From: an uncultured archaeon
GTDB lineage: Archaea; Iainarchaeota; Iainarchaeia; Iainarchaeales; JAAZKV01
DNA length: 32,000 nucleotides
Assembly: GCA_964551375.1 (NCBI GenBank)
Contig: CAZKBG010000001.1
Location: forward strand, 747,329 to 779,328
Direction: 5' to 3'
Part shown: one piece after another, positions 1 through 32,000 of the stretch
How the letters are laid out: the number at the start of each line of letters is the position of its first letter
Position numbering within the stretch: the stretch's first letter is position 1
Translations under genes and position numbers: made by a program
The notes under the pieces: generated by a model
The model's database searches: none
Seen by the model: the letters and a program-made list of their open reading frames with translations, nothing else
What the model was told of the DNA's origin: nothing

Positions 1-72
1 GTATAAAAAATGTTAAAAGTATAAAAAATGTTAAAAGTATAAAAAATGTTAAAAGTATAAAAAATGTTAAAA
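1..72. repeat. Perfect tandem repeat, 18-bp unit GTATAAAAAATGTTAAAA x4, cut by the window edge
   Basis: Read directly: the units at 1-18, 19-36, 37-54 and 55-72 are identical. The array may continue upstream of the window. Each unit contains a TATA-box-like TATAAAAAA. Confidence 0.95.
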
Positions 73-117
73 GCATTGGGAATAATTTTGCTCGGTAAGT
101 CTATTTGTTTTATTGAT

Positions 118-870
118 TTACAAAAACATTTTCAGCACTAAAACAAACAATACTCCAATAACAAGGGAGAAAATTGTTTTCTGATTAGTAATTCTCTGGC
201 AGGAAGCGGGGATTAATTCATCGCCTGAAATATAAATCATAACTCCTGCAGTAACTCCGCTGATTAATCCAATTGCCCAAAAAGGAATTAACTGATAAAG
301 ATAAAACGCAAATGCAAATCCGATTAAAGTAGGCAAAGCAGTAACTGATGAAACAAGAAATGCCTTCCACTTCTTTTTTGTCAAGGCATAATAAGGCGCG
401 GCAGTGGAAATTCCTTCAGGAATATGGTGAAGCGCCATTGCAAGCGCAACAGTGAGCGAAAGGCTGAAATTACTAAAAAATCCAATTGCAATCGCCATTC
501 CTTCAGGAAAGTTGTGAAAAAACATTCCCCCAATTAAATACACTGGGGTTTTTTTGCTAATCTTGCCCTGCTTAACATTTGAATCAATAAGTTTGAACTG
601 TTCGGTAATGTAAGGCACTGCGCTTTCAAGGATAAACATAAACCCCGCACCAACCGCAACTCCAATTGAGGCAATAACGATTCCAGACATTGCAATAGCG
701 GTCGGAATAAGCTCCAAAAATGAGATTGAAAGCATAACGCCTGCGGCAAACGCAAGCATGTTAAAGACAAAACTGTCTTTTGGCTTTTTTAAAACTCCAA
801 GAGCCGAGCCAAGTATCGGACCGACAACCGAAAGCACCAGAATTAATGTAATTTGGCCAAATTCCTGCAT
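118..870 (-). CDS. ZIP-family divalent metal transporter (ZupT-like)
   Basis: Multi-pass hydrophobic protein with ZIP signatures HNFPEGMAIA and HHIPEG. The ORF track starts at TTG 888; I prefer the in-frame ATG at 870 (MQEFGQ...). Confidence 0.85.
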   Translation of the reverse strand: MQEFGQITLILVLSVVGPILGSALGVLKKPKDSFVFNMLAFAAGVMLSISFLELIPTAIAMSGIVIASIGVAVGAGFMFILESAVPYITEQFKLIDSNVKQGKISKKTPVYLIGGMFFHNFPEGMAIAIGFFSNFSLSLTVALAMALHHIPEGISTAAPYYALTKKKWKAFLVSSVTALPTLIGFAFAFYLYQLIPFWAIGLISGVTAGVMIYISGDELIPASCQRITNQKTIFSLVIGVLFVLVLKMFL

Positions 871-971
871 ACCTAAACACTTTTTCAAAAGCTTATTAAA
901 GAATCCTTTATGGGAACGTTTTTAACCATAAATAAGTATAGTTTTCTTACTCTTTTAACGGGGGTTAGTCA

Positions 972-2057
972 ATGATATCAGCAAAAGAAGCTAAAATGGA
1001 CATAAAAGAATTTTTGAAAACCAAGGTTCCTGAAATAGAAAATGAAATAGAAAAATTCATCCCAAGAAAGCCCACAAAAAAATGGATTGAAAGCGCGCTT
1101 GGAAAAACAGTGTTTGAACTTGACTTAATCGCCTATGAAAAAGGAGTAAACGAGCCTATTTGGGAGCTTTTAGACCGAGGGGGAAAAAGATTTCGCCCGG
1201 TAATGACCTGCCTTGTTGCAGAAGCAGTTGGCGGAAAATACGAAGACGCGCTAAAACTTGCTCCAATGGTAGAAATAATTCACAACGGGACTTTAATGCA
1301 GGATGATGTGGAAGACGATTCGCAGGCAAGAAGAGGAAAACCCTGCACTCATAAAGTATACGGCGTAGACACAGCAGTAAACACAGGAACAATAATGTAC
1401 TTTTGGCCGATGGTAAAAATACTAACCGACGAGTACAAACTCGGCGACAAAAAAAGACTTCAAATTTATGACATATTCCTTCGCGAACTATTAAGAGTAT
1501 GTTCTGGGCAAGCATGGGATATAGCATGGCACCACGGAGGATTCACTCCAAACGAAGCAGAGTATCTAAACATGTGCCTAAGCAAAACTGGGGTTCTTAC
1601 AAGATTTGCGTGCCAGCTGGGGGCAATAAGCGGAGGAGCGACTAAGGAACAATTTGACGCTCTTGGAGACTTTGGGCAGATAGTTGGAGTAGGATTTCAA
1701 ATCCAAGATGATATACTTGAATTAACCGAAGATAAATTCAAAGAAGGGAAAGGAAGCATCGGCGGAGATATTCATGAAGGCAAGAGAACGCTCATAGTTA
1801 TTAGAACTATTGACAAAGCAAATGCAAAAGACAGAGCGCGCCTTGTGGAAATACTTGATTCCCACACGCTGGACCCAAAAGTAATACAAGAAGCGCTTGA
1901 CATCATAAACAAATACGATGGAATAGCATATGCAAAAAAAAGAGCGGAAGAATTAGTTCTTGACGCGTGGAAAAGAGCGGACAAGGTTCTAAAAGACAGC
2001 AACGCAAAATCTCTTTTGAAGAAATTTGCAGAGTTTTTAGTAGACAGAAAAATTTGA
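972..2057 (+). CDS. idsA: trans-prenyl diphosphate synthase (GGPP synthase-like)
   Basis: 361 aa. First Asp-rich motif is LMQDDVEDD followed by RRGKP; second Asp-rich motif is FQIQDDILE. A G-rich site (GGGGG) lies 9 nt upstream. Product chain length cannot be inferred. Confidence 0.85.
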   Translation: MISAKEAKMDIKEFLKTKVPEIENEIEKFIPRKPTKKWIESALGKTVFELDLIAYEKGVNEPIWELLDRGGKRFRPVMTCLVAEAVGGKYEDALKLAPMVEIIHNGTLMQDDVEDDSQARRGKPCTHKVYGVDTAVNTGTIMYFWPMVKILTDEYKLGDKKRLQIYDIFLRELLRVCSGQAWDIAWHHGGFTPNEAEYLNMCLSKTGVLTRFACQLGAISGGATKEQFDALGDFGQIVGVGFQIQDDILELTEDKFKEGKGSIGGDIHEGKRTLIVIRTIDKANAKDRARLVEILDSHTLDPKVIQEALDIINKYDGIAYAKKRAEELVLDAWKRADKVLKDSNAKSLLKKFAEFLVDRKI

Positions 2058-2090
2058 AATGAATTAAATTAATTATTTGGAGGGACAATT

Positions 2091-3149
2091 ATGGCTAAAG
2101 CAAAATTATCAGCAACTGAGAATCGAAAAAAAGAACACCTTGAGCTTTGCGCAAAAAAAGATGTCGGTTTTCACAATAAAACTACTCTTCTTGAAGCGGT
2201 AGAGCTTGACTACAAATGCCTCCCTGAAATAAGCATGAGCGAAGTGAACTTATCAACAGAATTTTTAGGAAAAAAATTCGCATTCCCTTTCATGGTGAGC
2301 GCAATGACGGGCGGAGCGCAGATAGCAAAAAAAGTAAATTTAGAAATTGCAGCAGCATGCCAGGAAATGGGGATAGGAATGGGCTTAGGAAGCATGAGAG
2401 CAATGCTCCAACAACCATCACTCGCAGAAACTTATTATGTTAGAGACGCAGCACCGGATATTTTTGTAGCAGGAAATATTGGCGCAGCTCAATTAAAGCA
2501 ATATAATCCAGACCAGTTAAATGAAGCCCTTGAAGCAGTGGGCGCAGATGCACTTGCAATACACATGAATGCCGCACAGGAAGCAGTTCAGCCAGAAGGA
2601 GACGCAGATTTTTCAGCGCTGATAGTAAAAGTCGCTGAATTTGCAAATGAAATTAATGTTCCAGTTTATGTAAAAGAAGTAGGGCACGGCGTATCATATG
2701 ACGTTGCATTTGCTTTGAAAGGAACAAACATACGCGCAATTGATGTTCAAGGAGCCGGCGGAACAAGCTGGACCGCAGTTGACGCGCTTCGCCACAAAGA
2801 AGGATTTGGATTGGCATTTAGAGAATTTGGAATACCCACCGCAGTATCAGTAATTGGAGTGAAATCAGCGCTCTACGGAACAGACAAAAAGATAATTGCT
2901 TCAGGCGGAATAAGAACCGGACTTGACGCAGTAAAAGCAATAGTTCTTGGCGCAAATATGACTGCCGCTGCGATGCCGGTGCTTCAAGCTCAGCAGAAAA
3001 AAGGAATTGAAGGAATAATGAATTACTTAAGCGGACTGCAGAGAGAAATGAATATAACTGCATTTTTGCTTGGTTGCAAGAATATTAAAGAACTTCATGA
3101 AGAGAAACCCCTGCTTTTGGGCAGATTAACTGAATGGCTAAAGCAATAA
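2091..3149 (+). CDS. fni: Type 2 (FMN-dependent) isopentenyl-diphosphate delta-isomerase
   Basis: 352 aa with the hallmark IDI2 motifs NRKKEHLEL, SAMTGG, AAQEAVQPEGD, VKEVGHG, QGAGGTSW and SGGIRTGLD. A GGAGGG ribosome-binding site lies upstream. Confidence 0.93.
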   Translation: MAKAKLSATENRKKEHLELCAKKDVGFHNKTTLLEAVELDYKCLPEISMSEVNLSTEFLGKKFAFPFMVSAMTGGAQIAKKVNLEIAAACQEMGIGMGLGSMRAMLQQPSLAETYYVRDAAPDIFVAGNIGAAQLKQYNPDQLNEALEAVGADALAIHMNAAQEAVQPEGDADFSALIVKVAEFANEINVPVYVKEVGHGVSYDVAFALKGTNIRAIDVQGAGGTSWTAVDALRHKEGFGLAFREFGIPTAVSVIGVKSALYGTDKKIIASGGIRTGLDAVKAIVLGANMTAAAMPVLQAQQKKGIEGIMNYLSGLQREMNITAFLLGCKNIKELHEEKPLLLGRLTEWLKQ

Positions 3150-3174
3150 ATACTAGTTTTGATGTGATGTTCTT

Positions 3175-4983
3175 ATGCAAATTGAACTAGGAAAAGTTAA
3201 ATCAAAGGGACAGGGGACAATAGAATACCTGGTTATCATTGCGGTAGTGATAGTAATAGCGCTTGTTGTAGTTGGAATTATTTCAGGAATTTTTGGGGAC
3301 AGCTCCGCGCAGGTTTTAAGCGGCGGCGAAGCCCTTGGAAACGTATCAAATTCAGCAGGAATTAATATTGTTGATTCAGTTTCAGATCCAAGCGGAAACG
3401 GATTAATCACGCTTCAGAATTTATCCCCTGACACAGTGACTATTTCACAAATCACCACTCCGGAGGGCGGGGGCGGGACATTTAATACAAATGTTACTCC
3501 GGGCGATTCAAGAACGTTTTCACTCAACGATCTTAATGCAAGCTGCTTATGCTCGGCAGGCGAAGTGAGAAAAATATGCAATTTTATTTTTTCAATTACA
3601 ACTGCGTCAGGACTTGAAAAACAAGAAACTGTTTCAGTAACAGTTGACTGCTCAACTCAAAATGTGAATCCAGGAGATAGGGTAATTCCACCTCTTGACT
3701 CAACCGCGCCACAAGTTGCGCTGTCATCTCCAAGCGGAACCATTTTGTACGCAAATCCAATAACATTCACTTACACTGCGACCGACAATACTGCAGTGTC
3801 CAGCTGTTCGCTTCTAATAAACGGGGCAGTTGCCCAAACTGATTCCACAGCTCCGTTTGGTTCATTTACGCAGAGCATGACTCTTGGAAAGTACAATTGG
3901 TCAGTGTCCTGCCAAGATGCAAGAGCAAACACTGCTGTTCCAACAGCGGTTGACTTTAATGTATTTACAGCATTTCCTGTAGATTACTTCTTTTACAAAA
4001 ATTCATGGCCTACTTCTTCAATGACCAAGATTTCTTCAACAACAGGCGCGCTGCTTGCAACATTAAGCACAATGGACGCCGACGCATATCACACATTTTA
4101 CTTAGACTCTGATAGAAATTATTTGTGGGTTCCGCACCAGCACGGAAGCGCGACTCCGCAAGTGCCAAATTTAATAAAGATTGATTCAATATCAACAACA
4201 AAAATAGGGCAGTATTCCTCCCCATGCCCAGACATTTATTCAGGAATAGTTGACGGAAGCGGAAATGTATACCTTGGCGGAGGATGGAATTCAAGAGTAA
4301 TTTGCAAATACGACACTTCAGGAACAAATGTTTCTAACTTTACTCCTGATGCAAATATTACCACAACACTCGGACTCACAATCGACTCAAGCAGCAATTT
4401 ATGGATTTACGACCTTGGCGCAAACGGAACTCCTGCAACAACTACTGTGCAAAAGCTTGATTCTTCAACAGGAACAAAAATCCTTGAATTTGAAACAGAC
4501 TGCAACGCAGCAACATTTGCAATTCCGCTTGACGCATTCAAATTTGATTCACTTGGGCAATTATGGCTTGCGTGCGAAACTCCATCAAAAACATATGTTT
4601 ACAGCTCAACAGGGACAAAGCTTTACGAGTTTAACTTTAAGACATTAAGAATAACTCCTGACCAGTTGGGCAAAGTGTACCTGCTTTCCTCAGATAGAAA
4701 CATAATGAAAGTGGACGCATCAAACTATGCTATTCTTTGGAATAATCCATTAAGTTATGCTGATACAGTGACTCATTTCTTCATACAGCCGACTGAAGAC
4801 AAGGGACAGCTAATTGTCGGAAGACAGAATGCAAGCGGTTACATATCAACTTACGATACTAACACAGGGCTTAATGTGAACAACTGGACAAGCGGAAGCA
4901 CTCAAACAACGGGCTCAATAGCCGCACAAAGCCCTGATCCAAACGGATTCTACCACTGGATGCTTTATTCAGGAAAAAAATAA
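3175..4983 (+). CDS. Class III signal-peptide (archaeal pilin-like) protein with large extracellular Ig-like / beta-propeller-like region
   Basis: The N-terminus is MQIELGKVKSKG|QGTIEYLVIIAVVIVIALVV, i.e. a basic leader, G/Q cleavage context, an invariant E and a hydrophobic helix. An Ig-like segment follows (DSTAPQVALSSP...TATDNTAV). After it come repeated blade-like segments (YLWV, NVYLGGGW, NLWIYD, QLWLAC, KVYLLS). It starts 25 nt after fni. Confidence 0.75.
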   Translation: MQIELGKVKSKGQGTIEYLVIIAVVIVIALVVVGIISGIFGDSSAQVLSGGEALGNVSNSAGINIVDSVSDPSGNGLITLQNLSPDTVTISQITTPEGGGGTFNTNVTPGDSRTFSLNDLNASCLCSAGEVRKICNFIFSITTASGLEKQETVSVTVDCSTQNVNPGDRVIPPLDSTAPQVALSSPSGTILYANPITFTYTATDNTAVSSCSLLINGAVAQTDSTAPFGSFTQSMTLGKYNWSVSCQDARANTAVPTAVDFNVFTAFPVDYFFYKNSWPTSSMTKISSTTGALLATLSTMDADAYHTFYLDSDRNYLWVPHQHGSATPQVPNLIKIDSISTTKIGQYSSPCPDIYSGIVDGSGNVYLGGGWNSRVICKYDTSGTNVSNFTPDANITTTLGLTIDSSSNLWIYDLGANGTPATTTVQKLDSSTGTKILEFETDCNAATFAIPLDAFKFDSLGQLWLACETPSKTYVYSSTGTKLYEFNFKTLRITPDQLGKVYLLSSDRNIMKVDASNYAILWNNPLSYADTVTHFFIQPTEDKGQLIVGRQNASGYISTYDTNTGLNVNNWTSGSTQTTGSIAAQSPDPNGFYHWMLYSGKK

Positions 4984-4990
4984 AACCAGC

Positions 4991-5036
4991 TCGACAATTG
5001 ACGAAGGTCGTTTCGTTTTCTGGATAGGTTTTTATA
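4991..5036 (+). promoter_or_regulatory. Candidate promoter plus upstream operator, copy 1: CAATTGACGA-N15-CTGGATAGGTTTTTATA
   Basis: Near-identical to 9233-9278. The TTTTTATA box at 5029-5036 lies ~125 nt upstream of the gltD-like start. Confidence 0.55.
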
Positions 5037-5159
5037 CTTGTTTTCCCCTAAATTTCGTCTGCCTTTGGTGAGCGGCATTAGCTTAACCTTAGGGCATATG
5101 GGGATTTGAAAAAGTTTAGTAAAAGATAAAGATTTTGGGCAGAAAAATGGTGTTATTAG

Positions 5160-6509
5160 ATGAAAGTTCCTTTACTACCTATAGAAGAAAGAAAGACTAC
5201 TTTTAAGGAAGTTGAAACCGGCTTTACAAAAGAACAGGCATTAGCCGAAGCAGCACGATGTCTCCAATGCCCTGTTCCATCCTGCGTAAAAGGGTGCCCT
5301 GCTGGAGTAAATATTCCTGGATTTATTAAAGCATTTAAAGAGGGAGACATAATCAAAGCAGTTACAATAATTAGAGAAAGAAACTTTTTTCCAAGCATTT
5401 GCGGCAGGATTTGCCAGCATGAAAGACAATGCGAAGGAAACTGCATATTAGCAAAATCAAAAGACGGGCCTGTGACAATAGGCGGAATTGAAAGATTCAT
5501 CGGAGACAATACGCCCTATCCAGCAAGGCACAATTTAGTAGGAAAACACGTTGCAGTAGTAGGCTCTGGGCCAAGCGGACTCGCAGTAGCAGCATACTTA
5601 TCAGTAATTGGAATTCACGTAACAGTTCTTGAAGGGACAAACACATTTGGCGGAGTAATAAAATACGGCGTTCCAGAATTTCGACTCCCAAAAGACATAG
5701 TTGCAAGAGAAATATCAGGGCTGCACGATTTGGGAATTGATTTTGAGCCAAACGCAAAGATAAATGAAGAATCCCTTGAACAGCTTTCAAAAAAATATGA
5801 CGCGGTTTTTATCGGGACAGGCGTTGGAAGATCAAAAGTTCTTGATGTTCCTGGCTCGGGGCTGAAAAACATAATGAGCGCAATGAAATTTTTGGTAAAT
5901 TTAAATCAGAGCGGGCTGACAATGATTTCTCCAGGAGAAAAAGTTGTAGTAATCGGTTCAGGGTATGTGGGAATAGATGCAGCAAGAAGCGGAGTAAGAC
6001 TTGGCGGAGACATAACCTGCTTAACAGTTGAAACTGAAGAAAAATTAAAAGAAAGAATTTCAATCAAAGACTTTGAAGAATCAAAAGAAGAAGGAGTAAA
6101 GTTTATTTTCGGAGTAAAGGTAAAAGAATTTTTGGGGACTGAAAAAGTGGAAAAAGTTGTTTATGAAAACCATGTTCGCGGAGAACTTGAAGCATCAAAA
6201 GTAGTTTTTGCAATCGGACAGGAGCACGATGATGACGATTCATTAAAAGCTCCGCTAAGAACAAACAAAACAGGATGCATTGATGTTAATGAAAACAACC
6301 AGACAATCATTTCAAATGTATTTGCGGCAGGCGACTGCGTTCACGGGCCAAAAACAGTAATACAAGCGGTTGATTCAGGAAGAAAATCAGCCCAGTCAAT
6401 CATTAGGTTCCTAGACAAAAGAATTGCGAACGAAGCAATGGGGATAAAAAACGTTGACGAGCCTGAGAAAGTTATTCCAAAAGTCGACACTACGAATAAA
6501 GATATATAA
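5160..6509 (+). CDS. GltD/NfnB/SudA-family Fe-S flavoprotein pyridine-nucleotide oxidoreductase (glutamate synthase small-subunit-like)
   Basis: 449 aa. N-terminal Cys clusters are CLQCPVPSCVKGCPAG and CGRICQHERQCEGNC. Two dinucleotide-binding motifs follow: VAVVGSGPSGLA and VVVIGSGYVGID. GGTG lies upstream of the ATG. Confidence 0.8.
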   Translation: MKVPLLPIEERKTTFKEVETGFTKEQALAEAARCLQCPVPSCVKGCPAGVNIPGFIKAFKEGDIIKAVTIIRERNFFPSICGRICQHERQCEGNCILAKSKDGPVTIGGIERFIGDNTPYPARHNLVGKHVAVVGSGPSGLAVAAYLSVIGIHVTVLEGTNTFGGVIKYGVPEFRLPKDIVAREISGLHDLGIDFEPNAKINEESLEQLSKKYDAVFIGTGVGRSKVLDVPGSGLKNIMSAMKFLVNLNQSGLTMISPGEKVVVIGSGYVGIDAARSGVRLGGDITCLTVETEEKLKERISIKDFEESKEEGVKFIFGVKVKEFLGTEKVEKVVYENHVRGELEASKVVFAIGQEHDDDDSLKAPLRTNKTGCIDVNENNQTIISNVFAAGDCVHGPKTVIQAVDSGRKSAQSIIRFLDKRIANEAMGIKNVDEPEKVIPKVDTTNKDI

Positions 6510-6552
6510 TTTAATGATTTAATTAAATTAATTTTAATTTGGCGGTGAAATT

Positions 6553-7833
6553 ATGAATAAAGAAGCATTCAAAGATTTTTATAAAAAAAGCGTTAAAGAA
6601 AGACAGGAAATAATTTCACGCGAATTTAATCTGACTGATTCTGAAAAAGCACTTCTCACAAAAGAAGGCCCGCTTCCTTTTGAAACAGCAAACAGAATGA
6701 TTGAGAATGTAATAGGGACATTTCCTCTCCCGCTAGGACTAGCAATGAATTTTACAATTGACGGCAAAGAATATGTAGTTCCATTTGTTCTTGAAGAGCC
6801 AAGCGTAGTGGCTGCCGCAAGCAACGCCGCAAAATTATCTTCAGGATTTCGCACAATAGTTGACGAGCCTGTGATGATAGGGCAGATACAGCTTGTGAAA
6901 TGCAAAAATGCTAAAAGCGGACTTGAAAAAATACTTGCAAAGAAAAAAGAGCTTCTTGATGACTTAAAAATGATTGACTCAATTTTAGTGAAATTCGGCG
7001 GAGGACCGCGCGACTTAATCGGAGAGGTAATTAAAACTCCCCGAGGGGAAATGATAGCACTCCAGCTTCTTGTTGACGTGCGAGACGCAATGGGCGCAAA
7101 TGCAATAAACACAATGGCTGAAAAAATTACGCCAAAACTTGAAGAGCTCAGCGGAGGAGAAGTAAGGCTTAGAATTATTTCAAATCTTGCAGTTCATAGA
7201 AAAGCAAAAGCCACAACTACTTGGACAAGAAAATCCCTTGAAGAAAGCTCAAAAGGGGAAATGAAAGGCGAAGAAATAATTGAAAGAATACTTGACGCAT
7301 ACGAATTCGCATCAGCAACACAATTTCGAAGCGCGACACACAACAAAGGAATAATGAACGGAATAGACTCGCTGACAATTGCAACGGGAAATGACTTTAG
7401 AGCAGTAGAAGCAGGTGCGCACAGCTATGCTGCATACAATCACCCTTATGCCCCTCTTACAAAATATTACAAAGACAAAAACGGCGACTTAGTTGGAGAA
7501 ATAGAAATGCCAATGGTGCTTGCAACAATCGGGGGGACAATGAAATCAAACCCTTTAGCACAGCTTTCACTAAAAATACTTGGCGTAAAATCCTCAAAAG
7601 AACTTGCGAGCGTAGGCGCGGCAGTGGGACTTGCGCAAAACTTAGCAGCGCTAAGAGCACTTGCGACAACAGGAATACAAGCAGGGCACATGAAACTTCA
7701 TTCAAAAAACTTAGCCGTTCAAGCAGGTGCAAAAGGAAGCGAAATAGACATAGTTGCTGCGCGAATGGTTGAAGCAAAAGAAGTTACTCAGACAAATGCT
7801 GAAAAAATACTTGCAGAAATAAGAAAGAAATAA
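6553..7833 (+). CDS. hmgA: HMG-CoA reductase, class II (Pseudomonas mevalonii type)
   Basis: 426 aa. Matches class II HMGR along its length by eye: ENVIGTFPLPLG, EEPSVVAAAS, VDVRDAMGANAINTM, ATHNKGIMNGID, ATGNDFRAVEAGAH, GLAQNLAALRALATTGIQAGHMKLH. No N-terminal membrane domain. A GGCGGTGA ribosome-binding site is present. Confidence 0.92.
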   Translation: MNKEAFKDFYKKSVKERQEIISREFNLTDSEKALLTKEGPLPFETANRMIENVIGTFPLPLGLAMNFTIDGKEYVVPFVLEEPSVVAAASNAAKLSSGFRTIVDEPVMIGQIQLVKCKNAKSGLEKILAKKKELLDDLKMIDSILVKFGGGPRDLIGEVIKTPRGEMIALQLLVDVRDAMGANAINTMAEKITPKLEELSGGEVRLRIISNLAVHRKAKATTTWTRKSLEESSKGEMKGEEIIERILDAYEFASATQFRSATHNKGIMNGIDSLTIATGNDFRAVEAGAHSYAAYNHPYAPLTKYYKDKNGDLVGEIEMPMVLATIGGTMKSNPLAQLSLKILGVKSSKELASVGAAVGLAQNLAALRALATTGIQAGHMKLHSKNLAVQAGAKGSEIDIVAARMVEAKEVTQTNAEKILAEIRKK

Positions 7834-7847
7834 TTGGTTTGGCAGTT

Positions 7848-7858
7848 CTGTTTTTTTT
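7848..7858 (+). terminator. Oligo-T tract (T8) after hmgA, archaeal-type terminator candidate
   Basis: CTGTTTTTTTT lies 15-25 nt after the hmgA stop, at the convergent junction with the minus-strand ZIP gene and overlapping its stop codon. Confidence 0.4.
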
Positions 7859-8597
7859 ATTCTAACGCAAGCATTGCAAACATTATTGCTACTCCAATTA
7901 CAATACAAATGAATTGGATTAACGCGTCTTTTTTTGAAAATCTTACATGTAGTTGAGGCAAAAGATCAGTTCCCGCAAGGTAAAGGAATCCGCCAATAGT
8001 AAATGCAATTAAGTAAGGGGTAAATTCCGCAGTTGAAGAAATTACAAGCGCAAAACCTGCTCCGATAAAAGCAGTAAGCGAAATTAAAAAATTATACAAA
8101 AGCGCTTTTTTCTGGGTAAATCCGCTTTTTAATAGAACCCCAAAATCAGCAATCTCCTGCGGAACTTCATGAAGCAAAATTGCTATTGCTGTCGCAACAC
8201 CAACAGCGGGACTTGCAATAAATGCTCCTGCAAGAATTAAACCGTCAATAAAATTATGCATAGCATCTCCAGCGAGAGCAACATATCCAAAAGAAGGCGT
8301 CTCGCAGACATTGCTATGCTCAACATGATGGCAGTGGTGCCAGTGAATAAATTTTTCAAGAACGAAAAATGCAAGCATTCCAACAAGAATAGTTAAGGAT
8401 ACTTCAAGCGATAATCCATTTTTGCTAAGTTCAGGCAGAAGATGGATAAAAACATCTCCTAAAAGCGCCCCTATTGCAAAAGCAACCATTGCCTCAAGAA
8501 AATGCTCAAGCTTTTTGTGATTGATGCTAAGGGTAAAAACGCCGATTAAAGAAGCAAGTGAAATAACTAATAAGGAAATAAATAATTCAAAAAACAT
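7857..8597 (-). CDS. ZIP-family divalent metal transporter with His-rich loop
   Basis: 246 aa, multi-pass. ZIP signature HEVPQEIADFGVL, a His/Cys-rich loop HWHHCHHVEH, and HNFIDG. ATG start at 8597. Confidence 0.85.
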   Translation of the reverse strand: MFFELFISLLVISLASLIGVFTLSINHKKLEHFLEAMVAFAIGALLGDVFIHLLPELSKNGLSLEVSLTILVGMLAFFVLEKFIHWHHCHHVEHSNVCETPSFGYVALAGDAMHNFIDGLILAGAFIASPAVGVATAIAILLHEVPQEIADFGVLLKSGFTQKKALLYNFLISLTAFIGAGFALVISSTAEFTPYLIAFTIGGFLYLAGTDLLPQLHVRFSKKDALIQFICIVIGVAIMFAMLALE

Positions 8598-8654
8598 TTA
8601 ACACACCAAAACTAACTTTTTGCTTTGCAGCATTACAGCAAGTATTTTTCCAAA

Positions 8655-8736
8655 GTTAATAATTTTAAACCTATTTGTTAATAACATTTGTAGTTTACGC
8701 GGGCTAAGTTATTAAGTCAAATTTAGCTGATTTGAC
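8655..8736. promoter_or_regulatory. Candidate operator sites in the ZIP / nikR divergent intergenic region
   Basis: GTTAATAA occurs at 8655 and 8677, a 22-bp (two-turn) spacing. The second copy is part of the palindrome GTTAATAAC. A perfect 7-bp inverted repeat GTCAAAT-N7-ATTTGAC lies at 8716-8736. GCTGATTT is directly repeated at 8725 and 8737. Confidence 0.3.
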
Positions 8737-8795
8737 TGCTGATTTAGAAGATATTAAAACAGGCAAAAATAAAAAAAGGGTTTTTGGTGATTTTT

Positions 8796-9173
8796 ATGGC
8801 TGAAGTAGTAAGTTTTTCAATGCCCGGCGACACAGCTGATGAAATTGATGCCCTTCAAAAAACTCTTGCGCTTAAAGGAAGAAGCGAATTAGTAAGAGCG
8901 GCTCTTCGCTCGCTTGAAAATGAAACAAAAGAACACTCAAAACTGAAAGGAAAAGTAAACGCAGTGCTTGTAGTATCCCATGAACATGACGACAGCCTTG
9001 AAGAAGTAATCCACCATAACGATGCGCTTGTAAAAACCCACATGCACCAGCATGTCGGCAAAAAATGCGTTGAAATATTTTTACTTGAAGGGAGCGCTGA
9101 ACAGATAAGATTACTCTATAACGCGCTTGCAAAGAACAAGCACGTTCTTGGGACGAAGTTGGTTGTGATTTGA
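8796..9173 (+). CDS. nikR: NikR-family metal-responsive ribbon-helix-helix repressor
   Basis: N-terminal RHH segment is VSFSMPGDTADEIDALQKTLALKGRSELVRAALRSL. The C-terminal metal-binding domain has the H-x-H-x5-C pattern HMHQHVGKKCVEIFLLEG and an upstream HH. This parallels the E. coli NikR high-affinity Ni site. The ATG at 8796 is preceded by GGTGA; the ORF-track TTG at 8784 is less likely. Confidence 0.8.
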   Translation: MAEVVSFSMPGDTADEIDALQKTLALKGRSELVRAALRSLENETKEHSKLKGKVNAVLVVSHEHDDSLEEVIHHNDALVKTHMHQHVGKKCVEIFLLEGSAEQIRLLYNALAKNKHVLGTKLVVI

Positions 9174-9232
9174 GATTAATTCATATTATATTTGTTCAAT
9201 TTTGGATAATTTTTACTAAACATAAATCCTTA

Positions 9233-9278
9233 CGTCAATTGACGATTTGCTTTACGTCTTACTGGAAAGGTTTTTATA
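9233..9278 (+). promoter_or_regulatory. Candidate promoter plus upstream operator, copy 2: CGTCAATTGACG palindrome-N17-CTGGAAAGGTTTTTATA
   Basis: Perfect 12-bp palindrome CGTCAATTGACG at 9233-9244. The TTTTTATA box at 9271-9278 lies ~80 nt upstream of the HMG-CoA synthase start. Near-identical to 4991-5036. Confidence 0.55.
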
Positions 9279-9302
9279 GTCCTGTGATTAGTTAATGTTT
9301 AT

Positions 9303-9335
9303 GCTTAAAGCAACACAATCTAATTGTGCTTAAGC
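9303..9335 (+). other. Stem-loop in the predicted 5' leader of the HMG-CoA synthase operon
   Basis: GCTTAA(9303-08)/TTAAGC(9330-35) and CACAAT(9314-19)/ATTGTG(9323-28) pair around a 3-nt loop with an internal bulge. The base of the stem sits ~25 nt downstream of the TATA box, near the expected transcription start. Confidence 0.35.
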
Positions 9336-9358
9336 GACTTTAAACAAAGGTTGATTGT

Positions 9359-10399
9359 ATGGCAGGAATAATAGGGTGGGGAAGTTACATCCCAAAATAC
9401 AGAATAAAAGCAGAAACAATAGCAGAAGTGCAGAACGCCGATGCTGACTCAATAAAAGCAGGATTAGGACTTACTGAAAAAAGTGTTCCTGGCAAAGACG
9501 AAGACACAGCAACAATCTCAGTAGCTGCGGCAAGAGATGCGCTAAAAAGAACAGAAATCAACCGAAAAGAAATAGGCGCAGTATACATTGGAAGCGAAAG
9601 CCACCCTTATGCAGTAAAGCCGACCGCTTCAATAGTTGGCGAAGCGCTTGATATTGGAAACACTTACATGGCAGTAGACACTGAATTTGCATGCAAAGCA
9701 GGAAGCGCAACAATACAAATGAATGCGGGATTAGTAAATTCAGGAATGATAAAATACGGACTAAGCATCGGAGCAGACACCAGCCAAGCAGAACCAGGAA
9801 ACGCGCTTGAATACAGCGCAGCAGCAGGCGGAGCAGCGTTCATAATCGGTCCTGACAAAGAATCAGTAGCAATACTTGAACACACTTGCTCTTACACTAC
9901 CGACACTCCTGATTTTTGGAGACGCTCAATGCAGCCATACCCATCACACGCAGGAAGATTCACAGGAGAGCCAGCCTACTTTAAGCACGTAACAGCAGCA
10001 ACAAAAATGATACTTGAAAAAAGCAAACTTGCGATGAAGGATTTTAAGTTTGTAGTATTTCACATGCCAAATGGAAAATTTCCTCTAAGAGTAGCAAAAA
10101 CTTTTGGAGTGACAAAAGAGCAACTTGAAGCAGGACTTGTGGTAACAAAAATAGGAAACACATACTCTGGCTCATCAATTTTGGGACTTGCCAGCGTGCT
10201 TGACATAGCAAAACCAAATGACAGAATTTTAGTAACTTCATACGGAAGCGGAAGCGGAAGCGACGCATTTATTTTCAAAGTAACAGACAAAATTACAAAA
10301 GCCCAAGGAAAAGCAAGAAAAGTAAATGACTACATAGCGCGAAAAGAATATTTAGGATACGCGCAGTATCTAAAACACATGGAGGGCATACACGGTTAG
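9359..10399 (+). CDS. hmgB: HMG-CoA synthase (archaeal type)
   Basis: 346 aa. GIIGWGSYIPKYRI N-terminus, catalytic-Cys context TEFACKAGSATIQ, FHMPNGKFP and GNTYSGSS. AAGGTTGA lies upstream. Confidence 0.92.
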   Translation: MAGIIGWGSYIPKYRIKAETIAEVQNADADSIKAGLGLTEKSVPGKDEDTATISVAAARDALKRTEINRKEIGAVYIGSESHPYAVKPTASIVGEALDIGNTYMAVDTEFACKAGSATIQMNAGLVNSGMIKYGLSIGADTSQAEPGNALEYSAAAGGAAFIIGPDKESVAILEHTCSYTTDTPDFWRRSMQPYPSHAGRFTGEPAYFKHVTAATKMILEKSKLAMKDFKFVVFHMPNGKFPLRVAKTFGVTKEQLEAGLVVTKIGNTYSGSSILGLASVLDIAKPNDRILVTSYGSGSGSDAFIFKVTDKITKAQGKARKVNDYIARKEYLGYAQYLKHMEGIHG

Positions 10400-10408
10400 T
10401 GATTAGAT

Positions 10409-11173
10409 ATGGCTAAACGCTACATGACTCCGCACAAACTTGGCTTTGCAAAAGCTGCTGCAGAAGCAGTGGTAAAGCAGAGAAAAAAAAGCCGAAAAGA
10501 AATTGCAATGGCTCCATGGACAACAATAAAAGGCGCAGGAATAGAACTTTGGAGAGAAAGATTCTGGTTCCACCCGTTTCGCTCAATCGGAATAATAGTA
10601 AGCATTCCGCAAAAAATGCTTTTAAAAATCGCATCAGAAAGAGCAAAAGTAAGAATGGCAAATGTAAATGTTGCCGCAATGGTCAGGGAAGAAATGGAAA
10701 GAGACGCTGGATTCAAAGCAACAGTGCAAACTGCAGTAAAAGACCACAAATGGCTTTATGTTGACTGGAAAGGAAGAATTGTGCAGACAATAAATTCTCC
10801 AATAAAAGAAAGCGAGGAAAATTTTGTTCTCAAAGACAGAGGACATGCCAAAAGGGCGAATATGAAAGAATTTAGCGGAAAAGCAACAATAAAATATGTT
10901 AACGCAAGTACACAGCCGAGAAAATCAAGCGACCCTGCAGGGCCAAGAGCAATAATGATAGGAACAAGAGGAAAAAATTTACACGTATCAAATTTGAGAG
11001 CAGGAAAAGAAGAAGTGATAGTAAGAACAGCTATAGAAAGCCAAACAATGACGCCGTTTGCGTCAAGACCAAACACAGTATTATTAAAATTAAAAATGAA
11101 AGACGGAAGCACAAAGAAATTTGTTGTTAATAAAGATGAAGCAAAAGGAGTAGTAAGAAGATTGGGGTTGTGA
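10409..11173 (+). CDS. Hypothetical basic protein (254 aa), no family recognised
   Basis: Starts 10 nt after the hmgB stop. Codon usage looks like its neighbours, it is K/R-rich, and it has one short hydrophobic stretch (SIGIIVSIP). The antisense ORFs here look like shadows. Confidence 0.6.
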   Translation: MAKRYMTPHKLGFAKAAAEAVVKQRKKSRKEIAMAPWTTIKGAGIELWRERFWFHPFRSIGIIVSIPQKMLLKIASERAKVRMANVNVAAMVREEMERDAGFKATVQTAVKDHKWLYVDWKGRIVQTINSPIKESEENFVLKDRGHAKRANMKEFSGKATIKYVNASTQPRKSSDPAGPRAIMIGTRGKNLHVSNLRAGKEEVIVRTAIESQTMTPFASRPNTVLLKLKMKDGSTKKFVVNKDEAKGVVRRLGL

Positions 11174-11232
11174 GTAAAATAAAATTAGTTTTTATTTTAT
11201 AGATTAAGTAAATTTATTTTAAAGGTGTACAT

Positions 11233-12387
11233 ATGAAAGTAGGCGTAATAGGAATTGGAATAACAAAGTTCGGAGAAATTTGGGACGCAAGCTTAAGAGA
11301 ACTCTTGCTTGACGCACAGCTTCGCTCATTAAATGATGCAAAAATAGAAGCAAAACAAATAGACGCAATGTACACCGGAAACATGGCAGCAGGACAACTA
11401 AGCGGACAACTGCATGTAGGCGCAATGGCGACAGAAAATCTAAATTTAGAAATACCTTCAATAAGAGTAGAAGCAGCATGCGCAAGCGGCTCGCTCGCAC
11501 TAAGACAAGGACTTCACGCAATAGAAGCAGGCGAAGCGGATATTGTAATGGTGAATGGAGTAGAAAAAATGACTGATGTTTCAACAGAACAAGTAACAAC
11601 AGCATTAATGGGCGCAGGCGACGAAGAGCTTGAAGGATTCAACGGACTAACATTTCCAGGATTATATGCATTGCTTGCAAACGCATATATGCACGAATAC
11701 GGATTAACAAGAGAAGTATTAGCAGAAGTGTCAGTAAAAAACCACTTCCACGGCGCAAGAAACTCATACGCGCAATTTCAAAATGAAATAACAGTAGACA
11801 CCGTAATGGACTCAACAATGGTAGCAGATCCTTTAACTTTATTTGACTGCTCTCCAATAACAGACGGCGCGGCAAGCGTAATACTCGCAAGCGAAAAAAC
11901 AGCTAAAAAAATGGGCGCAGAAGTATATGTAACAGGCTCAGGACTCGCAACTGACACATTATCACTTGCAAGAAGAAAATCACTCCTTGAAATAAAAGCA
12001 GGAAAATTAGCCGCTGGCTTTGCATACAAGCAAGCTGGAATCACCGCAAAGGATATTGATTTTGCAGAAGTGCATGATTGTTTTTCAATAGCAGAAATTT
12101 ACGCAGTGGAAGCCCTGGGACTTGCAAAGCAGGGACAAGGATGGAAATTATACAAAGAAAGACAAACTTACTGCGATGCAGACAAGCCGGTAAATACAAG
12201 CGGCGGACTAAAAGCATGCGGACACCCAGTTGCAGCAACTGGAATAAAACAGGCAGTGGAAGCAGTAATGCAATTACGCGGACAAGGCGCAAAAAGACAA
12301 GTAAAGGACGCTGAAATTGGAGTAACACACAATGTGGGCGGAAGCGGAGCAACTGCAGCAGTGCACGTATTTAGAAGAATGAAATAA
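11233..12387 (+). CDS. Acetyl-CoA C-acetyltransferase (archaeal thiolase)
   Basis: 384 aa. Active-site Cys in VEAACASGSLAL, plus HDCFSIAE, NTSGGLKACGHPVAATG and HNVGGSG. An AAAGGTG ribosome-binding site is present. Confidence 0.92.
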   Translation: MKVGVIGIGITKFGEIWDASLRELLLDAQLRSLNDAKIEAKQIDAMYTGNMAAGQLSGQLHVGAMATENLNLEIPSIRVEAACASGSLALRQGLHAIEAGEADIVMVNGVEKMTDVSTEQVTTALMGAGDEELEGFNGLTFPGLYALLANAYMHEYGLTREVLAEVSVKNHFHGARNSYAQFQNEITVDTVMDSTMVADPLTLFDCSPITDGAASVILASEKTAKKMGAEVYVTGSGLATDTLSLARRKSLLEIKAGKLAAGFAYKQAGITAKDIDFAEVHDCFSIAEIYAVEALGLAKQGQGWKLYKERQTYCDADKPVNTSGGLKACGHPVAATGIKQAVEAVMQLRGQGAKRQVKDAEIGVTHNVGGSGATAAVHVFRRMK

Positions 12388-12425
12388 AAAAGCAAAAATA
12401 GGAATTATATTTGAGCGTGATAAAA

Positions 12426-12653
12426 ATGGCGGAAAAGAAAGGATTTTTTGGAAAACTATTGGGGGGAAAATCAAATTCAGGATTTGGATCAACAGATTCA
12501 GAACCAGTAAGAAGAATTGAACCCAGAATAGTTGAAGAAAGAAGAGAAGAAGACGAACCAGGACAGCTTTGGAAAAAAGCCAAGAAATGGAGAGAAGACC
12601 AGGCACTCAACGAGCCTCTTGTAAAAAGAAACCAGTACAAGAAAAAATACTGA
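12426..12653 (+). CDS. Small charged, probably disordered protein (75 aa), hypothetical
   Basis: The ATG at 12426 is preceded by GTGAT. The sequence is G/K/E/R-rich and low in complexity. It sits between the thiolase and DUF35 genes. Its coding status is uncertain. Confidence 0.4.
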   Translation: MAEKKGFFGKLLGGKSNSGFGSTDSEPVRRIEPRIVEERREEDEPGQLWKKAKKWREDQALNEPLVKRNQYKKKY

Positions 12654-12702
12654 CACAACAAATTAGGGAAGTTTTATTGGAAAATTAGCGGATGGTGTGA
12701 AA

Positions 12703-13101
12703 ATGTTTAGAGAAAGCCCGATAATAAGGTGGAGACACTACAACGACAGATATAAACTGAAAGGAAGCAAATGCACAAAATGCGGAGCAACCTACTTTGA
12801 AAAAAAAGGAGTATGCACCTGCAGCAACATGGACTTTATTGAAATGGACTTCTCAGGAATTGGAAAAATTGCAGCATTCACACAAATCCACGGCGGGCCG
12901 GAAGCATTTGAAAACAAAACACCATACTGCGTGGCAGTAATAGACTTAGCTGAAGGCGCAAGAATTGAAGCGCAGGTAGTAGACGCAAAGTACGAAAATC
13001 TAAAAATAGGAATGGAAGTTGAAGCGCAATTTAGAAAATTCTATGCAAGCGGCGAAAAAGGAGTAATCCACTACGGAACAAAATTTGTTCCAAAATTCTA
13101 A
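12703..13101 (+). CDS. DUF35 zinc-ribbon/OB-fold protein (scaffold of the archaeal thiolase/HMG-CoA synthase complex)
   Basis: Zinc ribbon CTKCGATYFEKKGVCTCS, followed by an OB-like segment (PYCVAVIDLAEGARIEAQVVD...GMEVEAQFRK). The ATG at 12703 is preceded by GGTG. Confidence 0.85.
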   Translation: MFRESPIIRWRHYNDRYKLKGSKCTKCGATYFEKKGVCTCSNMDFIEMDFSGIGKIAAFTQIHGGPEAFENKTPYCVAVIDLAEGARIEAQVVDAKYENLKIGMEVEAQFRKFYASGEKGVIHYGTKFVPKF

Positions 13102-13138
13102 CGCTCTAACCTGTGCCGATTTTGGCAAAAAGAGAGCG
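13102..13138 (+). other. Two-tier stem-loop immediately after the DUF35 stop
   Basis: CGCTCT(13102-07)/AGAGCG(13133-38) enclose TGCC(13114-17)/GGCA(13124-27). No T-tract follows. The next ATG is 9 nt downstream. Confidence 0.35.
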
Positions 13139-13146
13139 GGTAAATT

Positions 13147-13914
13147 ATGAAAATGCCAAAAAAGAATGAGCTGTTAGTTCTGCCTGAAGACCACGCGGCT
13201 CATTTTGCAAAAAAATGGTTAAGATTTGCAAGAATGAAAGGAAAACCGGTTGCAAAAAGAAAACTTGCTGAATTAAAAGAAAAAATGAAACGCTTCGCAA
13301 GACTTGCTCCCATGGTTGAAAAAGCTTACTGGGAAGGATACAGAAAACAGAATCCAACAAGATACCAAGCAATCGCATTATCAGAATCCGTTCTTGAAAA
13401 AGTACTGGCAGGCGAATCAAAAGCAAAAATAAAACAAGCACATTACTTGATTGCGCATAATTTTTCACTGCAAACCTTTCGAGAAAAATACGGAGAAAGC
13501 TTAATTGCACCCGCAGAAAGAATTGCAACTATAACATTTAAGATGCAGGAAGAATTACCAGGATATCTAAAAAGAAACTGGAACAAACTCAGCGAGTTTG
13601 AGCAAAAACAATTGAAAGCCACAAAAGAAGCTCTTCCAGGAATAAATCTAAGCCTTCTTGCGCACGATATTGAAGGAAAGGCGATGTCGATTCCGGTTCA
13701 TTTACTGACTCAAGCGGAAAGAGTTCACAAAGAAGCAATCACAAGCTTAATTGGCGAATCAAGATTTAATAAATTTAACAAAACAATGAACAAAGCAGTG
13801 GATATGCTGATAGAAAAAGAACATGAAGAGGAAAAAAAGAGAGGTTTAGCAAAAGGCGGAGCAAGAAAATTAACAAAAAAAGAAATTGAAGCAAGAAGAA
13901 AAAGAATTGTTTAA
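13147..13914 (+). CDS. Hypothetical K/E/R-rich, apparently all-helical protein (255 aa), no family recognised
   Basis: ATG start with neighbour-like codon usage. It lies between the DUF35 gene and the first mevalonate kinase paralog. The C-terminal tail is highly basic (KKEIEARRKRIV). Confidence 0.6.
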   Translation: MKMPKKNELLVLPEDHAAHFAKKWLRFARMKGKPVAKRKLAELKEKMKRFARLAPMVEKAYWEGYRKQNPTRYQAIALSESVLEKVLAGESKAKIKQAHYLIAHNFSLQTFREKYGESLIAPAERIATITFKMQEELPGYLKRNWNKLSEFEQKQLKATKEALPGINLSLLAHDIEGKAMSIPVHLLTQAERVHKEAITSLIGESRFNKFNKTMNKAVDMLIEKEHEEEKKRGLAKGGARKLTKKEIEARRKRIV

Positions 13915-13933
13915 ATTTACGGATGGTTATAAC

Positions 13934-14878
13934 ATGCAAGAAGCAAAAGGAAGAGGATACGGAAAAGTAATACTGTTTGGAGAATACTTTTCTGTTTACG
14001 GCACTCCGGGAGCGGCGGCAGGCATTGACAAATATGTTGAAGTAAAAGCAACCAAACACAAAGACGCAGAAGATGTCATAATTGACGACCAGTTGTTCTT
14101 TAAAGAAAAAGTTTCGCTAAAAGAAAATCCCGAACACATAAAAATCAAAGGGCTTAAGGCAATGTTTAAAGATGAAATAGAAATTTCACTAAAAGGATTC
14201 AAATTAACTTACAGCGGGAACCTTCCCCACGGAGAAGGAATGGGATTTGGCTCGGCGCTTGGAGCCGCAACAGCAAGAGCAGTAAGCTCAATGTTTGACA
14301 TGAAACTAAAAGATGAAAAAATAAACGAGCTTGCGCAAAAATGGGACTCTGCGACAAACGGAACTCCCAGCGAAATTGACGACGCATGCGCAACATACGA
14401 CTCGCTTGTATGGTTTGAGAAAAACAAAGAAGACGACAAAGTCAAGGCAAGGCCGTTTAAATCAGGCGGAGCGCTCTTTTTAATAATCGGCGAAACAGGA
14501 ATAAAAAAACAAACACCAGAAGCTCTTGCGGAAGTAAAGAAGTGGAAAGAAGAAAACAAATCTGAATTTGAAAAAATACTTTCAGAAGCAAAAAAACTTT
14601 CAGGAAAAGCAAAGCTTGCGCTAAAATTCGGCGAAATGGCTGAAATAGGAAAACTAATGAATCAAAATCAGGAACTTTTAAAAAAAATAGGAGCATCTCT
14701 TCCTGAACAGGAGGCATTGATAAAAATTGCGCTTGAAAAAGGAGCATACGGCGCAAAAATTACCGGAACAGGATCTGGAAATATAATTGCGCTTTGCGAA
14801 AACGAGGCAATGCAGGACAAAATAATTGCGACAATCGAACAGAGAGGGTACAAAGCAATTAAAACAAGAATTCATTAA
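13934..14878 (+). CDS. GHMP kinase, divergent mevalonate-kinase paralog
   Basis: MVK-type N-terminus GKVILFGEYFSVYG, with Y replacing the usual H. GHMP motif 2 is PHGEGMGFGSALGAATA, motif 3 is KITGTGSGN, and the substrate loop is PSEIDDACATYDS. I prefer the ATG at 13934 over the ORF-track TTG at 13886, which overlaps the previous gene. Confidence 0.8.
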   Translation: MQEAKGRGYGKVILFGEYFSVYGTPGAAAGIDKYVEVKATKHKDAEDVIIDDQLFFKEKVSLKENPEHIKIKGLKAMFKDEIEISLKGFKLTYSGNLPHGEGMGFGSALGAATARAVSSMFDMKLKDEKINELAQKWDSATNGTPSEIDDACATYDSLVWFEKNKEDDKVKARPFKSGGALFLIIGETGIKKQTPEALAEVKKWKEENKSEFEKILSEAKKLSGKAKLALKFGEMAEIGKLMNQNQELLKKIGASLPEQEALIKIALEKGAYGAKITGTGSGNIIALCENEAMQDKIIATIEQRGYKAIKTRIH

Positions 14879-14906
14879 ATTAGGGCAAATATTTGGGGAT
14901 GAAAAA

Positions 14907-15836
14907 ATGGGAAGCGGAAAAGGATACGGAAAAACAATACTGTTTGGAGAACACTTTGTAGTATACGGGCTTGAAGGAATACCAGCTGCGTTAGGACAAA
15001 TCACCACTGCCGAAGTTAAAAAAATCGCAGGCGAAAATGGGTACACTTTAGCAGACAACCGCCCCGCAACTCCGGGATATAAGGAAGAAAAAGCTGGTGA
15101 ATACAGCGCGCTGATTAATAGAATACTTGAATTCATGAAAGTTAAAGGAAAAATCCAGATTACGCTCGGCGGAGATTTATTCTGCGCTTCAGGAATGGGC
15201 GCAAGCGCAGCATGCGCAGTGGCAATTGCCCGCGCAATAAACGACGAGTATAAACTTAACTGGACAGATGAACAAATAAACAACGCAGCGTTTGAAGGGG
15301 AAACTGCAGGAAGCGGAACACCAAGCGGAATAGATAACACAGTGGCAACATACGGCGGGTTTATAGTTTTCGCAAAAAATCTTGAAGGCGGAGCAAACCG
15401 AATTGATCTTTTGAAAGTGAAAAAGCCTATTGAAATAGTGCTGGCTAATTCAGGATTAACCGCTCTTACAAAAGAAGTAGTAGGAGATGTGAAAAAATTA
15501 AAAGAAGCGGAGCCCGCAAAAGTTGATTTGATATTTTCAGAATATGAAAAGCTTGCAAACGAAGCAAAAAAAGCAATTTCAACAGGCGATTTGAAAAAAG
15601 TCGGGGATCTCATGAATAAAAATCACGAATTGTTGCAGAGATTAACCGTTTCATGCAAAGAACTTGATGAAATTACAAGCACTGCAAGAAATGCAGGGGC
15701 ATTTGGGGCAAAACTCACAGGGACAGGACGAGGTGGAATGGTTATTGCATTAACTCCCGGAAAAGAACTGCAGGAAAAAGTTGCAAAAGCAATTTCAGCA
15801 AAAGGGTATAAGACAACAAAAACAATGATAGGGTAA
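14907..15836 (+). CDS. mvk: Mevalonate kinase (canonical-looking paralog)
   Basis: GKTILFGEHFVVYG, ASGMGASAACAVAIA, GTPSGIDNTVATYGG and KLTGTGRGG. The ATG at 14907 is preceded by GGGGAT. A T6 tract follows the stop. Confidence 0.88.
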   Translation: MGSGKGYGKTILFGEHFVVYGLEGIPAALGQITTAEVKKIAGENGYTLADNRPATPGYKEEKAGEYSALINRILEFMKVKGKIQITLGGDLFCASGMGASAACAVAIARAINDEYKLNWTDEQINNAAFEGETAGSGTPSGIDNTVATYGGFIVFAKNLEGGANRIDLLKVKKPIEIVLANSGLTALTKEVVGDVKKLKEAEPAKVDLIFSEYEKLANEAKKAISTGDLKKVGDLMNKNHELLQRLTVSCKELDEITSTARNAGAFGAKLTGTGRGGMVIALTPGKELQEKVAKAISAKGYKTTKTMIG

Positions 15837-15913
15837 TTTTTTGAAAATTTGCAGAACTTAGGAAGTAATTAAATCAAAAGTATTTGTAATAAGATATTAT
15901 TGGCTGTGAAAAA

Positions 15914-16477
15914 ATGGAAAAAAGAATAATTCTTGGAGTCAGCGGGGCATCAGGAGTAAATTATGCCCTTACTTTGCTAAAAGAATTGAAAAAAAGCGGA
16001 GTAGAGGTTCACTTAATCATGAGCGAGTGGGCTGAAGTGGTATTGGCTCTTGAAACAGGAAAAAAAGTAGCTGAAATGAAAAAACTTGCATTCAAAACAT
16101 ACTCAAACAAAGATATGGCAGCAAGCGTATCCTCAAGCTCATTTTTAGTGGATGGAATGATAGTGCTTCCAGCTTCAGTAAAAACAGTATCTGAAATAGT
16201 TCATGCGCACACTTCAAACTTAATCACACGATGCGCGGATAATATGCTGAAAACAAAAAAAACACTTGTGATTGGATTTAGAGAAACCCCAGTCAGTCCA
16301 CCGACACTTGAAAATCTCTATAAACTTTCGCTCTACGGGGCAATTATATTTCCATTAAGTCCGGGGTTTTACAATAAGCCAAAAACAATTAAAGACATAG
16401 AGGGATTTATTGTAGGCAAAGCAATGGATTTATTAGGTGTTAGAAATAATACTTATAAAAGATGGGAGAAGGCATAA
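15914..16477 (+). CDS. ubiX: UbiX-family flavin prenyltransferase (prFMN synthase)
   Basis: 187 aa. RIILGVSGASGVNYA flavoprotein N-terminus, SEWA, and typical UbiX/Pad1 size and layout. It lies directly upstream of a UbiD-family gene. Confidence 0.85.
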   Translation: MEKRIILGVSGASGVNYALTLLKELKKSGVEVHLIMSEWAEVVLALETGKKVAEMKKLAFKTYSNKDMAASVSSSSFLVDGMIVLPASVKTVSEIVHAHTSNLITRCADNMLKTKKTLVIGFRETPVSPPTLENLYKLSLYGAIIFPLSPGFYNKPKTIKDIEGFIVGKAMDLLGVRNNTYKRWEKA

Positions 16478-16504
16478 AAGCGCTTAAAACAAAAAGGTGA
16501 TTAT

Positions 16505-17779
16505 ATGACGTTTAGGGAATTTGTAAAAAAAACTGATTTAACGGTGAGAAAACCAGTTTCAAAGAATTTAGAAGCAAGCGGCATAATTCACTCAGCGGGA
16601 GACAAAAGCATTCTCTTTGAAAAAATAAAAGAATCAAAATATAAAATTGCAGCAAATGTATTTGCAAACAAGCAAAAAGTTGCGGCATACCTTGGATGCG
16701 GAGTAAAAGATTTAGTTCCAGTGATGACTAAAGCTCTTCAAAACCCAACAAAACCAAAATTAGTCTCTAAAACCGACCACCAAGAACACCCTGTTGATTT
16801 AGACCTGCTTCCAATACTGACTCATACAGAAAAAGACGGCGGAGCATATGTTTCAAGCGGAATGATAATTGTAAGCGACCCAGGCGTGGGGCAGAATGTG
16901 TGCTATCATAGAGGAATGGTTATTTCAAAAAACAAATTAGCATTAAGAATACTTGAAAGAAACACAATGGAACTTTTGAAGAAAAACGGCGGAACATTAA
17001 AAGCAGCATACTGCGTAGGAAGCGGAGCAGAAGTATTAGTAGCTGCCGCAATGGCTCCAGCTCTTGGAGTAAACGAACTTGAAATAGCAAATTCAATGAA
17101 GCCAATTGAAGTAATGAAAGCAAAATTATTTGACGCGACACTTCCAGCGGACAGCGAATTTGTATTTGAAGGAACACTTACTTTAAACGAAAGACACAAA
17201 GAAGGGCCGTTTGTTGACTTGACAGAAACAAGCGACATAATCAGAGAAGAGCCTGTATTCACAGTTGAAAAAGTTTATGCAAGACCAAACCCAATATGGC
17301 ATGCGCTTCTTCCAGGCGGATTTGAACACAAAATATTAATGGGGATGCCAAGAGAACCAACTGTGTTTGACGAAGTGGCAAAAGCAGGAATAGAAGTTAT
17401 TGACGTGAGCGTAAATCCAGGCGGAAGCTCATGGTTCCACGTGATTGTAAAAATCAATAAAAAGAATGAAGACGACGGCAAACGCGCAATTGATGCCGCA
17501 ATGAAAGGACACACTTCAGGAAAGCACTTTTTTGTAGTGGATAAAGACATTGATATCTATAATCCGCTTGAAGTAGAATGGGCAATGGCGACAAGATTCC
17601 AAGCAGACAAGAATTTGTACCTGTTCCCAAAGCAGAAAGGATCATCACTTGATGCAAGCGCGGACCAAATCACACGCGAAACATGCAAAGCTGGATTTGA
17701 CTTGACAATGAGGCTTGATAAAGTAGGGAAAATGACAAGAACAGAATTCCCAAAGTACAATATAAAAGATTATTTGTAA
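16505..17779 (+). CDS. UbiD-family decarboxylase; by context, trans-anhydromevalonate-5-phosphate decarboxylase
   Basis: 424 aa. UbiD features are EGPFVD, NPGGSSWFHV and DKDIDIYNPLEVEWAMATRFQ. The specific function is inferred from its position between ubiX and the AcnX pair, with mvk and ipk in the locus. Confidence 0.75.
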   Translation: MTFREFVKKTDLTVRKPVSKNLEASGIIHSAGDKSILFEKIKESKYKIAANVFANKQKVAAYLGCGVKDLVPVMTKALQNPTKPKLVSKTDHQEHPVDLDLLPILTHTEKDGGAYVSSGMIIVSDPGVGQNVCYHRGMVISKNKLALRILERNTMELLKKNGGTLKAAYCVGSGAEVLVAAAMAPALGVNELEIANSMKPIEVMKAKLFDATLPADSEFVFEGTLTLNERHKEGPFVDLTETSDIIREEPVFTVEKVYARPNPIWHALLPGGFEHKILMGMPREPTVFDEVAKAGIEVIDVSVNPGGSSWFHVIVKINKKNEDDGKRAIDAAMKGHTSGKHFFVVDKDIDIYNPLEVEWAMATRFQADKNLYLFPKQKGSSLDASADQITRETCKAGFDLTMRLDKVGKMTRTEFPKYNIKDYL

Positions 17780-17841
17780 ATAAGTTAAGATATGAAGGTA
17801 ATTGAATATAATAAGTTTAGTAACCAAAAGATTGTGATTTT

Positions 17842-19029
17842 ATGAAGCTAACAAAACAAGAAAAGGATATGCTGAACGGCAAATACGGAAACGCCGTAAA
17901 GAAAAGCATGGGAATACTTGTAGCGCTTGGAGAAATATACAACGCAAAAAAATTAATTGATGTGACAAGCGTGCAAATAGCTGGAGTAAGCTATGACAAC
18001 CTTGGCGACGCAGGACTTGAATTCTTGGAAGAACTTGCAAAAGACGGCAAAGTAAAAGTTCTTACTACTCTCAATCCTGCGGGAATGGACCTTGAAAATT
18101 ATAAAGCACTTGGAATTAGCGAAGAGTTCGCAGTAAAACAAAGAAAAGTAATAGAAGCATTCTCTAAAATGGGAATACTTCCAACATGCACCTGCACTCC
18201 TTATTTAATTGGAAATAATCCTCATTTTGAACAACACATAGCGTGGAGCGAAAGCTCAGCTGTAGCATACGCAAATTCAGTAATAGGCGCTTACACAAAC
18301 AGAGAAGGCGGACCAAGCGCGCTAGCAGCAGCATTAACAGGAAAAACTCCTCTTTACGGAATGCATTTGCCCGAAAGCAGAAAAGCGCAAGTAAAAGTAA
18401 AAGTAAAATGCAAAATCAAAGGAACTTGGGAATTTGGAGCGCTTGGAAAAGCAATCGGAGAAAAAGTAAAAGCAAAACCAGTTTTGATTACAGGAATAAA
18501 AGAAGCGACAGTAGATGAGCTAAAATCATTCTCAGCAAGCATAGCAACATACGGCGGAGCAGCGATATTTCATATAAAAGGAATAACGCCTGGAAAAACA
18601 CCGACTCCAAAAGAAGAAATTGTAATTACTGAAGAAGACATTAAAAAAGCGGAAAAAGAAATGGACTCGGACTGCGAAGTTGATTTTGTAAGCGTAGGAT
18701 GCCCTCATGCAAGCCTTGCAGAACTTGCAAAAATCGCAGAGCTTTTGAAAGGAAAAAAAGTTACAAAAGAATTCTGGATAACAACCGCCCGCCCGACAAA
18801 AAAAATAGCTGATGCTGCAGGATATGCAAAAATAATTGAAGACGCAGGCGCAAAATTCGCCGCAGATACTTGCTGTGTTGTAGCTCCAATAAAAAACAGA
18901 TTCAAATGCATGGCAACGGACTCAGCAAAAGGATGCTACTATGCAGGCGCAAAAAATAATTTCAAAGTAAAAATTATGCCGATTGAAAGATTAATAGAAG
19001 AAGCATGCAAGCCAATCGGGCAAAAATGA
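17842..19029 (+). CDS. Aconitase X catalytic subunit (DUF521); phosphomevalonate dehydratase large subunit
   Basis: 395 aa. MKLTKQEKDMLNGKYG N-terminus. Cys ligand contexts are PTCTCTPY, VGCPHAS and ADTCCVV. Confidence 0.85.
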   Translation: MKLTKQEKDMLNGKYGNAVKKSMGILVALGEIYNAKKLIDVTSVQIAGVSYDNLGDAGLEFLEELAKDGKVKVLTTLNPAGMDLENYKALGISEEFAVKQRKVIEAFSKMGILPTCTCTPYLIGNNPHFEQHIAWSESSAVAYANSVIGAYTNREGGPSALAAALTGKTPLYGMHLPESRKAQVKVKVKCKIKGTWEFGALGKAIGEKVKAKPVLITGIKEATVDELKSFSASIATYGGAAIFHIKGITPGKTPTPKEEIVITEEDIKKAEKEMDSDCEVDFVSVGCPHASLAELAKIAELLKGKKVTKEFWITTARPTKKIADAAGYAKIIEDAGAKFAADTCCVVAPIKNRFKCMATDSAKGCYYAGAKNNFKVKIMPIERLIEEACKPIGQK

Positions 19030-19082
19030 AAAAAGCGGTAAATTGAGTAATGAAATGATATTTTGAAAAAAATGTGGTGTTT

Positions 19083-19475
19083 ATGACAGAACTAAAAGGA
19101 AGAAAAATATTTGGCGGCTCAATCGAAGGAGAAGCGCTTGTAACAACACAAGGGATTTCATTCTTCGGCGGAGTAAATCCTGACAACGGCGTAGTGCAGG
19201 AAAAAGGACACGAACTTGAAGGGCAGAGCATATCAGGAAAAATACTTGTTCTCCCGCAGGGAAAAGGCTCAACAGTAGGAAGCTATGCGATTTACCGAAT
19301 GAAAAAACAAGGAACTGCTCCAAAAGCGATTGTATTAAGCGAATGCGAAGCAATAGTTGCGGTAGGCGCGATAATTTCAGAAATCCCGTGCGTTGACAAG
19401 ATTGATATTTCAAAAATAAAAACAGGGCAAAAGCTGAAAGTAGACGGCGACAAAGGAATAGTTGAACTAAAATAG
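19083..19475 (+). CDS. Aconitase X swivel subunit (DUF126); phosphomevalonate dehydratase small subunit
   Basis: GEALVTTQGISFFGGVNPDNG and GKILVLPQGKGSTVGSY. The ATG at 19083 is preceded by GGTG; the ORF-track GTG at 19074 is also possible. Confidence 0.85.
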   Translation: MTELKGRKIFGGSIEGEALVTTQGISFFGGVNPDNGVVQEKGHELEGQSISGKILVLPQGKGSTVGSYAIYRMKKQGTAPKAIVLSECEAIVAVGAIISEIPCVDKIDISKIKTGQKLKVDGDKGIVELK

Positions 19476-19559
19476 CAATATAGGTCTAAAAAATCGATAT
19501 ATTTTCTTATTCAAGATACTTTTAAATAAAGAAAAAGTGCTCATTTTGCAAGTGGTTTA

Positions 19560-20210
19560 ATGTTTGGCAGAAGAGGGCAGGGCACAATAGAATACCTTGT
19601 AATTATTGCAGTTGTGATAGTTTTAGCGCTTGTTGTTTCTTATTTTATGATGGGCTCGCTTGGCTCGGCTTCAGCAGCAGAAAAGGCGAGTCTTAAAGCA
19701 GCTTGGCAGTCAAAAGAAGTGGGAATTGCTGATTTTGCAGTTGATTCAAGCGGAAGCGGAAAAATCGCATTGATGAACAACTCTGGCGAATTTGTGAGAA
19801 TAAAGAAAGTTTATGTTGAAGGAGTGCTTGTTTATGACGGAACGCTTTCACTTGGAAATTTTGACAAATATGTAGTGGGCTCTTTTGCAAGCAATGTCGC
19901 AGCGTGCAGTGCGGACAGAAGATATAGAATAAGAATAGTTTACGAGGCTGAAAGCGGGCTTGAAGATGAAGTGAGCGGAGATTTGTACCCAGAATGCATG
20001 GCAAGCGCATCACAAATAAACACTTTGCTTTTAAGCATCCCAAATATTGACTCAAACATAAATATCGACTTGAATGTATCAACAGGACTTTTAGGACTTG
20101 CAAACTCACAGGCAGTGAATACAAGAAACCTTGACAATATTTCACAAGGCTCATCCCCAGACTCAAATGTAAAATATGACACTAATGTTGTGACATTAAA
20201 TACAGTGTGA
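19560..20210 (+). CDS. Class III signal-peptide (archaeal pilin-like) protein, 216 aa
   Basis: N-terminus MFGRRG|QGTIEYLVIIAVVIVLALVV matches the 3175 ORF at 19 of 20 positions. A TATA-like CTTTTAAATA lies ~40 nt upstream. Its stop is 4 nt before the giant ORF start. Confidence 0.8.
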   Translation: MFGRRGQGTIEYLVIIAVVIVLALVVSYFMMGSLGSASAAEKASLKAAWQSKEVGIADFAVDSSGSGKIALMNNSGEFVRIKKVYVEGVLVYDGTLSLGNFDKYVVGSFASNVAACSADRRYRIRIVYEAESGLEDEVSGDLYPECMASASQINTLLLSIPNIDSNINIDLNVSTGLLGLANSQAVNTRNLDNISQGSSPDSNVKYDTNVVTLNTV

Positions 20211-20214
20211 GTTT

Positions 20215-23200
20215 ATGGGTTATTCTAAATTTTTATTGGCTTTTATATTTATTCTTTTTTTGACAAATGTTTTTTCAGTAGACATTTCCACATGCGCTGA
20301 TTTATACAATATGGCTGAATCTTCAAGCTCATTTACCGTTACAACCAATATTGACTGCGCAGCATATACAGCCGCGGGAGATAAATTTGGAAACGCAATA
20401 AATTTTTACGGAACGCTTGACGGAGGAAACTATACTATAAGCAATATTTATGTAAATGCTCCAGGGGCAGATTATGTCGGAGGAATATTTAGAACAGTAA
20501 ACAGTGTCAGCAATTTAACTCTTCAAAATGTAAAAATATATGCAAGCAACAGAAGCTATGTCGGGGGGCTTGCGGGACAATCAAGCGGAACAATAACAAA
20601 TGTCACAGTAAGAGACTCAAATATTTTTGGAAACAACTTTGCAGGAATAGTTGTGGGAAACTCTTTAGGACAGGTGCTGAATTCGTCAGTTTATGATTCA
20701 AATATTTCCGCAAACCACGCAGTTGGAGGAATGGTCGGCAGAGTATATCATAACATGCTGAATCCAAGAGTAAGCAATGCGATAATCAACGGAGTTGGGG
20801 ATGCTTCAAATGCATATGGAGTGGGGGGAGTTGTTGGAACAATAGACACAACAAATAGAAGAATAGATTTGAATGATTCAGTTGTGTCGCTTGGAAATTT
20901 ATACGGAACATACTTTGTGGGCGGAGCAGTAGGGGTGGCAACATGCTATTACTGCTCAAATCCAGTAACAATGAACCGAATCACAGTTAATGCAAATCAA
21001 ATAACCGGAAATCAATACGTGGGCGGGCTTGCCGGGCACTTTCCATTGCCAATAACAATAACCGATTCAAACGCCACAGTGACTCAAATTACAGGAGACC
21101 GAGCAAATTCAGGCTCAATAGGAGGGCTTGTAGGGTACGCAAATGTTGTGGGGAGCAATTTATCCTTCACAGGAAATATTTCAATAAATTCCTCAGGCAG
21201 CACAACAGGGTATATCGGCGGGCTTGTCGGAAGAATTGATTCAGGCTCAATAAGAAACGCAAAAGCAGATGTAAACATTGACACTACGCTTGGCTCGGTA
21301 ACAATGGATAATGTCGGCGGAATTTTGGGATTTGATAATTCAAATACAACAATTACCGACGCAAACGTAGTCTTTGGCGTAATAAAAGGAAAAAATTCTG
21401 TCGGCGGAATTGCAGGAAATATTACAACTTCAATTGTTCGAACAAGAGTTACCGGAACAACACTTACCGGGGTAGGCGCTGATACTTATTATGGGACTGG
21501 CGGAGTTGCGGGAACTGCAAGAGCCGACAGCAGAAGAATTGATTTGAATGACTCAGTTGTTAACATTACTACTATTAACGGAACAAGATTTACTGGGGGA
21601 ATAGTCGGAGTGGGGTGGTGTTATTACTGCTCTAATCCAACAAATGTTTTCAACTCTTCTTTTACAGGCTCTGCTTTGAACGGTTATCAGTTTGCTGGAG
21701 GAATCGCAGGATATCTACCAAGCGGAACATCCCTAATTTCAAACTCAACGGCAAGAATTCCTCAAATGACTTTTTCAGGCTCTGACCCTTACTATTCAGG
21801 CGGAGTGGGAGGAGCAGTAATTAACATAACTAATTCAAATTTTATTGGAAATATTGACGTAAGCAAATCTTCCAACACAGGAAGCGGATACTTTGGGGGA
21901 ATTGCAGGACAGGCAAATTCAATCTCAGACTCATGGGCTGACACAAATCTTAACTTAATGCTCGGAACATATGCGAGTAATTATGTCGGCGGGCTCGTTG
22001 GAAATTACACAGGAAATATTACTTCCAGCTATGCAAAAGTCCACCATATTTGGGAACCAAGCACTTCAAACGGGACAAACATAGGGGGGCTTGCAGGGCA
22101 GGGGGCTACTGCGGGCGGATACATAATAGACTCAAATGTAACTTTTAATGATATTAACGGAGGAAACAGCGTAGGAGGGCTTGCAGGATATACTCAAGGA
22201 AATATTTTGCGAACAAAAGTAATTGGAAACACTTTAAGCGGAACAGGCGCCGATTCATATTATGGTGTCGGCGGGCTTGTCGGAACAATAAGAGCCGACA
22301 GCGGAAGAGTTGACCTAAATTATGCAAATGTAAATATTACTACAATTAACGGAACAAGATTTACGGGCGGAATTGTGGGAGCTGGATGGTGTTATTACTG
22401 CTCATACACAACAAATGTATTTAACTCAACTTTCACAGGCTCTGCTTTGAACGGTTATCAGTTTGCTGGAGGAATCGCAGGATGGCTTCCAAGCGGCGCA
22501 TCAAAAATATATGATTCAAATGCGCGAATTACAAGAATTTATCTTTCAGGTTCCAACCCATATTATTCAGGAGGAGTTGGCGGACAGGCATATGATATAA
22601 ACAATGCAAATTTTATAGGACTAATTGAGGTCAACAAATCTTCCAACTCAGGAGACGGATACTTTGGAGGACTTGCGGGACACGCAAACAGTATTTCATA
22701 TTCCTGGGCTGACACAAACCTTAACCTTCATCTTGGAGCATATGCGAGTAATTATGTCGGCGGGCTCGTTGGAAATTATACTGGAAACATTGACCACAGC
22801 TGGGTTAGGGTTCATCATATTTTTGAGCCTGCAACAAGCAATGGCGGAAGAGTGGGAGGACTTGCAGGGCAGGGGGCTACTGCGGGCGGATATATTTCTG
22901 ATTCGAACGCCGTGTTTACTGATATTAACGGTGGAAATGATGTTGGAGGGCTTGTTGGTTATGCGCAGGGAAATATTTTAAGAAATAAAGTTACTGGAAC
23001 AAATGTTAGAGGGACTGGTTATTTAGACGGTTATAGTTTGTATGGTGTTGGCGGATTAGTTGGAACAATGCAGGCAGGAGCGCGCTCCGATGTAAATGAT
23101 AATGTTGTTGATTTGAATTCGGTTGTTGCTACAAGTGGTGCCGGCGGACTAGTCGGCTCGCAGTATTGTTACAGCTGTTCTTCAAGCTACTGGATGGGAG

Positions 23201-26199
23201 TAAATAGATCTAAGGCTGATTTGAACTGGCTGATTGGGACTACGCACGTGGGCGGCTTAGTCGGACACATTCCGCTTACAGCAAGTTTTATTGCCGACTC
23301 AAACGCAAGGATTGTAAAAATTTTGGCCACAGGTTCCGACCCATATCACATTGCAGGACTAGCAGGAGCAAATGCAGGAGACATTATCAGGTCAAATTTT
23401 GTTGGAGAAATTGATGTTAGAAAAACAAGCGGAAGCGGAAACAACGGATACATTGCAGGACTTTCAGGGTCAGTTAGAAATATTTATTCCTCATGGGCTG
23501 ATACAAATATTAACATAATGCTTGGAACTTTTTCCACAAACTATGTCGGCGGATTAACAGGATACTATTCAGGAAATATTACTTCAAGCTGGGCAAGGGT
23601 TCACCATATTTGGGAGCCTGCAACAAGTAACGGCGGAAGAGTGGGAGGACTTGCAGGATATGGGGCTACTGCGGGCGGATATATTTCTGATTCGAACGCA
23701 ATGTTTACTGATATTAACGGTGGAAATGATGTCGGAGGGCTTGTTGGTTATGCGCAGGGAAATATTTTGAGAAATAAAGTTACTGGAACAAATGTCCGCG
23801 GCGCAGGACTTGCTGATGGGTACAGTGTATATGGTGTTGGCGGTTTAGTTGGAACTATGCAATCAGGAGCGCGCTCTGATGTAAATGATAATTCAGTTGA
23901 TTTAAATAGTGTCAGCGGAACAACGGGTGTTGGCGGGTTAGTGGGTTCGCAGTATTGTTACAGCTGTTCTTCAAGCTACTGGATGGGAGTAAACCGTTCA
24001 AGCGTTCGGTTAAATTTTTTGTCTGGAACAAATTATATTGGCGGAATTTTTGGGCACGCTCCATTGACAGGGACATTTATTTCTGACTCAAATGCAAGAA
24101 TTCCAAAGATTACTGCTTCAGGAACAGACCCATATCACGTTGGGGGATTATGCGGACAAACAGAAGGAGATGTGATAAGGTCAAACTTTATTGGAGAAAT
24201 TGATATTAGAAAAACAAGCGGGAGCGGGAATAACGGATACATTGCAGGACTATGCGGAGCAGTAAGAAATATTTCTTACTCGTGGGCTGATACAAACATT
24301 AACATTCTACTTGGGGGATATTCAACAAATTATGTCGGCGGATTAACAGGGTGGCTCAGAGGAAATATGACTTACAGCAATGCAATACTTGGGCATATTT
24401 GGGAACCTGCAACTTCAAACGGCGGAAGAGTAGGCGGATTAGTAGGGCAAGTAGCAGTAGCAGGCGCAAGCATTTCAGATTCAAATGTTATTTTTGTTGA
24501 TATTAACGGGGGAAATGATGTTGGGGGGCTTGTTGGTTATGCGCAGGGAAATGTTCTAAGGAGCAAAGTAACTGGAGTAAATGTTCGAGGCACAGGACTT
24601 GAAGATGGTTATAGTTTGTATGGTGTCGGCGGTTTGGTTGGGACTATGCAGTCAGGCGCGCGTTCTGATGTAAATGATTGTTCAGTTGATTTGAATAGTG
24701 TAGTGGGACTTGCAGGAGTTGGAGGAATAGTCGGCTCTCAGTATTGTTATAGTTGTTCTTCAAGCTACTGGATGGGAGTAAATAGAAGCGTTGCAAGAAT
24801 TAATTCATTAATCGGAGCCAAATACACAGGCGGAATTTTTGGGCACGCTCCATTAACAGGAAGTTTTGCAGCAGATTCAAATGCAATAATTACAAGAATT
24901 TACGCGGCGGGGAGCGACACTTATAATATTGGGGGAGTAGTAGGCGCAAACGCAGGAGATGTTATGCGCTCATATTTTATTGGAACAATTGATGTAAGCA
25001 AATCTTCAAACACTGCTAACGGCGGAATTGGAGGAGTTGCAGGGTCAGTGCGAAATGTATACCAATCCTACGCAGACACAAATATTGATTTTACATTAGG
25101 GAATTATTCAGGAAACAGCGTTGGGGGAGTTGCAGGAAGCGCGGTTACAATAAATGACTCCTACGTTAGAGCAGCTTATATTAAATCAACGCGCTCGGGC
25201 TCATATACAGGAGGACTTGTTGGGTACGCTCAAGGAAATATTAATCACTCATACGCGGCAGTTGCCGATGTAAATGGATATTCATCAGTTGGAGGGCTTG
25301 TGGGATACTTTACAAGCTCTTACACGGTTTCAAATTCATTCTTTGTGGGAAAAGCAAAAGCATCAAGCTCGGTTGATAATAATATTTTAGCAGGCGCAAA
25401 CGGAAGCGTATCAAACTGCTACTTTAACAACACAGGCTCAAGCGTTGTTTACAAATTAAATGCGGGCTCAACAACAGAACAAGACCCAAACGCGGGCTCA
25501 TCATTTTTCAAAGGCAATTCTACAAACCCTCCATTTGGAGCGGGAGTAGGCGACTGGAATTTTAGCGGAATATGGTATGTGTGGTCAAACGATTATCCTA
25601 AATTTGTTAAAAAACTGGCTTATTACACAAGCGGAATATTCATTTCTCCAGCAATCAATCTTGGCACCCCAAAAAGATTTGTTTCATTCGACTTCAACGG
25701 CAATTTTCCGAACGGAACAGATGTAAATTTCCAAATAAGAACCGCTGACTCAAACTCAAATCTTTCAAGCGAAGACTGGGTGGGGCCAAATGACAGCACA
25801 AGCGAATATTACAACAGCACAAGCACAAAAGCAATAACAACCGCGCATGATTTTGATTCATGGATGCAATGGAGAGCAAAACTTTATACAAACGACGAAA
25901 TAATCACTCCTACAATTTACTACGCTGATGTAAACACAGTGGGAATAGGAAGCGTAATATGGTATGGACTATCTGACGGGGCGCAGTGGAGCTCGTTTGA
26001 TTATAATGTGGTATCAACAAACGGCGGAAGCGTTGACTGGTTCTACGGGCCGTCAACAACAGGTCCATGGACTGCGACATCAATGCTTCTTAGCGGACAA
26101 AATGTTATAGGGATAAAAGCAGTAGCAAGCGCTTCAATTGACGCAAATACTCCAAATATAAGCCCTGATTTGAACGTGTCTTACTCAAGACAAAACTAA
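20215..26199 (+). CDS. Giant secreted GLUG-motif repeat protein (1994 aa), paralog 1
   Basis: Sec-type signal peptide MGYSKFLLAFIFILFLTNVFSV. N-terminal module I-x-T-C-x-D-L...DC...F-x-G-T-L-D-G-x-x-Y-x-I, then dozens of [YVI]-[VI]-G-G-[LI]-[VA]-G repeats. The C-terminal ~330 aa are non-repetitive (DWNFSGIWYVW...YPKF...WMQWRAKLYTND). N-x-S/T sequons are very dense. No C-terminal TM anchor was seen. Confidence 0.85.
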   Translation: MGYSKFLLAFIFILFLTNVFSVDISTCADLYNMAESSSSFTVTTNIDCAAYTAAGDKFGNAINFYGTLDGGNYTISNIYVNAPGADYVGGIFRTVNSVSNLTLQNVKIYASNRSYVGGLAGQSSGTITNVTVRDSNIFGNNFAGIVVGNSLGQVLNSSVYDSNISANHAVGGMVGRVYHNMLNPRVSNAIINGVGDASNAYGVGGVVGTIDTTNRRIDLNDSVVSLGNLYGTYFVGGAVGVATCYYCSNPVTMNRITVNANQITGNQYVGGLAGHFPLPITITDSNATVTQITGDRANSGSIGGLVGYANVVGSNLSFTGNISINSSGSTTGYIGGLVGRIDSGSIRNAKADVNIDTTLGSVTMDNVGGILGFDNSNTTITDANVVFGVIKGKNSVGGIAGNITTSIVRTRVTGTTLTGVGADTYYGTGGVAGTARADSRRIDLNDSVVNITTINGTRFTGGIVGVGWCYYCSNPTNVFNSSFTGSALNGYQFAGGIAGYLPSGTSLISNSTARIPQMTFSGSDPYYSGGVGGAVINITNSNFIGNIDVSKSSNTGSGYFGGIAGQANSISDSWADTNLNLMLGTYASNYVGGLVGNYTGNITSSYAKVHHIWEPSTSNGTNIGGLAGQGATAGGYIIDSNVTFNDINGGNSVGGLAGYTQGNILRTKVIGNTLSGTGADSYYGVGGLVGTIRADSGRVDLNYANVNITTINGTRFTGGIVGAGWCYYCSYTTNVFNSTFTGSALNGYQFAGGIAGWLPSGASKIYDSNARITRIYLSGSNPYYSGGVGGQAYDINNANFIGLIEVNKSSNSGDGYFGGLAGHANSISYSWADTNLNLHLGAYASNYVGGLVGNYTGNIDHSWVRVHHIFEPATSNGGRVGGLAGQGATAGGYISDSNAVFTDINGGNDVGGLVGYAQGNILRNKVTGTNVRGTGYLDGYSLYGVGGLVGTMQAGARSDVNDNVVDLNSVVATSGAGGLVGSQYCYSCSSSYWMGVNRSKADLNWLIGTTHVGGLVGHIPLTASFIADSNARIVKILATGSDPYHIAGLAGANAGDIIRSNFVGEIDVRKTSGSGNNGYIAGLSGSVRNIYSSWADTNINIMLGTFSTNYVGGLTGYYSGNITSSWARVHHIWEPATSNGGRVGGLAGYGATAGGYISDSNAMFTDINGGNDVGGLVGYAQGNILRNKVTGTNVRGAGLADGYSVYGVGGLVGTMQSGARSDVNDNSVDLNSVSGTTGVGGLVGSQYCYSCSSSYWMGVNRSSVRLNFLSGTNYIGGIFGHAPLTGTFISDSNARIPKITASGTDPYHVGGLCGQTEGDVIRSNFIGEIDIRKTSGSGNNGYIAGLCGAVRNISYSWADTNINILLGGYSTNYVGGLTGWLRGNMTYSNAILGHIWEPATSNGGRVGGLVGQVAVAGASISDSNVIFVDINGGNDVGGLVGYAQGNVLRSKVTGVNVRGTGLEDGYSLYGVGGLVGTMQSGARSDVNDCSVDLNSVVGLAGVGGIVGSQYCYSCSSSYWMGVNRSVARINSLIGAKYTGGIFGHAPLTGSFAADSNAIITRIYAAGSDTYNIGGVVGANAGDVMRSYFIGTIDVSKSSNTANGGIGGVAGSVRNVYQSYADTNIDFTLGNYSGNSVGGVAGSAVTINDSYVRAAYIKSTRSGSYTGGLVGYAQGNINHSYAAVADVNGYSSVGGLVGYFTSSYTVSNSFFVGKAKASSSVDNNILAGANGSVSNCYFNNTGSSVVYKLNAGSTTEQDPNAGSSFFKGNSTNPPFGAGVGDWNFSGIWYVWSNDYPKFVKKLAYYTSGIFISPAINLGTPKRFVSFDFNGNFPNGTDVNFQIRTADSNSNLSSEDWVGPNDSTSEYYNSTSTKAITTAHDFDSWMQWRAKLYTNDEIITPTIYYADVNTVGIGSVIWYGLSDGAQWSSFDYNVVSTNGGSVDWFYGPSTTGPWTATSMLLSGQNVIGIKAVASASIDANTPNISPDLNVSYSRQN
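21259..25100 (+). repeat. Intragenic super-repeat array (~257-263 codons per unit, five to six units)
   Basis: In-frame anchors (AKADVN / SWADTN / SYADTN) lie at 21259, 21931, 22702, 23491, 24280 and 25066. Spacings are 672, 771, 789, 789 and 786 nt. 22843-23006 differs from 23632-23795 at ~7 of 164 nt. 23158-23204 equals 23947-23993 (47 nt identical). 21664-21712 equals 22435-22483 (49 nt identical). Confidence 0.9.
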
Positions 26200-26220
26200 A
26201 TAACTTAATAGACTAAATTT

Positions 26221-26240
26221 AAGGCTTTTTTAGCCTTTTG
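26221..26240 (+). terminator. Short hairpin plus T-rich tail after the giant ORF
   Basis: AAGGCT(26221-26)-TTTTT-AGCCTT(26232-37) followed by TTG, 22 nt after the stop. A TATA-like TTATATAAAA for ipk follows directly. Confidence 0.4.
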
Positions 26241-26264
26241 TTATATAAAATAAGTAGTGAAAAA

Positions 26265-27077
26265 ATGGAAAATTTAATTGTAATAAAACTTGGCGGTTCG
26301 TCAATTACAAAAAAAGCCGAAGGAAAATTTGAAATGAACGAAACTGTTTTAAAAAGCGCAGCAAAACAAATTTCCCAAGCTCTCAAATCCGATAATTCTC
26401 TTAAATTAATTCTTGTGTGCGGAGTGGGACCGTTTGGGCACACAAATGTAGTAAAATACGATTTGAATAATGGGATAAAAACAAGCGCGCAAGAAAAAGG
26501 AGTGGAAGTGACAATTAAGGACTGCAATTTTGTTGCTGAATCAGTTATGGACGCGCTGGAAAACGAAGGACTGAAAACTGAACACGTTCCAGGATATCTT
26601 GTGTGCAAACAAGACGGAAGAAAAGTAATTTCATTTGACGCAGAGCCTTATACTAATGCAGTTGAGAAAGGAATAATTCCAGTAACAACAGGAATAATGG
26701 TAAAAGACAAGTCGCTTAAATGGAGCGTGATGAGCGGAGATGCTGCAATTGCGCAAATTACAATGAGACTCATTCCAAAAAAAGTAGTGATAGGAACAGA
26801 TGTTGACGGAATATTCACAGGCGACCCAAAAGAAGACAAAAAAGCAAAACTAATTGAAGAAATTTCAAATACAAATCTTGAAAGCGTACTAAAAAAAGCG
26901 ACAAACTCAAAAGCAGTGGATGTAACCGGCGGAATGAAAGGAAAACTTGAAAAATTAGCAGAAACACTCAACGGAACAGAATGCCAGATTTTCAATCTTT
27001 TCACTGACGGAAATTTAAAAAAAGCGCTTCTTGGAGAAAAAATGACTTCCACCAAGCTTAAAATTTGGATTAATTAG
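26265..27077 (+). CDS. ipk: Isopentenyl phosphate kinase
   Basis: Amino-acid-kinase fold N-terminus IVIKLGGSSITKK, the IPK-typical GVGPFGHT, and GTDVDGIFTGDP. I prefer the ATG at 26265 (preceded by GTAGTGA, TATA ~20 nt upstream) over the ORF-track TTG at 26238. Confidence 0.88.
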   Translation: MENLIVIKLGGSSITKKAEGKFEMNETVLKSAAKQISQALKSDNSLKLILVCGVGPFGHTNVVKYDLNNGIKTSAQEKGVEVTIKDCNFVAESVMDALENEGLKTEHVPGYLVCKQDGRKVISFDAEPYTNAVEKGIIPVTTGIMVKDKSLKWSVMSGDAAIAQITMRLIPKKVVIGTDVDGIFTGDPKEDKKAKLIEEISNTNLESVLKKATNSKAVDVTGGMKGKLEKLAETLNGTECQIFNLFTDGNLKKALLGEKMTSTKLKIWIN

Positions 27078-27083
27078 TCATTA

Positions 27084-27134
27084 ATAAAGCTTTTATTTGA
27101 CTTAATCCTACTTTAACATTAAGCAGGGACTTAA
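27084..27134 (+). promoter_or_regulatory. Conserved promoter/leader of giant paralog 2 (AAAGCTTTTATTT...AAGCAGGGA-CTTAA)
   Basis: Aligns with 31003-31054 upstream of paralog 3. AAAGCTTTTATTT at 27086-27098 lies 49 nt before the start codon. AAGCAGGGAC lies immediately before the start. Confidence 0.6.
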
Positions 27135-30100
27135 GTGAACTCGAATTTTTTTAAACTAGCTGTTGCAGTCATTGTTCTATTAATTTCGGCAACCACTTTT
27201 TCAGCGACTATTTCTAATTGCACTCAGCTACAGGCAATAAGCGGAAGCACCGATTACAATCTTACAGCCGATGTTGACTGCACAGGAGTAGCATTTACTC
27301 CAATAGCATCATACACAGGAACGCTAAACGGAGTCGGATACAAAATAATCGGACTCAATATTAATCTTCCAACTACTGACAGAGTGGGATTATTTGGAAA
27401 TGTTTCAAGCTTCACAATCAAAAATATTATTTTTCAGGACGCAAATATAATCGGGCAGGATTATACAGGAGTAATTGTGGGAAGCGGCAGCCCGCTAATA
27501 TCAAACGTTTCAGTAATTAATGCAAGAGTAAATGGAAGATCTTATGTTGGAGGAATGGCTGGAAGTTATGGGCGAGCATCGTTTAATGGAAATCTGGTTA
27601 GCGGACTAAATTTAACTGCGACCGGAAGCTATTCCGGCGGAATGATTGGACAATACTCAGCAAGTAACAATCCTGCGGTGGATATTAATGATACAGTAGT
27701 TGACATAACTTCTATGACTGGAGCCCAGTATGTGGGCGGAGTGGTGGGATATAATTGGAACAGCTATAACGGTGTAACAAGATACTATCGAGCAAAAGTA
27801 ACAATAGGCACACTAACAGGTGGAAGCTATGTGGGTGGAATTGTAGGAAGACTTGGCGGAACAATTTCAGATTCAAATGTAACAGCTGGAAGAATATTTA
27901 CTTCAGATTATGCGGCTTATGTCGGGGGACTTGCTGGGGATAATCACGATTTAGGGTACGGCGGAGGAATTACAAACTCATGGGCAAGAGTAAAAATTGA
28001 CATAAATAAATTCAACGGAAGCGGAGCATCAGACGGGTATGTTGGAGGCTTAGCTGGCTCAAACTTAGGACTTGGAATTACTGATTCATGGGCAGATGCA
28101 AATATTGACGTATCACTTGGAACTTATTCAGGATATTATGTTGGAGGGTTAGCAGGAAAAAGCGGAACAATTACAAGATCTTACTCTACAGGGGCTTACA
28201 TAAGATCAACCGCTGGTTTTGGCGGATATGCTGGAGGACTTGCAGGACTATTGTCTGGAAGTCTAGTGGATTCTAATTCTTCAATTCCCTTAATTGACGG
28301 CGGAACAAATGATTACGTTGGAGGATTAATTGGACAATGGGCTGGCTCAAACGGGATTTTGAGAAGCAAATATGTTCCGGGATCAGTTGGAAATATAACT
28401 GCAAGAAACCGTGTTGGAGGAATAGCTGGAGATAGTTCTGCAGGTGGAGCAAGCGCAGATATTAATGATTGTGTAGTTGACTTTAACTCAATTTCAGGAA
28501 ATGATTATGTCGGCGGAATTGTGGGATACATGTGGAACGGCTCAACAGGAGTGAGCAGAATATATCGTGCACAATCAACAATAACAACGATGACTGGCGG
28601 AAGTTATATTGGCGGTGTTGTTGGAAGACTTGGAGGAATGCTATCTGACTCTAATGCAGTTATAAAAAATATTAATGCATCAGGATATGCTGCTTACGTT
28701 GGTGGATTAGCTGGAACTAATGCGAATTTGGGATACGGCGGAGGACTCGCACGCTCCTGGGCAAGAGTGCAGATTACAACAAACAAAACCAGCGGCTCAG
28801 GCGCATCGGACGGATACTTAGGCGGACTTGCCGGCTCAAACGCGGGATTTGCAATTACTGATTCATGGGCGGATGTAAACATTTACGCAAACGTTGGAAC
28901 TTATTCAGGATATTATGTTGGAGGGTTAGCAGGAAAAAGCGCGGGAGCATCAAACTCTTATTCAATAGGAACAATATTGCAATCAACAAAACAATTTAAC
29001 GGATATGTTGGAGGACTTATTGGAGAATCAAGCGGAAGCATCACTGATTCAAATTCTGCAATCCAAACAATTGACAGCGGAAGCGGAGCATATCAAGGAT
29101 CATCTGTTGGCGGATTAGTTGGAAACTGGGCTGGGGGCTCAAGCATTCTAAGATCAAAATATGTCGGGCGTAATATTATTGGAGGAGCGCAGACAGGCGG
29201 AATTGTTGGAAGAGTATACACAAGCTCAAATCCAAGCGCTGATGTGAATGACATTACAGTTGACGCAAATTCAGTAATTGGAACAAATCAAATTGGCGGA
29301 GCAATAGGATTCATGTGGAACTCATATAACAGAGTTTCAAGAATAGCAAGAGCAAAGGTGACGCTTAATTATTTGACAGGAACTGAAGAAGTGGGCGGAG
29401 TAATAGGAAGACATCAGGAAGGATATGCACTGATTGATTCAAACTCAGTGATTCCAAATATTTATGCATATAACACAGGAAAATATGTCGGCGGAATAGT
29501 TGGCTGGAAAGACAACGGCTCTTATGCTGATGCTATTTACATGTCAAACTGCTGGTCCATAAACCAAATTCAAACTAATAAATATAACGGAGGTTCGACT
29601 ACTGAAGGATATATTGGAGGACTTGCGGGAAAAAGCGACGGACCAATTTCTAATTCTTGGGCAGATGTAAATATTGACGCAAATGTAGGAACTTATTCAG
29701 GATATTATGTCGGGGGAATTGTTGGATATGGAAGCACAATTACAAACTCTTATGCAATTGGGGATTCAATTAATGCAGCAAAGGCAACCAATGGAAGCAT
29801 TGGCGGAATTGCCGGATATGCCACAACAATACTTAACACTTATTCAAGATTTACGCTTGTTAATGGGGGAACAACTTCTGGAACAGGCGTTGGAGGATTA
29901 ATTGGAACAGGCGCCGTAAACGCAACGATTACAAATTCTTATGTCATAGCAAATGATGTTAATGGATATACGCGAGTTGGGGGAATAGCAGGAGATTTAG
30001 GCTCAAATGCCACAGTGACGAATTCTTTTTTTGTCGGCAGAGTAAAAGCATCAAACAGTTATGACAATAATATCTATGGATACGCAGGGTATGACCAAAC

Positions 30101-30959
30101 GCAGGCAAACAAAGATATTAATTGTTATTTTACAAATCCAACTTTATCAAGCAATGTGTATAAAGAGGACAAAACTTCAACACCAACTTATGTAACTAAC
30201 GCAGGCGCAAGTTACTTCAAAGGAAAAACAAGTTTAATTCGAATAAAACCTCCATTCTCAAACAGCACAGCTCCTGACTGGAATTTTAATTATACTGCAC
30301 ACGCAGGAGTATGGTTTGGATGGAATGCAGAATACCCTCACTTCATTACAGACCCTAATCCATCACGAGTACCGATTGGTGAGTATCAATCAAAGGCAGT
30401 TAGTCTGGGCGGAAAAAAGAAATGCATTGCTTTGACAACTGATATGACAATAATTTCCGACAGCAATATTAAGATTCAGATTCAAGTTGCTGACAATAAT
30501 GTAACTTGGTGGACCACTCCAAACTGGGTTGGCCCTGATGGAACAAGCAATACTTATTATTCAAACGGAAATTACGCAGTTCCTGATGTTAATGCAGACG
30601 GGAACTGGGTAAGATGGAAAGCAATACTTTATTCAACAAGCGATTATTTGACTCCGTCGCTAAAGACAGTTGATATTAACTGCATACCGACTGGAGAAAT
30701 GGTGCTTGTGGCGAATGCTAGTAATGTTGTTTGGGAAGGATTTACGTATAATGCGTTAGTTGGGGGAATTCATGGTTCGCTTGAGTGGTTGTATAAGGTT
30801 GGGAATAATAGTTGGCTTAGTGCGGATAATAATGTTTTTTCTGTTTTGAATAGTGGGAATCCGCTTTATATTAAAGCAAAACTTACCGGGACAATAGATT
30901 CGAACGGGCCGATAATTGATAATAATGTAGTTGTGTCTTATAGACTAAATGTTAACTAA
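27135..30959 (+). CDS. Giant secreted GLUG-motif repeat protein (1274 aa), paralog 2
   Basis: GTG start. Signal peptide MNSNFFKLAVAVIVLLISATTFSA. It has the same N-terminal module as paralog 1 (I-S-N-C-T-Q-L...DC...Y-T-G-T-L-N-G-V-G-Y-K-I), many Y-V-G-G-[LI]-[AV]-G repeats, and a homologous C-terminal domain (DWNFNY...WFGWNAEYPHF...WVRWKAILYSTSDYLTPSL). Confidence 0.85.
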   Translation: MNSNFFKLAVAVIVLLISATTFSATISNCTQLQAISGSTDYNLTADVDCTGVAFTPIASYTGTLNGVGYKIIGLNINLPTTDRVGLFGNVSSFTIKNIIFQDANIIGQDYTGVIVGSGSPLISNVSVINARVNGRSYVGGMAGSYGRASFNGNLVSGLNLTATGSYSGGMIGQYSASNNPAVDINDTVVDITSMTGAQYVGGVVGYNWNSYNGVTRYYRAKVTIGTLTGGSYVGGIVGRLGGTISDSNVTAGRIFTSDYAAYVGGLAGDNHDLGYGGGITNSWARVKIDINKFNGSGASDGYVGGLAGSNLGLGITDSWADANIDVSLGTYSGYYVGGLAGKSGTITRSYSTGAYIRSTAGFGGYAGGLAGLLSGSLVDSNSSIPLIDGGTNDYVGGLIGQWAGSNGILRSKYVPGSVGNITARNRVGGIAGDSSAGGASADINDCVVDFNSISGNDYVGGIVGYMWNGSTGVSRIYRAQSTITTMTGGSYIGGVVGRLGGMLSDSNAVIKNINASGYAAYVGGLAGTNANLGYGGGLARSWARVQITTNKTSGSGASDGYLGGLAGSNAGFAITDSWADVNIYANVGTYSGYYVGGLAGKSAGASNSYSIGTILQSTKQFNGYVGGLIGESSGSITDSNSAIQTIDSGSGAYQGSSVGGLVGNWAGGSSILRSKYVGRNIIGGAQTGGIVGRVYTSSNPSADVNDITVDANSVIGTNQIGGAIGFMWNSYNRVSRIARAKVTLNYLTGTEEVGGVIGRHQEGYALIDSNSVIPNIYAYNTGKYVGGIVGWKDNGSYADAIYMSNCWSINQIQTNKYNGGSTTEGYIGGLAGKSDGPISNSWADVNIDANVGTYSGYYVGGIVGYGSTITNSYAIGDSINAAKATNGSIGGIAGYATTILNTYSRFTLVNGGTTSGTGVGGLIGTGAVNATITNSYVIANDVNGYTRVGGIAGDLGSNATVTNSFFVGRVKASNSYDNNIYGYAGYDQTQANKDINCYFTNPTLSSNVYKEDKTSTPTYVTNAGASYFKGKTSLIRIKPPFSNSTAPDWNFNYTAHAGVWFGWNAEYPHFITDPNPSRVPIGEYQSKAVSLGGKKKCIALTTDMTIISDSNIKIQIQVADNNVTWWTTPNWVGPDGTSNTYYSNGNYAVPDVNADGNWVRWKAILYSTSDYLTPSLKTVDINCIPTGEMVLVANASNVVWEGFTYNALVGGIHGSLEWLYKVGNNSWLSADNNVFSVLNSGNPLYIKAKLTGTIDSNGPIIDNNVVVSYRLNVN
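27978..29700 (+). repeat. Intragenic super-repeats in paralog 2 (three units, ~259-264 codons)
   Basis: In-frame anchors ([DN]SWAD[AV]NI) lie at 28083, 28860 and 29652, with spacings of 777 and 792 nt. 28119-28164 equals 28896-28941 (46 nt identical). Confidence 0.85.
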
Positions 30960-31002
30960 AGTTAACTGATAAATTGGGCAATTTGCCTTGTTTTAATCCT
31001 GA

Positions 31003-31054
31003 AAAAAGCTTTTATTTAACTTAAACCTAATTCTAGCACAAAGCAGGGAACTTA
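31003..31054 (+). promoter_or_regulatory. Conserved promoter/leader of giant paralog 3
   Basis: AAAGCTTTTATTT at 31005-31017 lies 50 nt before the ATG. AAGCAGGGAACTTAA abuts the start. A small GGCA-ATT-TGCC hairpin plus TTGTTTT at 30977-30994 lies upstream, after the paralog 2 stop. Confidence 0.6.
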
Positions 31055-32000
31055 ATGATGGCAAATTTTAACAAATTACTTTTAGGGATCTTATTAATTT
31101 TAATAATAAGTCAGGTTTTTGCATTTAGCGGCGGAACTGGAACAAGCGGAGACCCTTACAGAGTAAATGCCTGCGCAGATATTGACTGGATGGATACTAA
31201 TGCATCTACAAAATCAGCATACTATGTTCTTGATTCAAATGTGGACTGCGGAGTATCGCCTTATAATACAGGAAGCGGGTTTACTCAAGTAACAGGATTT
31301 GCAGGATCGCTTGACGGACAAGGATACTGGGTAAAAAACTTAATGATTTACCTTCCAACAACAAATAATGTTTCACCATTTGCTGCAGGAAGCGCGTTCA
31401 CAATAAAAAATATTGGATTTGATGTAAATATCACAGGACAGGATTATGTATCCGGATTCATGACTGATTATTTGAATAGGGACTTAAATAACATAAAAGT
31501 AAGCGGAACAATAATAGGGAGAAATTATGTGGGCGGAATTACATCAAGAAGCAATGCGGGAATAAAAATCACAAACAGCTCTGTTGACTTGACTTTGATA
31601 AGCGGAAATGAATATGTAGGGGGACTTGCCGCATACTATGGAGGGGATTTCAATTACTGCACAATAAAAATAAACCGAATAGAAGGGCAGTTTTCTGTGG
31701 GCGGAGCAAGCGGATGGATGTTTAATGGAAGCAATGGAGTGTCCTATATTCAAAATACAACTGCTGACATAAACCTACTAAAAGTAACACACACTTCAGC
31801 TAATGGCTATTACACTTTAGTCGGAGGATTAGTCGGAAGATTTTCTTCAAGCGGATTTATAAGAAGCGCAAATGTGCGAGTAAATTTAATTGATGTCAAT
31901 AATGCGACTGCAGACCCTGGAAAAATAGGGGGGCTTGTCGGAGGACATGACCGCGCAGGCGGATATCTTTATGATGTAAATTTTACAGGAACAATAAATT
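31055..32000 (+). CDS. GLUG-motif repeat protein, paralog 3 (5' part only; open to the window end)
   Basis: Not in the ORF track because no stop is reached. I translated it by hand and found no stops from ATG 31055 to 31999. It reads MMANFNKLLLGILLILIISQVFAFSGGTGTSGDPYRVNACADI...DC...FAGSLDGQGYWVKNL. Repeats YVGGIT, YVGGLAA, LVGGLVG and IGGLVGG follow. Confidence 0.8.
   Translation, partial: MMANFNKLLLGILLILIISQVFAFSGGTGTSGDPYRVNACADIDWMDTNASTKSAYYVLDSNVDCGVSPYNTGSGFTQVTGFAGSLDGQGYWVKNLMIYLPTTNNVSPFAAGSAFTIKNIGFDVNITGQDYVSGFMTDYLNRDLNNIKVSGTIIGRNYVGGITSRSNAGIKITNSSVDLTLISGNEYVGGLAAYYGGDFNYCTIKINRIEGQFSVGGASGWMFNGSNGVSYIQNTTADINLLKVTHTSANGYYTLVGGLVGRFSSSGFIRSANVRVNLIDVNNATADPGKIGGLVGGHDRAGGYLYDVNFTGTIN

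Follow-up and report, generated by a model that had tools for sequence, protein, structure and literature searches.

The analysed stretch of 32,000 nucleotides (the window), from an Iainarchaeota (Diapherotrites, DPANN) archaeon, carries a mevalonate supercluster that is very probably inherited vertically and typical of its lineage. The locus is real, functional-looking and ordinary for its lineage. Profile searches showed that + strand genes between 972 and 27077 cover all steps by which acetyl-CoA is turned into a polyprenyl diphosphate, and the pathway enzymes all passed, or came close to passing, the curated family cut-offs. By itself, the window offers little that is new: it documents, completely and tidily, a known pathway whose presence in this lineage has already been reported. 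The comparison with relatives is more useful than the window itself: we lean towards reading the lower half of the Iainarchaeales mevalonate cluster as an exchangeable cassette, found in a series of states that lead from the archaeal to the classical route.

Gene content of the locus

Genes were called from Pfam and NCBIfam profile matches within the window, and extra copies were sought genome-wide. Each pathway gene is present as a single copy in the genome, the mevalonate kinase (MVK) pair excepted (Table 1). The complete route within one ~26-kb locus, as proposed in the original prediction, was recovered with these profiles, and every gene that it named was found in or near its predicted position. 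The description of the locus as co-oriented holds for the pathway genes, which are all on the + strand, but not for the gene of a ZIP transporter. Likewise, the gene assignments stood, while the MVK pair, the class II nature of the HMG-CoA reductase (HMGR), an NfnB-like gene and the inserted non-pathway genes had been overlooked. The host had been suspected of having a reduced genome, and it is indeed a DPANN archaeon with a genome of 1.09 Mb (a 93% complete MAG). Non-pathway DNA accounts for about 13 kb of the 26-kb span and includes three small or orphan open reading frames (ORFs). Rfam and tRNA scans of the window gave no matches. The locus provides a handy single-locus template for the heterologous reconstruction of the ATP-saving archaeal route.

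Table 1. Features of the mevalonate locus, with positions in the window and the matches that support them.
Feature	Position	Strand	Evidence
trans-polyprenyl diphosphate synthase (IDS; IdsA/GGPPS-like)	972..2057	+	PF00348 219 bits
Type 2 IPP isomerase (IDI2)	2091..3149	+	TIGR02151 373 bits (cut-off 281)
Secreted protein, non-pathway	3175-4983
Shared promoter element, copy 1, upstream of NfnB-like/HMGR unit	4992..5036	+	alignment
NfnB/GltD-like Fe-S flavoprotein, directly upstream of HMGR	5160..6509	+	Fer4_20 + Pyr_redox_2
HMG-CoA reductase, class II	6553..7833	+	TIGR00532 421 bits (cut-off 260)
ZIP transporter, non-pathway	7857-8597	-
ZIP gene + NikR-like gene, non-pathway	7857-9173
Shared promoter element, copy 2, upstream of HMGCS	9233..9278	+	alignment
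Archaeal HMG-CoA synthase (HMGCS)	9359..10399	+	TIGR00748 494 bits (cut-off 353); NF003274 530 bits
254-aa basic protein, HMGCS-thiolase slot	10409..11173	+	no Pfam/NCBIfam match
Archaeal acetoacetyl-CoA thiolase	11233..12387	+	NF004720 527 bits (cut-off 420)
Small basic protein between thiolase and DUF35 genes	12411..12653	+	same-slot homologs
DUF35 (Zn-ribbon + OB fold) scaffold of thiolase/HMGCS complex	12697..13101	+	PF01796 63 bits, PF12172 28 bits
Mevalonate kinase paralog 1 (MVK1)	13934..14878	+	TIGR00549 184 bits (cut-off 163)
Mevalonate kinase paralog 2 (MVK2)	14907..15836	+	TIGR00549 221 bits (cut-off 163)
UbiX flavin prenyltransferase (prenyl-FMN for decarboxylase)	15914..16477	+	NF004685 207 bits (cut-off 188)
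UbiD-family decarboxylase	16505..17779	+	TIGR00148 293 bits (cut-off 245)
AcnX large subunit (AcnX-L; phosphomevalonate dehydratase)	17842..19029	+	PF04412 493 bits
AcnX small (swivel) subunit (AcnX-S)	19074..19475	+	PF01989 121 bits
Insertion: pilin-like gene + 1994-aa GLUG-repeat surface protein gene, non-pathway	19560..26199	+	Class III signal peptide, GLUG motif
Isopentenyl phosphate kinase (IPK)	26238..27077	+	NF040647 166 bits (cut-off 120)

Upper pathway and prenyl chain synthesis

From homology and gene context, acetyl-CoA would be converted to HMG-CoA by the thiolase, HMGCS and the DUF35 protein (step 1), and HMG-CoA to mevalonate by the class II reductase (step 2). The thiolase scored 480 bits against the acetyl-CoA acetyltransferase model NF053570, under its cut-off of 600. 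The reductase is of class II by its profile score, and reached a mere 43 bits against the class I model TIGR00533 (cut-off 442). Archaeal thiolase, HMGCS and DUF35 proteins reportedly form a channeling complex, which is said to have been described in 2018 by Voegeli and co-workers. All three genes are found here too, close together; however, the trio is non-contiguous, with the orphan-like 254-aa gene and a conserved 80-aa gene wedged between its members.

The NfnB-like protein encoded beside HMGR has its best PDB matches in NfnB (4ylf_B, 285 bits) and NfnI (5jca_L), and the genome yielded no NfnA-like partner. Its gene adjoins the 5' side of HMGR in all same-family genomes read there, as well as in three loci of other families. 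Although non-canonical for the pathway, it possibly supplies NADPH.

The IDS is the sole trans-IDS found in the genome. It had been called GGPP-synthase-like; PF00348 identifies it as a trans-prenyl synthase, whereas its 189 bits against GGPP_syn (NF041003) fall under the cut-off of 500. Its best NCBIfam match was IdsA, at 258 bits (cut-off 468); all its scores lie under the equivalog cut-offs and so give no product chain length. The first DDxxD motif (DDVED) is located at residue 111, and positions -4 and -5 are occupied by the small residues T and G, which are not aromatic. IDI2 would convert IPP to DMAPP (step 6b), and the single trans-prenyl synthase would then elongate both for ether lipids. 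Genes for the downstream enzymes GGGPS, CarS, GGR and a UbiA-type transferase lie in other parts of the genome. A G1P dehydrogenase was sought in the 93% complete MAG and was not found, so that complete autonomous lipid synthesis does not follow from the gene set. Autonomous precursor synthesis, which had been put forward as notable, is not new for this group, as pathway or lipid-synthesis capacity has already been reported in Diapherotrites (PMC6107057, PMC8407392, PMC7414124).

Lower pathway and its enzymes

The trans-anhydromevalonate phosphate pathway was reportedly characterised in Aeropyrum pernix and Methanosarcina mazei, by Hayakawa and co-workers in 2018 and Yoshida and co-workers in 2020. 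The window carries the same MVK, two-subunit AcnX (three Cys ligands), UbiD with UbiX, and IPK. It differs in holding all steps, IDI2 and the prenyl synthase in one locus, in its class II reductase and in its two MVK paralogs, and the route is predicted here from its genes. The 93%-complete genome yielded no GHMP-type decarboxylase (MDD, PMD or MBD) and no PMK, an absence that is not absolute. The MDD-like model PF22700 matched, genome-wide, just the two MVK genes, both under the cut-off, and these are the sole GHMP-family genes (PF00288) of the genome. The whole-genome scan therefore agrees with the original prediction that there is no GHMP-type (di)phosphomevalonate decarboxylase; as the genome also shows no phosphomevalonate kinase, the route is of the Aeropyrum (AcnX/UbiD) type, as had been proposed.

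Mevalonate 5-phosphate would be dehydrated to trans-anhydromevalonate phosphate by the two-subunit AcnX, with an Fe-S cluster held on three conserved cysteines (step 4). The UbiD-type decarboxylase, with prenyl-FMN supplied by UbiX, would then yield isopentenyl phosphate (step 5), which IPK would phosphorylate to IPP (step 6a).

The type II AcnX of Thermococcus kodakarensis, a mevalonate-5-phosphate dehydratase, is TK1249/TK1248, with structures 7CNR and 7CNS (PMC8184944). AcnX-L found its best PDB match in this enzyme (7cnr_A, 337 bits vs 178 bits for the bacterial type I enzyme, a hydroxyproline dehydratase), and AcnX-S scored 157 bits against 7cnr_B (TK1248). The window protein is a distant homolog from another phylum, yet both subunits match over their full length and share the cysteines of TCTPY, GCPH and D(T/S)C and the glutamate of WSESS. 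Residues C118, C287, C344 and E137 of AcnX-L fall in the alignment on positions conserved in the T. kodakarensis enzyme; the three cysteines are invariant in 7 Iainarchaeales sequences, and the enzyme is of the two-subunit type II. In the A. pernix dehydratase the Fe-S ligands are Cys122, Cys297 and Cys356, and the equivalent cysteines bind the cluster in the structure from T. kodakarensis (PMC10040528). The spacing of the cysteines in the window AcnX-L, 169 and 57 residues, is close to that in A. pernix (175 and 59).

The UbiD homolog is encoded by the sole UbiD gene in the genome. Its profile match places it in the UbiD family, and from the conserved adjacency to AcnX we infer that it is probably the trans-anhydromevalonate-phosphate decarboxylase (AMPD). 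Of the 72 named loci, which span at least six archaeal phyla, 69 have a homolog detected by tblastn (44-56% identity across phyla) that ends <1.5 kb ahead of AcnX-L. The PDB search returned HmfF, a furoate decarboxylase, as the best match and no AMPD structure among PDB entries. A search of a collection of 5.8 billion proteins gave no homologs named 'anhydromevalonate phosphate decarboxylase'; the names were the generic 'UbiD family decarboxylase' and a mis-transferred '2,5-furandicarboxylate decarboxylase'. The furoate decarboxylase structure and the furandicarboxylate names would suit a reading in which UbiD, UbiX and AcnX serve other metabolism (aromatic acid, hydroxyproline), the lower mevalonate route is incomplete and precursors are scavenged from a host. 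This is highly improbable, as UbiX, UbiD and AcnX lie between MVK and IPK in the Iainarchaeales, accompany MVK, IPK and IDI2 across several phyla, and include an AcnX of the two-subunit type with the T. kodakarensis match given above. Furthermore, the module alternates with MDD in relatives, four hybrid genomes with both excepted, which is expected if both do the same job.

Gene order in related archaea

Within the genus, 10/10 clusters read over the span from IDS to IPK/POR had the same gene order, to the extent that each stretch covers it, and from HMGR onward it is common to five other sampled Iainarchaeales families, fully or in the part covered by contigs. Near-complete clusters were also found in Micrarchaeota, Aenigmatarchaeota and many Asgard contigs, where some 20 kb hold 9-11 of the 12 pathway functions, with the invariant core UbiD-AcnXL-AcnXS seen in the window. 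The Asgard order differs (HMGCS-HMGR-UbiD-AcnX-MVK-IPK-IDI2): UbiX and IDS are encoded on the opposite strand, and neither a thiolase nor DUF35 was matched in the Asgard mevalonate loci. Unlike the Asgard contigs, the Iainarchaeales gene order follows the pathway.

The original prediction had regarded the single-locus arrangement as unusual and archaeal mevalonate genes as mostly dispersed. Since the same clustering is common in the lineage, the arrangement is not unusual, and the window corrects the idea of general dispersal; clustering or synteny of these genes had also been noted in PMC6107057 (Fig. 2) and PMC11052028. The prediction's own reading, an unusual 'pathway island' specific to this organism that was recently assembled or acquired horizontally, could draw on the placement of all genes within 26 kb with nearly all co-oriented, on the movement of lower-pathway modules between lineages, seen as cassette exchange among relatives, and on one contig labelled bacterial (L085) with an Asgard-type cluster. 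It is very unlikely in view of the shared gene order, the even GC content over the whole locus, the lack of an integrase or tRNA at the locus borders, and a tree built from the upper-pathway genes of the cluster itself (not an independent species tree), in which the window falls within its own genus. Recent transfer of the whole cluster was rejected on the GC content, the synteny in relatives and the same tree.

Proposed exchange of the lower-pathway module

Classical mevalonate operons (MVK-MDD-PMK) occur in Gram-positive bacteria and Sulfolobales. The window has neither MDD nor PMK, whereas sister species carry an MVK-MDD-PMK block at the position of its MVK-UbiX-UbiD-AcnX-IPK genes. Among 21 sampled species of the genus, AcnX was found in 18 and MVK-MDD-PMK in 3, in the same slot, so that in these three MDD-PMK stands in place of UbiX-UbiD-AcnX-IPK. 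In G014 the DUF35 gene and a slot ORF lie directly upstream of the MVK-MDD-PMK block, and in the two MDD-type genomes whose flanks were read (G014 and G016) pyruvate:ferredoxin oxidoreductase genes follow, as in AcnX-type genomes. The upper-pathway gene tree of 22 genomes requires at least 6 module switches. In a sample of the phylum (n=151 genomes), 51 had AcnX only, 41 had MDD-like genes only and 4 had both. These four belong to one family, and in the three that were read the MDD-like gene and AcnX/UbiD/IPK lie in one cluster.

The suggested transferability as a unit is borne out for the lower half, which behaves as a cassette exchanged among relatives, and not for the whole pathway. If true, the exchange would represent a natural series of states through which the classical route replaces the ATP-saving archaeal one. 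Close relatives that differ only in the lower module, together with the hybrids, would offer a natural testable system for such replacement, a question also raised about how the haloarchaeal and eukaryote-type routes arose (PMC11052028).

Mevalonate kinase paralogs

Mevalonate kinase, named as a single gene in the original prediction, is present as two tandem paralogs, one or both of which would convert mevalonate to mevalonate 5-phosphate (step 3, from homology and gene context). MVK1 and MVK2 share 33.5% identity. In the MVK tree, MVK1 is part of a divergent, family-specific clade (14 rows, support 99), while MVK2 is the order-wide type, nested among the MVKs of other Iainarchaeales. MVK1 carries the motifs GEYFSVYG and PSEIDD..ATYDS, the latter in place of PSGIDN..ATYGG. 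The low identity, the separate, long-stemmed clade and the altered active-site motifs might suggest that MVK1 acts on a different substrate (e.g. phosphomevalonate or some other hydroxy-acid) or in regulation, and hence an extra undescribed pathway step. We consider this unlikely: MVK1 scores over the mevalonate-kinase equivalog cut-off and far under the PMK models, and an MVK1-type gene is the sole GHMP kinase found in five sister genomes with the AcnX route, where it must therefore serve as the mevalonate kinase. The sister genome G002 has MVK2 alone, and this presence pattern fits interchangeable isozymes.

The tandem pair could be left over from cassette recombination. A transfer of MVK2 together with an MDD cassette was rejected, as the MVK tree places MVK2 at the position of vertical inheritance and MVK1 is the odd one.

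Predicted transcription units, inserted genes and small genes

Judged by intergenic gaps and promoter-like elements, the cluster would comprise at least three predicted + strand units, namely IDS-IDI2 (unit 1), the NfnB-like gene with HMGR (unit 2) and HMGCS through AcnX-S (unit 3). Copy 1 of the shared promoter element has the near-palindrome CGACAATTGACG about 30 nt before AGGTTTTTATA, and in copy 2 a perfect palindrome, CGTCAATTGACG, precedes AAAGGTTTTTATA. At ≤1 mismatch, the element has just two sites genome-wide. An exact search for the full element in 142 loci was too strict and gave no match; with relaxed criteria, the palindrome was recognised in the upstream regions of nine sister genomes. 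In an archaeon, the output of a sigma-70 promoter and terminator scan carries no meaning.

IPK lies within a few hundred bases after AcnX-S in 9/10 sister genomes. In the window, an inserted pilin/GLUG adhesin cassette severs IPK from the predicted HMGCS to AcnX-S unit.

For neither the 254- nor the 255-aa ORF did tblastn detect a homolog in relatives, and the 255-aa ORF stayed an orphan after a profile search. Using hmmsearch with a profile of 6 relatives (E 3.5e-17), the 254-aa protein was assigned, as a divergent member, to a family that evolves fast and is specific to the genus; its HMGCS-thiolase slot is empty in G001, G005 and G023. The small protein of the thiolase-DUF35 slot has homologs of 66-87 aa at the equivalent position in 10 further members of the genus, and shows a conserved C-terminal motif, AKKWRE..EPLVKR.

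Gene content of the mevalonate locus

The map of the window was assembled from an ORF listing together with Pfam and NCBIfam profile searches, and is presented in the table. The original prediction, made from the sequence alone, had placed a whole AcnX/UbiD-type mevalonate pathway in one unusual ~26-kb locus. The map bears out its list of pathway genes. The second mevalonate kinase, the class II identity of the reductase and the non-pathway DNA that makes up about half of the 26 kb had been overlooked. Further giant GLUG-repeat surface-protein genes follow the isopentenyl phosphate kinase (IPK) at 27135-32000. The window comes from the 1.09-Mb genome, 93% complete, of an Iainarchaeota (DPANN) archaeon, in which its contig measures 946 kb.

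Features of the mevalonate locus, in window positions
Feature	Position	Strand	Basis
ZIP transporter	118-888	-	profile search
Trans-prenyl synthase	972-2057	+	profile search
IDI2	2091-3149	+	profile search
Secreted protein, archaeal class III signal peptide	3175-4983	+	profile search
GltD/NfnB-like Fe-S flavoprotein	5160-6509	+	profile search
Class II HMG-CoA reductase (HMGR)	6553-7833	+	profile search
ZIP transporter	7857-8597	-	profile search
NikR-like regulator	8784-9173	+	profile search
HMG-CoA synthase (HMGCS)	9359-10399	+	profile search
254-aa ORF, no assigned family	10409-11173	+	ORF listing
Thiolase	11233-12387	+	profile search
Small basic ORF (80 aa)	12411-12653	+	ORF listing
DUF35	12697-13101	+	profile search
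255-aa ORF, no assigned family	13147-13914	+	ORF listing
Mevalonate kinase MVK1	13934-14878	+	profile search
Mevalonate kinase MVK2	14907-15836	+	profile search
UbiX	15914-16477	+	profile search
UbiD	16505-17779	+	profile search
AcnX large subunit (AcnX-L)	17842-19029	+	profile search
AcnX small subunit (AcnX-S)	19074-19475	+	profile search
Pilin-like gene	19560-20210	+	profile search
GLUG protein, 1994 aa	20215-26199	+	profile search
IPK	26238-27077	+	profile search

The sole trans-prenyl synthase scored below every chain-length-specific model. T and G, both small, occupy positions -4 and -5 relative to its first DDxxD motif, and the product is not necessarily C20.

The genome also encodes GGGPS, UbiA-type transferases, CarS and geranylgeranyl reductases, one of the last lying 6.7 kb upstream of the window (C1:740588-741484, genome coordinates). 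Searches for G1P dehydrogenase (PF13685) found none in the genome or in 33 of 41 relatives, in agreement with the loss inferred for the shared ancestor of Iainarchaeota and Micrarchaeota (PMC12892359). Precursor synthesis, as distinct from complete lipid synthesis, looks autonomous.

Probable route to isopentenyl phosphate

An Aeropyrum-type route lacking a GHMP-type decarboxylase had been proposed, and the genome-wide scan upheld it: MVK1 and MVK2 were the only GHMP-family genes in the genome (93% complete), and the MDD-like N-terminal model gave no match above cut-off there. Apart from this kinase pair, each pathway gene was present in a single copy. AcnX-L matched the Thermococcus kodakarensis mevalonate-5-phosphate dehydratase (7cnr_A) over its full length at 337 bits, compared with 178 bits for the bacterial hydroxyproline dehydratase, and AcnX-S matched 7cnr_B. 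In the alignment with the T. kodakarensis enzyme, C118, C287 and C344 of AcnX-L, as well as the glutamate of WSESS, fell on conserved positions. The Aeropyrum pernix enzyme binds its Fe-S cluster through Cys122, Cys297 and Cys356, whose counterparts play this part in the T. kodakarensis structure (PMC10040528); the spacing of the A. pernix ligands is close to that of the AcnX cysteines in the window. UbiD homologs (44-56% identical) ended less than 1.5 kb 5' of AcnX in 69 of 72 loci spanning Iainarchaeota, Micrarchaeota, Aenigmatarchaeota, Bathyarchaeia and several Asgard groups. The best reading for the window is very probably the Aeropyrum-type route.

The tandem kinases share 33.5% identity. 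In the tree, MVK2 grouped with the kinases of other Iainarchaeales families, the type typical of the order, and MVK1 fell in a separate divergent clade confined to the window's family. Sister genomes retain MVK1 only, MVK2 only or both, with MVK1 being the sole GHMP kinase found in five of the MVK1-only genomes. We infer that the two are interchangeable mevalonate kinases.

Conservation of the cluster among relatives

The single-locus arrangement had been thought unusual; the synteny survey of relatives showed instead that the same clustering is common in the lineage. All ten same-genus genomes read over the whole span shared, as far as each stretch reaches, the order trans-prenyl synthase-IDI2-NfnB-like-HMGR-HMGCS-thiolase-DUF35-MVK-UbiX-UbiD-AcnXL-AcnXS-IPK, with IPK normally directly 3' of AcnX-S. 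The window's gene order was also found in a second genus of its family, and four other families of the order presented HMGR-HMGCS-thiolase-DUF35-MVK-UbiX-UbiD-AcnXL-AcnXS-IPK, followed by IDI2 3' of IPK in three of the four. Among 80 named contigs, those of Micrarchaeota, Aenigmatarchaeota and above all Asgard archaea held 8-11 of 12 pathway functions in ~20 kb. Mevalonate synteny has been shown in a figure (PMC6107057), the genes 'usually form gene clusters' and the archaeal-type pathway occurs in most DPANN (PMC11052028), and the pathway is present in 39.7% of Diapherotrites genomes (PMC8407392). Real, complete and well preserved as it is, the cluster is ordinary for its lineage.

Insertions and variable slots

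Insertions have made the window's cluster less compact, at slots whose content differs from one relative to another. The secreted protein gene separates IDI2 from the NfnB-like gene, and a divergently transcribed ZIP gene, a paralog of the one at 118-888, lies with the NikR-like ribbon-helix-helix regulator between HMGR and HMGCS (7857-9173), an arrangement seen in one subclade of the genus only. The pilin-like and GLUG cassette (19560-26199) between AcnX-S and IPK is an insertion that split IPK from its operon; more GLUG genes lie between IPK and the pyruvate:ferredoxin oxidoreductase (POR) genes (C1:788536-791664), and the pilin/GLUG insertions are absent from sister genomes. POR was directly or nearly directly 3' of the cluster in most same-genus genomes read.

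Two of the ORFs with no assigned family are lysine/arginine-rich. The 254-aa ORF belongs, as a divergent member, to a fast-evolving family specific to the genus, which occupies the same slot in six relatives and is missing in others, and the 255-aa ORF is an orphan for which no relative was detected. The basic 80-aa ORF between thiolase and DUF35 is kept in 11 genus members including the window's (66-87 aa in relatives) and has the C-terminal motif AKKWRE..EPLVKR. It has no match among known families, and its product could act as an accessory protein to the thiolase/HMGCS/DUF35 complex.

Flavoprotein and promoter-like elements

The orphan NfnB/NfnI-large-subunit-like flavoprotein gene was directly 5' of class II HMGR in every same-family genome read there, and a search of the genome gave no NfnA-like partner. 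Together with POR, encoded 3' of the cluster in relatives, its product, we infer, could convert reduced ferredoxin into NADPH for class II HMGR. A 12-bp palindrome, CGTCAATTGACG, lies ~30 nt 5' of a BRE/TATA-like box, AAAGGTTTTTATA, at 4992-5036 and 9233-9278, preceding the NfnB-like/HMGR unit and HMGCS. It is kept at these positions in nine sister genomes, and the two copies are the only sites in the genome with at most one mismatch. The palindrome may be the operator for a regulator dedicated to the mevalonate pathway.

Proposed exchange of the lower module

The part worth following is the proposed exchange among relatives between the AcnX-type lower module (UbiX-UbiD-AcnXL-AcnXS-IPK) and the classical MDD-type module (MDD-PMK). 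Across 41 genomes of the order, AcnX was detected in 26, an MDD-like gene in eight and both in none; the seven genomes with neither also lacked HMGCS. Three of the eight MDD-type genomes (G014, G016 and G021) fall within the genus of the window. In G014, where MDD and PMK both scored above equivalog cut-offs, the cluster reads HMGCS-thiolase-DUF35-slot ORF-MVK2-MDD-PMK-GNAT-POR, the slot ORF being the one between DUF35 and MVK2, and in AcnX-type sisters it reads MVK-UbiX-UbiD-AcnX-IPK-(GNAT)-POR; the two types thus share their flanks. POR likewise lies 3' of MVK-MDD-PMK in G016, and for G021 the stretch covered was a 5.7-kb contig carrying the slot ORF, MVK, MDD and PMK. The tree of upper-pathway genes, made from the cluster's own sequences rather than as an independent species tree, requires at least six changes of module type among 22 genomes. 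No description of such in-place exchange in Iainarchaeota was found in the literature searched.

A phylum-wide sample of 151 genomes contained AcnX in 55, an MDD-like gene in 45 and both in four, all from one Iainarchaeales family. In the three clusters read from this family (G066, L141 5135-12426; G158, L140; G144, L142), the MDD-like gene is located between MVK and UbiX-UbiD-AcnX-IPK, and the order MVK, MDD-like (TIGR01240, 337 bits), UbiX, UbiD, AcnX-L, AcnX-S and IPK lies on a single contig. No PMK match was present in the stretches read. These hybrid clusters may represent an intermediate, or a state in which two routes operate. In Asgard archaea, too, the two gene sets have been reported from a single contig (PMC11052028).

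Three further loci were observed. The divergent MvaD/MBD-like decarboxylase of G028 (L137 7704-8546) stays under every equivalog cut-off; the family of G028, which has an archaeal IPK and no AcnX, could use a third lower route within this order, of the haloarchaeal type. In an MDD-type cluster of another family (G039, L130 16171-16668), a NUDIX protein with a weak IDI1 score and a better YfcD score is encoded between MDD and PMK; with no IDI2 match in the stretch read, the protein may stand in as a type 1 isomerase. A contig labelled 'Candidatus Nanopelagicaceae bacterium' (L085, DATKTW010000113.1) carries an Asgard-type HMGR-UbiD-AcnX-MVK-IPK-IDI2 cluster, through either misbinning or transfer to a bacterium.

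Follow-up and report, generated by a model that had tools for sequence, protein, structure and literature searches.

A rare, conserved promoter element before two early mevalonate-pathway units in an Iainarchaeota genome is a candidate two-site operator

The window analysed here, a 32,000-nucleotide stretch of DNA (G000:C1:747329-779328), belongs to a DPANN archaeon of the Iainarchaeota/Diapherotrites whose assembly, G000, comprises 1.09 Mb in 10 contigs at 38% G+C and is 93% complete. Early mevalonate-pathway genes lie here in two forward-strand units separated by a ZIP transporter gene and a NikR-like gene (Table 1). The first unit pairs a gltD-like Fe-S flavoprotein, matched by the Pfam families Fer4_20 and Pyr_redox_2, with an HMG-CoA reductase (HMG-CoA_red, E 7e-101), and the second opens with the HMG-CoA synthase gene in a same-strand gene run that extends to ~19475. 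The order idsA-fni-gltD-hmgA-hmgS-thiolase-DUF35 is conserved between positions 1-20000 of the window and the corresponding loci of relatives (L096-L114), and orphan ORFs that differ by lineage, coding for pilin-like, 265-aa, 282-aa and 254-aa proteins, sit between almost every gene pair. The relatives are MAGs of 62-94% completeness, the genus sample comprises 22 genomes, and the genome-wide gene statistics (722 upstream regions) rest on a rough ORF caller. Several short contigs of the host assembly (C3, C7 and C10, and also C5, C8 and C9) have 45-59% G+C versus 38% in the two large contigs, and these short G+C-rich contigs are probably foreign to the genome bin.

Table 1. Positions of the element copies, leader features and neighbouring genes in the window
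Feature	Position	Strand	Basis or details
Copy 1 distal box, near-palindrome TCGACAATTGACGA	4991..5004	+	CG steps 4992-4993, 5002-5003
Copy 1 proximal box TTCGTTT	5012..5018	+	CG at 5014-5015
Copy 1 core promoter	5020..5036	+	BRE-like CTGGATAGG (5020-5028), TATA box TTTTTATA (5029-5036)
TGGTGAG, Shine-Dalgarno-like heptamer	5066..5072	+	Near predicted 5' end of first leader
First unit: gltD-like Fe-S flavoprotein 5160-6509, HMG-CoA reductase 6553-7833	5160..7833	+	Pfam
ZIP transporter	7857-8597	-	Pfam; between the two units
NikR-like gene	8784-9173	+	Pfam; between the two units
Copy 2 distal box ACGTCAATTGACGA	9232..9245	+	Perfect 12-bp palindrome 9233-9244
Copy 2 proximal box TACGTCT	9253..9259	+	CG at 9255-9256
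Copy 2 core promoter	9262..9278	+	BRE-like CTGGAAAGG (9262-9270), TATA box TTTTTATA (9271-9278)
Second-unit leader	9297..9345	+	ATGTTTAT at predicted start, hairpin 9303-9335, degenerate T-rich box
Second unit (start): HMG-CoA synthase 9359-10399, orphan ORF, thiolase, small ORF, DUF35/OB-fold protein	9359..13101	+	Pfam, gene calls

Each unit is preceded by one copy of an element of ~48 bp (4991-5036 and 9232-9278). An earlier annotation made from the letters alone, hereafter the sequence-only reading, had described two copies of ~46 bp, and both their positions and their spacing are confirmed by the sequence, the distance from CAATTG to CTGGA being 25 and 26 nt in the two copies. Both copies combine the decamer CAATTGACGA and, after 15 or 16 nt, the 17-mer CTGGAWAGGTTTTTATA (4995-5036 and 9236-9278), and the true unit begins 3-4 nt 5' of the decamer, at the first base of the distal boxes. 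The element consists of a 3' BRE/TATA part (AAAGG TTTTTATA; GGAWAGG TTTTTATA) and a specific 5' part, in which a 14-bp near-palindrome, aCGwCAATTGwCGt, whose centre lies ~35 bp ahead of that of the TATA box, is followed 22 bp downstream by a TTCGTYT box whose spacing to the BRE is fixed. In copy 1 the proximal box stands 22 bp beyond the first distal-box CG and 17 bp ahead of the TATA box, and the distal box is kept in all orthologous promoters.

This arrangement is rare. The two-block pattern CAATTGACGA/CTGGAWAGGTTTTTATA was absent from 100 dinucleotide-preserving shuffles of the window, and CTGGAWAGGTTTTTATA has two copies in the whole genome, both in the element. Searching the genome with the element profile returned two full matches only (E 1e-10 and 5e-9; next E 3.3), a profile search of the window with filters off recovered the same two, and no other palindrome of the genome scores as high as those of the two elements, copy 2 being the top one. 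By itself, CAATTGACGA has 12 genome copies, and 7 of the 10 outside the element fall inside called genes, where they correspond to Ile-Asp-Glu/Asp codons; the decamer alone therefore fails as a genome-wide marker. None of the weaker palindromes at 59997, 106318, 612348, 251016 and 573029 of the genome shows the box-to-TATA layout; a HicB-like gene follows one of them and a pilin-like gene another. The third-best genomic palindrome, ACGTCAACTGACGT at 59997, lies within a ~1-kb stretch (G000:C1:59807-60847) that yielded no convincing ORF and no Rfam match, with a TTTCGTCTGATTTTGAAAG stretch 60 nt beyond. Since single-segment ranking shows that other promoter pairs of the genome also have stretches of 17-28 nt in common, the case for the element rests on the two-block pattern and on its conservation rather than on one 17-mer.

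To separate what is ordinary in the element from what is specific, its 3' part can be compared with the promoters of the host. An expectation-maximisation motif search over the 722 upstream regions gave the genome promoter consensus AAAAAA[G/C][C/G]TTTWWAWA, in which the segment directly 5' of the TATA box is AAAAAA[G/C][C/G], as against the purine-rich BRE GGAWAGG of the element, and by the genome matrix the core promoters rank 93/722 (copy 1) and 13/722 (copy 2). Judged by this match, the 3' 17 bp is the organism's ordinary BRE/TATA core promoter, and the TATA box and BRE-like stretch proposed by the sequence-only reading fit the genome's own consensus. The element could on these grounds be taken for a generic strong promoter, its two copies alike only as two good promoters are and served by no dedicated factor, given that the AAAGGTTTTTATA part matches the genome-wide consensus with scores in the top 2-13%. 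However, the palindrome and the TTCG box are found neither in the other 185 well-scoring promoters nor elsewhere in the genome (a TTCG before the TATA box occurs in 1/187 promoters at -17 and in 1/187 at -18), both are invariant across species, and the motif, far from standing at many unrelated promoters, has the two full genome matches only, all of which makes a generic promoter extremely unlikely.

Conservation across the relatives follows the same division. The gltD-like protein is encoded in 18 further genus genomes at 62-92% identity, with the element upstream in every one. Sorted by downstream gene, the reductase-type copy is found in 22/22 genus genomes and the synthase-type copy in 17/22; the latter is truncated by contig ends in G004 and G014, G006 and G007 carry reductase and synthase in one fused unit with a single copy, and G001, G003 and G005 have a plain, operator-less promoter ahead of the synthase gene. 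At E <= 3.5e-10 a model built from sequence only (R1) matched 38 times across the 22 genus genomes, 1-2 per genome; after a gap, the next matches come at ~E 1e-5. The site alignment (A1; consensus nnACGTCAATTGnCGTAnnnnAnTTCGTCTTTTGGATAGGTTTTTATA) brings 31 sites together nearly gap-free, with 17 of its 54 columns invariant, among them three CG steps 10 and 12 bp apart, the run TTTTTA, the proximal-box columns T24, C26 and G27 and the BRE columns A36 and A38, and with a 7-nt spacer that is random and carries no information. Spacing to the TATA box is constant within 1 nt over the 31 sites, with the TTCGTYT box 15-16 bp ahead of it in every one, and dyad symmetry is preserved in 84-100% of the sites at five of the six position pairs, the sixth (columns 6/13) being free. 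At four-fold degenerate sites of the adjacent gene, identity to the host is ~50%, and 57% in the closest relative, where 36% is expected from composition; neutral sites are thus near saturation, so that the boxes are held by selection, and by this comparison the element is under strong selection. Family-wide, the element was found in 23/25 sampled genomes from four genera, and beyond the family the phylum-wide sample adds 5 genomes of three other families, no element being found in its other 121 genomes.

The symmetry of the distal box also bears on whether it acts as DNA or as RNA. A hairpin, serving as terminator of the upstream gene or as a structured RNA, might be suspected from copy 1, whose start lies 8 nt past the preceding gene's stop codon, and from the perfect 12-bp palindrome of copy 2. 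Perfect 12-bp palindromes are nonetheless confined to 4/31 sites, copy 2 included; the palindrome leaves no space for a loop, compensatory changes occur in 0/6 pairs, and pair 6/13 is non-complementary in 27/31 sites. Furthermore, being upstream of the TATA box, the palindrome falls outside the regulated transcript, and positions 4800-9500 of the window have no Rfam match at E <= 1, so that we regard a hairpin as vanishingly unlikely. In a palindrome without compensatory change it is the sequence that is conserved, as expected for protein recognition.

The two copies differ subtly and consistently. Synthase-type copies have TTCGTCT in common, and 9/13 of them have one extra nt in the spacer ahead of the BRE, giving a signature of TTCGTCT + 1 nt versus TTCGYTT-TTT in the reductase type. 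The sequence-only reading had allowed for a promoter duplication created when the ZIP/NikR module split an ancestral operon, which would reduce the element to a neutral remnant with no regulatory meaning. The module does separate the two units in the host genome, and the fused units of G006 and G007, with their one copy, would fit such a history. Four other relatives (G002, G008, G011 and G013), however, carry the synthase-type copy between reductase and synthase without ZIP/NikR there, and many relatives lack the module between these two genes, which indicates that in one sub-lineage it entered ahead of a promoter already in place; likeness is no greater between copies within a genome (0.68) than between genomes (0.67), as compared with 0.69 and 0.73 for orthologous copies, the boxes are invariant where the spacers are randomised, and each copy type retains its own signature. 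Both copies are, by these measures, old and show no sign of gene conversion, the proposed duplication by operon splitting is not upheld, and we consider a functionless remnant exceedingly improbable.

The same module raises the possibility that the neighbouring NikR-like repressor uses the element as its operator, which would tie the pathway to metal status, and the sequence-only reading had listed NikR among the candidate regulators. In the host, 59 nt separate the end of the NikR-like gene from copy 2; in 4/8 genomes (as in G015, G016 and G032) the gene immediately precedes the synthase-type copy, and in two more (G004 and G010) it is ~850 nt upstream. Against this, a NikR-like gene is present in only 8/22 genus genomes while all 22 carry the element, and it is not near copy 1. 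Known NikR half-site pairs do not resemble the box layout of the element. Likeness to NikR operators is hence limited to the gene beside copy 2, with phyletic distribution and layout both differing; we rejected NikR as the factor, and an operator of this kind is very unlikely.

Outside the two units of the host, the element also precedes other genes in relatives. Weaker R1 matches retain the palindrome and the TTCG box in the same order and spacing, and seven variant sites (G001, G002, G005, G007, G010, G018 and G031) precede the gamma-subunit gene of a pyruvate/2-oxoacid:ferredoxin oxidoreductase (POR), an assignment verified by Pfam for two of the seven genus POR loci. The host's own POR gamma gene (C1:788536) has no element site, nor does the idsA-fni promoter of the window. 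In a second genus of the family the element is upstream of the gltD-like gene (G034 and G111), and in family f9 it precedes HMG-CoA reductase in G026 and POR in G085. It also precedes a small membrane protein gene in family f24 (G045 and G089) and a threonine-dehydrogenase-like gene in G060, and a weak site stands ahead of an OPT transporter gene in G104; the small membrane protein and the OPT transporter have no obvious link to the pathway and count against the regulon reading. The search of the genome and its relatives thus finds a unit that is rare in the genome and recurs at linked genes in relatives, and the dedicated factor site envisaged by the sequence-only reading gains support from a palindromic part that is rare, conserved beyond neutral expectation and repeated at those genes.

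Two further groups of operator-like sequences turned up in relatives. Matches in L077-L079, L084 and L094 were rejected as false positives, being coding sequence (SSIDEDSFVVC...) at an intein-like junction; this operator-mimicking DNA is near-identical across species (G013, G011, G033, G031 and G089), encodes ..SSIDEDSFVVC LKGVW.., and marks a putative intein insertion point with a weak Pfam Intein_splicing match. In other families, at L149 (G080) and L152 (G085:C113), operator-like GGCAATTGGCGA..TTCGTCT and GTCAATTGACGA..TTCGTCAATTG are found directly 3' of tRNA genes.

Downstream of the core promoters, both leaders have features of their own. In most relatives the heptamer TGGTGAG keeps a constant distance to the TATA box, and in the short-leader relatives (L019, L108 and L110) it serves the gltD-like gene as ribosome-binding site; in the host it is followed by ~90 nt of sequence that is not conserved and by a second ribosome-binding site, GGTGTT, before the ATG is reached. 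The distance from the TATA box to the ATG of the gltD-like gene varies from 28 to 182 nt in relatives, and the short first leader looks ancestral; the intervening ~90 nt would make the long host leader derived. The leaders had been called unusually long for an archaeon: the distances hold as given for the host, but the length is variable among relatives and does not appear to be the original state. Synthase leaders (L022-L043) share a conserved start, (A/G)TGTTTAT, followed by a hairpin and, in most relatives, by TAGTTTTTTATT; the T-run of the host leader is degenerate (GACTTTAAAC). At this position 13 relatives have hairpins that are unrelated in sequence, with z of about -2 to -3 in most, as estimated from single-sequence folds, and the arrangement may represent either a second, proximal TATA box or a hairpin-plus-U-tract attenuator.

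As to the protein that might bind the element, no regulator gene recurs beside the sites in 20 loci. A dedicated TFB was rejected on finding a single TFB gene in the 93% complete genome, with two cyclin repeats in one 304-aa ORF. The host has two Lrp/AsnC genes, of which one (C1:621699-622169) is present in 99/101 order members, with identities of 33-89% that mostly fall at 50-70%; this order-wide distribution fits a conserved motif and does not discriminate. Its own promoter contains no element site and no CG box, and a similar-looking TTCG...CGAA repeat there was rejected as it is not kept even in the closest relative. Past its TATA box, the leader of this gene (G000:C1:622170-622337; L126-L144) has a conserved inverted repeat of its own, CCTAAG..CTTAG, and then TTTTC. 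The second Lrp/AsnC gene is not conserved in element-bearing genomes. Small basic ORFs of one family (..RFD.(K/R)YL..F..AYKKNPE.A..L..W.EF; ...KKNPEKA..LL.KW.EF) lie directly upstream of either promoter at L039, L041 and L089 (G001, G005 and G034), these 3 genomes being the only ones with the family near the promoters, and the family is absent from the host genome. In the closest relative (L083, G004:C59:3000-5519), a 254-aa ORF with its own TATA-like box is divergent from the copy-2 palindrome; it has no Pfam match and no homolog in the host genome. The element itself provides a defined 48-bp probe for fishing the regulator from a few dozen candidate proteins.

From the anatomy, the rarity, the conservation and the gene associations described above, we infer that a protein, and a single factor, would recognize the element, which very probably serves a mevalonate-pathway regulator as its docking site; that the specific part is a transcription-factor site is, to judge from its sequence, highly probable. 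We envisage its 5' ~30 bp as a two-site operator for one sequence-specific, dimeric candidate transcription factor, with the distal near-palindrome as the high-affinity site and a second, degenerate site, TTCGTYT..TTG, whose centre would lie 22 bp, or two helical turns, downstream and directly against the BRE. In line with this, the palindrome matrix gives its sole secondary peak at offset +22, in the TTCGTYT..TTG region, whose end is a few bp short of the BRE and where the proximal site is a half-site-level palindrome match only (mean -15 bits versus a background of -32, sd 8.6). The same operator, in fixed register, would stand before the gltD-like/HMG-CoA reductase unit and the HMG-CoA synthase/thiolase/DUF35 operon, and in relatives before POR; given its presence at all these genes, we propose that the factor co-regulates acetyl-CoA supply and the first committed mevalonate steps. 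The layout resembles that of Ptr2, LysM and Ss-LrpB (reviewed in PMC2995911) and thereby favours a dimeric activator of such type, in which the promoter-proximal dimer would aid TBP/TFB binding, as in Lrp-type archaeal activators. Taken as a whole, this composite promoter with a two-site operator for one dimeric, activator-type factor is evenly poised in our estimation between holding and failing.

The sign of regulation is the part most exposed to challenge, and repression by the same factor through the same operator is a serious rival, if a doubtful one in our estimation: cooperative binding from the strong distal palindrome to the weak proximal site would mask the BRE at its upstream edge and block TFB on an otherwise strong promoter. 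Both core promoters are near-consensus, synthase promoters without operator persist in G001, G003 and G005, and the proximal box comes within ~7 bp of the BRE. Near-consensus cores and operator-less promoters together suggest that the core may fire alone, which fits repression at least equally. On the other hand, the operator lies entirely upstream of the BRE/TATA and overlaps neither the TATA box nor the start site, and its strict +/-1 nt register to the TATA box suits a contact-dependent activator and exceeds what a steric block would need. Such an upstream position, moreover, goes with activation in studied archaeal systems (PMC2995911). On balance we lean slightly towards activation.

If the proposed two-site operator acts as an activator element, it would join POR as acetyl-CoA supply and the gltD/NfnB-like flavoprotein as reducing power to the pathway through phased sites, and a small-genome DPANN archaeon could turn the making of its own lipids on or off. 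The general view is that most DPANN archaea obtain lipids from hosts; the Iainarchaeota retain the pathway. A conserved element ahead of the first pathway steps and of acetyl-CoA production would imply that the cell regulates the synthesis of lipid precursors instead of running it constitutively. Literature searches found no transcription factor or cis-element for the archaeal mevalonate pathway, and we know of none ourselves. It is a tentative suggestion, and one we hold loosely, that the element represents the first pathway-level regulon for archaeal membrane-lipid precursors, in which one factor, possibly the order-wide Lrp/AsnC protein (G000:C1:621699-622169), couples POR, the gltD/NfnB-like flavoprotein and HMG-CoA synthase/reductase.

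Among known systems, the closest in design are the archaeal Lrp activators. For Ptr2 of Methanocaldococcus jannaschii and LysM and Ss-LrpB of Sulfolobus, the dimer site that recruits TBP lies a few bp upstream of the BRE in a highly constrained position, and further sites are located upstream at two or three helical turns (PMC2995911); the element shares the constrained site near the BRE and may share the second feature, its semi-palindromic distal box lying 22 bp, or about two helical turns, upstream of a proximal box that matches the palindrome at half-site level only. Lrp-like regulators of several archaea repeatedly target genes for 2-oxoacid:ferredoxin oxidoreductases (PMC2995911), and the element likewise stands at POR in 8 relatives. 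It differs from these activators in its mevalonate-pathway targets, which are new. To our knowledge, aCGwCAATTGwCGt, with its even symmetry and length of 12-14 bp, is unlike any published Lrp consensus. The position-dependent regulators TrmBL1/Tgr and SurR of the Thermococcales similarly act through one palindromic motif across the promoters of a pathway, and a site upstream of the BRE/TATA accompanies activation in TrmBL1 and SurR; the element promoters have no site downstream of the TATA box. The motifs and the pathways concerned, sugar metabolism for the one and hydrogen/sulfur metabolism for the other, are unrelated to those described here. Finally, SREBP/SRE in eukaryotes and FapR and FadR in bacteria each coordinate lipid-synthesis genes by one factor and a common cis-element; the logic is the same, as an analogy only and with no sequence or protein relationship. 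The motif and the proposed regulon are new, whereas the kind of system to which the element would belong is a known one.

Follow-up and report, generated by a model that had tools for sequence, protein, structure and literature searches.

A mevalonate kinase paralogue with an eroded active site beside a canonical copy in an archaeal mevalonate operon

The window analysed here, which is the whole stretch of 32,000 nt, encodes two mevalonate kinases in tandem, and the upstream copy (MVK_A, hereafter A) has lost several active-site residues that the downstream copy (MVK_B, hereafter B) retains. In archaea, the committed kinase of lipid precursor synthesis is mevalonate kinase, an enzyme that is also much used in metabolic engineering. 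Our preferred explanation, which we consider probable as a whole, is that A is a redundant copy, most likely a nascent pseudokinase whose catalysis is crippled or gone, or else a weak isozyme, and that B is the working enzyme. On the best reading, A is not a new pathway step.

Both genes encode GHMP kinases on the same strand and lie head to tail, with the 28-nt gap that an earlier note on this DNA had described (table 1); from their spacing, they are probably co-transcribed. A mechanically generated list of open reading frames offers alternative TTG starts at 13886 and 14826, and the ATG starts are preferred because they are supported by orthologue N-termini (MQEAKGRGYGK... and MGKGKGYGK...). 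A and B are 34% identical (BLASTP E 1e-47) and are the only GHMP kinases of the source genome (1.09 Mb, 93% complete). The window encodes the complete set of enzymes for the archaeal mevalonate route, isopentenyl phosphate kinase (IPK) among them, and so no kinase step is lacking. The idea that A substitutes for IPK is ruled out by the good IPK gene in the same stretch.

Table 1. Coordinates of the kinase pair, of other isoprenoid genes and neighbours in the window, and of C-type paralogues in sister genomes.
Feature	Position	Strand	Remarks
IdsA-type prenyl diphosphate synthase	972-2057	+	further isoprenoid gene
Type 2 IPP isomerase	2091-3149	+	further isoprenoid gene
Class II HMG-CoA reductase	6553-7833	+	further isoprenoid gene
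HMG-CoA synthase	9359-10399	+	upper pathway, operon shared with A and B
Orphan ORF	10409-11173	+	conserved in nearest relatives
Thiolase	11233-12387	+	upper pathway, operon shared with A and B
DUF35	12697-13101	+	upper pathway, operon shared with A and B
Orphan ORF	13147-13914		just past the upper-pathway block (9359-13101); conserved in nearest relatives
MVK_A, divergent mevalonate kinase paralogue, 314 aa	13934-14878	+	ATG 13934, TAA 14878; TIGR00549 184.6 bits
Spacer, 28 nt	14879-14906		purine-rich GGGGAT just 5' of the ATG of B, read directly from the sequence
MVK_B, canonical mevalonate kinase, 309 aa	14907-15836	+	ATG 14907, TAA 15836; TIGR00549 221.8 bits
UbiX	15914-16477	+	lower archaeal pathway
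UbiD-family decarboxylase	16505-17779	+	lower archaeal pathway
AcnX large subunit	17842-19029	+	lower archaeal pathway
AcnX small subunit	19074-19475	+	lower archaeal pathway
Isopentenyl phosphate kinase (IPK)	26238-27077	+	NF040647 165.6 bits (cut-off 120)
C paralogues (examples)	L036:9470-10357; L037:8221-9159; L039:1041-1949		proteins P0075-P0084

In sequence, both proteins are closest to Leishmania major-type mevalonate kinase (PDB 2hfs/2hfu), with E values of 8e-41 for A and 5.5e-71 for B (to 2hfs). Compared with the L. major enzyme, B retains every catalytic and substrate-binding residue. A retains the equivalents of Lys18, Glu24, Ser152, Asp155, Thr198, Lys279 and Thr283, but differs at His25 (Tyr), Val27 (Ser), Val202 (Leu), Ser112 (Gly) and Glu144 (Asp); it also carries Glu in place of a near-universal Gly by the catalytic Asp and has a shorter motif III loop. 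His25, Val27 and Val202 belong to the mevalonate site. The motif sequences quoted in the earlier note are correct: GEYFSVYG and PSEIDDACATYDS in A, GEHFVVYG and PSGIDNTVATYGG in B. Its statement that A keeps the GHMP motifs holds for some residues, among them Lys11 and Asp149 (the catalytic Lys18 and Asp155 of L. major, also present in B), Glu17, Ser146 and the Thr of motif III, but fails for motif II, the Mg-binding Glu and motif III as a whole. Motif II reads GMGFGSA in A against a consensus of GxG[FY]SAA, with the invariant Ser, which is present in B and in all sole copies, replaced by Gly106 and followed by Ser. The Mg-binding Glu is Asp (E138D). A one-residue deletion leaves motif III as GTG-SGN in place of GAGxGGN or GTGRGG, and one of its glycines is gone. 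The changes noted in A are H18Y, V20S, S106G/A107S, E138D, G147E, N150D, G156D, N170V, V198L and the one-residue deletion in motif III.

The literature on characterised enzymes gives these positions functional weight. The motif I His (L. major His25, human His20), which is Tyr18 in A and His in B, contacts the C3 hydroxyl and methyl of mevalonate, and its replacement by Tyr or Leu in the human enzyme strongly lowered activity (PMC1851959). Ser112 and Glu144 (rat Ser146 and Glu193) take part in Mg-ATP binding (PMC1851959; PMC6283576), and the motif II Ser has been described as invariant in mevalonate kinases (PMC1851959). The motif I His is kept in 71 of 74 database homologues; within that set, replacement by Tyr is confined to A and a single further degenerate copy, and the Gly to Glu change beside the catalytic Asp to A. 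This rarity indicates that the two changes are real departures rather than family variation.

At the level of the whole protein, A is still recognizable as a mevalonate kinase. Both copies score above the curated cut-off (163.05 bits, whole-protein HMM score) of TIGR00549, the NCBIfam model for mevalonate kinase (EC 2.7.1.36). A-type orthologues that occur as the sole copy keep every catalytic residue and score 238-250 bits, which places A some 55-65 bits lower. The AF2 model of A is confident throughout (pLDDT 92.7, pTM 0.89) and has the GHMP two-domain fold; its best Foldseek matches are the mevalonate kinases 2hfu, 6mdf, 4hac and 1kkh (TM 0.84-0.88), the L. major enzyme 2hfu being the closest at 0.88. 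With the catalytic Lys and Asp, Ser146 and the motif III Thr in place and the TIGR00549 threshold passed, it is possible that A has residual or altered kinase activity.

The history of the pair becomes clearer across relatives. We surveyed 38 Iainarchaeota-like genomes at the slot between DUF35 and UbiX in the conserved operon, which holds A alone in 15 genomes, B alone in 11, A with B in six, and B with C, a third kinase type forming a paralogue family in sister genomes, in four; none was found in the remaining two. This either/or occupancy indicates that A and B are interchangeable mevalonate kinases, and the history of the family is one of repeated loss of one copy or the other. The earlier note had proposed looking for absence of the divergent copy in close relatives: the A lineage is present there, but as a canonical sole kinase. 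Genome G004, whose flanking genes are 81-96% identical to those of the window, has A only, with a 10-N scaffold gap at its A/UbiX junction; in the lineage of protein P0003, A is followed after 64 nt by UbiX, with no B, and the arrangement is free of gaps in three independent assemblies. A search of genome contigs with an A/C profile gave, among the matches listed, mostly B-like kinases from other archaeal phyla and added few A copies; those matches were useful for the outgroup tree and for naming the lineage.

Active-site state was scored over 55 columns that are at least 93% conserved across 30 sole-copy kinases; co-resident B copies were left out when the columns were defined. Sole A copies depart from the consensus in 0-3 columns, as do co-resident B copies (0 for B of the window), against 6, 7, 7, 12 (A of the window) and 13 in co-resident A copies and 30-35 in C, where the catalytic Lys and Asp are lost. 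Active-site erosion of A is thus tied to co-residence with B: where both lineages are present, it is A that decays, and B remains canonical. Each of the four phylogenetically independent contrasts points in the same direction, a number too small to reach p<0.05. Additional metagenome contigs agree, with 25 departures in P0024, which also has the His to Tyr change, and six in P0013, each followed by a GHMP kinase of 309 aa. Departures at positions 156, 170 and 198 also occur in a divergent clade (P0025, with P0029 on L054 as its relative) that appears to have no second copy beside it on the contig, and it is possible from this comparison that some of the changes in A need not be damaging.

These comparisons bear on the reading of A as an ordinary mevalonate 5-kinase isozyme that differs in kinetics or feedback regulation and is kept for redundancy or dosage. 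Its TIGR00549 score, its catalytic Lys, Glu, Ser and Asp and its confident fold model would fit such an isozyme, as would Candidatus Iainarchaeum andersonii, in which both copies of the tandem pair are canonical, and the A copies of G011 and G013, which are only mildly altered. The reading is nevertheless unlikely, given the strong effect of the same His to Tyr substitution on the human enzyme, the Gly at a Ser described as invariant, a number of departures well outside the range of all presumed working copies, and the deficit in profile score relative to sole A copies.

Under the preferred explanation, B would be the organism's working mevalonate 5-kinase, and A would belong to a second mevalonate kinase lineage, restricted to the Iainarchaeota-like family, that in many relatives supplies the kinase of this operon by itself and in fully canonical form. 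With both lineages in one genome, A would be redundant. After the split from the nearest relatives, constraint on its mevalonate pocket and Mg-ATP site would have relaxed, with the reading frame and the GHMP fold still preserved. A is most likely catalytically crippled or dead, and may be either en route to loss or preserved for some task other than catalysis, for example binding a ligand or acting together with B; a role of this kind is evidently held by the older, fully dead C paralogues of sister genomes. The suggestion in the earlier note that the divergent copy is a regulatory or inactive paralogue is therefore the one we favour, since A is redundant and its active-site columns are unconstrained wherever a canonical B co-occurs.

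A is evolving faster than its sisters. In a relative-rate test, A of the window has 48 unique changes against 23 in the A of G004 (chi-square 8.8), and 12 against one in the conserved columns; the result is unchanged against P0003-P0005. Pairwise dN/dS is 0.26 for A and 0.03-0.15 for other operon genes. The branch dN/dS of A is roughly 0.3-0.4, an approximate value only, as the nearest genomes are already separated by a dS of about 1, near saturation; three-point distances give a dN of 0.17 for A against about 0.10, with saturated dS values of -1 to 2.8, which leaves dN and the pairwise ratios as the usable measures. The protein cluster of A has a single member.

Accelerated change and the loss of active-site constraint would also be expected of a dying gene, that is, an unexpressed or useless remnant that does not yet carry a stop codon. 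The family repeatedly loses one copy or the other, and one C copy (G015) has an in-frame TAG, both of which fit this account; we nevertheless regard it as improbable. The frame of A is intact over 314 codons, and simulations of neutral substitution, with indels uncounted, left it open in about 3.5% of runs when some 15% of residues had changed, which is approximately the share seen in A, and in about 19% of runs when some 8% had; the chance of survival thus depends on how large a part of the change was neutral. Outside the 55 conserved columns, 36 of 247 columns have changed (about 15%), against a neutral expectation near 29%, a rough back-of-envelope estimate that assumes a dS of about 0.5 on this branch. 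The open frame and the constrained columns outside the active site are indirect signs that A may be retained by purifying selection. The confident structural model, the small size of the genome and the purifying selection on the analogous C copies likewise argue against a mere remnant.

A shift of substrate, the other main proposal of the earlier note, would make A a kinase for a different hydroxyl of mevalonate, for phosphomevalonate, for an anhydro intermediate or for an unrelated small alcohol, feeding an undescribed branch. Several features could be read in this way: changes cluster in the substrate pocket (H18Y, V20S, V198L) around a retained Lys/Asp pair; three acidic side chains are gained around the catalytic Asp (G147E, N150D, G156D); several of the changed codons require two non-synonymous steps, which could reflect directional selection; and the conserved columns have changed no less often (12 of 55) than the remainder. 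We nevertheless judge the shift to be very unlikely, and the evidence does not support it. The Mg-ATP site, which a retargeted kinase would be expected to retain, is altered too (S106G, E138D and the deletion in motif III), A is not needed to complete the pathway, and the identical operon of the nearest relatives has one canonical kinase of the A type. A scores 49.2 and 45.8 bits on the phosphomevalonate kinase models TIGR01220 and NF040957 (cut-offs 165.7 and 500), where the true phosphomevalonate kinase of a relative scores 247 bits, and this identity for A was rejected. Identity as a mevalonate 3-kinase or diphosphomevalonate decarboxylase was likewise rejected, with zero matches to NF040848 and TIGR01240 at E<=0.001; the decarboxylase of a relative scores 360 bits on its family model. 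The same positions decay in other co-resident copies, in a trend that ends with loss of the Lys and Asp in C. Two of the recurrent changes, His to Tyr (C to T) and Gly156 to Asp (G to A), are each a single transition, so their recurrence is unsurprising under relaxed constraint, and their parallel occurrence was rejected as proof of positive selection.

The C family is one of the closest comparisons for A. Like A of the window, C originated in the A-side lineage, shares its operon slot with an adjacent canonical B and has the His to Tyr change, joined by Gly156 to Asp in two of the three complete C copies scored. Unlike A, it no longer has Lys11, Asp149, motif II or motif III, falls below the TIGR00549 cut-off at 62-68 bits, and lies after B rather than before it. 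Within one genome pair, dN/dS is 0.125 for C and 0.112 for B, so that C is demonstrably under purifying selection of a strength like that on B, which indicates that dead copies can have a selected role. A of the window is independent of C, being sister to the canonical copies of G004 and P0003.

Gal3p of Saccharomyces cerevisiae (PDB 3v2u, 3v5r) is a GHMP pseudokinase derived from galactokinase that acts as a sensor. Its active paralogue is likewise a GHMP kinase, and small changes in the active site cost Gal3p its catalysis, yet selection has kept the protein; GAL3 is among the weak sequence matches of both A and B. We take Gal3p as the best precedent for the probable nature of the C family and for what A may be turning into. 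Gal3p differs in being a eukaryotic transducer of transcriptional signals whose partner is known, and A in being a lineage-specific singleton rather than an established family. A bolder suggestion, which we put forward only tentatively, is that A and, independently, the older C family are pseudokinases that derive from mevalonate kinase and now serve the archaeal mevalonate operon in a capacity other than catalysis. They might act as sensors of mevalonate, ATP or a prenyl phosphate, or associate with the active kinase B and regulate it; they would then be a prokaryotic counterpart of Gal3p that arose repeatedly in ultra-small DPANN genomes. Partnership between A and B is speculation, and a structural argument for a heterodimer is unsupported, as the L. 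major mevalonate kinase is reported to be monomeric in solution and the Methanosarcina mazei enzyme is a dimer.

The locus and its relatives form a natural series, with two interchangeable kinases at one end, partly eroded copies in the middle and, at the other end, a fully dead copy that remains under selection, all in genomes of about 1 Mb, which rarely retain spare genes. Our literature searches gave no relevant report of a pseudokinase or paralogue of mevalonate kinase in DPANN archaea, and we know of no pseudoenzyme regulator of the archaeal mevalonate pathway; if the eroded copies do prove to be regulatory or scaffolding proteins, they would be the first of this kind to our knowledge. 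If they have no such role, the series would still be a clean case of reciprocal loss, and of decay once two kinase lineages share an operon. There is also a caution for annotation, which concerns A and, more so, C: similarity alone labels such copies, or would label them, 'mevalonate kinase'.

Two GHMP kinase genes, an upstream copy (A) and a downstream copy (B), lie on the same strand of the window with a short spacer between them. The tandem arrangement described in the earlier note is thus borne out, and the motifs it quoted match the A and B sequences exactly. The two proteins share 34% identity, both exceed the curated cut-off (163 bits) of the NCBIfam mevalonate kinase model TIGR00549, and for both the closest solved structure is the Leishmania major enzyme 2hfs/2hfu (E 8e-41 for A, 5.5e-71 for B). 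They are the only GHMP kinases of the genome (1.09 Mb, 10 contigs, 93% complete). The archaeal mevalonate pathway is complete within the window, where every step has an enzyme, and in its published form a single mevalonate kinase is enough.

Coordinates of the window's mevalonate pathway region and of C-type kinase genes in sister genomes
Feature	Source	Coordinates	Details
IdsA	window	972-2057	
Type 2 IPP isomerase	window	2091-3149	
Class II HMG-CoA reductase	window	6553-7833	
HMG-CoA synthase	window	9359-10399	
Orphan ORF 1	window	10409-11173	
Thiolase	window	11233-12387	
DUF35	window	12697-13101	
Orphan ORF 2	window	13147-13914	
A, GHMP kinase	window	13934-14878	314 aa; same strand as B; TIGR00549 184.6 bits
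Spacer between A and B	window		28 nt
B, GHMP kinase	window	14907-15836	309 aa; same strand as A; TIGR00549 221.8 bits
UbiX	window	15914-16477	
UbiD-family decarboxylase	window	16505-17779	
AcnX large subunit	window	17842-19029	
AcnX small subunit	window	19074-19475	
Isopentenyl phosphate kinase	window	26238-27077	
C-type gene	G016	L036:9470-10357	
C-type gene	G012	L037:8221-9159	minus strand
C-type gene	G020	L039:1041-1949	
C-type gene	G015	L040:8262-9176	minus strand

The operon order HMGS-thiolase-DUF35-kinase slot-UbiX-UbiD-AcnX is kept throughout the family. Among 38 family genomes, the kinase present in the slot or genome is A-type only in 15 and B-type only in 11; A and B occur together in six (G000, G006, G011, G013, G019 and G022), and B is followed by a third type, C, in four (G012, G015, G016 and G020). 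No A, B or C kinase was found in the slot or genome of the other two. The tree splits A and C from B, which groups with kinases of many archaeal phyla (100/100 support), and places C as a long branch within the A side. Copies of A that are the sole kinase of their genome have all catalytic residues and score 238-250 bits against TIGR00549. Because of this either/or distribution, the split in the tree and the intact sole copies, A and B are two alternative mevalonate kinases, presumably of the same function, and in most genomes only one is kept. The nearest relatives of the window genome, G004 and the P0003 lineage, have A without B. The genes flanking the kinase in G004 are 81-96% identical to those of the window, and a scaffold gap of 10 N falls exactly at the junction of its A-type kinase end and UbiX (L023:7420-7430); for this reason G004 is classed as A only from the whole-genome search, together with gap-free contigs of the P0003 lineage, whose kinase is 83% identical to that of G004 and where A, 64 nt and UbiX are contiguous in three independent assemblies.

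Where B is present, A is eroded. Departures were counted over 55 alignment columns conserved at 93% or more among 30 sole-copy kinases. Sole A copies show 0-3 departures, by construction, as sole copies defined the columns, but co-resident B copies also show only 0-3, though left out of the column definition. Co-resident A copies show 6 (G011), 7 (G013), 7 (G006), 12 (window) and 13 (G019), and C copies 30-35, with the catalytic Lys, the catalytic Asp and the whole of motif II among them. TIGR00549 scores drop in parallel, to 237, 222, 219, 185 and 170 bits in co-resident A and 62-68 in C. A tree built without the scored columns offers four independent comparisons of co-resident with sole copies, and the direction is the same in every one (4/4; with four pairs the lowest p that a sign test can reach is 0.125). 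Two proteins on metagenome contigs, P0024 (25 departures) and P0013 (6), are each followed by a 309-aa GHMP kinase; a third, P0014 (8), lies outside the operon. This last eroded A-type copy (L148:1635-2582) sits between genes for a CYTH-domain protein and a ribose-phosphate pyrophosphokinase, with no mevalonate operon around it.

The 12 departures of window A are H18Y, V20S, I27A, S106G, A107S, E138D, G147E, N150D, G156D, N170V, V198L and G281S, and one residue of motif III is deleted. In pairwise alignment with 2hfs/2hfu, H18, V20 and V198 correspond to His25, Val27 and Val202, three of five residues whose side chains bind (R)-mevalonate in the L. major enzyme (PMC1851959); S106 and E138 correspond to Ser112 (rat Ser146) and Glu144 (rat Glu193), which bind Mg-ATP (PMC1851959); and G147 directly precedes the position of catalytic Asp155. 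Activity of the human enzyme is strongly lowered by His to Tyr or Leu (PMC1851959), and in the Methanosarcina mazei enzyme the same His is the sole direct mevalonate contact (PMC6283576). These His, Ser and loop changes make it unlikely that A is still an ordinary mevalonate kinase isozyme. A kinase with a shifted substrate, one form of which would in the earlier note imply a new pathway branch, is possible in view of the retained Lys/Asp pair (equivalents of Lys18, Glu24, Ser152, Asp155, Thr198, Lys279 and Thr283 are all kept) and of three new acidic residues around the pocket. That reading is improbable, however, and the branch is not supported: the Mg-ATP site is damaged, the complete pathway requires no further kinase, one suffices in the nearest relatives, A has no affinity for phosphomevalonate kinase (PMK) or mevalonate-3-kinase models, and the same trend elsewhere leads to complete catalytic death. 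His to Tyr recurs in window A, C and P0024, and Gly156 to Asp in window A, the G006/G019 clade and most C copies; because each is a single transition, this recurrence is no proof of adaptation. The alternative raised in the same note, an inactive or regulatory paralogue, gains support from the changed substrate and Mg-ATP residues and from the erosion in B's presence, and window A is best read as a GHMP kinase paralogue becoming a pseudoenzyme. A literature search found no mevalonate kinase paralogue turning into a pseudoenzyme.

Window A groups as sister of G004_A (support 97/89 and 99/98) on a longer end branch (0.38-0.43 versus 0.17-0.18). In a Tajima-type comparison, window A carries 48 unique changes and G004_A 23 (chi-square 8.8); 12 and 1 of these, respectively, fall in conserved columns, and the outcome is similar when P0003, P0004 or P0005 is used instead. 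Window A has changed in 22% of conserved columns (12/55) versus about 15% of others (36/247), G004_A in 2% versus 9%. Between the window genome and G004, A has a pairwise dN/dS of 0.26 and the other operon genes 0.03-0.15 (dS about 0.8-1); on the branch to window A, dN reaches 0.17, versus about 0.10 on the sister side, branch dS being saturated. These rough numbers suggest that the catalytic and substrate columns of window A are essentially without constraint, with the remainder partly under purifying selection. That window A is nothing more than a dying gene is possible but disfavoured, given the open frame, the small genome and a confidently predicted fold (AF2 pLDDT 92.7, pTM 0.89; TM 0.88 on 2hfu). 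When neutral substitution was simulated with a simple model, about 3.5% of runs still had an open frame once about 15% of residues had changed; for about 8% change the share was about 19%.

Further decay is seen in the C family, whose genes lie directly 3' of the canonical kinase and 5' of UbiX. These proteins (P0075-P0084, labelled 'hypothetical' or 'mevalonate kinase' at source) form about ten clusters, none with a recorded Pfam GHMP_N match. They lack the Lys, the catalytic Asp, motif II and motif III, yet dN/dS between the G016 and G020 copies (0.125) matches that of B in the same genomes (0.112), so that a predicted dead protein of mevalonate kinase fold, in tandem with B, is kept by selection in this sister lineage. 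A non-catalytic role is therefore possible for C-like copies, an analogy that does not by itself extend to window A. The C-type gene of G015 is interrupted by a single in-frame TAG, either as a pseudogene or through an assembly error.

The lower mevalonate pathway module is frequently swapped in this Iainarchaeota-like group. In G039, from another family of the order, a classical mevalonate route replaces UbiX/UbiD/AcnX (L042:8235-11782: B-type kinase, diphosphomevalonate decarboxylase (TIGR01240, 360 bits), Nudix/IDI1-like protein and PMK (TIGR01220, 247 bits)). In the P0004 lineage the A-type kinase precedes genes for an MDD-like decarboxylase, a HAD hydrolase and an HD-domain protein (L146:3901-5894 and L147:4001-5994), a third lower-pathway arrangement at the same operon slot. 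Encounters of two kinase lineages in one operon, after which the lineages are lost reciprocally or one copy decays, would fit so exchange-prone a module; the data are compatible with B having been either inherited or imported in the window genome. Tandem mevalonate kinases also occur in Candidatus Iainarchaeum andersonii SCGC AAA011-E11 (L091:2434-3441 and 3291-4451), both with canonical motifs, the upstream copy belonging to a separate long-branched clade.

PMK-like genes adjoin or lie near B in G014, G042, G046 and G050, and the P0003 lineage has an inserted gene for a HAD-family hydrolase (L143:6919-7722) that separates the UbiD-family decarboxylase from AcnX. In a record titled 'Patescibacteria group bacterium', L054:3489-4406 encodes an A-like kinase (GDHFAIYG, ATYRS); this is probably a mis-binned archaeal contig. 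The two orphan ORFs inside the window's operon gave no match in Pfam or NCBIfam; they are real conserved genes of the sub-lineage, 82% (ORF 1) and 73% (ORF 2) identical to their G004 counterparts (dN/dS 0.15 and 0.09), with equivalents of 273 and 257 aa in the P0003 lineage.

What the first reader, a model, noticed from the sequence alone, without database searches (positions are those of the whole stretch)
19560..26199. Pilin-like protein translationally coupled (4-nt gap) to a 1994-aa GLUG-repeat giant: candidate fibre-plus-adhesin cassette
A 216-aa class III signal-peptide protein has its own TATA-like promoter. Its stop (TGA at 20208-20210) lies 4 nt before the ATG of a 6-kb ORF encoding a Sec-secreted, beta-helix-like GLUG-repeat protein. 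That giant has no recognisable membrane anchor, PGF-CTERM motif or S-layer-type C-terminus. Tight coupling suggests the two act together, for instance with the pilin-like protein anchoring or presenting the giant on a type IV pilus-like fibre. I do not recognise this pairing as a described archaeal surface system. In a host-dependent archaeon it would be a good candidate for the attachment apparatus.
Basis: inference. Interest (0 to 1): 0.7.

Follow-up and report, generated by a model that had tools for sequence, protein, structure and literature searches.

The report
Pilin-like genes paired with giant adhesins
In a small-genome DPANN archaeon, a short type IV pilin-like protein is encoded 4 bases upstream of an anchorless 1,994-residue repeat surface protein, and because the same pairing recurs in every known relative, the small protein probably docks the giant onto the cell surface or a pilus, although no binding has been shown.

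Summary
ORF 19560-20210 (216 aa) has a class III (prepilin) signal above Pfam's cut-off and a pilin-like predicted fold. Its TGA stop lies 4 nt before ORF 20215-26199 (1994 aa). That giant has a Sec-type N-terminus, 43 GLUG-like motifs and no second hydrophobic segment or PGF-type sorting signal.

- The pilin family is tiny: nine full-length members. Every member with usable context lies within 58 nt, on the same strand, of a giant Sec-signal repeat protein, in four different genomic contexts and in both gene orders.
- Pilin tail subtype tracks giant subtype.
- The pair is part of a larger locus: pilA-G1 | IPK | G2-G3-G4-pilB. A second class III signal gene sits just beyond the window end.
- Short pilins with the same N-terminus lie inside ATPase + 2x platform T4P loci in relatives.

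Not shown: physical binding, filament incorporation, pilus machinery in this genome, or host dependence. Three of at least five GLUG paralogues lack an adjacent pilin gene.

Best reading (about 0.4): an adaptor minor pilin that presents an anchorless adhesin, analogous to PilY1 with its minor pilins or CofJ with CofB. This is a new variant of a known kind, of moderate interest.

The parts
19521..19536 (+). TATA-like promoter element TTTAAATAAAGAAAAA upstream of the pilin-like gene
   Evidence: Read directly. It occurs once in the window. A near-identical element (TTTAAATAAAGAAAAAA) lies upstream of the L001 orthologue. Promoter function is inferred.
19560..20210 (+). pilA: 216-aa class III signal (type IV pilin-like) protein with a family-specific C-terminal tail
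   Evidence: ORF. PF04021 at 29.9 bits, above the 23.7 cut-off. Nine full-length homologues at 42-100% identity. The AF2 fold gives top Foldseek hits to archaeal T4P pilins 8q30, 8fk7 and 6nav.
19560..19577 (+). Predicted leader peptide MFGRRG, cleaved before Q7 by a prepilin peptidase
   Evidence: Alignment to the PF04021 motif, with an invariant QGTIEY. Cleavage itself is inferred.
19578..19658 (+). Hydrophobic N-terminal helix (residues 7-33)
   Evidence: Hydropathy segment 5-39. Helix 9-33 in the AF2 model.
19719..19985 (+). Pilin beta-sandwich domain (residues 54-142), flanked by the conserved Cys116 and Cys146
   Evidence: Block-mean pLDDT about 78-92. C116 and C146 are nearly invariant.
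19998..20207 (+). C-terminal tail of about 70 aa (residues 147-216), N/S/D-rich. It comes in three subtypes that track the partner giant and is the candidate docking element.
   Evidence: pLDDT below 50. Absent from the ~153-aa short pilins. Subtypes A, B and C are seen in the alignment. A docking role is inferred.
20211..20214 (+). 4-nt spacer gttt between the pilA stop and the G1 start
   Evidence: The same spacing occurs on the P0002 contig.
20215..26199 (+). G1: 1994-aa GLUG-repeat giant with no membrane anchor
   Evidence: Pfam Glug at 34.5 bits. A single hydrophobic segment, residues 1-28. 116 homologues at E<=1e-10, all large surface-type proteins.
20215..20277 (+). Sec-type signal peptide of G1 (MGYSKFLLAFIFILFLTNVFS|VD)
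   Evidence: Inspection plus hydropathy. The paralogues have equivalent N-termini. No predictor was run.
20563..25308 (+). GLUG solenoid-like repeat region (residues ~117-1698): 43 GGxxG motifs about 32 aa apart, and six ~260-aa super-repeats each carrying one CxxC
   Evidence: The beta-solenoid fold is inferred. No PDB sequence match.
25618..26196 (+). C-terminal module of G1: two tandem beta-sandwich domains (residues ~1802-1904 and ~1909-1994)
   Evidence: AF2 mean pLDDT 77.8; the two domains are at about 89-95 and about 69-85. The C-terminal query gave 379 hits at E<=1e-3, most matching through domain 1, in many extracellular architectures. No Pfam match and no PDB fold match at E<0.01.
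26221..26237 (+). Terminator-like hairpin AAGGCTTTTTTAGCCTT followed by a T-run, closing the pilA-G1 unit
27135..30959 (+). G2: 1274-aa GLUG paralogue with its own upstream promoter-like motif (AAGCTTTTATTT at 27087)
31055..32000 (+). G3: start of a 1525-aa GLUG paralogue (P0021). L009 shows it is followed by G4 (1541 aa) and then a second class III signal gene, pilB.
   Evidence: L009 overlaps the window exactly from 30459. Gene calls. The pilB start is at L009 9959.
3175..4983 (+). 602-aa modular pilin paralogue: class III signal and pilin domain homologous to pilA, then a Big_7 Ig domain and a propeller-like region
   Evidence: BLASTP of pilA 5-198 against p602 11-210 gives 29% identity, E 1.7e-16.

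Best explanation
pilA and G1 form a two-gene surface cassette in which the small protein is an adaptor pilin for the giant.

Shown:
- pilA is a class III signal, type IV pilin-like protein. It belongs to the same N-terminal class as pilins found in ATPase + two-platform (System-1/Epd-like) T4P loci of relatives.
- It shares one promoter-to-terminator unit with G1, 4 nt apart.
- G1 has a Sec-type N-terminus and no anchor.
- Adjacency of this pilin family to a giant Sec-signal repeat protein is conserved across contexts and gene orders, and pilin tail subtype tracks giant subtype.

Inferred:
- A prepilin peptidase cleaves pilA at G6|Q7. The hydrophobic helix then sits in the membrane and is incorporated, as a low-abundance (minor or tip) subunit, into a type IV pilus-like fibre or a short pseudopilus.
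- The family-specific ~70-residue C-terminal tail, which is disordered on its own, binds the cognate giant after the giant's Sec export. The giant is a rod-like GLUG solenoid ending in two beta-sandwich modules, and it is displayed in this way as an adhesin.
- The genome appears to carry two such adaptors, one per giant subtype: pilA upstream of the G1 type, and pilB downstream of the G2-G4 type.
For: - Pilin identity: PF04021 above its cut-off, and an invariant QGTIEY. The AF2 model has an N-terminal helix plus a beta-sandwich, and the best full-length Foldseek hits are archaeal T4P pilins and archaellins.
- Operon: 4-nt gap, no internal terminator, TATA-like element upstream, hairpin downstream.
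- Anchorless giant.
- Synteny. L001 and the P0002 contig keep the same order and the same mevalonate context; the L001 giant is 61.5% identical to G1. In L004-6/L011 a 1501-aa GLUG giant is followed after 15 nt by the pilin, beside POR genes. In L007/L010 a GLUG C-terminus is followed after 56 nt by the pilin. In L002/3 the pilin is followed after 7 nt by a Sec-signal Gly-rich repeat protein. In L009, G4 is followed after 58 nt by pilB in this same genome.
- Subtype tracking. Type-A tails go with G1-type giants. Type-C tails go with G2-4-type giants (C-termini 47-66% identical among themselves, 28-32% to G1). Type-B tails go with the non-GLUG partner.
- The tail is absent from the short ~153-aa pilins of the same class.
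- Link to pilus machinery: P0010 and P0012, which share the KGQGTIEYLVI N-terminal core, lie next to T2SSE + 2x T2SSF genes, together with minor-pilin-like genes and large Sec-signal LamG proteins. One of these is a 5073-aa giant starting 147 nt after the pilin.
- Precedent in the same window: the 602-aa paralogue carries its extra domains fused in cis.
- Literature: large PilY-like proteins in archaeal T4P loci are predicted tip adhesins (PMC4858521). Accessory adhesin and beta-helical proteins of unclear role are noted in archaeal TFF loci, and System 1 is reported in DPANN (10.64898/2026.04.22.720090).
Against: - There is no direct or predicted evidence of binding. No complex model could be run.
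- The tail has no detectable similarity to the giants, and no pilin-GLUG fusion exists among 119 GLUG homologues.
- G2, G3 and P0018 have no directly adjacent pilin gene and carry the same kind of C-terminal module, so giants may not need an adaptor.
- The cassette is not next to ATPase, platform or peptidase genes, and those genes were not located in this genome.
- The family is very small (nine members, about four lineages), so conserved adjacency could partly reflect shared ancestry.
- More distant GLUG giants such as P0022 have no pilin neighbour.
- pilB is seen only for 38 codons, and no full-length pilA-like homologue from this contig other than pilA itself appeared. pilB may therefore diverge after the N-terminus.
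Confidence: 0.4

Rival explanations
1. Co-expression without contact. The pilin-like protein and the giant are both surface components needed under the same conditions and so share an operon. The giant attaches by itself, for example through its C-terminal beta-sandwich modules binding S-layer or glycan, or it is released. The pilin serves an ordinary pilus.
For: G2, G3 and P0018 carry the same kind of C-terminal module and have no adjacent pilin. The first C-terminal sandwich is a widespread extracellular module found after Kelch, NHL, LamG and BNR domains. No tail-giant similarity and no fusion were found. G2 and G3 have their own promoter motif.
Against: Adjacency survives gene-order inversion and four changes of neighbourhood at only 42-59% pilin identity. 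The tail subtype changes together with the partner type, including a switch to a non-GLUG partner. The tail exists only in this giant-associated family and not in the short pilins.
Confidence: 0.3
2. Membrane-stub anchor of a surface coat, not a pilus. The pilin-like protein is never polymerised. Its N-terminal helix simply stays in the membrane and tethers the giants, which form a glycosylated envelope layer. This would be functionally like SlaB anchoring SlaA in Sulfolobales.
For: There are at least five abundant-looking paralogous giants in a genome of about 1 Mb. G1 has 47 N-glycosylation sequons. The cassette lies away from any assembly genes in the 32-kb window. Class III signal proteins that are not classical pilus subunits are known, such as the bindosome substrate-binding proteins (10.64898/2026.04.22.720090).
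Against: The same N-terminal class sits inside bona fide T4P loci in relatives. E at +5 and the invariant QGTIEY are typical of assembled pilins (established knowledge for type IV pilins). No S-layer family hit was found in the giants. The repeat architecture suggests a long rod rather than a lattice former.
Confidence: 0.2
3. The small protein is an export, folding or assembly factor (for example a nucleator or cap for the solenoid) rather than a structural anchor.
For: Tight gene coupling suggests stoichiometric or co-translational production. The tail is disordered and could template folding.
Against: It has a complete and conserved pilin architecture with a disulfide-bonded sandwich. No similarity to known chaperones was found. 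The tail does not resemble a solenoid rung.
Confidence: 0.06
4. Chance adjacency, with no functional link.
For: Short intergenic gaps are common in this compact genome.
Against: In six of six informative contig groups plus pilB, the pilin is within 58 nt of a giant on the same strand. With about five giants per roughly 1000 genes (the gene count is a rough assumption for a ~1 Mb genome), repeated chance adjacency in independent contexts is very unlikely.
Confidence: 0.02

Closest known systems
PilY1 plus minor pilins (FimU-PilVWXE) at the tip of bacterial type IVa pili
   Same: A large Sec-exported adhesin without its own anchor is encoded next to minor pilin genes and displayed through them (established knowledge; cited as an analogy for archaea in PMC4858521).
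   Different: PilY1 has a beta-propeller C-terminal domain, and archaeal PilY-like proteins have DUF2341/LamG domains. G1 has neither. Here there is one pilin partner with a special tail, and the cassette is detached from the machinery genes. No experimental data exist.
CofJ-CofB and TcpF-TcpB of type IVb pili (a secreted protein that docks on a tip minor pilin)
   Same: A Sec-exported protein encoded in the pilin operon is bound by a minor pilin through a flexible segment (my recollection of the published ETEC and V. cholerae work; not re-read here).
   Different: Those secreted partners are small soluble colonisation factors and the flexible segment is on the secreted protein. Here the partner has 1994 residues and the flexible segment is on the pilin.
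Archaeal TFF System 1 / Epd-type pili (Methanococcales, Thermococcales, some DPANN)
   Same: The same PF04021-type signal with Q at +1. Relatives carrying this N-terminus have an ATPase plus two platform genes, multiple pilins and large accessory secreted proteins (10.64898/2026.04.22.720090; PMC4858521).
   Different: The cassette in this window is separate from any assembly genes. Its partner is a GLUG protein, and its pilin has an extra ~70-aa tail.
Modular type IV pilins (S. sanguinis PilB, PMC8179133; the window's own 602-aa protein)
   Same: A pilin module is used to display an adhesive module on a filament.
   Different: In those proteins the adhesive module is fused in cis. Here it would be a separate polypeptide recruited in trans, and no fusion was found among 119 GLUG homologues.
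GLUG-motif giant surface proteins of bacteria and haloarchaea
   Same: The Glug repeats and the size class. Homologues include M26 peptidase-N-domain, InlB B-repeat, T9SS and PGF-pre-PGF proteins.
   Different: Those carry their own anchoring or sorting domains (T9SS C-terminal domain, PGF-type, SLH). G1 has none and is pilin-linked.
Pectin-lyase-like parallel beta-helix surface proteins of the DPANN archaeon Nanobdella aerobiophila (10.1101/2023.10.27.564410)
   Same: Large, heavily N-glycosylated beta-helix surface proteins of a DPANN archaeon. Their locus tags lie close to archaellin-like genes (MJ1_0451 between MJ1_0449 and MJ1_0453; MJ1_0776 near MJ1_0772 and MJ1_0773).
   Different: Homology to G1 was not tested. 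The proximity is read from locus tags only. The authors propose glycan degradation, not pilin docking.
SlaA/SlaB two-component S-layer of Sulfolobales
   Same: A large anchorless outer protein and a small membrane-anchored partner are encoded side by side (established knowledge).
   Different: SlaB uses a C-terminal transmembrane helix and a coiled coil, not a class III signal pilin fold. No sequence relationship was seen.

Membership tests
Type IV pilin-like (class III signal peptide) proteins | Short basic leader, G/A at -1, conserved +1 to +5 motif and a hydrophobic N-terminal helix | tested here: met
   PF04021 at 29.9 bits against 23.7. MFGRRG|QGTIEYLVIIAVVIVLALVV, with invariant QGTIEY. 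Hydropathy segment 5-39.
Type IV pilin-like (class III signal peptide) proteins | Lollipop fold: N-terminal alpha-helix plus a beta-rich globular domain | tested here: met
   AF2 gives helix 9-33 and a sandwich at 54-142 with block-mean pLDDT about 78-92. The top Foldseek hits 8q30, 8fk7 and 6nav have E 1e-4 to 7e-4 but low TM-scores of 0.25-0.39.
Type IV pilin-like (class III signal peptide) proteins | A cognate prepilin peptidase (A24 family) in the same genome, and actual cleavage | not testable with these tools
   The 946-kb source contig could not be retrieved. Only the window plus L008 and L009 are readable.
Type IV pilin-like (class III signal peptide) proteins | An assembly ATPase and platform protein that polymerise it | tested here: inconclusive
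   None in the 32-kb window. In relatives, pilins with the same N-terminus adjoin T2SSE + 2x T2SSF.
GLUG-motif repeat surface proteins | Pfam Glug motif above its gathering score, repeated periodically | tested here: met
   34.5 bits against 20.5. 43 GGxxG motifs with a median spacing of 32 aa.
GLUG-motif repeat surface proteins | Beta-solenoid fold of the repeat region | not tested
No PDB sequence match.
PilY1-like pilus tip adhesins | PilY1 C-terminal beta-propeller or DUF2341/LamG domain | tested here: not met
   Only Glug was detected in G1. The C-terminal module has no Pfam hit and models as two beta-sandwiches.
PilY1-like pilus tip adhesins | Encoded with minor pilins and displayed through them | tested here: inconclusive
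   Adjacency to one pilin-like gene is conserved. Display was not tested.
Archaeosortase / PGF-CTERM (or other C-terminal TM) anchored surface proteins | C-terminal tripartite signal: motif, hydrophobic helix, basic tail | tested here: not met
   No hydrophobic segment after residue 28. No PGF, PEF or VPxxxP motif. The C-terminus is ...DLNVSYSRQN.
Archaeal lipoproteins | A lipobox Cys immediately after the signal h-region | tested here: not met
   The first Cys (C27) lies 7 residues past the h-region in the context DISTC. It pairs in spacing with C48, as in the paralogues' N-terminal cap. By inspection only.
SlaA/SlaB-type S-layer pair | Sequence families of SlaA/SlaB, and a partner with a C-terminal TM and coiled coil | tested here: not met
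   No such family hits. The partner is an N-terminally anchored pilin fold.

The most novel reading that the evidence does not exclude
DPANN (Iainarchaeota-like) archaea use dedicated 'adaptor pilins'. These are minor type IV pilins whose partner-specific C-terminal tails load interchangeable, anchorless giant adhesins (two GLUG subtypes and a Gly-rich type) in trans onto a type IV filament. The result would be a modular and rapidly diversifying attachment apparatus, with the two adaptor genes bracketing the adhesin array.
Probability: 0.25. Interest if true: 0.7.

Novelty: new variant of a known kind. Interest (0 to 1): 0.5.

Why it matters
How ultrasmall DPANN archaea hold on to surfaces or partner cells is largely unknown, and their giant surface proteins usually have no obvious way of staying on the cell. 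A conserved cassette of a tail-bearing pilin and an anchorless giant gives a concrete, testable answer: an adaptor pilin recruits the adhesin in trans. It names the exact proteins and the ~70-residue tail to test. It would also extend the principle of a minor pilin presenting a separate secreted adhesin from bacterial T4P to archaea, with an unrelated adhesin fold. If the rival of co-expression without contact is right, the finding reduces to an ordinary surface-protein operon.

Tried and rejected
- Tail as a mimic of a solenoid rung (DSNINIDLNVSTG compared with ADTNINIMLGTFS). An hmmsearch of a nine-sequence tail profile against eight giants gave only scores of 3 bits or less. Rejected.
- Rosetta-stone fusion. 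None of 119 GLUG homologues has a class III-like N-terminus.
- Widening the family. A metagenome scan with the signal-less pilin alignment only re-found the L007 and L004 lineages. The genome-collection scan found only L001.
- Retrieving the source contig. P0001 is not on record, so pilus machinery and the full pilB could not be examined.
- PDB by sequence. No match for the pilin profile or for the first 1000 residues of G1.
- Foldseek of the C-terminal module against PDB. Nothing below E 0.01. Against BFVD there were only low-TM similarities to phage tail and tip-attachment proteins, treated as generic beta-sandwich resemblance.
- DNA-level tandem repeats in the giants. None found by TRF, so the repeats are diverged and visible only at protein level.
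- The L002 partner as a cryptic GLUG protein. BLASTP E 0.33 and no Pfam hit. It is treated as a different family.
- Lipobox or PGF-CTERM anchors in G1. Not present.
- Rfam and tRNA scans of the window. Nothing found.
- Literature. No paper combines GLUG, archaea and pilin.
The start is 31055.
Full report
OBSERVATION

The junction reads ...acagtgTGAgtttATG, a 4-nt spacer. It is the shortest positive intergenic gap of the 20 junctions in the window. The scan finds no terminator-like site between the genes, but finds a hairpin plus T-run at 26221-26237, directly after the giant's stop. A TATA-like element TTTAAATAAAGAAAAA lies at 19521-19536 and recurs in near-identical form (TTTAAATAAAGAAAAAA) upstream of the L001 orthologue. 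The pair therefore looks like a self-contained bicistronic unit. Translational coupling is plausible but unproven.

THE SMALL PROTEIN (pilA)

It matches Pfam Class_IIIsignal above the curated cut-off (29.9 against 23.7 bits). It matches Pilin_N just below its cut-off (23.0 against 25.2). In an alignment of 12 relatives, Q7 G8 T9 I10 E11 Y12 are invariant and two cysteines (C116, C146) are nearly so. In the register of the Pfam motif as I recall it (Q = +1), the predicted cleavage is MFGRRG|QGTIEYL, which puts E at +5.

An AF2 model built on that alignment has mean pLDDT 65.5. It shows helix 9-33, a second helix 39-51, and a confident beta-sandwich at 54-142 (block-mean pLDDT about 78-92). The last ~70 residues have pLDDT below 50. 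The best full-length Foldseek matches in the PDB are the S. acidocaldarius AAP pilin (8q30, E 1.1e-4), the Pyrobaculum type IV pilus (8fk7) and the S. islandicus pilus (6nav), followed by archaellins. TM-scores are low (0.25-0.39) because the helix is modelled at a different angle. I conclude that it is a genuine type IV pilin-like protein with an unusual C-terminal tail. Short ~153-aa pilins of the same N-terminal class (P0010, P0012, P0013) lack that tail.

THE GIANT (G1)

Pfam sees only the Glug motif. The protein is rich in Gly, Ser and Asn (16%, 11% and 10%) and has 47 N-x-S/T sequons. Its only hydrophobic segment is residues 1-28. There are 43 GGxxG-type motifs between residues 117 and 1693, about 32 aa apart. 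They are organised in six super-repeats of about 260 aa (autocorrelation peaks at 263 and 257), each with one CxxC. At DNA level the repeats are too diverged for TRF.

After a conserved cap (NSFFVG...NCYF...YFKG...PF...DWNF...W..W..YP.F), the C-terminus forms two tandem beta-sandwiches. AF2 mean pLDDT is 77.8, with the first domain at about 89-95. They have no Pfam hit and no PDB fold match below E 0.01. A search with the C-terminal 260 aa gave 379 proteins at E<=1e-3, most of them matching through the first sandwich, which follows Kelch, NHL, LamG or BNR domains in those proteins. I read it as a generic extracellular module. There is no PGF, PEF or VPxxxP signal and no C-terminal helix. The conserved C27 is not in a lipobox context. 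'Sec-secreted' and 'beta-helix-like' remain inferences from sequence pattern.

CONTEXT

The window is an archaeal-type mevalonate pathway cluster. It encodes polyprenyl synthase, IDI2-like FMN_dh, HMG-CoA reductase, HMG-CoA synthase, thiolase with a DUF35-like partner, two GHMP kinases, UbiX, UbiD, and the AcnX large and small subunits. After the pilA-G1 unit comes isopentenyl phosphate kinase (NF040647, 165.8 bits against a 120-bit cut-off).

HMG-CoA reductase is closest among named sequences to Candidatus Diapherotrites (67%), Candidatus Iainarchaeum (65%) and Micrarchaeota (about 60-62%). The relatives' largest contigs are 0.8-1.0 Mb, and the source contig is 946 kb. The organism is thus a DPANN archaeon of the Iainarchaeota type. 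Host dependence is an assumption, not a result.

THE LOCUS IS LARGER THAN THE FINDING

The window holds two further GLUG genes: G2 at 27135-30959 (1274 aa), and G3 starting at 31055. It also holds a 602-aa protein (3175-4983) whose first ~200 residues are homologous to pilA (29% identity, E 1.7e-16). That protein continues into a Big_7 Ig domain and a propeller-like region, which makes it a modular pilin.

Logan contig L009 overlaps the window exactly from 30459. It shows G3 (1525 aa), then G4 (1541 aa), then, 58 nt after G4's stop, a second class III signal gene, pilB. It begins MHAKKRGQGTIEYLVIIAVVIVLALVTSYFMMGSLGSA. The contig stops there, inside a 31-nt exact repeat of pilA, which could explain the assembly break. 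The architecture is therefore pilA-G1 | IPK | G2-G3-G4-pilB. A fifth paralogue, P0018 (1500 aa), lies elsewhere without a pilin neighbour.

The pilA family is tiny. There are nine full-length members among 5.8 billion clustered proteins, and scans of the genome and metagenome contig collections added no new lineage. Every member with readable flanks adjoins a giant Sec-signal repeat protein on the same strand.
- L001 (78% identity) and the P0002 contig keep the window arrangement, including the AcnX genes upstream and, for P0002, the 4-nt gap. The L001 giant is 61.5% identical to G1.
- L004/5/6/L011 (42%) have the opposite order: a 1501-aa GLUG giant, 15 nt, then the pilin, next to pyruvate:ferredoxin oxidoreductase genes.
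- L007/L010 (48%) have a GLUG C-terminus, 56 nt, then the pilin, in yet another context.
- L002/L003 (59%) have the pilin, 7 nt, then a Sec-signal Gly-rich repeat protein that is not detectably GLUG (BLASTP E 0.33, no Pfam hit).

The tails fall into three subtypes that follow the partner. Type A sits upstream of G1-type giants. Type C sits downstream of G2-4-type giants, whose C-termini are 47-66% identical to one another and 28-32% identical to G1. Type B sits upstream of the Gly-rich protein. The G4-to-pilB spacer resembles the L007 spacer, which suggests that pilB is the type-C member of this genome. This is unverified, because one search returned no second full-length homologue from the 946-kb contig.

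LINK TO PILUS MACHINERY

I could not read the rest of the genome. In relatives, however, short pilins with the same KGQGTIEYLVI N-terminal core lie directly after a T2SSE ATPase and two T2SSF platform genes. Several class III-like small proteins and a large LamG protein lie nearby. In L013 a 5073-aa Sec-signal giant starts 147 nt after the pilin. An ATPase plus two platform genes is the layout that Sivabalasarma and Albers describe for TFF System 1 in methanogens and DPANN (10.64898/2026.04.22.720090). Makarova et al. predicted large PilY-like proteins in such loci to be tip adhesins (PMC4858521).

MECHANISM

The best-supported reading (about 0.4) is that pilA is an adaptor minor pilin. A prepilin peptidase cleaves it. 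Its helix is held in the membrane or in a type IV filament, and its tail binds the Sec-exported, anchorless giant, which is thereby displayed as an adhesin. There would be one adaptor per giant subtype.

What is shown: pilin identity, the operon structure, the lack of an anchor, conserved and order-independent adjacency, and subtype tracking. What is inferred: binding, the role of the tail, filament incorporation and the adhesive function.

The rivals are:
- co-expression without contact (0.3), favoured by G2, G3 and P0018 having no adjacent pilin and by the generic C-terminal module;
- a non-polymerised membrane stub anchoring a surface coat, analogous to SlaB/SlaA (0.2);
- an assembly factor (0.06);
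- chance adjacency (0.02).

NEGATIVE RESULTS

- The tail does not resemble a solenoid rung.
- No pilin-GLUG fusion exists among 119 homologues.
- The nearest outside GLUG giant, P0022, has no pilin neighbour, so the pairing is lineage-restricted.
- There are no PDB sequence matches.
- BFVD matches of the C-terminal module to phage tail and tip-attachment proteins have low TM-scores.
- Two fold libraries were unavailable.

COMPARISON AND NOVELTY

GLUG giants are common surface proteins, but their homologues usually carry their own sorting or anchoring domains, such as T9SS, PGF-type, SLH or InlB repeats. Minor pilins that present a separate secreted adhesin are known in bacteria (PilY1; CofJ/TcpF) and predicted in archaeal T4P loci. 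Modular pilins fuse the adhesin in cis (PMC8179133). What I could not find described is this combination: a tail-bearing pilin family dedicated to anchorless GLUG or Gly-rich giants, detached from the machinery genes, with two adaptors bracketing an adhesin array. No paper in the library combines GLUG, archaea and pilin.

In Nanobdella aerobiophila, beta-helix surface proteins have locus tags next to archaellin-like genes (10.1101/2023.10.27.564410). This hints that the association may be broader in DPANN, but it is a lead only.

I rate the finding a new variant of a known kind, with interest 0.5. The synteny evidence is clean and the hypothesis is sharply testable. Against that, the family is narrow and every mechanistic step beyond co-transcription is inferred.

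Noticed in passing
L009 9959-10072 (equivalent to window coordinate ~40417 onward, beyond the window end): A second class III signal gene (pilB, MHAKKRGQGTIEYLVIIAVVIVLALVTSYFMMGSLGSA...) starts 58 nt after the fourth GLUG giant, so the GLUG array is bracketed by pilin-like genes. Only 38 codons are visible, because the contig ends in a 31-nt exact repeat of window 19641-19671.
   Followed up: partly
window 3175-4983 (+): A 602-aa modular pilin: a class III signal and a pilin domain homologous to pilA (29% identity over ~200 aa), followed by a Big_7 Ig domain and a propeller-like region. It is wedged between the IDI2-like gene and a Fer4_20/Pyr_redox gene in the mevalonate cluster.
   Followed up: partly
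window 972-27077: An archaeal-type mevalonate pathway cluster (AcnX, UbiD/UbiX and IPK included) is interleaved with surface-protein genes. IPK is isolated between G1 and G2. The same insertion of pilA-G1 after AcnX is seen in L001 and on the P0002 contig.
   Followed up: partly
window 13886-14878 and 14826-15836 (+): Two adjacent, apparently overlapping GHMP kinase genes both score above the mevalonate kinase cut-off (TIGR00549, 184 and 221 bits). One may be the phosphomevalonate kinase.
   Followed up: no
window 10409-11173 and 13147-13914 (+): Two ORFs of about 255 aa inside the mevalonate cluster have no Pfam or NCBIfam hit. ORFs of the same size and in the same position exist in L001 (847-1611, 3559-4317).
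   Followed up: no
window 27087-27134 and 31006-31054: G2 and G3 share an upstream motif AAGCTTTTATTT(G/A)ACTTAA, followed by AAGCAGGGA just before the start codon. It is absent upstream of G1, G4 and P0018. It is probably a promoter plus a ribosome-binding element.
   Followed up: partly
window 20215-26199, G1 residues 244, 469, 726, 985, 1248, 1511: There is one CxxC pair per ~260-aa super-repeat in G1 (CYYCS / CYSCS). It is absent from G2. It could be a disulfide staple or a metal site.
   Followed up: no
L002 10692-12077 (also L003): The partner of the type-B pilin is a Sec-signal Gly-rich repeat protein (GGAGYGGAGGAGSG...GGYGGGAIRL...). It has no Pfam hit and no similarity to GLUG giants, and it is cut at 462 aa.
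   Followed up: partly
L012 4665-16106 and L013 229-17795: System-1-like T4P loci in relatives: T2SSE, two T2SSF genes, PF04021 pilins with the same N-terminus, four to five class III-like small proteins and a LamG_3 protein. L013 adds a 5073-aa giant (LamG_3, Big_13) right after the pilin.
   Followed up: partly
L014 8001-18505: The nearest GLUG giant outside this lineage (P0022) lies in a tandem GLUG pair with no class III signal neighbour.
   Followed up: yes
window 7857-9173: A ZIP zinc transporter gene on the minus strand and a NikR-like regulator gene on the plus strand interrupt the otherwise co-oriented mevalonate cluster.
   Followed up: no
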